Counted from the first letter of the stretch, positions 1 through 64,000 are shown. The stretch is 64,000 nucleotides of DNA from Botryllus schlosseri (GCA_051294905.1 CM119371.1:2854001-2918000); one strand, 5' to 3'. Made by a program: numbers and translations. The notes: generated by a model not told the origin, from the letters alone.

Positions 1-390
1 TCATGCTTGATGTTCCCAGTGAAAACACGCTATCAATGCTTGAATATCTTGAAAGCAGCAAATTGTATGCACAGCATTTACTGTCACCTGCAATAAGGAA
101 TGTGCGGAAATGCCAGCATGCATACCAGATTAACACCCAATGATCATATAAACATTGAAGTTGTACACAAATATTTTTCGAACAGTTTGTCGTATGTGTT
201 CGATGACTTTTTCATACCTGCTTAAGTTGTTCACTCCCTTAATTCAGGACCCTCACCGAAGGGAAATATCTACTTGGGCCCATTTAATAGTTACCTAACC
301 AAGAGATCTATCGACTGACCGATCATTTTGAATGGATTACCATCTGTGAACTGCTGTATGGCAGATTATAAAAAAAATTACCTCATTACC
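1..390 (+). mobile_element. Decayed 3' end of a non-LTR retrotransposon (CR1/L2/Crack-like LINE ORF2 C-terminus)
   Basis: Manual translation across stops gives HKYFSNSLSYVFDDFFIPA*VVHSLNSGPSPKGNIYLGPFNSYLTKRSID*PIILNGLPS..YKK. This resembles the post-RT C-terminal region of CR1-group LINEs (K.F.N.LP..F..F.....H.YNTR.....Y......S..Y.G..IWN.LP). A repetitive 3'UTR-like tract follows, with AATAAA near 974. Confidence 0.65.
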
Positions 391-500
391 TCTTGTCACC
401 GTAATAACACTCTTGCCATACCTAATTACCTCTGATAGTCCTATTAACACTCTTGACCTACCTGATTACCTCTGATAGTCGTATTAACACTGTTGCCCTA
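381..500. repeat. 40-bp tandem repeat, 3 copies
   Basis: Unit cct(c/a/g)attacctct..a..c(c/g)ta(a/t)taacact.ttg...ta starts at 381, 421 and 461. Confidence 0.9.
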
Positions 501-907
501 CTTTGCCCAGACATTGCTTCATTCATTTATTCATTTGCTATCATTTAATTTTTCTTCATCTTTTCAGCTACAATTCGTTACAGACGGATGATGCAGAGAC
601 AATGTAGGCATATACTCGTTTTATGGGGTTTTTATCAGACCACTTGACTTCCAAGGCTGTATCGATCTCTCCTATCCGACACCAAATACTGGTATTTTTC
701 TCCTATTAACACTGTTGCCCTACTTCGCCTAGACATTGCTTCATTCATTCATTTGCTATCATTTAATTTTTCTTCATCTTTTCAACTACGATTTGTTACA
801 GTCAGATGATGCAGAGACAATGTAGGCATACTTGTTTCATGCGGGTTTTATCAGACCACTTGACTTCCATGGCTGTATCGATCTCTTCTATCCGACATCA
901 AATACTG
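482..907. repeat. Tandem duplication of about 210 bp (482-691 and 704-907)
   Basis: tattaacactgttgccctactt...gtatcgatctc..ctatccgaca.caaatactg occurs twice, 222 bp apart. Confidence 0.92.
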
Positions 908-3900
908 TGCATGCACATGTTTTCTGTATGATCATTGCTGCTGTCCATTTGTTCTGTATTTCTGTTGTATGAAAATAAAGACGCACAGTCTCTCTCAGTT
1001 GGTATTCCAATCATTACTGCACAGCAACATCAAGTATGAGTACTCGTAGTACAGCAGAGGTGACAATTCCGTCTTAGCTGTGCAAGTTCACGTACAATTG
1101 GTTAGGTCAATGGCGCTTGCATGAGTTCAGAAATAGGTGGAGACAGCAAGAATTTCAGCGAATCGTTCGTGTTCTGACTGCATCCGGTTATTTAACGATA
1201 GCACTTTGGAGCTCTTCGTATGGCGCAAACATTCCCTCGGAGCTCCAATTATGAGCTTACAAATCACTATCCTACTTGTTCTCACTACATTAAGCGTAGG
1301 TAAACATCTCTTGTAAAGGTAAAGGTGGGCGTCAAGTTCTGGTACTTTCAACACAGCTATTTGCAATTATTAGTATGGCGTAAACTTTCCCTCGGACCTA
1401 TAATTATGAGCATACAAATCAGTAACAGTAACCATTGAAATCAGTAACCAGAAGGGCGAATAAATAATGTACAAAACCGAAGCCTGTCAAAAACGCATAC
1501 AGTCTCCATAGTAACGGGCCTACGTCACACGGTGCCGGACGAATAGCCTGAGAAAATTATTCGTCCGGGTCCGGACGAGTAGCCACTGCCTTTTCTGAAT
1601 GGAAATCCATTTCTTGTCTGGCAGCTTCCTAAATACTCAAAAGTTATGTAGTATGGTGTTTTAAGCTGTTTGCAGGAATCTTAAATTGCAACTTTTCTTC
1701 AAGCAATTTTTACAGCTTTTCGATTTTTCATGCAACTCACTTTTTACTTGAAATATTTGGTAGGCCTACTACATGTAAATAGATCGCTTGATTATTTCAC
1801 TGTCGTTTGAATTTGAGGTCATTTCAGATTTGACGTACATTCAGGCTAGACCGCCGTAAATTATATTACCACTGGGTCAATTTTTTTAGGCCATTGATTG
1901 CGACAGTGCCTTGGATACGCATCGATTCGAGTATCTCATACCTTAATAATTTCAAGGAACTTATCCATAAATGTACCTTTTTAGTGTAACTTTGGTGAAA
2001 AATAAATGCAACTTTCCACGGATTTGACTGCAACCAAAATTTGCCCTAAGATCAGGTGTTGCATAAGACAATTTTGACCATTACATTCTTCAAATGGGCT
2101 ACCAGTTCAATATAAATATGACTCGGTAAACAGCATATTAAGTAAGGTGCACTCGTCAGTTGACAACCGTACATTTCATTACGGTAGCTACGATGAGTTT
2201 GGTATCACTCATTTAAATGTTATGTTGTAATTTGTAGCATCAGTATCTCCTAATTACCGTACCCTAGTCAAGTATCTGCTACAATGCTGCGAGTACATGC
2301 TAAATGTAAGTCAGGATCTCAGAAAAGGATGTGGTTCAGATTCAGAAAGAAATGACAATGCAAATTTTGAACTGCTACACAAATATTTTAACCATCAATG
2401 TCAGCTCAGGAATGTTCTGCACAAATTGAGGATGATGCTGTTTTTGCAACAACTATAATGCCTTATGACTTAAATGATGTAACAGTGCTTTCAAATACGT
2501 ATAGCCTATGGTATTTGATTGTAGTGGTCTTTTGTCTATGCTATTTGTGGCATTTTAGGTTTAATTCAACCAGGCAAGTTCTTACAGACAAAAAGATTTT
2601 CTCTATAACTTACAAATTTCTCATTAGTGCGCGTTGTTTCGTGTGTGTAACTGTTTATTTACAAATTGCGCTGCTACTACAGTACCGTATGTCCGTATAC
2701 TTCAAAGTTTGTTGTTGTTGCCATTGTTACAATGTGAATGTCATGGTTTGTGATTTTGATTGTTGCATCATACTTTGCCTTTTAAATCTGTTTAAATCCC
2801 TTTGGTGTGCCGTTAACTCTTGAAAAGTGGCACCCGAAAATTCTTCGAGTGCAAAAATATTATATTACAATGGATGTTGTATTGAAAGCTACATTCTTAC
2901 TGATCGTGGAACTAGCTCTTCACAGGTTATAGGCTACCAGTGCTGATGTGTTCCTGTGGTATTACTGGTGTTGTACCACGTTGCCGCACATTTTGCTCTA
3001 TGCCTAATCATGCAACAAAATCTTCTAGGTAGAAAAAAGATGGGCCCAATCCACAATCCAGCACCTGGCTGAAACCTTGACGTGGTGTGCTGGCTTATTG
3101 CTAATGTCAGCCGACAGCTTTCTGGATTTATTTTTACATGTCCAATTTGGCGTGCAGTTGCCTTGGTATACTATTATGTCATGCTACATCCCATAATTCT
3201 TCTAAATAGGTGGGTCTCGACACGCGCTATAGTTCACTTGAGTCACTTGTTTTCAAATATGACAAGTAGTACTTTGGCATGGCATTATAATTATTTTATA
3301 TGGTTAAAGTTTTATCATGATGTACAGGCAATGTACTACCGGAGCAGTGCATACGAGGTGTACAACAATAAAAGCTTCGTTCAGCGTTAGTAAGGGGGGT
3401 CCCCAGAAGTTGCGATAATGTAGATAAGGGGGCCCCCACGGAAGTTTCGCCTAGGGCCCCCCCAATCGTAAGGCCACCACTGAGTGTTACCATATAGCTT
3501 TCATATGACAAAGTTAATGAAAATTTGAAAGTTGACAAAAAGAGAAGGATACTCCTGTGATTTCCATGAGCAATGACCTCAAACTTGAATTACATGCTGG
3601 TTACGGACACAAATACCACTAATAACTTAAAAGATATGTCTTTGATATATGTTCATTCACGGGTCTCCATCGAGTTCCGCGCCTCAATTAGGCTTCAGTT
3701 TTTTTTTTGGATGTGGCAGTTACGTCTTGCATACCACTACTCGAAGTGCTATACTGTGACGCAAGCTAAACTCTTTTTAGAGAGAGTGTCGTAAGTTCCA
3801 AAAGGTTGAGAACTATACTGATATGAAAGTACAGTTGTTAAATTTATTCGAACCAGTCGTTGTCCTCAATTAGGCTACTCGTCTGCGAATTCTTATAAAT

Positions 3901-6074
3901 TTCTGCTATTGGCATATTCTCGATTTAGGGCCACATCAGTATGACGAGCCGGATATCGGCGTCAATACATGTAACCTAAAAAAACTGCGATGTTTCATCC
4001 CAATCTAATGCTGGCTTGATAGTTTAAGCTTTCTTTCTCTATCGCTCTCTTCTGATCCACCTCACTATTCCGCAAAAACATTTCTGTTGCTACCTGGCTG
4101 TTATTGAAAAAAGCTACTGACCCAGGCGGCAGACTAGTCTCCTTAAGTGCAACAGCTACAGCATTTCCATAGTATATATCCCAAGGTAAGTGGGGGAACG
4201 GGGGGATTTCACTGTTGTTGTTGTGGTCGTCGTCACGGTAGCTCGAGTTATTGCATTATGACGTAGCCCTCTTCACAGAGAGTTTAACCTTAGGTCACGG
4301 GAAAGTGATGCGGCGACCATTCATTGCGTATAAATAATAAATATAGTGATTGTGGTATGGAATGACGACTGAATTCAAATCCCCGATTCGTATTCATCCG
4401 CGACAGAGTTTGCTGTTGAGATGAAAATGATTAGGATTAGGATTTGGGAAAACAGGATTTGAGAAATTATGGTGGATTAGGATTCTGATTGGATTTACCG
4501 ATTATCGGAATAACAGTAAAACGTCCCTCTCTGTTGGTGGCAGAAAGGGTCGCTGTGAAGTTTAGTTTATGATCATGTTGGGGCCAAACATGGGGTGATT
4601 AGTTCATGAATGTAATCGATTGCGATTACGATTACTTCTGAATCTCGCGTTTACGATTACGATACAACAAAAGCTCGCAGTAATCAATTACAGTTACGAT
4701 TACATTGGAAAAGTAATCACAATTACTCGCGATTACATTTAGTTTCCGTATTAGAATTTATCTTTGCACACATATTGAAGACAATATCACGATTGCGATG
4801 AAGGGTCTCATGTGAGAACAACATTCTATTTAAATGAGACATCTTTACATCACTTGCTGTTTACGTCATAATATATCCATTGCTCGACTATATAGCTGAC
4901 TATTTCACGCACCCAACGATTTGCATTCTGGTCGGAGCCGTAACCAAAACTGCCAATAGGTTGGGGAGAAAGCTCGAAGAGGACACAGAGGTTTTTCCTA
5001 AATCAACACACATAATTAATAGAGTGTTCTCGAAAGATTGATTGTCGCTGAATATCTTGATTTTGAAATGAATACTTCTCGGCCTCAAGAGAAAATATTC
5101 ATAATTTTTCGAAATAGGCATTTCGGTGCCGGCCATTACCGTGCCACGACACATCCAAGATATATGCAGTTTCGGTCAACATGTGACTTCACGAAGTGTG
5201 CTAGAAAAAAAGCCATTGGCTGAGGCTTTGTGCATGTATCCATTGTCCATACCCGCGCTGGATGGGCGTGAAGAATCTTGTCTTGCTACTAATCAGTAAG
5301 GGCGATTTTTTGACATGTCAAAAAAGTCAAAATTAGGTCAAAATTGTAGCGTTTGGTCAAAAAATGTCAAAATTGTTGTCAAAAACAAAAAAAATTTGCA
5401 ACCTGCATTTCGTTTGTGTCGTAGATTTTGCACTGTCTATGAACTTATCATTTTACATTTTACAGCTTGTAGCCCACTTCATAGGCCTACCGTTGTAGAC
5501 GGCCCGTTGACTGCTCATTGTGAATTATGAACATTCAAATTAAACGTGGTTGACGTGCTGTTATGCTTAACGTACCGTAATATCCTAAGTGAAGCAAGAC
5601 TCCATAGGCATTGCATGGTTTTTATATCAAGAAGCGTATTGTGAAAAGTTGTGATGTCCACGATTGTCAGAATGAAGCAACACGGTGTGCTACCAGCAGT
5701 GTACGCACAACATCGGCGTTGTCAGCCAACAGCTGCTACAGTTAAACATTCTATCTCCATTCTTGGCAAGCTACTCATTAAGGACAGACACTTTCTACCC
5801 GAGAATGAGGGAAAGTATCTTCGTTGTACTCCAACAAATTCTAATTATTTCTACCATATTACGTAATGTAACCACTGGAATTCTTTATAGGGCCAGATTT
5901 CATTCAAATAAAAATAAATTTAATGTAAAAAATTTGTCACATATTGAGTCAAAAAGTTTTTTGAGGGCAAACTACTTCGTAAGGACAGCCAGTTCGAAGC
6001 AGAAATGATGATAAGTAGTACAATTCTAAACACCTAATTAGCATACGTTACGTCAAAATTTGGTTTATATAGGT

Positions 6075-7226
6075 CAGTGGTTCCCAACCTTTTTCCATAT
6101 CCGCGTACCACTTCGAGGTTTTTTGCAGTGCTCGCGTACCACCTACATAATGTACGCACGACGTAGGCGGTAAAAATGTTTTCACCATTTATGACGTCAA
6201 AATCACGTAATTGGCCTATGCGGGGTGTAGGGCGATTTTTACCTAAAAATTGGAGGATTTTGACCAAATTTTGACTTCACGAACGCAAATTAGGTGTTTT
6301 CGGACATAATGTTGAAATTGTACTACTTATATTAAATTTTGGTAAGGACTGTCTGTCCTTACGAAGTAGTATGGCCCGAAAAAGCCTTTTTGACTTGAAA
6401 ACTGACAAATTTTGACATGAAAATACTTTTACTTTTAACGATATCTGGCCCAGTAGTTACACCACGTATTATGGAGGAGTTAATTAAAATTTGTTGTAGT
6501 ACAACGAAAGATACTTTCTTGCATTCTCGGGTGGATATTGTGTGTCCTTATAAGTAGCTTGCCAAGAATGGAGAAATAGCCATAAGTAGCTTGCCAAGAA
6601 TGGAGAAATAGCCTACCGTTTAACAGCAGTAGTTGTTGGTTGACAACACTGAAACTGTGCGTACACTGCTGGTGACCCACCATGGTGCTTCATTCTGACA
6701 ATGTTGTCATACTCATACATCACAATTATTCATCATGCGCGCATCATGCTTCAGTTAGGATATTACGGTACGTTGAAAATAACACCATGTCAAATGTCAA
6801 CCCATTTGTTTCGTTTGAGAATTTATGATCCACGACGAGCATACAATGGGCTGCCGACAACGGTAGGCCTATAAAGTAGGCTTCAAGCTTTAAAATATCA
6901 AATCTACGATACAAACGAAATGGAGGGGTCAAAAATCTTTTGACTTAGTAAACAATTTTGACAATTTTTTGACTTAACGCTCAATTTTATAAAAAAATAG
7001 CCCTACTAATACCAAATTCTATTAAACTATGCATTATCAGCCCGGGTTGATGATATGCATGGAATTGTTTTTTCACCACTAGACAAAAAACTTCCAAAAA
7101 TTTAAAATCAAACCCACCTGAACTAATAACTATCTTCGGTCGAAAAAAACAGAATCTACTCGCGTACCACCTGGAAGACCTTCGCGTACCACTAGTGGTA
7201 CGCGTACCACAGGTTGGGAACCACTG
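6075..7226. mobile_element. hAT (Charlie/Buster-type) MITE
   Basis: TIR cagtggttcccaacct / aggttgggaaccactg; perfect 8-bp TSD ATATAGGT; repeated CGCGTACCAC subterminal motifs. Confidence 0.93.
6228..7005 (-). mobile_element. MITE family with TAGGGCGATTTTT termini (copy 2, inverted, innermost)
   Basis: Ends tagggcgatttttt and aaaaaaatagcccta; body is the reverse complement of 5300-6060. Confidence 0.85.
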
Positions 7227-7521
7227 ATATAGGTAAACAAATGTCAAAATTTATATTTTTAGGTAAAAAAAATCGTCCTGCTAATAAGCTTCCCACTCTG
7301 TAAATGACACATGAGCCGTCCACAGAGGAAAATGATGCGCCCCGTGAAAAAATGACAATTTGTGCGTGCTTCTCAAAAATTATTTCTTTTACTTTTCCTG
7401 TAGGTTACTACGTTTGGGTGGCGTGATTAAGAAGCAATCGTAATCGCAATCGATTACATTCATGACGTAATCACGCCATGTCTGACAGGCTGTAATACAA
7501 AGTTTCTGGTAAAACACTCAC

Positions 7522-7671
7522 GTTGGTCTGTTGGAATTGCTTCAATTCCAGAATTCATGGTGTAGTTGTTGGTGATCTTGTTCACAGTAATCTGATCTCT
7601 CGCCACAACGTTAACCGAGCTGCTTTTGATCCGTTGATTGACGTTTTCGCCTACTGCCAAACTTGCTGATT
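7522..7671 (-). CDS. Candidate internal coding exon (150 bp, phase 1-1) of an unidentified gene
   Basis: Minus-strand acceptor ...gcgtctcag and donor gtgagtgt. Open frame SASLAVGENVNQRIKSSSVNVVARDQITVNKITNNYTMNSGIEAIPTDQ; length divisible by 3. No partner exons found. Confidence 0.5.
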
Positions 7672-8596
7672 CTGAGACGCGCGAGAATATTGTAATAGTT
7701 CCGATGCATACTCAGTTGTAAGCATTTGCAAATCAAATTGCGATCATGGAAATTTCCCAGAATGTCTTACTAGTACTAGATTATGCAGTGCGCTAATAAT
7801 ATTATATTTCAATGACTTTAACATGATTTTATATGGATAATACTGAGGAAATCAATAGGAACTCAAATATTCAAGTATATTCACTTACTGCTTTCCCCGG
7901 CTAATAATGATGAAGGCAAATCTGGGTCACCATAATTTCGGTCTTCACCCCCTTCCGCCATGATAACAATCACGTAATGTTAAATAGTTGCTGTATTAGA
8001 CAATAATGAAAATGCAAGGAGTGTCATTTAACAGCCTAAAATATTTGAGAAATGTATTTGAATAGCGCGTCGAGAATAAAGGATTCAATTCGAGTACTCT
8101 GATTCAGGAGCTGTGAACATCCAAAATTTGGAACATACAATAACCACGTGAACAAATAGGATTGGTGTAACAAAATACACCAATTATGCTCGAGGCGCTC
8201 AGCTTCATTTCTGGCCGTTTCAAGACGTGATACAGTTGATAAAAGAAATTTATCCCACAAACATAAATTCACAGTTTATCATCACCCACGAAAGCTCAGC
8301 CGCCTAGCGTGCCCAATACTCCATCACATGACGTCTAACGAGACAACCCAACGGAACACAGTTTAGACTCACTTTTTCAGCTTCACATCACAAAAAAATG
8401 CAAAACTTGTACGAGACGGACTTTCAGCATTCCCGTGGCCACTTACTGGTCACGGATAATTTCGTGGCCGGCCACAGATATTCCGTGGCCGTCCATGAAA
8501 AGTGCTATTCTGTGGCCGGCCATGGTGATTTTCATGGCCGGCCATGAAATTTCGGTATGGCCGGCCATGAAATTTCCGTGGCCGGCCATGTCAAAC

Positions 8597-10017
8597 CATA
8601 GTGTCCTATATGGTGTCGACACAAGCAAATCTCACGGTTTAATGAAATTGTATCACGTCACAATTTCCATTTGGCTACAGGCAATTTGACGGTTATTTTT
8701 GACCGGCTTGCCGAGCAATAAATTTGATGAATCGGGTATCAATCGAAAGCTAACTTTGCACTGATTACGAAAATATAAATTTTATTCCACTCATGGCCCT
8801 GGAACCCCCACAATCAGCCCTAAATTATTCATTGTTGAGTAGATTGGCAGTGTGACGCAACAATGCTGTCTGGCGAAACGAGAGAGAAACTCAAGAGGAA
8901 GGATGCGGCCGAGCGGCGAGAGTGGGATCAGCTGACGTCTCGGAAATAGCTATGTGCATTGTGCAATTATAGATAACCAACCTAGCTATACTTAGACGGA
9001 AGGATCTCTATAAGTTGAAGGATATTGCAGGAAAATTCGTAGGTCCCAAATACATTCTGCGGATCCAGTTCTACCTTTAGAAATCAAGGAAAGGCTGGTA
9101 ATGTGTGCTCGCTTTCAGCGAAGCGCCTATAGAAAGTATCAACAGCGCCACGCATCTCTGGAGCCCTACGCAACAAGCGGGCTAAGGTAATCGATATCAT
9201 AATAATCTGACATATCCAATGTAGACTACTTAGACGTAGCCTACATATCTCTATCAGCTGAAGGATATTGTGCGAAAATTGGTAGGGCCCTAATACATTC
9301 TGTGGATCCAGTTCTACCTTTACAAATCAAGGAAAGGCTGGTGATGTGTGCTCGCTTTTAGCCAAGCGCCTATAGAAAGTATCAACAGCGCCACGCGTCT
9401 CTGGAGCCCTACGCAACTAGCGGGCTAAGGCAATCGATATCATAATAATGTGACATATCCAATGTAGACAATTTAGACGTAGCCTAAATATCTCTATCAG
9501 TTGAAGGATAATGCGCGAAAATTGGTAGGGCCCTAATACATTCCGTGGACCCAGTTCTACCCTTAAAAGTCAAGGAAAGGCTGATAAGGCGTGCTCGCTT
9601 GTACCGAAGCAAATAGAAAAAGTATCAACAGCGCAGCGTTTCTCTGCGACGCGATTGCACATAGCTATTGCCGCGACGTCAGCTGATCCCACTCTCGCCG
9701 CTCGGCCGCATCCTTGCTCTTGAGTTTCTCTCTCGTTTCGCCAGACAGCATTGTTGCGTCACACTGCCAATCTACTCAACAATGAATAATTTGGGGCTGA
9801 TTGTGGGGGTTCCAGGGCCATGAGTGGAATAAAATTTATATTTTCGTAATCAGTGCAGAGTCAGCTTTCGATTGATACCCGATTCATCAAATTTATTGCC
9901 CGGCAAGCCGGTCAAAGATAACCGTCAAATTGCCTGTAGCCAAATGGAAATTGTGACGTGATACAATTTCATTGAACCGTGAGATTTGCTTGTGTCGACA
10001 CCATATAGGACACTATG
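8597..10017. mobile_element. Young foldback element, P-superfamily/Galileo-like, non-autonomous
   Basis: Near-identical TIRs of about 365 bp (8597-8960 / 9653-10017) with CATAG...CTATG termini. Perfect 7-bp TSD GTCAAAC (8590-8596, 10018-10024). The core is a tandem repeat. Confidence 0.88.
8990..9650. repeat. 243-bp tandem repeat, about 2.7 copies, in the foldback core
   Basis: Anchor gga(t/c)ccagttctacc at 9061, 9304 and 9547. Confidence 0.92.
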
Positions 10018-13000
10018 GTCAAACTCATTCTCATGGCCGGCCATGACTAAATTTCATGGCCGGCTGCAATATATCAAGTTAGTATTGATGATAAGTACTG
10101 TACGTGGCCCAATCGTGGTCAAATGCATGATCAATTATGTTCTATTATGGGCGTACAGTAAATAGAACTAGGTGAGAGCGAGAGTTTAGCTCAGTTTATA
10201 TGCATTTTCTCCCGAAATACCGGACGAATAGCGATAAAATGAAACGATAGGAAGAAGATGAAACGATCTGTAATTGTCTCTATATATCAATTAAAAACAC
10301 ACAAAATGATGTAAAGAATGCATTAAAAAGGGGGATATCCGCTAAATGAAACAGGAAATAATGGTATAGAAAGCTAGAAGCGATGAAGACATTATCAAAA
10401 CTGGTAACTGGTAAGTGTTGATTTGTATCTTTTTTTTTATAGAAATAGACCTAAATATTCGGCTGACACTCGTCACAGCTAATCGTATGCAACTGCATAG
10501 ACTTGAAAAAACAATGTATACCAGATATCTGTCAGAAAATCCCTATAAGTTCCCCAAAAGCTGTGAAATTCACATGTCATTCTGTGGCCGGCCACAGAAC
10601 AGCTCGGAGCTCGCTGTGGCCGGTGCTTCCCCCATTCTGATATTAATTTTCAACCGTAAGATGTGCAATGTGCATTGTGCTGTTGCAATCGATTGTAGAG
10701 TTAGTTTTATTTTGTAATTATGAAAACCTACTATTAAACAATGTGATGATGATAATGTCCTTCATATTTCAACTATGTTTATCGTTTATGATGAGTCTGC
10801 GATGCGAATAAGTGATACATATATATCTGATCATGTAGTTTAAGGATGTAGGGCAGGGGCAGTTTAAAATCTTTCGTGGATTGCCCTGATGAGTTTATGA
10901 ATAATACAATACTGTACTGGAAATTTGTCTTACTTCACTGCAGATTTTTTCGATTTACGCTTAAGTAGATTCGACTATATAGGCTACCTCCTTGAATATA
11001 ATCTATGTTTCATCGAGATACTGGATCGGTCAATATGCGGTCATTTAACCTCTTTTCTAGTTTTAAATACTAAATACCGTAATCAAAGTACCCGAAAGAA
11101 ACAATTAGGGAATCAAAGAACCAAGAATATGTGGAAAATACTCTTTCAACTTCCAGAAAAGCTGTGAAATCCACATAACATTCTGTGGCCGGCCACAGAG
11201 CAGCTCTGTCGCAGCTCGCTGTGGCCGGTGCTTCCCCCGATCTGATATGTCTTTCCATCGGTATAGAGGACATGTAGTTGCAAACAATTCCATAGTTTGT
11301 TATTCTTCGTATAGCTGAATAGCTGTGAATTGGATAATGCCAGGCTGATACAATTCTTCCTTTCTGTATCAGGTCTATGATGAGTCCGCGATATACGGTT
11401 ATACACATATTTGATTATCGTACTGCTATACAATACATACGACGTTCAAGATCCTCAACATCAATGGAGCTTGCACTCATTTGCACGATGAGAATTGTGT
11501 CGATGAATCTATGAATATGTCTATGCTGTAGCGGCACTTGAACTTGACACACTGCAGATGTGCTGTAGATGTATGAATAAAGGCAATGATGTAACCTAAC
11601 CTAACTGTAATATTGGTAAAATGTGGGGCTTTGTTCCCACAAATTTGATTTTGGTCACGTTTCCGATCCTATATAATTTGTATGTATATCCACCTAGGTG
11701 CCGTTCTTCCAGGTTGAAACAAATAATGTACGAATGAGATGCATGTCGCAGTCACTACCGATGCCATGTAAGCCAGAGGATACTTGATTACTTGGGTGCA
11801 AGGATCGTTTTGTATCGCAAGTCGTTGTTAGATCAAGCTGCTAACCGATGTGGTGGGCATAGGACGTAAATGTGCCTGCTATATAATTAAATTACTGTTA
11901 CAATAATAGATAACTCCAGATACTTTGCGTCATCTTATGCAGCACTATCGATCGATGCGACATCAAATGCAGCGCCATCGATCGATGAAAAATGCCTATG
12001 CCAAGCCTGCGAATTGGCCAATAGGCATGATATTTGTGGTTGATGCAGAGAACAATGGAATGTTCCCCAATCAATGTTCAGGGAACAATCTTGATGACAC
12101 AGAAGTCCCAATCGTTCATTATAATTCAACATTTGAATGCAGTGCAAATACTTATAGCCGTGTAAAGTGCATCTGATCTCTCGTGCCCCTGGGTGTTTTC
12201 TGTGAAAAGCATGTATTGGACATATTGCATTCATGCAACTACTTGTATATGAATTGTGAATGATTGTAATCATATCTTCAATTGCTTCAGATTTTGTGAA
12301 ATTGGTAACGGAATAAACAAACTTTTTGTAGCAAAATATTCCGGTTTCTTTATGTAGAAAAGGAAAGGGGGCAGGGAGTCAGGTTATCTACGTTTGCGTC
12401 ACTAATGGGCTTGGGCGATAGAGATGCGAAGAAACTGCAAGGCTATCGAGTCTGTACCACGGTTTTATCTTTCCACACAATCCCATTGCGTTGATCGCCT
12501 GGCGTGGAAGCTGTGTGGACACCAGTTTTAATGTAAAGACGTTTGTCTGACCGAGCAATAAAATGTACGCTCATACATTACTCTATCAAATATTTATCTA
12601 GATTCTAGGAAGTTCAAGGAACGTATGTTTCGGTGTTAGTTTACAACGCACCGCCTCAAAGTACTTTTTCAATAGTAAGTGGGAATTGAATTCATTTATA
12701 CAGAAGGTAAACGCGTGTAAAGCTGTGCAAATTTTGAACCCATCCCTAAACTACTCAATAAAGTGGTAATGTAACTTAGGTACGTGCGATGATAGTGGAA
12801 GTCGTCTATACAAACCTTGCCGCCAGCAAGTTCGTTGCAAATGAAGAAGATCTAATTGACTATTGCCAAATTGGATGCAAAGGGCCGATTTTGATCCAAC
12901 TAGATATGCGAAAATCACGAACTGGCCATGAACTCGTGGCCGGCCACAATGAATTCTTATGGCCGGCCATGAAATTTACTGTGGCCGGCCACGAGACAAC

Positions 13001-14161
13001 GCAGTTTCATGGCCGGCCACGAGATATTCGTGGCCGGCCACAAAAAAATCTGTGGCCAGTAAGTGGCCACGGGAAAGCTGAGACCCCTACTGACTTGTAC
13101 CATTCAAAGTATGAATCGTTAGAAAAAGCTATCGAGACAAAATCCGCGTGGTGACCAGTAGCATGGAACAAAGATTTTCATGAGGAGGGTGGCGGCCACC
13201 CCATACAATACGATTAAACGCCCGCCGTCTGCGATTGCAAATCATCAGCGCTGTCAAGTAGCGAGTCCGTGATAGCGTGTATATGCCAACTATTTACCAT
13301 TCACCTATACGCGTGGGAATAATTGAATACGCAATTTCGTCGGCGACGACGAACTATGTGCTTAAAACGCCCCAATAATTTGTAATCCGTGATTAGTAAT
13401 CAGACAATCGAAGCAACCTCGTTTACGACGTCAATTTCGACACACTTGCGCTGAGAAACACCATCTTCTCTCTCGACCAGACAAGCGAATTCACGTTCTC
13501 CTTCTCTTAATTAAATTGTATTTGCGCCCATTTTATTTACAAAATAATTCTTGAGTTAGTTCCGCGATAGTCTCTTTAATTAGAGGCTGGAGCGCGAGAA
13601 GGACAGTGCGCTTGTGTATGACTGCGAATTGAAAGTCACTCCTGCGCAAAGTAGGCATATTCATTACTCTAACTAACAAGGCTTTGCCAACTTTTATCGG
13701 GAAATGCAACAATGCAGCTCAAACGTCGTTATAATGAGCAAACAATTGTCGCGATGTCAGACTCGGAACCCCATTATGCTGCACGCAAGTTGAGGAATTA
13801 CTGATTAGATACGCGCTTTCTCGTTTGCTATCATATGTTGAATTACGTTGTCAAATATATTGATGCAACACGATATTCTCGGTGGCGCGAATTCTGAATT
13901 TATTCGATTAGTTTGAACGGGAACCTTTTATGTTCCAAGAAACTTAATTGCTGGATGGACTCCACCAAGCGCAACGATATCGCGGATCGAATTTCAATCC
14001 TTTTATGATATATTTCTATTGATAAGGTCGCGACATGCGCCCATATTGCTCTTGCTGCAGTAACACGTGAATAATTAAAATAGCACAATTTTACGATCAA
14101 ATTCGACTGGCTGATCGGGGCCTACGTGATATTAAACAGCGCGTTGTCGGCATTAAAACCC

Positions 14162-15280
14162 CAGGTGCGTAGCCAGGGAGTTTCTCATTTATAACTAGAA
14201 ATCCCGTCATTTTGAAATGCCAATTCGCTAATTCGTATTATCGATGCTGCGTAATGCAAATTATCGACAATCATTGGTATGCGAAATGGGTCATCGACAT
14301 CTCATGTTTCGGTGGTTTGATTTAGCGCGTTCACATGCAGGCCTGCTACCGTCCGCAGAAATACTTAAGCCAAACAGTAACAATCTTTGAGTGTAATATT
14401 GTTTGTGTTTATGTATCTTCATCTTGATCTGGGTCTGAACAAATTTTGCTCGTTGCCATCGCCGAATCTGGGTATTCAGGTGTGACTAGCGCACCCAGTA
14501 ATTTTAATTATTGCAGATTTGCGACATGTTTTCAATTTCGTTACCAGCGCAACCTTGCCGGCCGATTGTACACTGTACGAGTGTACGTGTACAGTCCGAT
14601 GAAATTGATACTACTATGTATTTCGCACAGCGTACTAACGATCCTTATTAGATGTACAAATTCGACTTCATCGTTAGAAACGTAGCTTTCATCGCGCGCT
14701 CTGAGAAACATAATCTCCTATTGCGATTTGGCGACCAAATATACGTTCACCATTTACAAATCGAAGTGCATTATTTGCATCGATGAGGGCTGCAAGTCGC
14801 GTTCAAAGTATTTTGTGAACCATTTTTGTGATAAATATTCTTGGAGCGCAAAGTTGAACAGTGTTTTATGGTGTGTGCCTGCTAGTTGGGATTTATTCCA
14901 GTGCCCATAATATTAATCCAACAACGAGCTACTCAATCCCAAGTAAAAAGCCATTGTGTTGGCGGTAAGTAATAATTACTGATTGGCCGCGCGCATTTGT
15001 AATCATAATTCTTGTCTCTCTTTCGTGTTCCAGAATTGTCGCGCCATATTACTGCTCAGTGTTCAGTCCAGCGACGAATGCCGAGCGGGCGGCAATCAAT
15101 CACCTAATTTCGCAATAATCACAGCGGAAGATCGGGTCGCGTTTCATTGTACGATACGCGTGCAGTCCGTGTATAGACGAATCGCTAATTGGTCGCGGCA
15201 GCATCAGAATGGTCGTTTCAAAAGGACGGGGTTTTGCGTTTCAAAAGGACGGGGTTTCGACATCCCCTGGCTACTCACCT
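14162..15280. mobile_element. Non-autonomous TIR element
   Basis: caggtgcgtagccaggg ... ccctggctactcacctg; no TSD seen. Confidence 0.6.
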
Positions 15281-16107
15281 GCCGCCACCACATGCAAAAA
15301 TAAAATTTGGTGCCTATGCAACCATATATGGGTGAATTAGCGGTGAAAGTTTTCGGCCGTACATCAACATCACGGGCTCACTGCCGAATTGCCCGAGTTA
15401 TTATTCATTGTTTAGTTGTCACAATCCCAAATGTTATCATATTTGATTTGGCAAAGATTCTCATCCACTTCGTCGCTGTGCTCACAGCGTATTTACAATA
15501 AAAAGACCCGTTCAAGGTCCAATCGAAGGAAGAGGTTGAAAAAAGCGAGGCAGATCGGACACTGACATTAGACTGATTGGTCTGCCAGACTGAGAGACTT
15601 CAACTGACCGTTTCGACACCCGCTGGCAACTGTTTATCGCATTGTAAGCTACCTAGTTTGTTTTGAGCGGATAAAATAATAGAACCACCGATTATGTCAC
15701 ACTCAGAATTTGGATCCCCTAATTTTTTGTCATACGTCGACTTGTTTATTACTAGCGCACCCCTGAGCAGTCCGGCAACGGTTGCGGACCGGTTCTGGCG
15801 TAGTGAATGCGACTCAGTTTACACGAGTCATAAATTTGTTATATATCACATACAAGTACCGAGAGCTGTACTTTTTCAGAAAATTTCCGACAAACAAAGC
15901 TATGTGGTATCATGAGATTTATATTGCATCCAAGCTTAGAAAGGCTACTTCGCTATAATAAAGTATGGTTCCGCCTTATAGTTCGAGATTGATGTAAAAT
16001 AATGGGCAGGAAAGCTGCGAGTAGAGGAGTCCCACGAAGAAAAAAAACTACAAATCGTCACTATACTTTGTTATTTTGCACAAATGAAATTTTAATACAT
16101 GCTATAC

Positions 16108-16742
16108 CAGTAGTCGGGAACCATATTGACCCAATATTTTCAAATGTGACTCCCAAAGAGCCATAAATGTCTCTAAATATTGATCGACTTCTCCAGTATT
16201 CGACTAACAAAACGTTGTGCTACACACCTACATTTTAACGGCGGTATACTAGAAAGCTATAACCCACCAATCAAGAACATGGATAGCTATGGTGTTGTTT
16301 TTAATTTGAATTTCTAGTTGTGAATGTCACTTTCAAGGCAGTTCATTCCTCGGATCAGGAAAAAAAGTGTATTTGATAACTGCATTGTCATACAAGCGTC
16401 GCCATGCCTGCTATTTTTCCATGATCAATCAAGGTATCGTGCAATCCAAAATTTCGATGCGCACGATGTCGGGTCGATCGAATGCGCGAGCGATGTTATA
16501 GTTACAGGTGCGTCAGCAACTTAAAAAATTGAGGATTTTGATAAGGGGATACAAGTCCCTAACCCTGGATTCCCCACTGTATTGACCTCTCAAGGGAATG
16601 TTTAGGCTACCACGAGAATAATTATTCGGGCCGTTATGAAAATTTACTAACAAGTTGCTGCAATATCGATAAATTTATTACAAAATTAAAAATTTAATAA
16701 AGAGCCATATATGGCTCGCGAGCCATAGGTTCCCGACCACTG
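16108..16742. mobile_element. hAT (Charlie/Buster-type) MITE
   Basis: cagtagtcgggaacc / ggttcccgaccactg; flanks tgctatac/ttctataa (6 of 8 match, central TA). Confidence 0.75.
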
Positions 16743-17613
16743 TTCTATAAATGACCTTTACCAAACTTTAGTTTAACAAACTTTCATATACCTTCGTCGC
16801 TATATTCAGATACGAGCATCACAAGTTATCCAACCTAGCAGAAACCCTAACAACGGACAAGTGCCAGCGTAAGACTATATATATTAAAAAAAACTCACAT
16901 CGCTAAGCCCGATTTCCTGTGCGACTATCGATTCGACATGTCTGCATTTCGTTATATAATGTGGACGAGCTTGCAATTGCTTCCCTTCTCACAGTATACT
17001 GTTCGTTTCGCGAACTGGGTAATTTCATTGTATTGCTTTGCATTTACTGAAACTTACGAAGCGCCTTGCTAGCGCAGCATTGTTCCAAATATAAACCCTA
17101 TTGAACAGATTCATGACGAATCTTCCTAACTCACATATAGACGGTACAACGGGATGAGATAAGCCACTCACAAATTTATTACATATTGGATAGTAAATGC
17201 AGAATTGTTATGGTGAGTGGTATATAACTATAAATAAAAATGTGTCCGTAGGGCCGACAATGAAGGGTGCTTTCCATACTGAGATAGGATTAATCAGAAT
17301 GAAATTATGAATGAATGAAATGTTGACATCGTGGTGTAAAAGATTCAAACAATATTAGGCCTAATTCGAATTACTAATTGCAAGGACGAGAGTATTCGTT
17401 GCCGACCATATTTTTATTGAAGGTTTTGGCCAACCATAGCAACGATTATGGCCACAGTTTTATCGCATTTACCCTGCGTTTTAGCAGCTAATTTTGGCCG
17501 CATCCACAGGCCAAAACTTTATGTCTATATGTGTCCAGGCGCACTGATTAAATTGCCAGGTTACCCTCGAACACGCTGCACACCAACTTTGGTTCAATTC
17601 TAACATGTATTAG

Positions 17614-18470
17614 CAGGGTTGTAACCAAGTCACATGGTTCCGAGTCACGAGTCAATCTTACTTTTGTCGTTTTGACTCGAGTCAAGTCGAATCATTTTCA
17701 ATTCATCACCGACTCGAGTCCGAGTCCAAGTCACCGTTTAAAGGCTCAAGTCCGAGTCCTAGTGTTATGACTCGAGTCCGAGTCCAAGTCACAGTATTGA
17801 AGTCATGTTCAACTTATGTTTTCAATCATGCTTGGGTGATATCGAATTCCTTCCTTGCTTGATTATTTTGACCGATTCGGAGTCTTGGCATATGTTTATT
17901 TAGGCAGATAACGGACAGTTCCTGGCCTCATTTACTGATGCTACAGATAGACGAGACGAGCCGCCAATATGATAACTTTACTAATCTTAGAACTTTAAAT
18001 CAAATATCTGTCTGGTCAGTCTGATACATCACAAATACAAGCATTGAGCTTTTATTACGAGCACATCGACGACAGCTGACAAATATCATAAAGAGAACCA
18101 ACGAATTCACGTTTACATACTATCTGATAGAGAACCAACGAATTCACATCTAGATACCAGCTGATAGAAAATCAACAGATGCATGTTTATGCAGAGGTAC
18201 AATTATTTTTTACATTATCAAGTGGTTGACTAAAAAATTGGTCAACTTTTCTGTTCAGCTCGAGAAATAGCCGCCGGGGAGATTTACTGTAGGCTTATCT
18301 TAGTCGAATTAGCGCTACATTTACCAAAAATTCTCAAAAAAGGACAAAATCTCAAATAGGAGGCTACTTAAAATTGTTATATTGCCTAAAAGAACTTAAA
18401 TTTGGCTCAATTCCAACCAGTAGAAAGCAATGCTATGAGAGAAAATTTTGGATTAATTACAAATAGAGAC
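17614..18470 (-). mobile_element. Truncated inverted copy of the right arm of the 21190-26939 hAT element
   Basis: Starts cagggttgtaaccaagtcacatgg. Reverse-complement match to 26939-26371 and, after skipping two insertions, to 24630-24330. Confidence 0.88.
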
Positions 18471-21400
18471 TGTCGAATCTGTGTAAAATTCATACTTGAC
18501 TTTAGTCACGATTCATTCCTAATGTGTTGTTAAAAGTAACCTAAAAAATGCACAGTCAAAGCCGAATGGTTTTGCTTTCCATTTATTATAGACTGCCGAG
18601 CAGTGCGGCAACTGTCGCAGCCCGAATCCACGAAGACGGTAAAGCTTTGGGCATTTTGAAGAGATTTGAACCACTTGGATTTTTCCTCGCAGTTCGGGCG
18701 ATTTATTGTCGCCAAATTCTTCCATTATCGACCATCCCAGAGAAAAATACGTTTACATTATGCAGAAGAATCCGCTAGTATTCGCAATCATGAGCAAACG
18801 ACGATCCTAATATCATAGCCTTTATAAAGGCTACGCTAATATCGCTAGAGGCCGTTGAATATCTCAGTTTAAGGGCGTGCGACCCGCGTGTGCATGATCC
18901 TTAGGATACAGTATTTTTGTGCCAACCAGAAAAAAAAAACAAATGTGACTGCTGCAGTGCTGCATGTTCATCGAAAGGTTCAATATATATATGTCAATTG
19001 TAAGGAGGCCGGCGTTAAACAATCCTACACTTGCAGTCAGTGGCGTAGGAGCATATGCTGCGGCTTTCGTTAAAAATGCCGCCCTAAGATTGCAGCAAAT
19101 TTTGAAATAGTTTCATATTCAAGCAATATTTTTAATAGGAGTAATTACAAATAATATTACGCGTCTTGGATGTCTCTCACTGTCTCAGCGTTGAGGCCAA
19201 ATATAAAAGACAAAAATGGAGAACAACCGTATTCGACAAATAAAAGATCAATAGACACCCCAGAATTGAGCTTTTTGGTCTTTCGCCGAAGCAAAATCAG
19301 CGATATTGTCTTCAAAATCATATTTTTGAACGTAGCCTCTTTTTATAGAAAGTATCGATAAAGCTGAAAGCCCTAAATGTGACTTTATCATTTTGAGCTT
19401 TGAGAAATTCCTCTTGCTTGTAACAGCTTGCAATTGAAACACCAATTGTAAGATAAAGTTTCAGACTCATGCATATATACGGTGTCGAATCAAGTATAGG
19501 TGAGGTTTTGCTAATCACTGTAGAACATCGAACGCTGTTGCATAACGATCAGACGGGGTTTCACTGCTTTGTACCAGCCTCTAAAATCCGACAATCCTTA
19601 TTTTCGATACTGTTGCGCGTGACCCAGAGCCAGAACCGCCAAATGGCTACTACACCACGGCTTGCAGTACGAGTCCCAGAGTACAAATGTGACAACAAAG
19701 GAAAATGATGCACAGCCTATCATGAAAAAATAGCAATTTGGATACATATGTGCTTCTCACGTAAGAATTCTTACGATAAGTTTGAGTCGTTTGGCGATCC
19801 AAATATTCTCTGACTATAACGACAACCCCAACAAAACGAACGAAACATAAACAAAAAAGTAGTTATTAACAATGGGCCCGAAGTTTTGCAATTATAAATT
19901 ACATGTTGCTCTAAATTTACTGCGCATAGTATGCCGATTATACCGTCGTATAAATCAGAGGCTGTGGGGCGTCACCCCTCGTGTGCTTGGTTGGTCACTA
20001 TTTGGAGGCTTCATGAAGAAGTGCTGTTTAGTTGTTGTTGAAAAGTATTTATATTTCAGCGCCGTTAGTAACTCAATGTGCGTGACTGGTCATATAATGC
20101 ATTCGATTCTGCAATTTTAAATAAACTCAAATTTTAATATTCTATTTACAGCCATCATTTATCAAATTATGCTCAGCTGAATAGAGCAAATAATTTTTTG
20201 AATGTTGGAGACAACAATAAGTTGTGCTGATGTTATCTTTACAAAATAACAGAAGGAAGGCTACTTTAACACAGTAACATGTTTGCTGAATCGTATTTAA
20301 ACCTAATATGGCTTTGATGCTGTCTTGTCACCACCGTGTGTCATGAAGTTAAATCAACAGAAGTATAAGCAAATCTACGAACAGATTAAAATTACCATCC
20401 GGTTTTAAGAATCGGCATAACCGAATTTTATCCAGAATAGTGGCAAATGCCATAGGTTTGGAACGCAGCTGCTCCGTTGTGTTGAAAGAATTGATGAATA
20501 ACGAAGTTAAATCCGTAACAAAATGGCAGCAAAATTCACACCCACTCTATTTGTGTAATTCCCTAATATCCCGATCGGTTAGTCAATTCTAAGACATAAC
20601 ATAAATTCGCCCAACTTGTTGCAATGCTACGCTCAGTGTCGTCATACGTCGATCTCATCCCAGCAGGCAGTTTTGTCAACAGTCGCGCCGCTCTTTAGCT
20701 AGAGGGTAACTCCTCCATCAAGGTGGCCCAAACAGAGTTACCCGGCTCGCGATGTGCCAGTCTTTGCCGATTCGGCGCAGACGTTATAGCTTGTAGGTAC
20801 CAGACGTCGAGGACCGACAACCGCCAGCATTAGCTTCAATAAACATCTCATTGTTTGGCATATCAATTGACCGCAACATGTTACGTTACAGATTGTAGTA
20901 CCTGGTGCGCGAAGTGCATCACACCTAGATCCCGCATGATACACTTTACATGCATGCGCTACTTACTCAAGTGGCTACGTTTTTCAACTACTTTCACTTC
21001 TCCAGGCAACACCAAATAGGCTACTTATCTCACTTTTGGATCTCGGAAAGCAGAGTAGTTTTAAAATAAGCTCGCATCACTTCTAATGGTGAAATAGTTT
21101 AATATGACCGCGAAATAGACACTACGATAACTGAATATCATCCGACGATTGCACCTATACTTGTGGTGATATTTCGCATATACTAGGGTCAGGGTTGTAA
21201 TGACTCGAGTCATGACTCGACTCGAGTCAGACTCGAGTCACGATTTTTTTGTGACTCGACTTGACTCGAGTCATTTTCTTGAAATGGGAGAATGACTCGA
21301 CTCGACTCGAGTCAATATTTGGATTGACTCGACTTGTACTCGAGTCATTACGCATGACTCGACTCAAGTCATTGACTCGGCTTATTTTATATGACTTGAA

Positions 21401-21719
21401 GGTGAAGAAATTTGCGAATTACAATGGTTAGATCAACGCATGTGACGAATTCTGTCGACATCGCTATTTGTCACCACTGCTTTCGTTGCACTCGTATGAT
21501 ATCAGATATGCCGCCGTAAAAACAAAAGACAATGGTACATAGTAGCAAAAAGCAATGCTTTGTACAGAATAATCCCGTGGTGAAGAGGTAATAGTACTCA
21601 AGACTTTTCAATTATACAAGCAAAAAATCGAAGCAAAGTCCAATTAGAGCCAATGAAATGACTCAGATGGTCAAGTAGCCTACTTGGAAGAGACTGATGA
21701 TAAGCTCATGTGTAGATTT

Positions 21720-21925
21720 GAAGGCGATGATTCTTTGTATTTTTGGGCGTCTAGAATGGATGAGTATCTATAATGCTCTTCGGTGTGGTTCAAAATTGCT
21801 TTTCAATTCCTGCATCTAATGCACCAGTGGAACGTGTATCCAGTGGATGTGGATTATTATAAGGCCATGCCGCCTCAACATATATGAGAATCTCCTTTCC
21901 ACTTTAGTATTTTTCAAGTATAACT
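21720..21925 (+). pseudogene. hAT transposase C-terminal dimerisation-domain remnant
   Basis: Frameshifted translation DDSLYFWASRMDEY..SIPASNAPVERVSSGCG/IIIRPCRLNIYENLLSTLVFFKYN matches the hATC motif (FW....YP.L...A...LSIPASSA.VER.FS..G......R..L....L..L.FLK.N). Confidence 0.88.
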
Positions 21926-21955
21926 CATTGATTTGATCTGCTGTCTGTGAAAAAC

Positions 21956-23887
21956 CAGGGCTGTGGAGTCGGTAAATTTTACCACCAACTCCGGCTCCGA
22001 CTCCGACTTCACACATTTTCAATATACCGACTACGACTCCGACTCCGACTCCTGAGTCTTCCAATGTACCGACTCCGACTCCGACTCCGACTCCTGGGTC
22101 TTTAAACGTACCGACTCCGACTCCGACTCCCGACTCCGACTCCGGCATTATTACCAATTTACTTCGAAAATTATATGCCACATTGTCGGTTGAATGACTA
22201 TCATACAACCATTAAACATATGCAAACATCTGATTAACTGTGGCATGCTAAATTGTTTCATTGTGGCACAGCTCGAATTATCCACTATGCAATTAACATG
22301 AAATAAAGATTTGCTACATATCCTTCCTTATTCAAGTTTTTATAACATGGACTCTCTAATATCCTGAAATGTATGAATCATTCAAATATGGCAGATCTCC
22401 AATCCTGTATAATAAAAATGTAGATAAAAAATCCAAGTGTAGCTCTTGTGTATGACTCAACAACTGATAAAGGAATAGAACTTACTAATTTTGTCATTGC
22501 ACACTATCCTGATTACAAGCACAAACACTCTTACTACTAATAATAGACATTGGTCATAAATGGAATTTATTTAAGTAGTCAAAGACCATAGCCTACGTCT
22601 AGTCTACATGTACTTAATCAAAGTATTCAAGGATTGGGACTGCAGTCTTTCTTAATCATTTGTTCGACCCAAACAGCTAAGCTACACTACAAATATTTTT
22701 TAATTTTGTCAAGTGGGAAGCATCGTTTGGTCATATTTACATCATTTTTACAATTTTGCAAAACCAGCCGATGCAGCTGAGTTGTAATTTGCAAGTAATG
22801 TCTAATTTTATCTATATCAGACGTGGGCAACTTTTTCGGTGAAAGGGACACCTGAGATTTACGAACCATTGCGCGGGCAACTGGAATGTTGATAACCTTT
22901 TTTTAGTCGTCGATAGGAGCGAACCGAATTAGGGAACATTGCGAACAAGACTTATATTAAAACGCTCTAAAATTGATAACAATATGTCATGCAACTGTGC
23001 AGTGCGCAATCAGGCCCTGTTCGCGCGAGGCGCGAGATTTTTTTGCAAGATAACGACTGAATTAGGCTATAGCTAATAGCTATATCAATGAATATGTCGC
23101 TAACATACATTGGGGGTCGCATCTGTATACCACTGGGCTCATTTGGCAAGGACATGATTATTCGACGTTTAGACATAGCAAAAGCGACGGTATCAGTAAA
23201 CATGCCTCTATCATTTTGTGCAAATATTTTGTCGACGATCTCGCTGCGAGTGCACAAGCGAAGCCGTATCTCCTAATTGCGAATATAGTTAGACTCAATT
23301 CTGTGAATAATAGGTATTTATAATTGTCAGAAGGAGGCTCAAATACTGAATGCAAGAAATCTAGTGACAATGAATCATGCGAAGTACCGAGAAAAATTTC
23401 AAGTCAAATAAATCTGCTATGAAATATTCTACTTCATGGTCATATACGAAGATCTGGGATAAATGTGGCTTACCCTTGGATGCGTCAATGCGTCAGAACT
23501 GTTGTTTTAGTCATCATCAAATTTCGCGGTCATGAAAATCAAATTTTGGTTGGCCTTGCAATTGTACCTGATGTCATAAATAATTTCGAGAATTACCTCG
23601 CAGGTCACACCTAACCTTATCGTGTGCCAAATTGGGCCTGCGTGCCACGGGCTGGCCGCACCTGATCTTTATGGTTAATAATAACAGTGATTGGTGGTAC
23701 ATAAGAAATCCATTGAAAATTCTCTGAAAGCAAATGTTTTCATGATAGAGAAGTTGGAGTCGGAGTCGGAGTCGCAGTCATAGTCATTCTCACAAACTCC
23801 GACTCCGACTCCAGTCAGTATTTTCCCACCGACTCCGACTCCAGCTATTATAGTTTTCACGACTCCGACTCCGACTCCACAGCCCTG
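21956..23887. mobile_element. hAT-type element with (GACTCC)n subterminal arrays
   Basis: cagggctgtggagtcgg / ccgactccacagccctg; TSD gtgaaaa(a)c/gtgaaaac. The hexamer arrays generate the spurious GVGVGV and SRSR ORFs. Confidence 0.88.
22818..23664. mobile_element. hAT MITE nested in 21956-23887
   Basis: cagacgtgggcaac / gctggccgcacctg (degenerate); TSD atctatat/atctttat. Confidence 0.7.
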
Positions 23888-24631
23888 GTGAAAACACACA
23901 ATATCCTCCGTCCATTTGACGTTTTGTTAGATATGTGCATTGTGCACGTGAGTAATAATGAATGGCTAATGTTGTGTGAGGTTTGTACAATAGGGCCGAT
24001 CAAAAATAACTTGTTTTTTATTCTACATGGTGGCTACTTGATAAAATTGTTACGCTGCATAAAAAGAACACTGAACCTGGCTTAATTTTAAATAGTAGAA
24101 TCAATGATATGAGAGGAGAAAATATTGGATTTGAAAATACATGGAGTATTTTTAGTGAGAAATGATTTCATATAATATAATTACATACTAGTAGTAAGTC
24201 GACTATTTTTTCATATTCAAAATGTTCCACTCTAATAACTTCGCTTCTTCTAGTTGGAATTGAGCCAAATTTGCTATGAATCATACTTTTACAAAATCTA
24301 ACAATATCATGAGGTAGCCGGTAAAATTCGAAAGTCTCTATTTGTAATTAATTCAAAATATTTTCTCTTAGCATTGCTTTCTACTGGTTGGAATTAAGCC
24401 AAATCTAAGTTCTTTCAGATAATCTAACAATTTTAAGAAGTAGCGTCCTTTTCAAGATTCTGCCCTCAGTTTTGAGAATTTTTGGTAAATGTAGGGAAAA
24501 TTCGACTAAGATAACAGTGAATCAGCACTAAAGTAACGCTACGACGACTACTTCGGGAGCTGAGCAGGAAAGTTGACATTTTTCTGGTCAACCACCTGAT
24601 TTAATGTGAAAGCAAAACCGTACCTCTACAT

Positions 24632-25832
24632 CAGGGGTTCTCAATCTGCGGCCCGCAGACGATTATTTTGCGGCCCGCGACATATTTCATTATGAACGCA
24701 ATTACTACTTGTACACATTGCTATGGAAGACCGATGTGTCATAAATGTCGAAGAGCAGTTGTTGTAACGAAGCGTAGAAGCTTAGAATGGTACCACGATC
24801 GTTTCTTCAGGAGTTATACATATGGCGTCATCTTAAAGAAAACGTTGCTAGTTAGGTGTCGAGCTCAGCAATCCACATTTCGAGGCATTGTTAAAATTGC
24901 CGCCGCCGACGTTACAGACGGATTGTTCAAAATTGCTTGGAATATCGCTAAACCCAATAATCTGCTAGAGAAGATGTGACTTCAATAGAACCTTAAGGTA
25001 CTGTGCATATAATTCGCTGTTTCTGGAATTTAGCAGGAGGGCCAACATCACCTGACAAATTTCGAAGCTACAGTTGTCTGATTCAACCGTCACCAGAAGA
25101 GTAACAGCAATGTCAGTCGAATTTTTATCGCATATTCTTGAATAGGTTGACACGTAGACCACTTTAGCCTAGCATTGGGCGAATCCACCCGCGGCTTCAC
25201 ACACATTGCACAGCTAATTATCCAGGTGCATTTTATTAGACTGGATATATTTACGGAGGAAATGCTGACGGGGTAAACGTGGGAAGGGTACCAATGAAAA
25301 ACATCAGCTTGATAAAGCTGACTTCTGTAACTATTAGTGCAGGGCATCAGCCATGGAAGGAGAGGAGAAGGGCTTATTGGTTTGCTTAGAAATGGGCCCG
25401 AACGCCTGACTTCTTCTCATATCACTGAGAGCTGAAAGTTATAATGCCCTCTATAACGAATAAGTTACCGTAAGTTTATACTTGCTCGCACACGCATTGA
25501 AACAGAGAGTTCGGTTCTCTGATGGAAGGGTTTGGAGGTGCATATACCGACTTGGCAACGAATACAATGCACGCTACATTAAGGGATTTACTTGCGCCGT
25601 TGGAAGATATATATTCTCACAAAAAAAAGCAACCGTAAACTTACGAACGCTGTTCATTATTGCTTTTAAATGCATAAAAATGTACTAAATGCCCGTATAA
25701 GACCGGTATATAGCCTACAGTAGCCTAAATTTAATAGTAGCCCACAAATACATAGTGATAATGTTCTGCGGCCCGCAGCGTCTTTTGCTGGTAAAATGCG
25801 GCCCGTTATACGAAGGAAGTTGAGAACCCCTG
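24632..25832 (+). mobile_element. hAT (Buster/Charlie) deletion derivative
   Basis: caggggttctcaa / ttgagaacccctg; GCGGCCCGC subterminal motifs; TSD ctctacat/ctctacgt. Confidence 0.92.
24840..25270 (+). pseudogene. Buster/GTF2IRD2-like hAT transposase remnant (region up to the first catalytic Asp)
   Basis: Fragments AQQSTFRGIVK..DVTDGLFKIAWNIAK, ISKLQLSDSTVTRRVTAMS and HFSLALGEST..HIAQLII.V.FI....FTEEML correspond to Buster motifs (ASF.IAW.IAK; LS..TV.RRI..MS; FSLALDESTD...AQL). The D of DEST is G here; stops and frameshifts are present. Confidence 0.88.
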
Positions 25833-25853
25833 CTCTACGTAAACGTTTATTTG

Positions 25854-26370
25854 TAGGGCTGGGCATAATGATTCGAGTACTCGAATCTGAATCGAGTAGT
25901 AATTTTAATGATTCGAGTCGAGTAGTAAAATACGATTTTTTCGAGCACTGAAATTATACGCTCCTCTCGCCGCTGAAAGTTACTTTATCAACAAGAATTA
26001 TAGTTTCGATACTAATTTTCAGAGAGGACGCCTTGAAACCTTGACTGGTCGTACCGTAGCATACAATACATAGTACAAAGCTACAAACGTTACTGGGAAT
26101 AACGCATTTCTGAAGTCATGATCATTCCACAACATTGCCACCCAGTGAAGTGAAATCAGTGTGGTCCAAAAAATACCTAGCTATCTTTAATATGATGGAT
26201 AACGGACATTATATTCTTTGTGGTGGCATAAAAGGTACATATTTGTACTTTGAGATACAATATTCGGTTATGACGTCATAATAAGCGATACTCGATTACT
26301 CGACTCGACTCGAAGCAGAATACGTGATTCAGAATCGAATCACCCGGGTACTCGATTTTGCCTAGCCCTA
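25854..26370. mobile_element. hAT-type MITE (TAGGGCTGGGC TIR, TCGAGTA motifs)
   Basis: tagggctgggca / tgcctagcccta; perfect TSD TTTATTTG. Relatives at about 29786-30670 and 41621-42114. Confidence 0.92.
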
Positions 26371-27769
26371 TTTATTTGTTGATTCTCTACCAGCTTGTAT
26401 CTAGACGCAAATTCGTAGGTTCTCTATCAGATAGTATGTAGACGTGAATTCGTTAATTCTCTATAAGCTATTTGTGAGCGGTCATCGATGTGCTAGTAAA
26501 AAAAACTGAGTGCTTGCATTTGTGATATATCAGACTGACAGATATTTGATTTAAAGTTCTAAGATTAGTAAAGTTATCGTATTGGCGGCCTCTCTCGTCT
26601 ATCTGTAGCATCGGTAAATGAGGCCAGGAACTGTCCGTTATCTGTCTAAATAAACATGTGCCAAGACTATGATAGGGACAAAATAAGCATGTTTGGCAAG
26701 CAAGGAATTCGATATCACCCAAGCAGGATTGAAAACATAAGTTGAGCATGACTTCAATACTGTGACTTGGACTCGACTCGAGTCATAACACTATGACTCG
26801 GACTTGACCCCTAAAACGGTGACTTGGACTCGGACTCGAGTCGGTGATGAATTGAAAATGACTCGACTCGACTCGAGTCAAAACCACAAAAGTCAGATTG
26901 ACTCGTGACTCGGAACCATGTGACTTGGTTACAACCCTGACTAGGGTTACCATACGTCCTCCTTTGAGAGGATTTGTGATCCTTTTTCGGGTTTTTGAAA
27001 ATGTCCTCCGAGGACGCCTAAATGTCATCCTTTTTAAGATTTTGTCCTATTTCTTGAGAATTTTGTTTAAACATAGGGCAAAATTCGATCGAGACACCAT
27101 AAAACAGCACTGAACTAACGCTCAGGCGGGTATTTCGGGAGATGAGCGAAAGTTGACAATCTTTTTTATTTTTTAGTCAACCACCTGATAAAGTGAAGGA
27201 AAAGTGACCTTTTTTTAGACAACCGACCACGAAGTGGGAAAATTTACCATCTATTAAGATTTACCTCTGGTATTGTAACTTTGAAAAAGTGTCCACCTTT
27301 CCCGATTCCAAAATATGGTAACCCTAGCATATACCACATGAACACGACTGCACAATTGCACAGCCATCCAGCTATAGGTTTTGAATAGACCCCATGGCCG
27401 TGCTATAGGCGTAATCAATAATCCTGCAACTATCGCTTTCGCAGACAACTGCAAAAGTAATTCAGTATCTCTAAATCCATAGTAGTGTAATAGACGACTG
27501 CGTGGCTGACAAAAAACAAACGTTTTAGCAATGCTTATGGCCATTACGCGTTGACTAGTTACGGAAGCATGCCTACTCGTTGCGGATGCCGATGTGCCCA
27601 CTAGAGGTTGACCGATTATCGACATGGCTGATTATCGAGGCCGATATTTCGAGCTTATTATAGAGATTATATTAGATTATTAGAGATTGTAATCACGTCA
27701 TTGCACAGTCAGTTAGATAAGAAACCAGTTGAGGCTAGCAATATATGGTAGCTTCGTAAACGGATATGG

Positions 27770-29043
27770 CAGGGTTCTCTCAAGATTTTGGTGCCTAGAC
27801 TTGACTCGAGAGATTCTACTCGATTTGTGTATAACTCGACTAATTCTTAAAACTCGAGACTAGGACGGACACGTCCGCCATTTCCTTCTAACTGAAAAGA
27901 ATAGCAAACTACCACCTAATGCCCGGGTTTAAATATCATCCAGAGTTGTAACAACGTGAATAGAACAGGATTGAGCTTGAAAATGAACAATGAACACAAT
28001 GAATTTGACTCAGAATCGAGTCTTGATGCGGTGACAAGGACTTAAACCTTTGAAACCTGACTATAACTAGACTTGGTGGTGAATTCAAAATGACTCGATT
28101 TGACTAGAGTCAAAACTATTAATGTAGAATTGACTTTTGACTTGGTTACAACTATGGGATATGGTAATGTTTTATAACTTACGACTCTAGTGCAAAATGT
28201 ATTACAAGCGGCTTTGACTGAAAGCTACTACTACGCTGATTTCGAAAAGATAAATTATAATCTGGTGAGGACGGTTGCACGACATACGAGCATGCGACAC
28301 ACTGAAAAGCAACAGATCAGCATTCGACACATTAGCATGTGGTTTCACAACCCAAAACTAACCATAATCCAATCCTCAATATAAACCATACCTGGCGCAA
28401 TCCTCGAATATTACCCACATGCTGAAGTGTCGCATGCTTATATGCCCACGGACCGGTCTGGACACTGTAACTCACCCAAAATTACCCTTATATTTGTAAA
28501 AATTGACATGGTTTAGCAGCAACAAAATGACCATACAAATGACCTATTGCGGCGTTCCAATTAATCGCAACAATGCCAGATTCCCAGTATTGTATCCTAG
28601 TCACAAACCAATCTTACTTTTTTTTTAGTTTTGACACGAGTCAAGTCGAGTCACTTTCCATTTATCAGAGAGTCGAGTCCTAGTCCAAATCGTTTCGCAA
28701 AGGGTCACGTCCGAGTTCAAATGATTGTGTCTACTGTTCAGTTTTAAGTTCAAGTCAGGTTCAATCCAATTTTTTACAACTCTGCTTGGATTTAATCGAT
28801 TGCTCCGTATTCGTAATATGCTGATTTTCATCATTCTTAACAATTTCTGCTACTGATAGACGAAATGGCAATAATGCGGAACATTACTATTTTTCGAAGT
28901 TGCAATGAAATTCCATTCATTACCGTCCGAGTCTAGAGTCGTGCGACTTGGTACGAGTGATGTGCAATGATTCGAGTACAAGTCAAGTCACTATACAAAT
29001 TGACTCGAGTCGAGACGGTGAAACTGGGGTCATTACAACCTTC
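27770..29043. mobile_element. Two degenerate GACTCGAGTC-family copies in opposite orientation (about 27770-28155 and 28600-29043)
   Basis: gacttggttacaac and cattacaacc termini; internal blocks shared with 39747-40380. Confidence 0.7.
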
Positions 29044-29144
29044 CCGATTTCAGGATCCATATGCTGTCCAACCGTGCAGCCACTGCACATGTATCAGTAG
29101 GTTGGTTGCGTATAGCGTCGGCAGAAAGGAAAAACTTCCAAACT

Positions 29145-29686
29145 GGTGACATTTCGAACCATTTTCCCCAGGTAGGTTTCTCAAGTCCAACTTACTAAAA
29201 AAGGCGCGATCGTATTTAGAAACAAATTCGTCAATCTCTTTGTTTCTGCCAGTAGCGGTTTTCTTTGAAGTTTTGGGCCTCTCCCTGAAGTGTGTATGTG
29301 TATATCCTTGCCTTGCCATACTTCAGCATGACTTTCCGTTGCCAATATTCGGTACTGCCCTTTGTCTATCGAACGGATTTTTGGTCTCATGTGATTCCGT
29401 AACGTAAGTTTATTACGGATGGCTGTCATACCGACGTCTTGAAACGGAAGTGTAGTAGGATTTGAGGAATCTGCACAGAGAGTCGCTTTCGCGTCCGGTA
29501 TTCCAGAGTTGTGCATCGTTTTCAGTCTTTTCTCGCGAACGACCGAATCTTCCGATGACTTTCTCTGAAACGTCTTCTGTTTGGACTCAATTTACGATCG
29601 TCATCTTTCGACGAGTTGATTTCCTTTTTATCTTCTGATTTGGGAGCAATACCGCTTTACGCCGTTCGTTGATTTCGAGTGCCTTC
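29145..29686 (-). pseudogene. RBM28: RBM28/NOP4-like pseudogene copy 1, terminal exon
   Basis: Acceptor ctccttttag. Frameshifted pieces KALEINERRK, LRNHMRPKIRSIDKGQ, IDEFVSKYDRAF and GKWFE parallel the recalled RBM28 C-terminus (RKLKMKE.R; LPSHRGPKIR.RDKGK; F..LVEQYK; SKWFD). Confidence 0.8.
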
Positions 29687-30620
29687 CTAAAAGGAGGAAA
29701 TCGGTTGATTTGAGCGAGAAAAATAGTATTTGTATCACGTAACGGTAACTTGATATATTTCAAAAAGTAGTAGGCTACTTATTAGTAAGGCTGGGTACAA
29801 TGATTCAATTTCTCGTATCTGATTCAAGTATTAATTCTAATGATTAGAGTCGAGTTGTGATATTATGCGATTCTTACAACTAGGGCGGCAGGGCAAAATC
29901 GGGCTTCGAGTCGAGTATCAGTCGTTATGACAAAATAACAGTGTGCATTATGTCAAAGTTCATATACAGAACTTTTATGCTACTGCCAATAATATTCCAT
30001 GTACTCAGATATTTTTTCGACCATACCGATTTCAGTGCGCTTTGTGACAATGCTGTGGGTTGAGCATGACTTCTCAAACATGGTAATATCAATAACATTG
30101 GTAGCTTCCTGCTACACGATTCGTATGCTGCGATACGTCAAGTCGAGGTTGCAAGGCTTCCACAGTGGAAAATACCATCGCCATTATAATTCTCATTGAT
30201 AAATAATCTTTCATCGGCAATGAGCGTATAATATCAGTAGGCTACTCCAAAAATTCCAGTACTCTACTCGAATCACTGTGCCCAGCCCTACTCACCACTA
30301 AGTGTAAATTTCTAAACAAAAATTGTAATTTCGATTTCCCACTGTGGAAGCCTAGGAACTCCATTGGACATATAACAGCATACGAAACCTTTCGTACAAA
30401 ACTATATTAGCGGAAATGATATATCTGTGAAGTCGTGATCAATTCACAGCATTTGCAATGAAATAGGAATGGTTAACAAAATACCATATTATTTTTAATT
30501 TGAAGTAGAACCGGCATCATATTCCTTGTGGTCGCATGGGATGTACATATTTGCACTTTTCAAATTTTGTATACTGTTATGACGTCATGTTTAGTGGTAC
30601 TCGACTCGATGCCTGATAAT

Positions 30621-32927
30621 AATCAATTCATGACCGAGTCACTCAGGTACTTGATTTTGACAACCTTACTCATGAGTAGTACAAGGACATTGTCAGTGGT
30701 CATCAACTCTCACAAAACATCATTATTCAATAATGAGTGGCACCATCTCAAAATCTATTCGGGTGGCCAACAAGTTACAAATCCCATTGGGAGTGTATTT
30801 TTTCACATACTTTTTCAGGCCCCGCCGAGTATTATATTATTTACTGGTATGCAGACTTGTGTAAGCTACCAATCTGGATAGTTGAAGGTCAACTAAAAAC
30901 TGGGTTTTTGATTAGTTGAAGTTGTGGATTTTGAAAAGTGAGTAGTTTTAGTTACAGTAGCGCATTAAAAAAGTAGTTGCCAATAACTGGAAAACTCACG
31001 GCATCGTTTTGCGTGAATCGTGATACCGTCTTTGTGTTGTGTGATGTTCTTGCAGCCATTTCTACCTCAGAGTCATCACTAAAGAGACTGCCGTAGGGGT
31101 GTTAGGGGTTGAAAGCCTTCCCATTTTAACTAGAAACCCTTACTTTTAGAAGTGACGATTCCGTATCCAATATTTCCTATCTCGTTAGTGATTCAGTAAT
31201 TTGTATTATCAGTGCTGCCAATTATCGACAGTGCATAGTGGTATGCGATCTGGTTAGTTAGTTGCAGAGCTTTAATGGTCGTGGTTACAGTTACGCATCT
31301 CGAACACCCAGCAGTTTGTAGGAGTCTGTTGGTATATATTATTTTAGGAAGTGGGTAGAGCTTTATTCTCATTGGCCGAATGATTATGATCAAGTGTTGT
31401 AAAGGAAAAATGATATCATAAAATGAAACAGAAAACGAGAAAAGGCAATGTCAAAGTCACAAAATGTCTGCTTTGCTTGCAGTTTTACCTGTTTTCCAAT
31501 GAAATTCGACTATGGGCCTCTTGATCGGTACGAAGATGCCAGGATTGTCATCAACACTTTTCGAAGCTTTCAAAGCGTGCTCGTGCTTGGTGATGTAAAT
31601 GAATGCGTATCAGAGCGGTCTTCCGACTCCATCTTTGTTGAAAGTCTTCTCGAGAATCCATGATAACTGCACCATGTCGATCTTTGAATTGGGACAGCAG
31701 AAGCTCCTGAAAACATAATGGAATCACTTTACCGAAGTACTCCTCAGAGTAAACGAGTTAGTCACACAAAACGGCTACAGACAAAATATAGAACAGCGCT
31801 TCTCTACTTTATCAGCTTGTGTAACGGTAAAATTTCCAAAAATCAAGATCAACACAGAATGTAATGACGACAACAGCAGGCAATTTGAAGCCAAGAATCT
31901 TAACATTAATCATTTAAGAAATTTGCTACAGTCCGTTTGATATCACACCTGTTATATCAGGTCTCATTGAAGCCCCTGAGAGACGGGATAAAACCAACAA
32001 CTCACATTTGACCATTTGGTGTATTTTGGAAGAAACACGACCAAATGTTTGCCAGATATATAATACTGTCAAACATCGCTAATTTGGTATTTTATAATGT
32101 CCTGAAATTTCGGAAAGTATTTATGACTCATGACTGGTCCTTAACGAGTTGAAGGCTACTTTCAAACATGGTATAGCACTCGAAGCATTGTTCGCTGAAG
32201 ACTTCGAGGTTAGCATAAGGTATCACCAGGTTAGAAAAGGCTAAGAACCACTGCTCTAGTCATTTCGTATACTACCTCGATGATAGCACTTCATAGAACA
32301 CACACATATTTCAGCAGAGAAGTTGTATCCAGTGATAATCAGTTTAACGATAAACTTGTGTCATAGCCATGAATGGAAATTGTTAAATTGTTAATACTCT
32401 CAACCGATGCTACTTGTTCGAGGTTCTTATGCGAGGACAGTGGTTCTTAACCTTTACCAACCCGGTGAACCGTTACATTGATCTGACAGCATTTGGAGAA
32501 TCCCAAATATTTTCGGCAAGTCACTAGTAAGCTACCAGGTTACACATCTAATACACTACCGTACTATAGAATACCGGTCCACTGAATCAACTTTGCATTA
32601 CCATCACTGTCGAAGGAAAAAAACATATAACATGATCACACAACATATATTACAGTAAATGATTGAGACTTCTGCTGTATGAGTCTGGTTCAGAATGACT
32701 TGGACAAATAAATAATTCTGGTTGTTTGATTTCACTAATTATAGGAAAATGTCGGTAATATAATTTCAACATAATTACTGAAATTTGTCTTTGCTGTAAT
32801 TCTAATCCGATTTCCTAATTCTAATGTCTTTTCTGGTTCATCCAGAATTGCTACAGGAGAACTGTACCGTGAAAAATGAGTCGAGCATAGTGTGCAGACA
32901 TTTGTCAGCGTCATACTCATGAGAATA
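30621..32927 (+). repeat. Segmental duplication, copy A (partner 54665-56609)
   Basis: Long near-identical colinear sequence, e.g. catcattattcaataatgagtggc and ccgaagtactcctcagagtaaacgagttagtcac. Confidence 0.95.
31489..31706 (-). pseudogene. RBM28: RBM28-like pseudogene copy 1, exon with the C-terminal half of the last RRM
   Basis: AG/GT flanked. [42 protein letters not shown] versus recalled human G.[39 protein letters not shown]. The RNP1 Gly codon is TGA. Confidence 0.9.
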
Positions 32928-33249
32928 AGGTGTGATATGATATGAAGTTTTTGCAAATTGAGTAATTCTAATTACAATCTAATTTGGTAAAACTGTGTAA
33001 CTATGCAACTTGAAGTCTGGTCTAATTGAAAAAAAAACGGTCCAGGTATAATTCGAATTCTAGTCTAATTTGGAGAAAAAAAAATGTGCAGCTATGACTC
33101 TAATTCTAATGTAATTTCGAAAACCCGAAAATCATGTAGTTGTCCAAGTTTGGCTCATAAAACCCCTGGCGTATCATATGAGCCCCAGTTAGTAGGCACC
33201 GCTCCAAGGTAAATCACAAAGCATGCTAACAGTTGTGATTCTGACATAC

Positions 33250-33391
33250 CCTCAACTTCTAGGAAGATTGTCAAAATAAAGTCAAGTTGCAGAGAGACAT
33301 GAGGATTTTTTCTGTTTGGCCCGTTTGGCATTGTTGATCTTTTCACGTTTCTTCCATTCTATTGCGTTGAGACCTTCCGCGGCTCGCGTTC
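33250..33391 (-). pseudogene. RBM28: RBM28-like pseudogene copy 1, GT.AAEG exon
   Basis: Acceptor tttttgtgtag, donor gtatgt. GTRAAEGLNAIEWKKREKINNAKRAKQK...* versus recalled [20 protein letters not shown]..K..KLK. Confidence 0.85.
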
Positions 33392-34042
33392 CTACACAAA
33401 AAAAACACAGCCGGTCAGTGTAGTCGGCATTGCAATTTACTACGAGTGTTAATCGGGTGTGGCTACTTTCGAAGTAGATTCTCGATCAAAGCAAAATGAT
33501 TCACACAATACACAGGAAGAATCTTGGAAAACATTTTCAACTACAACAACACAGGCGACTGTCACTCAGTAAAATAAGTGTTGTAACTTATCTCAAAACT
33601 ACTCTGTAGTTTTCAAAATCAAAATGCAATAGTAAGTACCGTAGTTTGGTCGTGAAGTAGAAATGGAAGTAGTCGTAACATAACCAATTTAACCAGCTAC
33701 CGGTATACTAAACAAAACATACTAAAAAGTTTTAGGAATCAAAATGGAGTCAAATGCCATCCAAGCGGAAGCAGTAGTCTTCGCAGCAAACAAAAACTTC
33801 ATGTTGAGTGAAAATGAGCTTTCAAAGTTGGTATATGATAGTTGCAAAAATTAGCTAAAATAGTTGAGAATCACTGGGTGATATGAACTCAAACGGGAAG
33901 TGTACCGCTCGGACACGACGATGATTAATTATGATAAAAATGTACGAGAATGGGTCTTTGATAAAAATGTGTTACATGATACCATGCCATAGACTGCAGG
34001 TCCGTCAGATATAATACAATTTTATACATCGATACGCTAGTG

Positions 34043-35209
34043 CAGTGCCTGTCAACCTTTTTGAACACCATCAGCACTTTTTCTGGAAGATAAATTTCAT
34101 GGCAACAAACCAACCGAAAATTGTTATACAAAAAGAAAATGTAGATACTTAACAAGATTTTGTTTATATGTGCAAGAAGTAGGCGACTGGTTCACGTTAT
34201 TAAATGTCTCATTAAAAAGACCACTCTATTCCGTAGTTTTGATTTCAACTATACTGCAATAAACCCTTTTCGGCGAAATAAGTGTTCAGTTTTATACAAG
34301 AACTTCTAGTGCTTGGATATCCAGGTGTTTATAAAAACCATTCTGCACCCCTATCCAGAATACAGCGTCTTTTCCCTTTGCAAAAAATAAGGTTTCCGAC
34401 ACAACCTCCAGTTCGTCGAATGGCTGCAAAGCCCGCATGTCTATTTCAATGCTTCTCTCATATGACTTGGAAAGTAAGCTCCAAAACTAACATGAAGAAT
34501 AAGCACATATGAGCTGGATACCTTGTGATACGCTGATAAACAGTGACCTTTGATATGTAAAAACAATCTGCAAGAAATTCCTCAAATTTTACCTGCATAT
34601 TATCAGACCACTTAGGTGGCGTGAAGACTCAAAATTATGCCATTTGCAACCCATACTTCGAGGAGCCGTGACGGGGACAGAATTTGCTTTACAGAAAATT
34701 GCAAGTGTGAGTCTTTGATGATGGTATGTATTACTATCTTCGTGCCACGTGCTAATCGAACCATTTTTACGAAAATATGATGATTTTCCATAGAAATAAA
34801 GCAGACAGTCATTTTTTAAGTCATTAACCCCGCGTGTCGCAAGCTCAGACTCAGCTGATGTACTGTAACCTATACATGCCACTACACCCGGTTTTGTACC
34901 AGACTTTTTAGTAGGTAATAAATACACCGCACAAATAGTAATTCACTATGGCTAGCGTGAGACAAAGTTATTGTAAAAGATACGAATAGGTCAAACACAC
35001 TTTTCCATTTACGTTTCAACGACCAAGGTTATGGAGCCACTGCACTCGAATTTCCTATCAGGTTTATTTGAATTATTCCACGCCAGAACTAGTACGGTGA
35101 CAATTATTCACTATTTTCATCCGCATTCATCTGCACCACGTCTCTCATCCGCACTGCAAATTTTTCCATCCGCACAAATGCGTACCATCCCACAGGTTGA
35201 AAGGCACTG
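34043..35209. mobile_element. hAT (Charlie/Buster-type) element
   Basis: cagtgcctgtcaacct / aggttgaaaggcactg; TSD cgctagtg/cgctagtt. Confidence 0.88.
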
Positions 35210-35765
35210 CGCTAGTTCATTTAATGGAGAACATGAAACTTTTGAATCGATTTATAAATTCGTAATGTGTTGATCTGCGTCTTGTCATGACAGAGTTCAT
35301 GCCCTACTTTGGTCTTGGCATACATCACAATTCCCAATAATGTAATTGCTGGACCAAACTTTTTAAAAGTAACCTACCTTTCAACTACTTGAAGAATAGG
35401 CTATTTATATGTGATTGTGTAACCGAAGAAGACTTGTAAACCAAATTCGTTGCATATTGACTCTACCTTTTGGAGAGATCTATGAGTATAATGGAGTCTG
35501 GAGTCTAGCCCACACCAAAGTTGTTGCCTTTTGAAAAGAAATCCAAGAATATGAATCAAGTTAGTGCGTAGAGCCACTCACAACGAGTGTGATATCAAAA
35601 AGGCACTAGCAACTGTCTAATTGAAATGAGCCTCTGATATATGCTTTCAAGTTGCACACTTGCCTCAAATACGTTTTAGGTTAATTTTGATTTTTGATGA
35701 CTGGTCTAGAGTAGGGCAGCACCACAATACTGAAGAGCTTGTGTTGGATATTGGCCCTCGTGTAC

Positions 35766-35915
35766 CAGGTCGAACGAGACATTACCTGCCGCGATACGAA
35801 TTCCTCTTGTTCTACATTTCATGATTTCGGTTCTACTGTTGACTGGGAATCCTTTTCATATCAGTACTGCTCACTGCTTGATACGTTCGAATCTCTTTCG
35901 CGTTCAGGATCTTGC
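35766..35915 (-). pseudogene. RBM28: RBM28-like pseudogene copy 1, exon ending in the RNLYLAREGLIR-like motif
   Basis: KILNAKEIRTYQAVSSTD...NKRNSYRGR*CLVRP(G) with three stops. Its phase-1 donor joins the GT.AAEG exon in frame. Paralogous to 54095-54240. Confidence 0.75.
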
Positions 35916-36082
35916 CTGAAATGGCAGCCATATATTTATTTACAGACAGACTTGTACAAACTACCAATCTACCATCATCAACTAACTAATGATTACTCAG
36001 TTAGTTCTAGTTGCGGATTTTGAAAAGCGAGTAGTTCTAGTTCTAGCTCATGTTGCGGATTTCATAAGGTTAGTAGTGACAG

Positions 36083-36571
36083 CAGGGTTCTAATGACTTG
36101 ACCCGAGTCACGGTTTTTGGTGACCTAATGGACTCGAGTATTTTCTACAAATGCATAAAATGACTCAAATCGACTCGAGTTATTTTCTGCATTGACTCAA
36201 CTTGTACCTGAGTCACTATACATGACTCGAGACTAGGACAGCCAAGACAGGCATTTCATTGTAGCTTCAAAAAATAGTTATGTAATCATATTATTGGTGT
36301 TTCGGCTATCGGTCCTGATACTTGTAAAATAGGGTCAGGAACTGTTAGAATTGAGGAAAATTACGATATTATGAATGCCGGCGATTCTATATCACTAGAG
36401 CACAGTTGAAAAATTGGGTTGAATCGGATTGAGATCAAAACTTGACAGTGAACACAATGACTCGGACTTGACTCGATGTTGAATTGAAAATGACTCGACT
36501 TGACTCGAGTCAAAACTATAAAAGTGAAACTGACTTGTGACTCGGATTCTTGTGACTTGGTCACAACCTCG
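36083..36571 (+). mobile_element. GACTCGAGTC-family hAT MITE
   Basis: cagggttctaatgact ... gtgacttggtcacaacctcg; family-typical body. Confidence 0.8.
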
Positions 36572-36928
36572 AGTTCTAGTTGCACAATTATAAAATAAAC
36601 AACTAGAAAACACGCGTCTTCTTATGAAGTAAATCATGATACCGGTGTTCTGTCGTGATAGGTTCTTGCGGTCATCACTACTGACATGGCATAGCCTGGG
36701 TTTGAGGGTCGAAGCCCCTGCCATTTGACGCTTGAAACCAGTTCCTATTAAAATGCAGTTTCTATCTCATTTGCAATGCAAAGTTTGCATTAAAATCACA
36801 GTTGGATGTGTTTTATTTAGATAGTATGGGATTTCCAAAGGCCGTTAGGCCTCTATGTACTTGTAGTTGAGAGTTTTGCAATAGCCACAATAGTGAAATT
36901 AAAACTAAACACGGACACATCTACTTAC

Positions 36929-37090
36929 ATTTTCGTCTCGATTCAGCACGTCGACACAGTTTGTCGCTTCTTCCGTGGTCTTGAATTGGACGAGAGCACA
37001 TCTCTTGGTCATTTTTCTCCGATTCAACTCCCGAAATAACCGTCTCGTGTCGATTTGGTCCATACTTCGCAACATTTGGGGTATTTCAGA
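36929..37090 (-). pseudogene. RBM28: RBM28-like pseudogene copy 1, RRM C-terminal half
   Basis: ...TKRCALVQFKTTEEATNCVDVLNRDEN|gtaagt versus recalled SKGCAFAQFMTQEAAQKCL.A.SPEN. Upstream boundary uncertain (may extend to about 37400). Confidence 0.75.
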
Positions 37091-37573
37091 CTAAAAATAA
37101 GGACAAATTGCCAAAAAGGTGAAATTTTTGGCGAAGGGAGAGCAGTTCTTGAAAATGGAGGACAAATCCTCTTAAATGTGGACGCATAATTAGAAGTTCA
37201 TGCTTTCTACTTGAGAAGCCTTACTGACTACTTTGACCACCTCTGCATACCGTCCACTTTTCCACTTATTGTGACGTCAGGGTCAAAATTTGAGTGCGTC
37301 CCACATATATTCCTTACCATGTTAGTTATGAAAGCAGGCAACAATCTGCACCACCCAAGAAACGTGGACTGCTGATTTGTACGAACTACCAATCTAGTTA
37401 GTTGACAGTGAACCAACTACTGGCTTTTTTGAGTAGTTCTAGTTGTAGCTGCAAGTTTTGTAAACTGAGCAGTCCTAGTTCTAGTTTCAAGTTTTGAATA
37501 TCCAGTGGTTCACACATGTCTGGCGGACTACTGACTAGCATTCCAATGAGACACGTTACAAAATAAGCTTTAC

Positions 37574-37709
37574 CTTTGCATAGAAAATCCGAGAAAGCCT
37601 TTGCCAAACCGCTTTCCAAAACCTCGAGACAGATTTTGAACAAATACAGTCCGTACTTTGCGACCATCGTCAGACGTCTTGGAAGCGTGTTTCTTCTTGG
37701 ACTCGACAA
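37574..37709 (-). pseudogene. RBM28: RBM28-like pseudogene copy 1, RRM N-terminal half
   Basis: Acceptor gctttcag, donor gtaaag. KKKHASKTSDDGRKVRTVFVQNLS, then (frameshift) EVLESGLAKAFS. RNP2 motif; compare recalled SDVNEGKTVFIRNLS. Confidence 0.78.
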
Positions 37710-39746
37710 CTGAAAGCACGCAAGCACTAAAACCAAGCACACATAGCATGCGCTTGAAATTGTGTTTACTGACCTCTTATGGGTGTATCTATTTTGCCAA
37801 CGTCGTCAACTCTACTACTTCTGTTGCAATAATGCGGGTAATTATACCGACGAGAGAGACAAGGCGCTGTCGGCGCATATTTTCGTTTGTATATTCATAT
37901 TATGTTGAGTTGCACAAAATCAGGGCAATTTCATTCTACCTGTAAGAATTGGTAAAGCGATATATATAGAGAGAGCAGACAACCAGATGAAGATAGAAGC
38001 CGTCATTGATGTTAATAGAGTAAAATAATGTAACAGTTCCAGGTGGAGTCAAGACAGTTGCTGTCATTAATGCTACACCAGTAGAATAATAAAATATTTC
38101 CTGGCAGAGTCGAGATTGTTATCAAAATTTATGCTTCTCACGTATAGTTGACGACATTGACTACATATCTACGCCCGCCTCTTAACGGGTCTCCAAATAT
38201 ACACTGTCACTTTTAAACTAGATTTTGTGGTATCGGGTACGGGGGACTGTAAGACTAACACCATGATCACAAAGTACAAACAACTAGAAATAACATCACT
38301 AAGCCCCTGGAATAGAGGAAATTATATTAATAAATGATATTTTCTGGAAAGCCAGGTGTGATTCACTTGATGTGGGGTTAGATGTTGAGCGAAGCGTTTT
38401 CGTTGGGGACAGCGTCGTATTGAGGTTGACATCTTTGTAGACACTCGATTCAGGAATCGGTTGCCCGGATTTTGTCAATGTCATTTTCATAAGCACTAAA
38501 ATAGCGAATTTCTGTAGAGCAAGCACGGCTCGTCTCGCACTATACAGTTCTCCTATAGCAGTGGTGTTCAACCTTTTTGTTTTCGCGGACCCCTTTTGGA
38601 CCGTCAGTGACCCCCCGCGGATCCCGTATAGTTTTCGCTCAAAATTATTTTTAAAAAAAATAGGCCTAGAAACTGTACTCATGAGCATGAACATTAGTAG
38701 TGAAGAGAACGAGTACATCATGGTTGTTACTGGTAGTGACGAGAACACACAAATATTAGGATTTGAAAACATTGATTTGTCGAATAATGAAATTCACAAT
38801 TTACTCACGTTGAACCTCCTCAGTATGTCTGTCGGATATTAATGTTTGTGAGACTCCGACTGATCGGTTGAGATTGTCATGCAAATCTTTTGCGAAAGGG
38901 ATTCTGATCCACTGGAGGAACAGCCTTTCAAATGAGATGTTACGTATGATGATCTTGTGATTGCGATATACTGTAATAAAATCAAGTCTGGTTACATAAA
39001 GTAGAATCAGTAAACCTATATATCTATATATAGCACAGCACCCAGCTATATTGATCTATTTATTATAGTTTACAGGCAGAAATGGTCAAGTTGTTCTCGG
39101 AGTTACTCAGGTAGAAGTAACGTCATACATTTCTACCCAAGCACTATTACAAGTTGCGATTTACAAGTAAGTTAAAGGGTAAATGCTAGGTTTGACTAGA
39201 AAACTGAAAACGGTTCAAGTATAAGTGCAAGAGGTCCAAAATCATAACCACTCGAGTAACTAGTGCTAGTATACAAAACCTATTTGGGATTTGAGTACTA
39301 TGAAAAAATTAAATAGCTTGATACTGATCACCAATGCTAGCAGAGGGCCAGATTCCGTTTTCTAGTTTATTTTAAGTCCAATCATAGCAATGGTTGTAGT
39401 TGTCTGTGCTTGAAGCGAGATGAAATATATAATGAATATCGACTGCTACATCGGCATGATCAGTGAAGGTGGTAGTCATCAGTTTGATCGGCAGATGATG
39501 AAATATCCGATAACGGTCAGGCTCTAATTCAGTGGTTCTCAACCGAGCGTCCGCGATAGCTACAAATTCGCAGAAATGGTTCATGGCCTAATTTGTATTT
39601 TTTTAATTAGATAAATAACGCGGCAGCTTCGCTTCATAATTGCTAACACTTCAGAACCGTATTATTGCCACGAATTCTCCAATGATATACTAGGAGTTAG
39701 TTTAGTAGTCAGTCGTAGCCAGTGACAAAGTATTTCTACTTTTGGT

Positions 39747-40380
39747 CAGGGTTGTAACCATGTCACAAGGTTACAGGTCAATCTCACTTTTATAGTTTTG
39801 ACTCGAGTCATTTTGAATTCTCCACCGACTCAAGTCCGAGTCCATGTCAGCAAGCAGAGAATCAAGTCTGAGTCTTGGTATTGTAACGTGAGTCCGAGTC
39901 CAAGTCATTGCGTCGACTGCTCAGTTTTCCGCTAAAGTCTTGTTTAATCCACTTTTTATAACTGTTTGGTGATATCGAATGGTTCGCATTTATAACATAC
40001 AATTGAATAGTATATTCATAATGAAATGAACTCGAATATTTCCGGCTGACACTCGTCAGGGGTAATCGTCAGCAACAAGTAGAGAAATTTATAATATACT
40101 AATATATTTTTACCTTGTAACAGTTTATGGTTTCATTTTTAAGTACGGCTACCAATAGATGAAATACCAATAGTGTGGCTACTTTACTATTTTTCGAAAT
40201 TACAATGAAATGTCCGCCTTGGCCCACTGCGTCTCGAGTCATATGGCTTGAACTCTAGTCATTACACAGATTGACTCGAGTCCAGCCATTTCCATACTTT
40301 GAGAAAGTGACTCGAGTCAAGCTGAGTCATCAAAAAATCGCGAATCGAGTCGATCCATGACTCGAGTCATTACAACCCTG
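39747..40380 (-). mobile_element. GACTCGAGTC-family hAT MITE, complete
   Basis: cagggttgtaac / cattacaaccctg; TSD cttttggt/attttggt. Confidence 0.92.
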
Positions 40381-40559
40381 ATTTTGGTAATGCTCAAGTA
40401 CTGGTAGGTTTGTCTAGTTGCACTATCAACTCAATTCCTTATGATCTTAAACTGCTTCTACTTGTTCTTCAAAGTTTCGTGAAAAACTGGTCTACTTACT
40501 TCTTAACCTTGATAATTTATCAAGTGTAAGGTAGTTTGGGGATGAGCTTGCGTGATTTT

Positions 40560-41030
40560 TATGACCTACATTGGCATGACATATGGGCAAAATATCCCTG
40601 CATCACCGACACCAAACATATATTTTCGAAAATTGCACATAAGCCGATATGTCGTGTCATTTGTCATGGTGATGCACATGCAATTCCGAAAATATCCAAC
40701 TACAATTACTTGCTAAAAGCATGTAACACGTCCAACAAGTTGACTTTTTCAAACTACGTACTCGTGTACTTTTCAGACCTGTCATTCCGTACGAACCCTG
40801 GACGTAGACATTGAAAATCTATTCGAAATCGAGCAAAAATTTACAGCTATATTCAACGTCAATTTGAGTTTCTTTTTCGACTACTTGGAACACATAGTAA
40901 CAAACAACACAGTTTTCCTGTGGTATGTTCAAACTTGCGGACCCTTATTATTCGCATCAAGAACTGCGTCACACACATTGCTAACCTTGATAGTGATAAT
41001 AATAGGCATCGGTTTACACCACACAAGAAC
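40560..41030 (-). pseudogene. Decayed RRM-coding segment (extra RRM halves)
   Basis: Fragments IIITIKVSNVCDAVLDANNKGPQV*TYHRKTVFVT, IFNVYVQG, LLDVLHAFSK and SAYVQFSK follow the beta-alpha-beta order of an RRM; many disruptions. Confidence 0.5.
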
Positions 41031-41238
41031 TGTGTACCATAAATTTATACTGCCAATCCAGATTGTTGACGGTATACCAACTATATGGTTTTTATAGTAG
41101 GCCTAGTTGTAGTTCTAGGGTTAAAAAGTTAAGTAGTCCTGGTTCTAGATTTTCGATCTAAAATCCAGTAGCTTACACAAGACTCGCGGACTGCCGACCA
41201 GTGATGCAATGAGACACACGTTACAAAATAAGCTCTAC

Positions 41239-41382
41239 CATGGTATCATAAGTCTGGCCGTACGCCGAGAAAGCTTTGGCCAAAACGTCTTCCAAAAATT
41301 GACTTATTTTGAACAAACACCAGCCGTCATTCGTGAACATCGGTAGACGTCTTGGGATCGCGTTTCTTCTTGAACTTAATAA
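41239..41382 (-). pseudogene. RBM28: RBM28-like exon paralog (RRM N-terminal half)
   Basis: KKKRDPKTSTDVHE*RLVFVQNKS / LEDVLAKAFSAYGQ; DNA alignable with 37574-37709 including intron flanks. Confidence 0.8.
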
Positions 41383-41620
41383 CTAAAAGCAGACAAGAAC
41401 TAAGGCCAAGCACACACAGCATGAGCTCGAAATGCCGTTTTGTTCATCTGGTATGGGTGTAGCTATTTTGCTACTGTCGCCAATTACGATATACTGCCTG
41501 AGTAGCAATTCGGTAACTATAATGAAGTGAGAGACAAGGCACTAATTTTCGTTTGTATATTACTCTAACGTTAAATTGCATAAAATCTCGGAGCAGTTTC
41601 ATGCTATCTGGAACAATGGG

Positions 41621-42114
41621 TAGGGTTGGGCAAAATCGAGTACCTGAGTGATTCGATTCTGAATCGCATATTACGCTTCGAGTCGGGTCGAGTATTCGAG
41701 TATTACTCATTATGACGGAATGACAGAATGACTTTTACAGAATGTACTTTGTCAAAGTTCAAATATGTGCCTTTTATTAGACCACAAATAATATAATGCT
41801 GGTTAACCAGCAAATTAAAGATACTTCGGTATTTTTTTGCCCATATCGATTCCATTGCAGTTTTTGGCAACGTTGTCGGAGGATCATGACTTCGGAAACG
41901 TGTTATTTCCAGTAACATTCGTTGCTCTGTACTATGTCGCGTATGCTGCGACACGGCCAATCAAGTTTTTTTTTCAAGGCTTCCTTAGTGGAAATAGCAT
42001 CAAAACTAGAATTCTCGTTAGTAAATTAACTTTGAAATGCGAGGAGCGTGTGATTCCAGTACTCGAAAAAAATCGTTTTCTACTACTCGACTAGAATCAT
42101 TGTGCCCAGCCTCA
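41621..42114. mobile_element. TAGGGCTGGGC-family MITE
   Basis: tagggttgggcaaaatcgagta ... aatcattgtgcccagcct; inverted homolog of 25854-26370. Confidence 0.85.
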
Positions 42115-42221
42115 ACAGTGCGTACAAAAATTGAGAGAGGTGTATAGAGTAGACAACAAGATGGATAAAAGGGCAATACAATTACTTTTACTGCAACCAC
42201 AACATAGTGTAAGGCTAGAGC

Positions 42222-43218
42222 TAGGATTGCATTGACTCAACTTGAGTGGGACTCGAGTCATTATCTTGGATCTAGAAAATGACTCGACCCGTACTCGAGT
42301 CATTGTGTATTCCTCGGACAAGTCATAAGAGTCCTGTATTAGTACTGATAGTTGGAAAAAAGGCAGAGAATCTCTGTTAACCTGTATTTATAAACATGTT
42401 AGGAGTGAGAGGAATGACTAGTGGTTGTTATTGGTAGTGGCGAGAAAACGCAAATATTTTGCTCTGAAATCATTGGTTTGTCAAAAAATATAATTCATAA
42501 TTTACTCACATTTCACCTCATATTTCATTCGGACATTGATGTTTGTCAGATTCCGACCGATCGATTGAGATTGAGATTGAGATTGATCTTGGCTATTCAA
42601 AATGACTCGACCCGTGCTCGGGTCATTGTGCATTCCTCGGCATATAAGACTCGTGTATTAGGACCGATTTCATTCGGACATTGATGTTTGTCAGAGTACG
42701 ACCGATCGATTTAGATTGTCGAGCAAACGTCTTTCACGAAAGAAATTCTGATCCACAGGAGGAACAGCCTTTCAAACGAGATGTTATGTACGATGATATT
42801 GTAATTGCTCATGACTCGAGACACAGACGGTCAAGACCGACATTTCATTGTAATTTCGAAGAATAGTAAAGTATCCACACTATTGGGATTTCATCTATTG
42901 GTACTGGTACTTGAAAATGCGACTAGAAACTGCTAAAAGTGAGGAAAATGAGTATATTATAAATGCGAACCATTCGATATTACCAAACAGAGTTATAAAA
43001 TGTTGATTTAATCTGACTTTAACTGGAAACTGAGCAGTCAACAACAGTGACTTGGATTCAAGTCATAATACCATGACTCGGACTCGACCCTCTGCTCGCT
43101 GACTTGGAGACGGACTTGACTTAGTGGTGAATTGAAAATGACTCGACTCGACCAAATCAAAACTATAAAAATGAGATTGACTTGTGACTTAGAGCCTTAT
43201 GACTTGGTTACAACTATG
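42222..43218 (+). mobile_element. GACTCGAGTC-family copy with internal duplication and a segment shared with about 38690-38965
   Basis: aaatgactcgacccgt.ctcg.gtcattgtg occurs at about 42277 and 42600; ends gacttggttacaactatg. Confidence 0.7.
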
Positions 43219-43408
43219 CCTCGCAGGGTATTTTGTTATTGAATAGTACACAGACTTGTACAACTTAGGTTATAATTTAGGTCGTTGCCGGAAACTAACA
43301 ACCGGTTTTTGAGTAGTTTCAATTTCCAGTCGCGTATTTTAAAAAGTGAGTCGTTGTAGTTCGAATAGCTTATTTAAAATGAAAATAAAAATAAAAAAGA
43401 GAAAATAC

Positions 43409-43502
43409 CTGTCATCGTTTGGCCCAAATCAATCTTTTGCATTTTCGTTCTTTTCCGATTTCTTCCATTCTATTGTGCCGAGTTCTTCAGCGGCTTGGGT
43501 TC
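43409..43502 (-). pseudogene. RBM28: RBM28-like orphan GT.AAE exon paralog
   Basis: ttttctgtag|GTQAAEELGTIEWKKSEKNENAKD*; paralog of 33250-33391 and 48957-49100. Confidence 0.75.
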
Positions 43503-43734
43503 CTACAGAAAACGACGTAGGGTCAATGACGTCAGCATTGTAATGTTGTAGAACTTTAGATAGGTCAATCGGAGGTGGGTTGGCTACTAGTACTTACTAA
43601 GTTGCGTCATGACTTGGACAAAAAGAATATTTTGAGCTTTTCTGAATTAGATTAGAATTAGAGCTACACAGCTTTTCCAAATCAGATTAGAATTAGAATT
43701 ACTGATTTTGCAAAAATTGTCTATGGGCCTACAC

Positions 43735-45433
43735 CAGTGGTTCTCAACCTTTTTCACCTCGCGGACCGGTAAAATGTCACAAAACTGACTGGCGGACCGG
43801 TGAACTTTCAAAATTGAAATTAAGCCAAAATGTAAAGCATGCAACCGTTTTTTTCAGTTATATGATGCTAGAGAGTGACATTTAGAGGGTTTTGATCCTG
43901 ATTAATTATCTTCACGATGGCATCCATGTGATTTTATGGTAGTCAGTCTGCTGGAGTCGATGTAAAATTGCCTTATCCAGATAAACGTGCTACCGACGAT
44001 AGTCGTTTACAGTCTTTCGTGCCGAAGGCCGTGGGTTTAACGGACCACGCCAACTCGAATAATACTCTTCTCTTTGACAATATCGATACAAGAAGCGTTT
44101 CGGAGTCAATCCAAGCACCTTGTCGTGCTACCTTGCTCTTTGCCCACTGCCACCGGACGCAGAGGCTACTCTGACAACTACGAATACAATGCGTGACGCA
44201 AGAAAACACCTTACAGTAACTATACCGGCAATCCATGCCGAAAAATCACTTCGACTGCCCACCCCCAAAAGCGTTGATCTTGTGCTCCACAGGTCGATAA
44301 AGCCACAGTTGGGAGGATGTTTTCGCCTTTCTGAGCACATTCATTCTACTCAGTGTAATCAAAGAGTTTAAGTAGCTTAGTACGTCAATAGCGAAAATTT
44401 TCCACTATTCATGACTGAATCGGTTTTCTCGCGGCCGTATTTTTGGCACGCCTTTCGGAGTCGCGTGTTAGCCTAATCTTCATTATTTTGTGTTGGTACG
44501 TCATGGCGCGGTAATGGCTGACGCCCAAATGCATATTTCTATAAATCATGCGTATTTCTCGGAGACGGGCACCTAATATGCAAGACATTTACTGACACTA
44601 AATCGCGCAAAGAGCGAGAAGAAATTGAAAAATGTTGGAAAAAGTTTCAAATATATATGCTATGATTTATGTTCATCATGGTTGTATTGACTCGAGTCAA
44701 TTTGTGTATTGACTCGCCTTGTACTCGAGTCATTGCACATGACTCGGACCGAGTAATATGACTCGAGACTGGGTCTACCAAGACAGGCATTTCATTGCAA
44801 TTTCGAAGAATAGTAAAGTTATCACGCTGATATTATTTCGTCTGTCAATACTGGCACTTGGAAATGCTACCTGAAACTGTTAAAAGTGACGAAATGAGGA
44901 TATTATGAATGAGAAGTATTCGATATCACCGGTTAGAGTTGTGAAAACTGGGTCTCACATGACATTAACTCGAAACTGAAAAGTCCGCACACAATGACTT
45001 GGACTCGGACTCGAGTCAAAACACTATGACTCGGACTCGACGGTCTACTCAGTGACTTGAACTAGGACTTAACTCGGCGGTGAATTTACAAATCTAAAAA
45101 AGTGAGACTGACTTGTGACCCGGAACCTTATGACTTGAATACAACCCTGATGTTCATTTGCAAAATAATTTCGGGTTCTTTTCAAGCTCGGCCCTTCTCC
45201 TATTAGGCGGTTTGGGGTGCCCCAGTTACGGTCCTGCAAAGAATGAATGAATCGAACATGTTTCCAGCCCTAGTGTTACCTCAAGAAGTTAAAATTTATT
45301 TATTTGATCAATGGACAAGCCTTTTACATTGCATCTTGAATTTAAGGTATAAAATTGTAATTTACCTGGCGGACCGGCAGGAATGTCGTCGCAGACCGGC
45401 ACCGATCCGCGGACCGCCGGTTGAGAAACACTG
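43735..45433. mobile_element. hAT (Charlie/Buster-type) element
   Basis: cagtggttctcaacc / ggttgagaaacactg; GCGGACCGG motifs; perfect TSD GCCTACAC. Confidence 0.93.
44677..45149 (+). mobile_element. GACTCGAGTC-family MITE nested in 43735-45433
   Basis: catggttgtattgactcgagtc ... tacaaccctg; perfect TSD ATGTTCAT. Confidence 0.9.
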
Positions 45434-45899
45434 GCCTACACCAAGCTCGTTTTTTACTATACCAGAAGCCACCGCAATTGGCGTTGATCTGATTTGAGAT
45501 TTTGGAAGTACGCGAAATAAAGCATTTTGAAATGCTACAATTGATTTCAGTTTTTAAATGAATATTGTTGTTGTTTCAAAATAAGCTATTCGCATGCGCC
45601 CAACAACATTATTCCACACTAGCTGAAACAGCTTCTGCGATGGCAAGACCATTCCATAGAGGGAGAGTCTGCTTATATCAATAAGCATATTGTCTTGACG
45701 TGCAATGGCCCAGACACTGCCAAGACAAAGTGGCCCAGGACGTCCCCACAGGATCAATGTTTAGGATGAGATAGTCTTTCAGATTAGATTAAAATTAGAT
45801 TACTGGCATCTGGCAGTTTACTCACTTCTGCCTTGAAGTGACATAATGAAAGGTGTTGATAGAGAAAACCAACTTCAAGTGTTTGGAAAGCGAAGTCAC

Positions 45900-46393
45900 T
45901 TTTTAAAAACCAGTGATCACCTCTCTTTACGATTTTTGTGGACAGGCTTCTCTGTCATGCCACTTTGCTAACACACAATCAAAATGACAAATCCTTCTAC
46001 CAGTGCTTCATTTTATATGTCACACCACATTTGCAGGATGTTGTGGAAGTAAGATACTTTTGAATCGGGTAAAGTTCAGAGAGGGCCTGATGTAAAATTT
46101 CCGTTTAAACTGGATGACACATATCTTATTACCTTGTAAGGTCTTCTGAGAAAACTGAACTGCAACAAACCTGTCAGGTATCGTTGTTGTGGCCTGATTT
46201 GGGCACACTAGCCGCCATTTGCTTTTCCGTCTTTTTTCTTGAGTGGCCGAATCTTCCGACGAATAATATCTTGAAACGATGTCGGTTGGAATTCTATTGA
46301 GTATCGGAACCATTTGAGAAGTCAATTTCGTTTTCTGGCTTCCGTTCTGTGAGAAATTCCGCTGCACGCTGTTCTTTGATTTCAGGAGCTATC
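45900..46393 (-). pseudogene. RBM28: RBM28-like pseudogene copy 2, terminal exon
   Basis: DNA similarity to 29500-29760 (ccgaatcttccga; cct.ctag/aa acceptor context; aatcggtt.at.tga.cgagaaa). IAPEIKEQR aligns with KALEINERR. Disrupted. Confidence 0.65.
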
Positions 46394-46505
46394 CTAGAAG
46401 GTAGGAATCGGTTCATATGACCGAGAAATACAGCCCTCGTACCTGATATCTTGATATATTTTCAGAAATAGCACATAGGCTATTAGAGATGCCAATAGTT
46501 TGGAG

Positions 46506-46960
46506 CAGTGGTTCTCGCAGTTTTTAGAGCGCGACAAAATTTTGTGTTACTTTACATTTCGCAACCCAAGATTCGCACACAGTAAAAATGCATTTCTGAC
46601 GCAAGTAAGCCCATGCAACTATTTTACGAGCATGTATGGATCCGACAAGGTACAAACAAAAAGACGGTCGATATCAAAGTAGGCTACCTATACTTTTCCG
46701 GGGTACTCAAGTAGATTTCATCAGATCTGCTAACCATATTTAGGCAGAACCACTTACTTTTTCGACTTTGGATTTTGCAAACTAGAAGTTGGTTTTGGGA
46801 TAGGTTCCGAGCACTTTTACGTATAAATTTCCATAACGGTGAAGTAGCGTCTGTATCACGGTCATTAAATTTATTTTCAAAAATGACACCAATTATTGAA
46901 AACATTTCTTGGCTCATTTTCAATTCAGTATTTTGCATTATCAGTGCTGTCAATTAGCCA
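46506..46960. mobile_element. Truncated hAT element with a Buster-like transposase trace on the minus strand
   Basis: cagtggttctc terminus. SPLWKFIRKSARNLSQNQLLVCKIQSRKSKWFCL resembles PLS..TV.RRI..MS.....QL...I..S.WFALQLDES. Confidence 0.5.
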
Positions 46961-47187
46961 CAATCGACAACACATGGCATGCGATTTAGTTAGTTAGTTG
47001 CATATCTTCAAATGTTTGCTGATTTACATTATTTTAAGAAGTGTGTAGGCCTATACCAGTGATTCTCATTGGCTGAAAGATGATCAAGTGTTGTCAAGCA
47101 GGAATGACGGCAGAAAATAAAGCAGATAACGATCAAAGTTAATGTCGAATATAATGTTGCAATTATCAGCATCGATAGGAATTTTAG

Positions 47188-47428
47188 CTGTTTTCCAATG
47201 AAAATTCAACTCTTGGCCTGTGACTGGTCCAAAAATGTCGGGATTGATATTGATTGAAACTTCTCAAAGCTTTCAAAGCGCGTTCGATTGTTTGTGTGTG
47301 AAACTGATGAATTCGTATCAGAGCTTTCTTCAACTTCTAACATGTACGCTGGAATTCTTCAGATCTCGTATCACTCGAGATTCCGTGATAACTACACAGC
47401 GTCGATCTTTGCATTGGAACAGAAGTAC
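47188..47428 (-). pseudogene. RBM28: RBM28-like pseudogene copy 2, last-RRM exon
   Basis: ERALKALRSFNQ / NINPDIFGPV fragments; donor mutated from GT to CT; alignable with 31489-31706. Confidence 0.82.
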
Positions 47429-48458
47429 CTGGAAACATGATCGCATCAGTTTATCGAAGCACTCATAAGGTAAACGTGTTAGTCAATAGCAAGAAAAAGC
47501 TATACAGTCGAGTATGCTAGTTCGGACAGTTTTGTTTTGCTTCCTTTCGGCAAAAATAAGCGGAGACACTGCTTTGTCCAAATTAACCGGAAATTCAATT
47601 GCCCTCTTATGGCTACCCGGTGAACCCTTACACTAATCTGAAAGCCTTTCGTGAATCCCATATTTTTGTCAAGTCACAAAAAACCTATCACAATACACAT
47701 TTACTACATGACTATGGAACTCTAGTGCGCGGAATGACTTATGCATCAAGCTTCGGTGTTAAGAAAAACAAAACCGTTAGAACATGATCATCACACAAAA
47801 TACACGACTGTAAATCAGTGTGACTTCTGTTGTATGAGTCGGATGTGTGTTTACTTTCCGTGAAACTCAAGACTGGCTCAGAGCAAACTTGGACAACTAG
47901 ATAATTGTATGTATCCAATTGCACTAATTAGAGGAAATTACGGCAATCTAATTATAACATACTTTGTGAAGTGTTCCTTTGCTGTAATTTTAATTCTAAT
48001 CCAGTTCGTGGAATGTTTGTAACCTCTAGTTTAAATTCTGCTCAAATTTCTTGTTTTCCCAAAATGCTACAGGGAACTGTACGTGCAAATCGAGTCAAGC
48101 TTGCTGTACAGATCGTTGTCGTTCTCGTGCTTATGAGACTGAGGTCTGATTTAATATGAACTGGACTTCATTCCATGTCCAAGTTTTCGCGAATTAAGTG
48201 ATTCTAATTCCAATCTAACTTTGAAAAATTGTGTAGATTTAACTCTGATTCTAATCTTAATTTGAAAAAAAAGTCTGGTTATAATTTTAATTCTAAATCT
48301 AGTAGAGTTTGTAAAATAAATGTGGCTTTTAGCCATCATTCTATTTCCAATCTGATTTTGAAAAGTTGAAAATGACCTAGTTGTTCAAATCTGGCTCGTA
48401 GAACCCCTGGAGTTATCGTGTGAAACCCCGGTTAGGAATCATTGCTTCAAGATAGCCT

Positions 48459-48913
48459 TGTTTGCGATTGCGCATGTTATTTGGTAGTCTCTATATTTGA
48501 GTACATTTTTAGAGGAATCAGTTCTCGCTGATGTAACTGTCCTTATTTGTATTCGGTTTTTCCAATCATTGTAAATTTAAGATTTTAGTGATTTGTACGA
48601 TTTTTAGTGATTTGATTGTTTGATTACTCTTTAATTATCTTTTCCCTAGTGTATAAATAGCCCTCGTTACCGTTGTCTCGCCCTCCTTTCGATCGAGCAA
48701 CGGACGAGCAAGCACTATTGCGAAACTCACTTACGCATCTTGGTGTTTCAACCAAAGCCTTGTTTCAATTGAGAGACTTTGATTGTATTACATTGAATAC
48801 AAGACTGATACGCAAGGTTTGCCTAGTCCACGGTAGCAGATTTTAGTGCAGCAGACAGGGTTCGACGCCTGGTAAATCGGCACTCATTAGGATTGGAGTG
48901 TCACGTCGAAACA
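48459..48913 (+). mobile_element. Solo LTR (455 bp) of an LTR retrotransposon
   Basis: TGTTT(G)CGA...TCGAAACA termini; perfect 5-bp TSD AGCCT; TATAAATA at about 48652; absent from the paralogous intron at about 33205-33215. Confidence 0.85.
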
Positions 48914-48956
48914 AGCCTAATCGGAAAGTACGTTAATAGTTGTGATGCTGACATAC

Positions 48957-49100
48957 CTACAACTTTTTGACACATGTAGGAAGATTGTGAGCGCAAAGTC
49001 GAATTGTAAGTCGCATTTTTCAGTTTGCCCCGTTTTGCATTTTCAATCGTCGGACATTTCTTCCATTCTATTGCGTTGAGACCTTCAGCGGCTTGCGTTC
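48957..49100 (-). pseudogene. RBM28: RBM28-like pseudogene copy 2, GT.AAEG exon (itself still open, 144 bp)
   Basis: tttttgtgtag|GTQAAEGLNAIEWKKCPTIENAKRGKLKNATYNSTLRSQSSYMCQKVV|gtatgt. Confidence 0.85.
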
Positions 49101-49609
49101 CTACACAAAAAATCACAGGTGGTCATGAAGTCAGTATCGCACTTTTCTACTTGTGGTAACCATAGATGGCTATACTTTCTAAGTAGCTTCACGCAGGGTT
49201 GTTGACTCGACTTGAGTAATTTCTTGAAATGACTCGACTCGAGTCAATTTTTGTATTGACTCGACATGAACTCGAGTCATTGCGTATGACTCTAACCAAG
49301 TCACATGACTCAAGACTGGGACGGCCAAGACAGACATTTCATTGTAACTTCGAAATATAGTGAAGTCACCGCATCATTGGTATGTCTTCCATTAGTCCTG
49401 ATACTTGGAAAATACGGCTAGGAGCTGTTAGGACTGAGGAAAAGTACGATATTCTATAACACTCGAATAGAAGTGAAAAAGGTGGGTTGAATCGGATTGA
49501 ACTCAAAATTGAACAGTGAGCACAACTACTTTGTTTCCATGCAGTGCCGACGAACGACCAAAAGGCTATGTTGCATGCATTGTACATGTCGGTCGTGTTT
49601 CCATGATCA

Positions 49610-49772
49610 GGCCTAATCCAACCCTGTCTTGGCCGAACAAGACTGACATGTATGTTTTTATCGCACTTATTCACTATGAATTGTCACCACATCACGAGAT
49701 TGCGATAAATTGACTCGATAGGAAAGAGCCGATACGACTAGAATCGACAATTCAATCAAACTACCCACCGAC
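49610..49772 (-). pseudogene. RBM28-like copy 2, heavily decayed equivalent of the RNLYLAREG exon
   Basis: RVNLSQSRD and DKNIHVSLVRPRQGWIRPD lie at the expected position between neighbouring exons. Confidence 0.4.
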
Positions 49773-50010
49773 CTGGAAGGTAGGTAGGCTGAAATTATAC
49801 ATATAAAAATGGTCCCGGGAATGAATTTTTGGGGTTGCATCGCCTTGCATTTCAAGCTCGAAAGCCCGTCTTTTTGAAATGCCGATTCCATCTCCAGTAT
49901 TACTTATATCATTTGCAATTCAGTAGTTTTTATTACAGTGTTATCAGTTGTAAGTTCGTTGTGTTTGAGTTAGTACGGCATCAGACTTCCGAAAGTCGTT
50001 AGTTCCAGAA

Positions 50011-50997
50011 CAGTGATTCTGAAACGAGGGGGGCGTGAAAGCATCTGAAGGGGGCGGGAAGCTGCAGTCAAATGAAAAAAATGGCTGCATTCTGCGCGTT
50101 TTACCTCCAATTTATACTTATTGCTCTGTGTATAGGTTCGAATTTCATAGTAGAGGATTCTCACATCAACAGTCATGATCAGGGCAATTATTTTTTGACA
50201 TGTCAAAAAAACTCAAAATTAGGTCAAAATCGTCGCGTTAGGTCAAAAAATGTCACATTTGTTTACAAAGTTATAACTTTTTGCAACCTGCGTTTCGTTC
50301 ATATTGTAGGTTTCACACTGTCAGTAAACTTTTCATTTGACATTTTACCGCTTTTAGTCTACTTTATAGGTCTATCGTTGTCGGCCCATTGTCTAGTCAT
50401 TGTGAATAATGAACATTCAATTGAAACAAATAGGTCGACATGATGTTATGCTCAACGTACCGGAATATCCAAACTGAAGCAAGACTGCGTGGGCATTGCA
50501 TGGTTCTTATATCAAGAAGGGTTGTATTACTACACATTTTAATTATTTCTACCATAATGCGTGATATAACTACTACAATTCTTCATAGGGCCAGATTTTG
50601 GTCAAATGAGTTTTTTCGTGTAAAAATTTGTGAGTTATTGAGGCGGAAAAGTATTTTCAGGCCTAACTATTCGGCCATGACACAGTTCCAACCAGAAGTG
50701 AAGATAAGAAGCCCACAATTCTAACGTTATGTGGGCAAACATCTAATTTGCATATGTTACGTCGAATTCGATCAAAATTAATATTTTTAGGTCAAAAAAT
50801 GTCTAAATTTTGATTTTTTAGGTCAAAATCTTTCATTTTTAGGTACAAAAAATCAACCTAGTCAAAACCATCCATGTCATCAAACTCTCCGTTGGGATTG
50901 TCACCATTCTGATTGCATTTGTGATATGACGATAAGGGGGGCGTGAAAATTTTCACTATCAAAAGGGGGCGTGTCCAAAAAACTTTAAGAACAGCCG
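50011..50997. mobile_element. hAT MITE containing a third TAGGGCGATTTTT-family copy (50180-50860)
   Basis: cagtgattctgaaac / tttaagaacagccg. An uninterrupted relative at 52408-52690 shows the empty site. Confidence 0.8.
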
Positions 50998-51130
50998 TTC
51001 TAGATCTAATTGAAGTTGCAAATTTTGCAAAACGAGTGCAGATTTTGGAAATCCAGTGGTTTGTTAAAGTCTGGTTACGGTGACGGAATAGTGATTTGAA
51101 ATTACGTTAGACGTGAACGAGTCTACCAAC

Positions 51131-51260
51131 GTTTTCCTTACCGTTCAGTGAGTCGATACAATTTGCCACTTTGTCGAAGGCGAGGTCTTGAATTGGACGA
51201 GAGCATGTCCAATGTCGATGGTGGAATCGATGGCGATCTGAATAGAAGATGTCAAAGATG
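51131..51260 (-). pseudogene. RBM28: RBM28-like pseudogene copy 2, RRM C-terminal half
   Basis: IGHALVQFKT / DKVANCIDSLNGKEN|gt; shares ggtcttgaattggacgagagca with 36977-36998. Confidence 0.72.
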
Positions 51261-51840
51261 TGATAGCAACGTATTGAAATATATGAATACGTGTCGGAAA
51301 ATCATGTACAATTGTACAGTGTACACGCATCTGAGATCTGATGACCATACGTACAACACACTTGATATCAAGAAAGAAGCATCGAGTTTCTCATTAAATT
51401 CAGCTTTTTGATATATGCTGTCGACTTCCCCACACTTGCAACAGACAAATTTTGAGTTCAGTTCATTGGTCGGCAACCTCTGGGGCCCTAATCCCAAGCA
51501 GGGTCGTAAATTTTCCTGGCGTCGCCATGACTCAACATATCTATCACTGTTTCAATTCAATAGTGAAAATCGGCTAATAGTTTAATTTTTCTATGCTTAG
51601 TTTAGTTCAAGTAAGTAGGCGTGCGGTACTAGCTCTCAACGGACGATGTTCAGTCGGGTGGATTTCTGTCTGAAGCAATCTTAAAATGGCCTTCACTTTA
51701 TCATATTTGTCAGTTGGTCAGACTGATACTGAGATGCCAACCGTTGAATATTGAGGCAAATCTGTCCATAGCGGCAAGTCTCAAGCTGTGATATACAAGC
51801 GTGTTTGTGAGAGCACGACCTGTCGTAGTGGCCTGGAGGA

Positions 51841-53595
51841 CAATGTTGAGATGACTCGAGTCATGACTTGAGACGAGTCATACTTGAGTCACCTTTTTTG
51901 TACGACTTGACTCACCTTGCAAAATTGACTTGACTTGACTCGGCGTTTCAGAAATGCGGATTGACTTGTGACTCGAAGCAAAATTGACGAGTCAATTTCA
52001 AGTCATCAAGAAATCGATGTCTCTAAAAATCACTGCATACTAAAAAAATGTTTCTGATTGTTCTCGCTACGCTTCATTCAATGATTTTGCGTTTTACTGA
52101 ACCTCCATTATTCTATTACACATACATTGACCGCTTACCGCCTTACAGCGTACGTACGTTGTCAGGCCACAGTAGTAAAGTAATATAATAACAAGGTATC
52201 TGTCTCTGTTATATAGACGATCATTGGTGCTAGGTGATCACCTTAACCCAGGGGTGGGCAAACTACGGCCCGCAGCACCGTTCTGTGCGGCCCGCGAGAG
52301 TCTAAAGAAATCGATTAAAAATATTGATAAAATGCGTAGTAAAAATCGAATATGCAGGGACTTGATTAAACTTCTTCTTAGTATATTTCACCATGATAAT
52401 TCTAAGGCAGTGGGTCTCAACCTGGGTGACGCGTGGCCCTTGGGGTCATGAAAGCATCTGAAGGGGATTGCGAAGCTGAGCTCAACTGAAAAATTTTTTC
52501 GCGCGTCGCGCGATTTACTTCCAATTCATATTTATTGCTCTGTATTTAGTATGAATTTCATATTTAAAAATCTCTCATCAATTGTCGTAACCTCCCATGC
52601 CACCAAACTGTCCGTTAGGTTTGCTATAGCATCCTGGTTGCGTTTTGTGATATGATAATAAGGAGGCGCGAAACCTACACATATAGTAGAAGAGTGTTTG
52701 AAGCTAACATGGTTATGATTCTGTCAGCATTGTGTGTCCTGGAACTGAACCCAAAGCGGAATTAGTAAATCTATGAACAGATCACTGCTCACAGATTTAA
52801 ATTTCAATCCTGTTCTAAGATTTGGGACAACATACTTTCATTTCTATAGTTTTGACAAATTGGTTATTGAGGTCGACCAGCCTATGAAATCTCGCCATTG
52901 TTTCTGGCGCGTGTACGATATCATCATAGCAATGTTTGGTTTGTTTCAAATAAGCATATATATTATCTCCATGTCCTCACTATATAATCAAATACCAGCA
53001 ATATTGCGTTTTGGTTTATGATCCCAATTTTATATAGTGCGGCCCGCGATTGGATTCAGATGTTGAATGCGGCCCGCGAGCTCAAAAGTTTGCCCACCCC
53101 TGCCTTAACCAAATCTATTGTATGATCTAGTATTCTAAATCGAATTCGAATATAGTTCACAAGTTGATATTACTAGTCAAGCATCGGCGTAGGCTAACTT
53201 TGTATTTCATGGATATGTTATTAGGTAATGTATCATATCAATTCGTTTCCGTTACCGGTATCTCGGGTTTTGTGTTCTATTCTCTATTTTGGCTATTAAA
53301 TTAAAGACTGCGAATATACAACAGTTACGTATTTTACCAGTACTGTGCATTCGGGAGCTATACAACGCATTTTTCCATGTATATTTATGTCTATATTCAT
53401 CCCTCGATTTAAAATTAATGGCAACTCAATCTGAATTTCGAATTGCTAGCAAAATGCAATGTGATGCCTTGTATTTAGAAAAGACAACTTGACTTGATTT
53501 GCGACTTGACTCGTGACTTGACTTGACTCGAGCCAAAATGCGCAATGAATCAAGATGACTTGTGACTCGAAGGTAGTGACTCGATCCCAACACTG
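51841..53595. mobile_element. hAT-type element with GACTTG/GACTCG arrays
   Basis: caatgttgag / cccaacactg; TSD ctggagga/ctggcgga. Confidence 0.85.
52249..53102. mobile_element. hAT (Charlie/Buster-type) MITE nested in 51841-53595
   Basis: caggggtgggcaaact / agtttgcccacccctg; perfect TSD CCTTAACC. Confidence 0.94.
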
Positions 53596-54094
53596 CTGGC
53601 GGAAGAGACCGACATGACATATTTCGCATCATTCACCAATGACTCAGCAACTACATGATTCTACAATAGAGTAGTGCAAGACACAGATGGGTAGCTTCTC
53701 GCAGCATAGAGGCAACTAAAATGGAACATGGCGGTATTGAAAAATCATTTATTTGCAGTCCCATTATGGTAGTTTACTGAAGAAAATGGCTGCAACCTAA
53801 AATTTTATCACAATTTTATGTTTAATTTGATACAACATCATTTTAGAGCGCATGACCGTTGAAAAGAATTTTTGGAAAATTTTTGTACGACAACATTTCT
53901 GAATAACTGTTGCTTCAGCAATACTTGAAAAACATTTTTTTCGTATTGGAAAACAAAATGAGGTCGCATGTAAATGCTGATTTTATTTTCGTTTTAATTG
54001 GGGTCGCCTATTAAGAAGCTGCCGACCGATGGCCTAGAGTAGGCCAGCCCCACAATACTGACAATTTTTTTGATGAATATTGGACCGCACAAAC

Positions 54095-54240
54095 CTGGTC
54101 GTAAGAGACCGTCCCTGCCAAGATACAAATCCCTCTTGCCATCCTTCTCATTCTATTACTTCTTCCGTTGATCTATCATCCTTTCACGTCTGCTCACAGC
54201 TAGATTACCTTTAATCTCATTCCTGTCCAGGTTGTTGCCC
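54095..54240 (-). pseudogene. RBM28: RBM28-like orphan exon with the best-preserved signature motif
   Basis: NLDRNEIKGNLAVSRRE...KK**NEKDGKRDLYLGRDGLLRP(G)|gt versus recalled LDGRQLKVDLAVTRDE...RNLYLAREGLIRAG. Confidence 0.85.
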
Positions 54241-54664
54241 TTCAATCGTAGTCACAAAGTCACAAATATGTTTACAGACAGATTTGTACAATAGGGGTGA
54301 TAAAAAAAAACCTTTATTCAAATTTCATCGGCTTGATTGTCAAATCGTTAGGTTATCTTAATTAAAATAACGTTTTACACCAAATTTTACTCATTTCCAA
54401 CCGGTAGATGCCGAGGTCATTCAAATTGAAATTTTTTTCGTTTTATAAATAATAGTATTTACGATGACCTATATCGTCACACCGACATGACCAAAAATCG
54501 TGTTCCAGGTATGCCTGAAGTGGCAGGCATGTCTTTTTCACTTGTTTTGATCTTGACAAGGGCCTATGGTGGAGTGTGGATGAAGACATCGCCAGTAAAC
54601 GAAAAAAAGATATGACATGGATTAGCTGGAAATTAGTCCACGTCACTGAAATAGACACGTTAAA

Positions 54665-56609
54665 AATCAATTCATGGTCGAGTCACTCAGGTACTTGATT
54701 TTCACAACCCTACTCGTGAGTAGTACAAGGAGATTGTCAGTGGTCATCAACTCTCACAAAACATCATTATTCAATAATGAGTGGCAGCATCTCTAAATCT
54801 ATTCGGGTGGCCAACAAGTTACAAACCCCTTGGGAGTGTATTTTTTCACATACTTATTCAGGCCCCGCCGAGTATTATATTATTTACTGGTATGCAGACT
54901 TGTGTAAGCTACCAATCTGGATAGTTGAAGGTCAACTAAAAACTGGGTTTTTGATTAGTTCAAGTGGATTTTGAAAAGTGAGTAGTTTTAGTTACAGTAG
55001 CGCATTAAAAAACTGGTTGCCAATAACTGGAAAACTCACGTCATCGTTTTGCGTGAATCGTGATACCGTCTTTGTGTTGCGTGATGTTCTTGCAGCCATT
55101 TCTAGCTCAGAGTCATCACTAAAGACACTGCCGTAGGGGTGATAGGGGTTGAAAGCCTTCCCATTTTAACTAGAAACCCTTACTTTTAGAAGTGACGATT
55201 CTGTATCCAATATTTCCTATCTCGTTAGCGTAAAGGAAAAATGATACCATAAAATGAAACAGAAAACGAGAAAAGGTAATGTCAAAGTCCTTCCGACTCC
55301 ATCTTTGTTGAAAGTCATCTCGAGAATCCACGATAACTGCACCATGTCGATCTTTGAATTGGGACAGGAGAAGCTCCTGAAAACATAATGGAATCACTTT
55401 ATCGAAGTACTCCTCAGAGTAAACGAGTTAGTCACACAAAACGGCTACAGACAAAATATAGAACAGCGCTTCTCTACGTTATCAGCTTGTGTAACGGTAA
55501 AATTTCTAAAAATCAAGATCAACACAGAATGTAATGACGACAACATCATGCAATTTGACACCAAGAATCTTAACATTAATCAAATGAGAAATTTGCTACT
55601 GTCCGTTTGATATCACACCTGTTATATCAGGTCTCATTGAAGTCTCTGAGAGACGGGATAAAACCAATAACTCACTTTATACCATTTGGTGTATTTTGGA
55701 AGAAACGCGACCAAAGGTTTGCCGGATAAATAATACTGTCAAATATCGCTAATTTGGTACTTTAGAATGTCCTCAAATTTCGGAAAGTATTTATGACTCA
55801 TGACTGGTCTTTAACGAGTTGTAGGCTACTTTGAAACATGGTACAGCAGTAACCGCACTTGAAGCATTGTTCGCTGAAGACTTCCAGGTTAGCATAAGGT
55901 ATCGCCAGGTTACAAAAGGTTAAGAACCACTGCTCTAGTCATTTAGTATACTACCTTGATGATAGCACTTCATATAACACACACATATTTCAGCAAAGAA
56001 GTTGTGTCCAGATAATCAGTTTAACGATAGACTTGTGTCATAGTTATGAATGGAAATTGTTAACTTGACGGATCGAATACTCTCAACCGATGCTACTTGT
56101 TCGATGTTCTTATGCGAGGACAGTGGTTCTTAACGTTTACTAACCCGGTGAACCGTTACATTAATCTGAAAGCATTTGGAGAACCCCATATTTTCGGCAA
56201 GTCACTAATAAGCTACCAGGTAACACATCTAATACACGACCGTACTAGAGAATACTGGTCCAATGAATCAATTTTGCATTACCATCACTGTTGAAGGAAA
56301 AAAAACATATAACATGATCACACAGCATATATTACAGTAAATGATTGAAACTTCTGCTGTATGAGTCTGGTTCAGAATGACTTGGACAACTAAATAATTC
56401 TGGTTGTTTGATTTCACTAATTATAGGAAAATTTCGGTAATATAATTATAACAAAATTAGTGAAATTTTTCTTTGCTCTAATTCTAATCCGATTTCTTAA
56501 TTATAATGTATTTTCTGGTTCACCCAGAAATGCTACAGGAGAACTGGACCGTGCAAAACGAGTCGAGCGTAATGTGCATACATTTGTCAGCGTCATGCTT
56601 ATGAGAATA
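54665..56609 (+). repeat. Segmental duplication, copy B (partner 30621-32927), including a truncated RBM28-like exon at about 55290-55376
   Basis: Colinear with copy A but lacks the segments at about 31189-31398 and 31459-31619. Confidence 0.95.
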
Positions 56610-57586
56610 TGCACTCTTAGCGAAAAGAGTGGGTATACTCACCCCAAAAGGTGGTACACGAAAACAGAACTTACGTAACCCTGCGGGTGTATATGACCAG
56701 AATCCGCCCCATTCCTTGCGGTGTATATCGCATATCTCACCCTAGCCATTAGAATTGATAGGGGCGGAATTTCAATATATACACCCTACTTGAAATCCTG
56801 TATCTTCTGCCAAATGACACACTATTGCAAATAAACATTCTTGATTGCAATGCATATATTCGATATCAATTGAACCATATTAACATAAAATGGAAACATA
56901 GTTCGTGAAATAACAAAAACAGAGATCCCAGCGACGGAGAAAAAAATTCACTGAAAATACTGCTCGAAGAATATTGCCCCTGTAATATTGGGAAGCCGCC
57001 TCCTCCAGGTTTCCTCAAAACACTCTTTGTACAGCGAAGGTTGAGTCACTATCTTCAGCAAGAACTTGTGGCATCATCCTGAAATCAAAATGCATACTCA
57101 CAACCCAATTAACAGGCACATATGCTATGATAACTTAACGAAGTCCACAAAAATAGAAGCCGTTACCAGGTATATATATTTTCAGAGTACTTACAATAAA
57201 TCAGATGTTTCACTCGCTAAGGCATTGCAGTACAGACTGTGGCCCGATACTGTGAACTTACCGCTATAGGAAACATATTCACACACGATCACTGATGTGT
57301 GGGCAATTAGGCATCGACAAGATGGAAATTTATGGATAAACTGCATGTACCAGGCAGACTTGGACAGGACAACTAGAAAATGTTCCCTTTTTCCAAATTA
57401 GATTTTTTTTTCGAATTAAAATTATAGCTACACAGTTTGAAATTAGAATAAAATTATAATTCTAGCTAACAAATTAGATTAGAATTAGCATGACTGAATC
57501 GAGAAAAGTTGAATCAAACTCCGTTAATATCAAATCATAGTTCATCTTATAAGCATGAGAATAGCAAATGTCTGTACACTGTACAG

Positions 57587-58524
57587 TAGGGTTGTTCAAT
57601 AAAAACCTTTTTTACCAAATCTCACTCGCTTAGTGTTTAAATTATCAGGTTGTCTAAGAAGACGATGCACACCAAATTTGACTCAATTCCAACCAGTAAA
57701 GGCCGTGCAATCTTGAATTGAAATTTTTAATTTATTAGGAAAAAAATGAAAAAAATTTCAAATTTTCCTGTCAACCTCATGAAATTGTTGGGTTGTCTTC
57801 AAAAACGCTGCACACCAAATTTGACTCAATTCCGACCAGTAAAGGCAGTGCAATCTTGAATTGAAAGTAGAAGGAGAGCTATTTGAGTTTTTCGTTGATA
57901 ATCCCCAGTCCAATGGGGATTCCAACTAGTAGAAGCAGAGCTCTATGAGTTTTTCGTTGATAATTCCCATTGAATTATTGCTACATTGCATTGCCGCATC
58001 GCTACAGGAGAAGAAAGTTTTTGTTTATTATATGAAAATGAATAAAAAAAGACTTGAAATTTTCTGTTCACCCCATTAAATTGTTAGGTTGTCTATAGAA
58101 ACAATGCTCAACCGATTTGGCTCAATTCCAACCAGTGGAAGCGGTTGGATTTGAATATTATAGCATTTAAGGGGACTGATTCTTTAATCATTTATTACAA
58201 TTGTGGCCACCGTAAATACTATTTTATTCAATTTAAATTTTTTCGACATCAATAACTCCGCTTCGGCTGGTTTGTATTGAACCAAATATGGTGGGCATCG
58301 TTTCTATAGAAAGCCTAACAGTTTCCTGGGGAGACGGAAAGTTTTGAATTTTTTTCACTCATTTCTAAATAATAAATAAAAAAACTTCCTTGTGCAGCAA
58401 TGCGGCTTCTGGTTGGAATTGAACCATATTTGGTGTGTAACCTTCGATTCGCTAATCTAATAATTTCATCATATCATACAAGTAGCCAGTAAAATTTGAG
58501 AATAAAATCATTTTAACACCCTTA
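57587..58524. mobile_element. Quasi-palindromic TIR element (TTGGCTCAATTCCAACCAGT motif family) nested in a TAATTC-array element (about 57355-58735)
   Basis: tagggttgttcaa / ttaacaccctta; TSD ctgtacag/ttgtacag; internal inverted repeats. Relatives at 59630-60297, 23990-24430 and 18360-18470. Confidence 0.8.
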
Positions 58525-59423
58525 TTGTACAGCAAGCTTGGCCGTTTCGCACTATACAGTTCTGCTGTAGCATTTCCAAGAAAACCAAACATTAAATTAG
58601 AAATGAAACCAGGCTATAGAAAGATTTCATACATTCGATTAGAATTGGAATTAGAGCTTAGAAACATTTCACAAATTAGAATAGCTTCATTTAGTATAAT
58701 TAGACAACTAGAATATCTATAGTTGTCCAAGTTCGGCAACACCGCTCGTATCAGAAATAACTGAATATATTTTGAAGATTCTTTCTGTTAGAAGTGTCAT
58801 ATGCCATTAGTAATTTTATATTAGTCGCAAACATTCATATGGTAATTTTCAAAGTAGAAACCACCGAAAAACTGCTTACCATACTTGCCTATTTTTCCGA
58901 CATTTCGTATGCTACTTCTACTTGACGTAGCTTTGACTTGTACTGTGGACTGTTGCATCTACTTGTAATCGAGTATAAATTGACGACGGTATTTCTACAT
59001 CAACTTGAGTAGCAACGCTGGTAACTTTGACCATCTCTGCTTTGGTTTACCTCATATATGCGACTACGAAAGTTGACATCAGGTGTCGCTAACAAAGTTG
59101 TCATACCTGCTGGCTTGATAACGAGTCTTTCAGTTTTCGCATCATACCCTCAGACTCCGTTAGTTCCTGTGATAGAATCTTGCTCTTGCAGCATGCAGTC
59201 TTTAAGCAGCATGCTAAATTTGAAGAAAATCAGAGAAAGACATGCATGGACTTGATTTAAATCTGACTACTTGGTATTATTACAAAACACGAAACGTTTC
59301 CTGGTTGGGCAATATTAACTTTCAGAGTGGATTCAAAGCGACCACAGATACTAGTCTGATTATACAAACCTTGACTTGCCTCATATATGGGAATTAGCAA
59401 ATTAGCTGGAAGCTAATGATTAC

Positions 59424-59540
59424 CTTGCAATATGTGCTGTTTGATGAAGGTCCATCACTGTTTCGAAGCATACGGTTTTACGGTTCAATGCGACGTCGAC
59501 TTGGTTGATATGCCCTGACATGATCGTGTATCATAACATC
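59424..59540 (-). pseudogene. Exon-like segment, duplicated (partner 61127-61244), identity unresolved
   Basis: Both copies have a ttttttcaattttag acceptor and a gtaatc donor; the frame shared with the partner copy is disrupted. Confidence 0.5.
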
Positions 59541-59629
59541 CTAAAATTGAAAAAATAACCACGAAGTATAAACGTTTAGTTGACAACTTGGATTGGATTC
59601 TAAACTCCCAAGTCATCTGATATGTGCAC

Positions 59630-60297
59630 TAGGGGTCTTCAAAAATGACTTTTTCTCTCAAATCGTACTGGCTACTTGATAAAATTGTTAGGTTACCTAA
59701 TTGAAGCCTGCACACCAAATTTGGTTCGATTCCAACCAGTAGCCGCATTGCTACAGGAGAACAAAGTTTTTTACTTATCAGGCCTATATGAAAATGAGTA
59801 AAAAAATATTTAAAATTTTCTGTTCACCCATTATATTGTTAGGTTTTTAATAGAAACAATGCTCAACTGATTTGGCTCAATTTCAACCAGTGGAAGCGGA
59901 GTTATTGGCGTTGAAAAATTTTGGATTCCAGTAAAATAGTATTTACGGTGACCGATTTTTTAAATCATTTCTTACAGTTGTGCCCACCGTAAATACTATT
60001 TTATTCAAATCCAAAATTTTCGACATCAATAACTCCGCTTCGGATGGTTTGAATTGAGGCAAATTTGGTGGGCATTGTTCATAGACAACCTAACGGTTGC
60101 ATGGGTTCACATAAAATTTTGTATTTTTTTGACTCATTTTTACATAATAAATAAAAAAAACTTTCGTCTCCTGTAGCAATGCGGCTGCTGGTTGGAACCG
60201 AACCAAATTTAGTGTGCAAGCTTCAATTAGGTCACCTAACAATTTCATCAAGTAGCCACAAGAATTTGAGAATAAAAAGTCATTTTTGAACACCCTG
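59630..60297. mobile_element. Quasi-palindromic TIR element, same family as 57587-58524
   Basis: taggggtcttcaaaaatgacttt / aaagtcatttttgaacaccctg; arms are largely reverse-complementary. Confidence 0.85.
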
Positions 60298-60520
60298 CAG
60301 TACAGCAAGCTTGGCACGTTTCGCACTATACAGTACTACTGTAGCATTATCAGGAAAACCAGACATTGGATTATAATTAAAATTAGACCATAGAAAGATT
60401 TCATAAATTCGATTGGATATAGGACTTTGCTATGAATTTAATATTGATTCAAAACACGTTTGAAACGTTTCCTCCTCAGGAAATATTGACTTTCAGAATG
60501 GATTCAAAGGGACCACAGAT

Positions 60521-61034
60521 CAGGATTGTACTGGCTCGAGTCATGAATTGACTCGACTCACGAATTTCTGATGACTCGACTTGACTCGAGTCATTTTCTC
60601 AAAATATGGAAATGACTCGACTCGAGTCAATCAGTGTATTGACTCGACTTGGACTTGACTCATTGCGCATGACTCGAACCTAGTCATATGACTCAAGATT
60701 CAGACGGCCAAAACCTACATTTCTTTGAAATTTCGGAGAATAGTAAAGTAACCTCACTATTTAGATTACGCCTATTGGTACTGGTACTTAAAATTTCGAC
60801 CAGTGAGGGAAATTTGTATATTTATAAATGCGAACCATTCGATATCACCAAACAGAGTTATAAAAAGTGGATTGAACAATATTTCAACTGGAAGCTGATC
60901 AGTCAACACAATGACTTGGACTCGGATTCGAGTCATAATACCATGACTCAGTGGTCAAAGAAAAATGACTCGACCTGACTATATTAGTGAGATTGACTTC
61001 TGATTCGGAGCCTCGTGACTTGGTTACAACCCCG
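60521..61034 (+). mobile_element. GACTCGAGTC-family MITE
   Basis: Perfect TSD CCACAGAT; the empty site is visible in the duplicate at 59342-59349. Confidence 0.93.
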
Positions 61035-61126
61035 CCACAGATAGATGTCTAACTGTGTCTTGATTTGAAAACGTTGACTTGTCTTATACTTCGAAATTAG
61101 CAAATTATCTGGATGATAATGATTAC

Positions 61127-61244
61127 CTTGTAATATAAGCTGTTTGATAACGATCCTTTACTGTTTCGCATCATACGCTTCTACCGTTAAATGCGACGTC
61201 GATTTGGTTGAAATTTCCCGATATTTTGCTTGTATAGCAGCATC
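61127..61244 (-). pseudogene. Exon-like segment, duplicated (partner 59424-59540)
   Basis: DAAIQAKYREISTKSTSHLTVEAYDAKQ*RIVIKQL; a related GYDAKTERLVIKP occurs at about 59110-59150. Confidence 0.5.
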
Positions 61245-64000
61245 CTAAAATTGAAAAAATAACCATGAGGCATACGGTAAACATTCAGTTGATAATTTGG
61301 GTTGGATTCGAAACGCCCAAGACATCCAAAATGTGTACTGATGTTGTAGCCTTGACTTGCTTTAATGCTTGTTAATAAGCAAGTTAAAATACAATTTTGC
61401 AACTCTCCTACGCATGGTATATTACTCACCAACAACATATTTGATTTCACATTCACAGAGTAAGAGTCTGCTACTAATAGCAATCAGTCCTTGAATCTAA
61501 CAAAAAGCAGATTTGTGCATGTCATGTCATTTGTGTATGTCATATCATGAGTCAAGAAGAGCATATATTATTATTTGTATTTATTGACCAAAAGGACAGT
61601 TTGATCAACTTTGGCAGGGCTATGTTTGCCTCTTCATATTGGTCAAAACATTGAAGACCCAGCTAATCAGTGCATTGTTGCACACCCAGTTGACCGCAGT
61701 GGTGCGCATTGCTACTCAAGCAATAGATGTAAATTTCTACTCAATGACAAGCATATAGAAGAGACTATGTCAAATCCATGTCAAGCTGCTTCAAATTAAA
61801 ATAAATATATGAACAGAACTCTGAGAAGTAGTTTCAAAAGAAGTAGTCTAGTTGATGGGTCACATACTCTTAGCAGATAGTCTGAGCGGGACACTGCAAA
61901 ATATGTTCAATACTAAGGCAAGCCTGTTCCTAGTCAAGTCTCTCATATTCATAGTGATAGCAATATAGCATCGTCATATTTTCACCCATGTCATAATATC
62001 ATTAACATTTACTGGCCCCAATTTACGGGGACCGAAAGCTTTCATCATCAAATATCCATTGCTCACCTCAGATAGGCTACCATTGCTTCATATTTTTCAG
62101 CCCTTTGCTGTTTGTATGTTATACTTGTTTTCTCATGAGCAGAAATCGATAATTTCATTCTTCAAGAGCCCCAAATTTGCGATCTATGCCCATGCAAGTC
62201 TGAAGTAGAATAGATAATATGTTTACCTTCCTACCATAACATAACATAATATATAATGTGTCTATAGCTCAGTGATGATGACAGGGTGATAGGCCTATAA
62301 ACATAGCTCTGCATAGTCAGTGGTACGCTACCCTCTACACTTAAACAGGTCGTGATGTGCTTTGGTAATCAATACAACGACAATCGAGTCGATTTTTTTT
62401 CAATGCACTTACAAACGATGTCGCTCAAACCCAAATTACCGTAGTTTATAATCATAGCTAATGCTGGACCTGTCAACAGTATCTCCATTAGAGCCATTGA
62501 GCTACTGTGTCTTGGAGATTGGTATCGGTACTGGTGATACAACAATTTATGTGAATTCAATGTATCGTCACTACCGGTACGTTTAAAATTCCAACTTGCT
62601 ACATATAATTCTGTTCAGTACAGCTGCGACACTGAGTAACAGGAATCGGATCTGTACTGGAAACGCCACGGAACAAATGTTCTTTACTACAATAGTACCG
62701 ATACGAAATGTAACTCACCATCCAGATATTTTCAATCTCGAAAGAGGCTTTCTTCACAGATTCACGACAACTAATACGGTCAGTCGATAGCCAGTCTGGT
62801 CTCTTAAGCGCGGAAATACGGCATATAACGAAACATTTTACATAGCTGTAGCGAAACATAGCAGCAGCTGTTCTGGTGACGACGGTTTGTATGTTCCATT
62901 ATGATGTCACAATTGACTAACTGATGCAATAACTATATTGAAGTTAAGGATCTCCGGAATATTTGTATGTATACTATAATTGATTTATCAGAAATGTGGA
63001 TTTGATAGCTGTGAAGCTGCAGATTACATCATAATAAGCTTAAAAAAGTCTTGCAGTACTAGATTCATCTTCATAGATCGAACCATTGATACGATCCGAA
63101 AGCTGTATGCGAATTGTCGTTGTCGGTTAGGCTTAGTGTGCAATTCATAAAGCTACCAAATAGTGAATAACACAACAATATAGATATGAAAATAACCAGG
63201 AAACTACGCCCTAATTTAGTCCCTCTTTCGCCCACTTCAATGATTGTTCCGTGACGTAACCTCGTGTCCCATTTTAATTTGAATTCTTGCTACGCCCATA
63301 TTGCGTACTGCTCACGTAAGTTTGTGGCTAAAATCTGACTCCTTCTAGTATTCCCAGCTTTAAATACCCGTAACCTGCATTATACTGTAGTTATACACTA
63401 ATGCCGTGCGGCACAGGCCCGATATATTTTGTACATAGATATAGCCTACGTACATTCGTACAACTGTGCATTTGACGTTGGCATGAAAGAAATTATAAAC
63501 CAATATCGTGGCAACTTCATAATGTGTCGTATTTTTGCCACACACTTGAGATACATCGGTCACACTATAGTAGCCAGGGTGAAATTTCAGCCAAAGTACG
63601 GGTACCGCAGTGCACGATAAATGTAAATTACAATATGATATTATGGACATGGCTATTATTCATTCATGTCGATGTAGCACACCACGAACTAATACAACGA
63701 ATGCTTATTTGTCACTGAAGCTAAAGCTATATGCGTAGGCGAATTTACTTGATCGAACCGGGTTAAATCCATAAAAACTGAACAATGCAACATTGCCTAA
63801 GCCAACCCAAGAAGCCTTAAAGACACGGACAACAATAGAGTGGGCGAAAACACGCATTTTCGGTTGATAATCAAAACCCAAAGAGAATATGTCCTACACT
63901 ACCTACAATTAGACACAATAGGCTTAAGCAGGCTTCTGACCGACACAGACTTAAAACTTAAACAGTTTTGTGGAAGCTTGAGGAAGCGGTTAGCGCGGAT

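Follow-up and report, generated by a model that had tools for sequence, protein, structure and literature searches.

We studied a stretch of 64,000 nt from the ascidian Botryllus schlosseri (the window). About 16 exon copies related to RBM28/Nop4 are found on its minus strand between 29.1 and 56.6 kb, and they span RRM3, RRM4 and the C-terminus, with a probable remnant of RRM2. RBM28, known in yeast as Nop4, is a nucleolar 60S assembly factor. The exons are designated E1 to E7; E1, E2, E3, E4 and E7 are each present twice and E5 and E6 three times, and all 16 copies are on one strand. In the 5' to 3' direction of that strand they are arranged as block C, block C4, series B, block D, block A2 and series A, the positions of which are presented in Table 1. 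Self-comparison of the window demonstrates long co-oriented homology blocks within 29-57 kb.

Table 1. Blocks and exon copies of the RBM28/Nop4 array, and copies of a MITE-like family, in the window.
Feature	Position	Strand	Remarks
Block C: intron 5, E6 remnant (55290-55376), intron 6	54661-56609	-	Young duplicate of 30617-32927
Block C4: old E4 copy (54095-54239) and flanks	54030-54291	-	KRDLYLGRDGLLRPG; stops; acceptor out of register
Series B, E3 (5'-truncated) and intron start	51087-51205	-	Donor GT at 51130
Series B, main part: E5, intron 5, E6, intron 6, E7	45900-49193	-	
Series B, E5	48957-49100	-	Frameshift
Series B, E6	47188-47428	-	Stop, 3 frameshifts, donor lost
Series B, E7	from 46393	-	Alignable to about 46120-46220; 45900 end approximate
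Block D: old E5 copy (3'-truncated) and upstream intron	43417-43578	-	Acceptor 43504-43503
Block A2: old E1 copy (to 42510, small insertion), intron, E2	40965-42808	-	
Block A2, E2	41239-41382	-	Stop and frameshift
Series A, whole	29150-38970	-	
Series A, E1: probable decayed 5' part of RRM2 (IIRNISF)	38809-38970	-	AG acceptor and GTGAGT donor
Series A, E2: linker end and RRM3 start (TVFVQNL)	37574-37709	-	Frameshift near 37626
Series A, E3: RRM3 core (CALVQF)	36929-37090	-	Open frame; Pfam RRM_1, E 1.5e-4
Series A, E4: RRM3 end and RNLYL motif	35766-35915	-	2 stops
Series A, E5: GTRAAEG and RRM4 start	33250-33391	-	1 stop; E 2.4e-9 to Styela
Series A, E6: RRM4 core (HEHALKA, KRPIVEF)	31489-31706	-	2 frameshifts, 1 stop
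Series A, E7: basic C-terminal tail (PKIR, KWFE)	29150-29686	-	At least 3 frameshifts
MITE-like copies	21190-21370, 28570-29020, 36090-36570, 39745-40380		Both orientations in family
MITE-like copies, further	42810-43220, 44680-45150, 49200-49530, 60520-61030		Both orientations in family

Concerning the identity of the array, the exon at 31490-31660, with its stop read as X, was compared with 1.84 billion representative proteins and gave 96 matches at E<=1e-3. Ten of these were looked up: four are named RBM28 or RBM28-like (Ciona, Saccoglossus, Phallusia and Soboliphyme), and the others are one hypothetical protein, four unnamed proteins and a spurious repetitive P450. The top named match is the Ciona RBM28 (57% identity, E 2.7e-9), and a query with the Ciona protein retrieved the orthologues of Phallusia, Clavelina and Styela. 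The closest named orthologue is the RBM28-like protein of Styela clava (P0113), which ranks first of 153 homologues of at least 600 aa; its score, summed over nine exons of the window, is 852 vs 704 for the next. This ranking suggests an ascidian host that is probably nearer to Styela. No full-length protein closer than that of Styela is found among the matches listed in the homologue searches. Using a profile built from 38 full-length homologues, every match of at least 4 bits lies on the minus strand, and none arises when the window is reversed. An ascidian-only profile gave nine matches of at least 3 bits, all on the minus strand within the array, and none at this threshold in the controls (one reversed and two shuffled windows). 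Exons E2-E7 correspond, in order, to Styela residues 445-959, and series A retains the sequence of motifs from RRM3 through the linker and RRM4 to the basic tail, which maps to profile columns 299-647. A word-indexed homologue search with E6 found nothing, and the searches against solved structures with E6 and E3 returned weak generic RRM matches only (E 0.09 and 1.4, respectively).

The initial annotation had assigned the array to the C-terminal half of RBM28/Nop4, and this identity holds, as the best matches are to RBM28, and not to another RRM family, across the family-specific RNLYL and KRPIVEF motifs. The motifs it quoted are on the minus strand where it placed them (TVFVQNL at 37650, CALVQF at 37000, KRDLYL at 54137, TQAAEG at 49098, HEHALKA at 31585, KRPIVEF at 31522, PKIR at 29384 and KWFE at 29164). 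Concatenated, they follow the RBM28 order but do not come from a single copy, since KRDLYL was taken from 54.1 kb and TQAAEG from 49.1 kb. Both colinear series described there exist, although series A reaches one exon further upstream, to 38970. Series B begins inside E3 at about 51205, the AG near 51240 not being a homologous acceptor, and contains no E4. Two of the exons regarded as orphans have a context: that at 41.3 kb is half of the two-exon block A2, and that at 55.3 kb is a remnant within block C. The 5' end of block A2 adjoins an interspersed repeat, and so does the 5' end of the main part of series B.

The array and the Styela protein share the order and the sequence of RRM3, the RNLYL linker, RRM4 and the tail with its KW-aromatic-E motif. 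Unlike RBM28/Nop4, the array is devoid of RRM1 and the N-terminal third, of most of RRM2 and of the acidic linker. A functional RBM28 is thus not present: there is no N-terminal RRM1-RRM2 region, just the probable RRM2 remnant, and the exons when spliced contain no open reading frame. That remnant is E1. Compared with the RRM2 of four ascidians, a target chosen after the fact, the series A copy of E1 has a summed score of 148, reached by 0 of 600 null windows, and the score of the A2 copy is reached by 11 of 600. From this comparison, E1 probably represents the 5' part of RRM2, in which case the remainder of RRM2 and the acidic linker would already have been lost from the common ancestor of A and A2.

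Neither an intact RBM28 parent nor its N-terminal half is found within the window. A frameshift-aware scan of the window with the N-terminal regions of three ascidian proteins gave nothing above noise for the N-terminal third (best minus-strand score 47 vs 46-49 in controls). A segment resembling the second half of RRM2 lies behind an AG at 14719-14787 on the minus strand (5.8 bits with the profile of full-length homologues); this match (14784-14719) was rejected because it is absent at 3 bits or more with the ascidian profile and its score of 41 is below the control maxima of 46-49. The Pfam scan, which covered 150 of the 227 stop-free frames of at least 58 aa, detected no other gene family, zinc-finger genes included, and gave three matches. 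The RRM_1 match in E3 is real, whereas Cluap1 (22690-22902, minus strand, E 0.008) and DUF6791 (61190-61483, E 0.009) are below the curated cut-off and were taken as chance. The working RBM28 gene is most likely located elsewhere; a functional parent outside the window would be expected because RBM28 is described as essential in PMC8126767.

Based on the frameshift-aware alignment to Styela, 11 of the 14 scored copies of E2-E7 contain a stop or a frameshift, including five of the six in series A. The three copies with neither are the E3 of series A, which is open and of which the 3' half alone aligns (to Styela 499-521), the 5'-truncated E3 of series B and the 3'-truncated E5 of block D. In the old pairs (n=8, pooled), exons differ at 242 of 1011 positions (0.239) and introns at 445 of 1866 (0.238; Fisher p=0.96), figures to be read with the caveat that local alignment favours conserved flanks. 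The differences per codon position are 49/207, 56/208 and 46/208 (p=0.51, no bias). Equal divergence of exons and introns together with the lack of codon-position bias points to neutral decay. The old pairs share 1866 aligned intronic columns, with the AG/GT boundaries in register, and since the intron flanks are homologous between copies, these are DNA-level duplicates. A processed pseudogene (retrocopy) was considered and rejected, as introns are present and homologous between copies. Decay (stops, frameshifts and neutral divergence) and duplication at the DNA level (homologous introns) had both been proposed from the first reading, and both were borne out.

The lack of a selection signal also bears on another possible history, namely descent of the copies from a truncated paralogue, consisting only of RRM3, RRM4 and the tail, which was once functional, diverged under selection and died recently. 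As read from the sequence, the reading frame of series A continues from E1 into E2. Also, the RRM3-4 fragment of yeast Nop4, the counterpart of the amplified half, is described in PMC4859800 as sufficient for hub function. Despite this sufficiency, the comparison between copies reveals no trace of purifying selection, which argues against a once-working truncated protein; the E2 frameshift at about the same point in A and A2 suggests that the ancestor was already dead, and the window yielded neither a start exon nor any exon of the N-terminus. We find this history hardly credible.

Four sequencing runs were compared with 29120-49119 at 80% likeness, of which X1 and X5 are DNA runs from different studies. 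An X5 contig of 440 nt (record 10) covers 31279-31718 with nine substitutions and no gaps, and spans both frameshifts of E6 in series A. The ungapped contig, together with a frameshift common to A and C, indicates that, for this exon, the frameshifts, which could have been suspected as assembly errors, are genomic. The copies thus have the properties of duplicated (unprocessed) pseudogenes, i.e. homologous introns, neutral divergence and genomic lesions (the latter at E6 of series A). We therefore consider it very probable that the array is a cluster of unprocessed, DNA-duplicated RBM28/Nop4 pseudogene fragments in an ascidian.

The K2P distances of all old pairs range from 0.20 to 0.37, and the three E5 copies are roughly equidistant (0.26-0.29), in agreement with a single old period of amplification. 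Block A2 diverges by 17-26% from A, block D by 24% from A and 23.5% from B, and block C4 by 29% from A. Block C, of about 2 kb, diverges by 3.5% and 6.5% from A (93.5-96.5% identical) and, relative to 30617-32927, has lost two internal segments of about 161 and 210 nt. A 14-nt frameshifting deletion in E6 is common to A and C; block C was therefore copied from a template which was already dead. Similarly, the E2 frameshifts of A and A2 lie at about the same point (37626 and 41299); on this weaker basis, the template of the old amplification may have been dead as well.

We propose that, during one old period, head-to-tail amplification of a genomic piece of RBM28 lacking its 5' end gave rise to at least 3-5 units, possibly through unequal exchange or a replication-based process. 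Deletions, several of them beginning at the edges of small interspersed repeats, would then have trimmed the units, and this trimming would have led to the scrambled order of E6/E4, then E3, E5, E6, E7, then E5, then E1, E2 and finally E1-E7. Since then the units would have undergone neutral drift and occasional recopying, as in block C from its dead template. The array is most likely without function. Concerning the deletions, four of the ten informative block ends, each a 5' end, are within 35 nt of a repeat edge (expected 9.6%, p=0.011), where the repeats were defined from the window, the cut-off was chosen after looking and two of the 12 ends were dropped because the repeat lies inside the block. 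The position of these 5' ends fits deletions from small transposon ends or recombination between them. Deletion starting at the ends of small transposons, or recombination between such ends, is a generally known process; a literature search found nothing specific on it.

The repeat edges could also be read differently: the RBM28 fragment may have been captured once as cargo of a non-autonomous mobile element of the Helitron or Pack type and spread by transposition, the cluster being the result of local hopping or rolling-circle tandem insertion. The ends of blocks often adjoin repeats, copying went on after the death of the gene, a small hairpin at 56602-56641 overlaps the 5' end of block C, and the contig depth described below suggests many copies elsewhere, with E4-E6 exceeding E1-E3. 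However, within the window the start and the stop of every block differ, and copies without a common 5' or 3' terminus make such an origin less likely. By eye, no target-site duplication surrounds the young block C. The copies are co-oriented, whereas the interspersed repeats of the window are found in both orientations, and no transposase or helicase family was detected in the 150 of 227 stop-free frames of at least 58 aa. The scan for Helitron ends (CTRR) was uninformative (1653 matches vs 1635 expected). We regard capture by a mobile element as unlikely, and favour local amplification of a truncated piece followed by trimming.

The DNA runs also bear on copies outside the window. At the E4-E6 sites the summed contig depth of X1 is 450-1170 over 6-24 contigs, the listed long pieces having 6-21, and that of X5 is 400-2560, the listed pieces having 37-64 and 360-374; summed contig depth is not a copy number, and the single-copy depth of X5 is ambiguous. 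Where run and window mismatch, 18 of the 23 comparable sites carry the letter of a paralogous copy of the window. Contig depth and paralogue letters in X1 and X5 together point to further RBM28 copies elsewhere in the genome. Within 29120-49119, the depth ratio of E4-E6 to E7 of series A differs about tenfold between X1 and X5, which may reflect variable copy number among samples or an effect of the assembly graph.

Splice-site retention is somewhat above neutral expectation, on borderline figures: splice dinucleotides with homologous support are intact in 21 of 23 cases (p=0.06) and in 23 of 25 in a wider set (p=0.04), a score open to ascertainment bias because the finding of boundaries favours intact AG/GT. 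In series A all 13 scored dinucleotides are intact, two of them picked without a homologous partner. Transcription was also considered. In ten repeat-poor bins, the bulk RNA run X22 does not exceed a depth of 1.2 in either direction. The single-cell run X20, summed over the ten bins, favours minus-strand RNA (22.3 vs 3.2), and the strand balance of X22 leans opposite to that of X20 (1.7 vs 4.3). At 33457 all eight X20 reads are on the sense strand, with seven starts; the cleanest has two other differences, and the site is intronic. No joint between RBM28 exons is found among the 15 joints listed of 4513, which is weak evidence because of this small share. The run index lists no RNA run for 29100-38000. 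At 80% likeness the parent mRNA was not clearly recovered in 29120-49119; this would follow from a distance of about 13%, plus indels, between each copy and the ancestor, and so says nothing about the parent. The source of the sparse RNA reads could be the locus, other copies or the parent.

These data are relevant to the idea that weak selection on splicing maintains the array, or series A, as a spliced or unspliced non-coding transcript (a pseudogene-derived lncRNA or a source of small RNAs). The intact dinucleotides of series A, the overall excess and the sense bias of the X20 reads would agree with it. On the other hand, exons are no more conserved than introns, depth is very low and the reads at 33457 are intronic, and exon-exon joints are absent from those listed; the reads may stem from other copies or the parent, and the excess from the way in which boundaries were found. 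Retention as a transcript is in our view very improbable. A broader scenario would make the region a duplication sink, in which halves of essential housekeeping genes are repeatedly captured and amplified to tens of copies that vary among individuals, are transcribed at a low level, keep splice signals slightly above neutral and serve as a non-coding or small-RNA source against the parents; we consider this quite improbable. A decayed array of DNA-level duplicates remains our preferred reading.

In the account of PMC7392758, duplicated pseudogenes arise by DNA duplication and subsequent disablement, and retain introns; those of mouse are enriched for immune, sensory and apoptosis genes, and ribosomal and RNA-processing parents in mouse mostly yield processed pseudogenes. 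The array resembles duplicated pseudogenes so described in its introns, stops, frameshifts and origin by DNA duplication, and differs from them in being partial (the 3' half), multi-copy and scrambled, as opposed to one dead full copy. The copies POLO-F to POLO-K of PLK1 in Daphnia pulex, as described in PMC2680839, are likewise truncated, rearranged and stop-bearing remnants of partial duplications of a housekeeping gene; they concern another gene and phylum, and some have EST or tiling evidence according to the same source. The first reading had taken such copies of RBM28 to be unusual, which is its weaker part; dead copies of parts of conserved genes form a recognised class. Searching by title and the start of abstracts, we found no report of RBM28 copies; the supplementary gene-family tables of ascidian genome papers could list them. 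Nothing was found on gene-fragment capture by Helitrons in ascidians, nor on these copies under partial-duplication pseudogenes of tunicates. For annotation the array is a hazard, through false RBM28 gene models and wrongly mapped reads; it is also a neutral marker of how fast substitutions and deletions accumulate in the lineage. Its importance would be greater only if the copies turned out to be carried by a single mobile element or to give rise to regulatory RNA.

Other features are found in the window outside the array. Two similar exon-like segments of 117-118 nt, bounded by AG/GT, lie on the minus strand at 59424-59540 and 61126-61243; they have homologous flanks, each contains stops, and a third partial copy lies near 59100-59170. 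They are not RBM28 and have no match in the protein atlas or among solved structures; possibly they are debris of another duplicated gene. By eye, single AG/GT-bounded exon-like segments are present upstream of the array at about 57000-57100 and at 62068-62200, also on the minus strand. A decayed piggyBac suspected at 19.0-20.8 kb has no Pfam match. An inverted pair of about 570 nt (17614-18180 and 26374-26939, 86-96% identity, 8-9 kb apart) possibly marks the two termini of an old DNA transposon, with 18.2-26.4 kb lying between them. At 8595-10019 there is a young inverted-repeat element, whose 364-nt arms are 98% complementary and surround about three tandem units of 243 nt. Finally, the MITE-like family of Table 1 is abundant, rich in GACTCGAGTC and present in both orientations; in the compared part of the window its contig depth is very high for X1 as well as X5.
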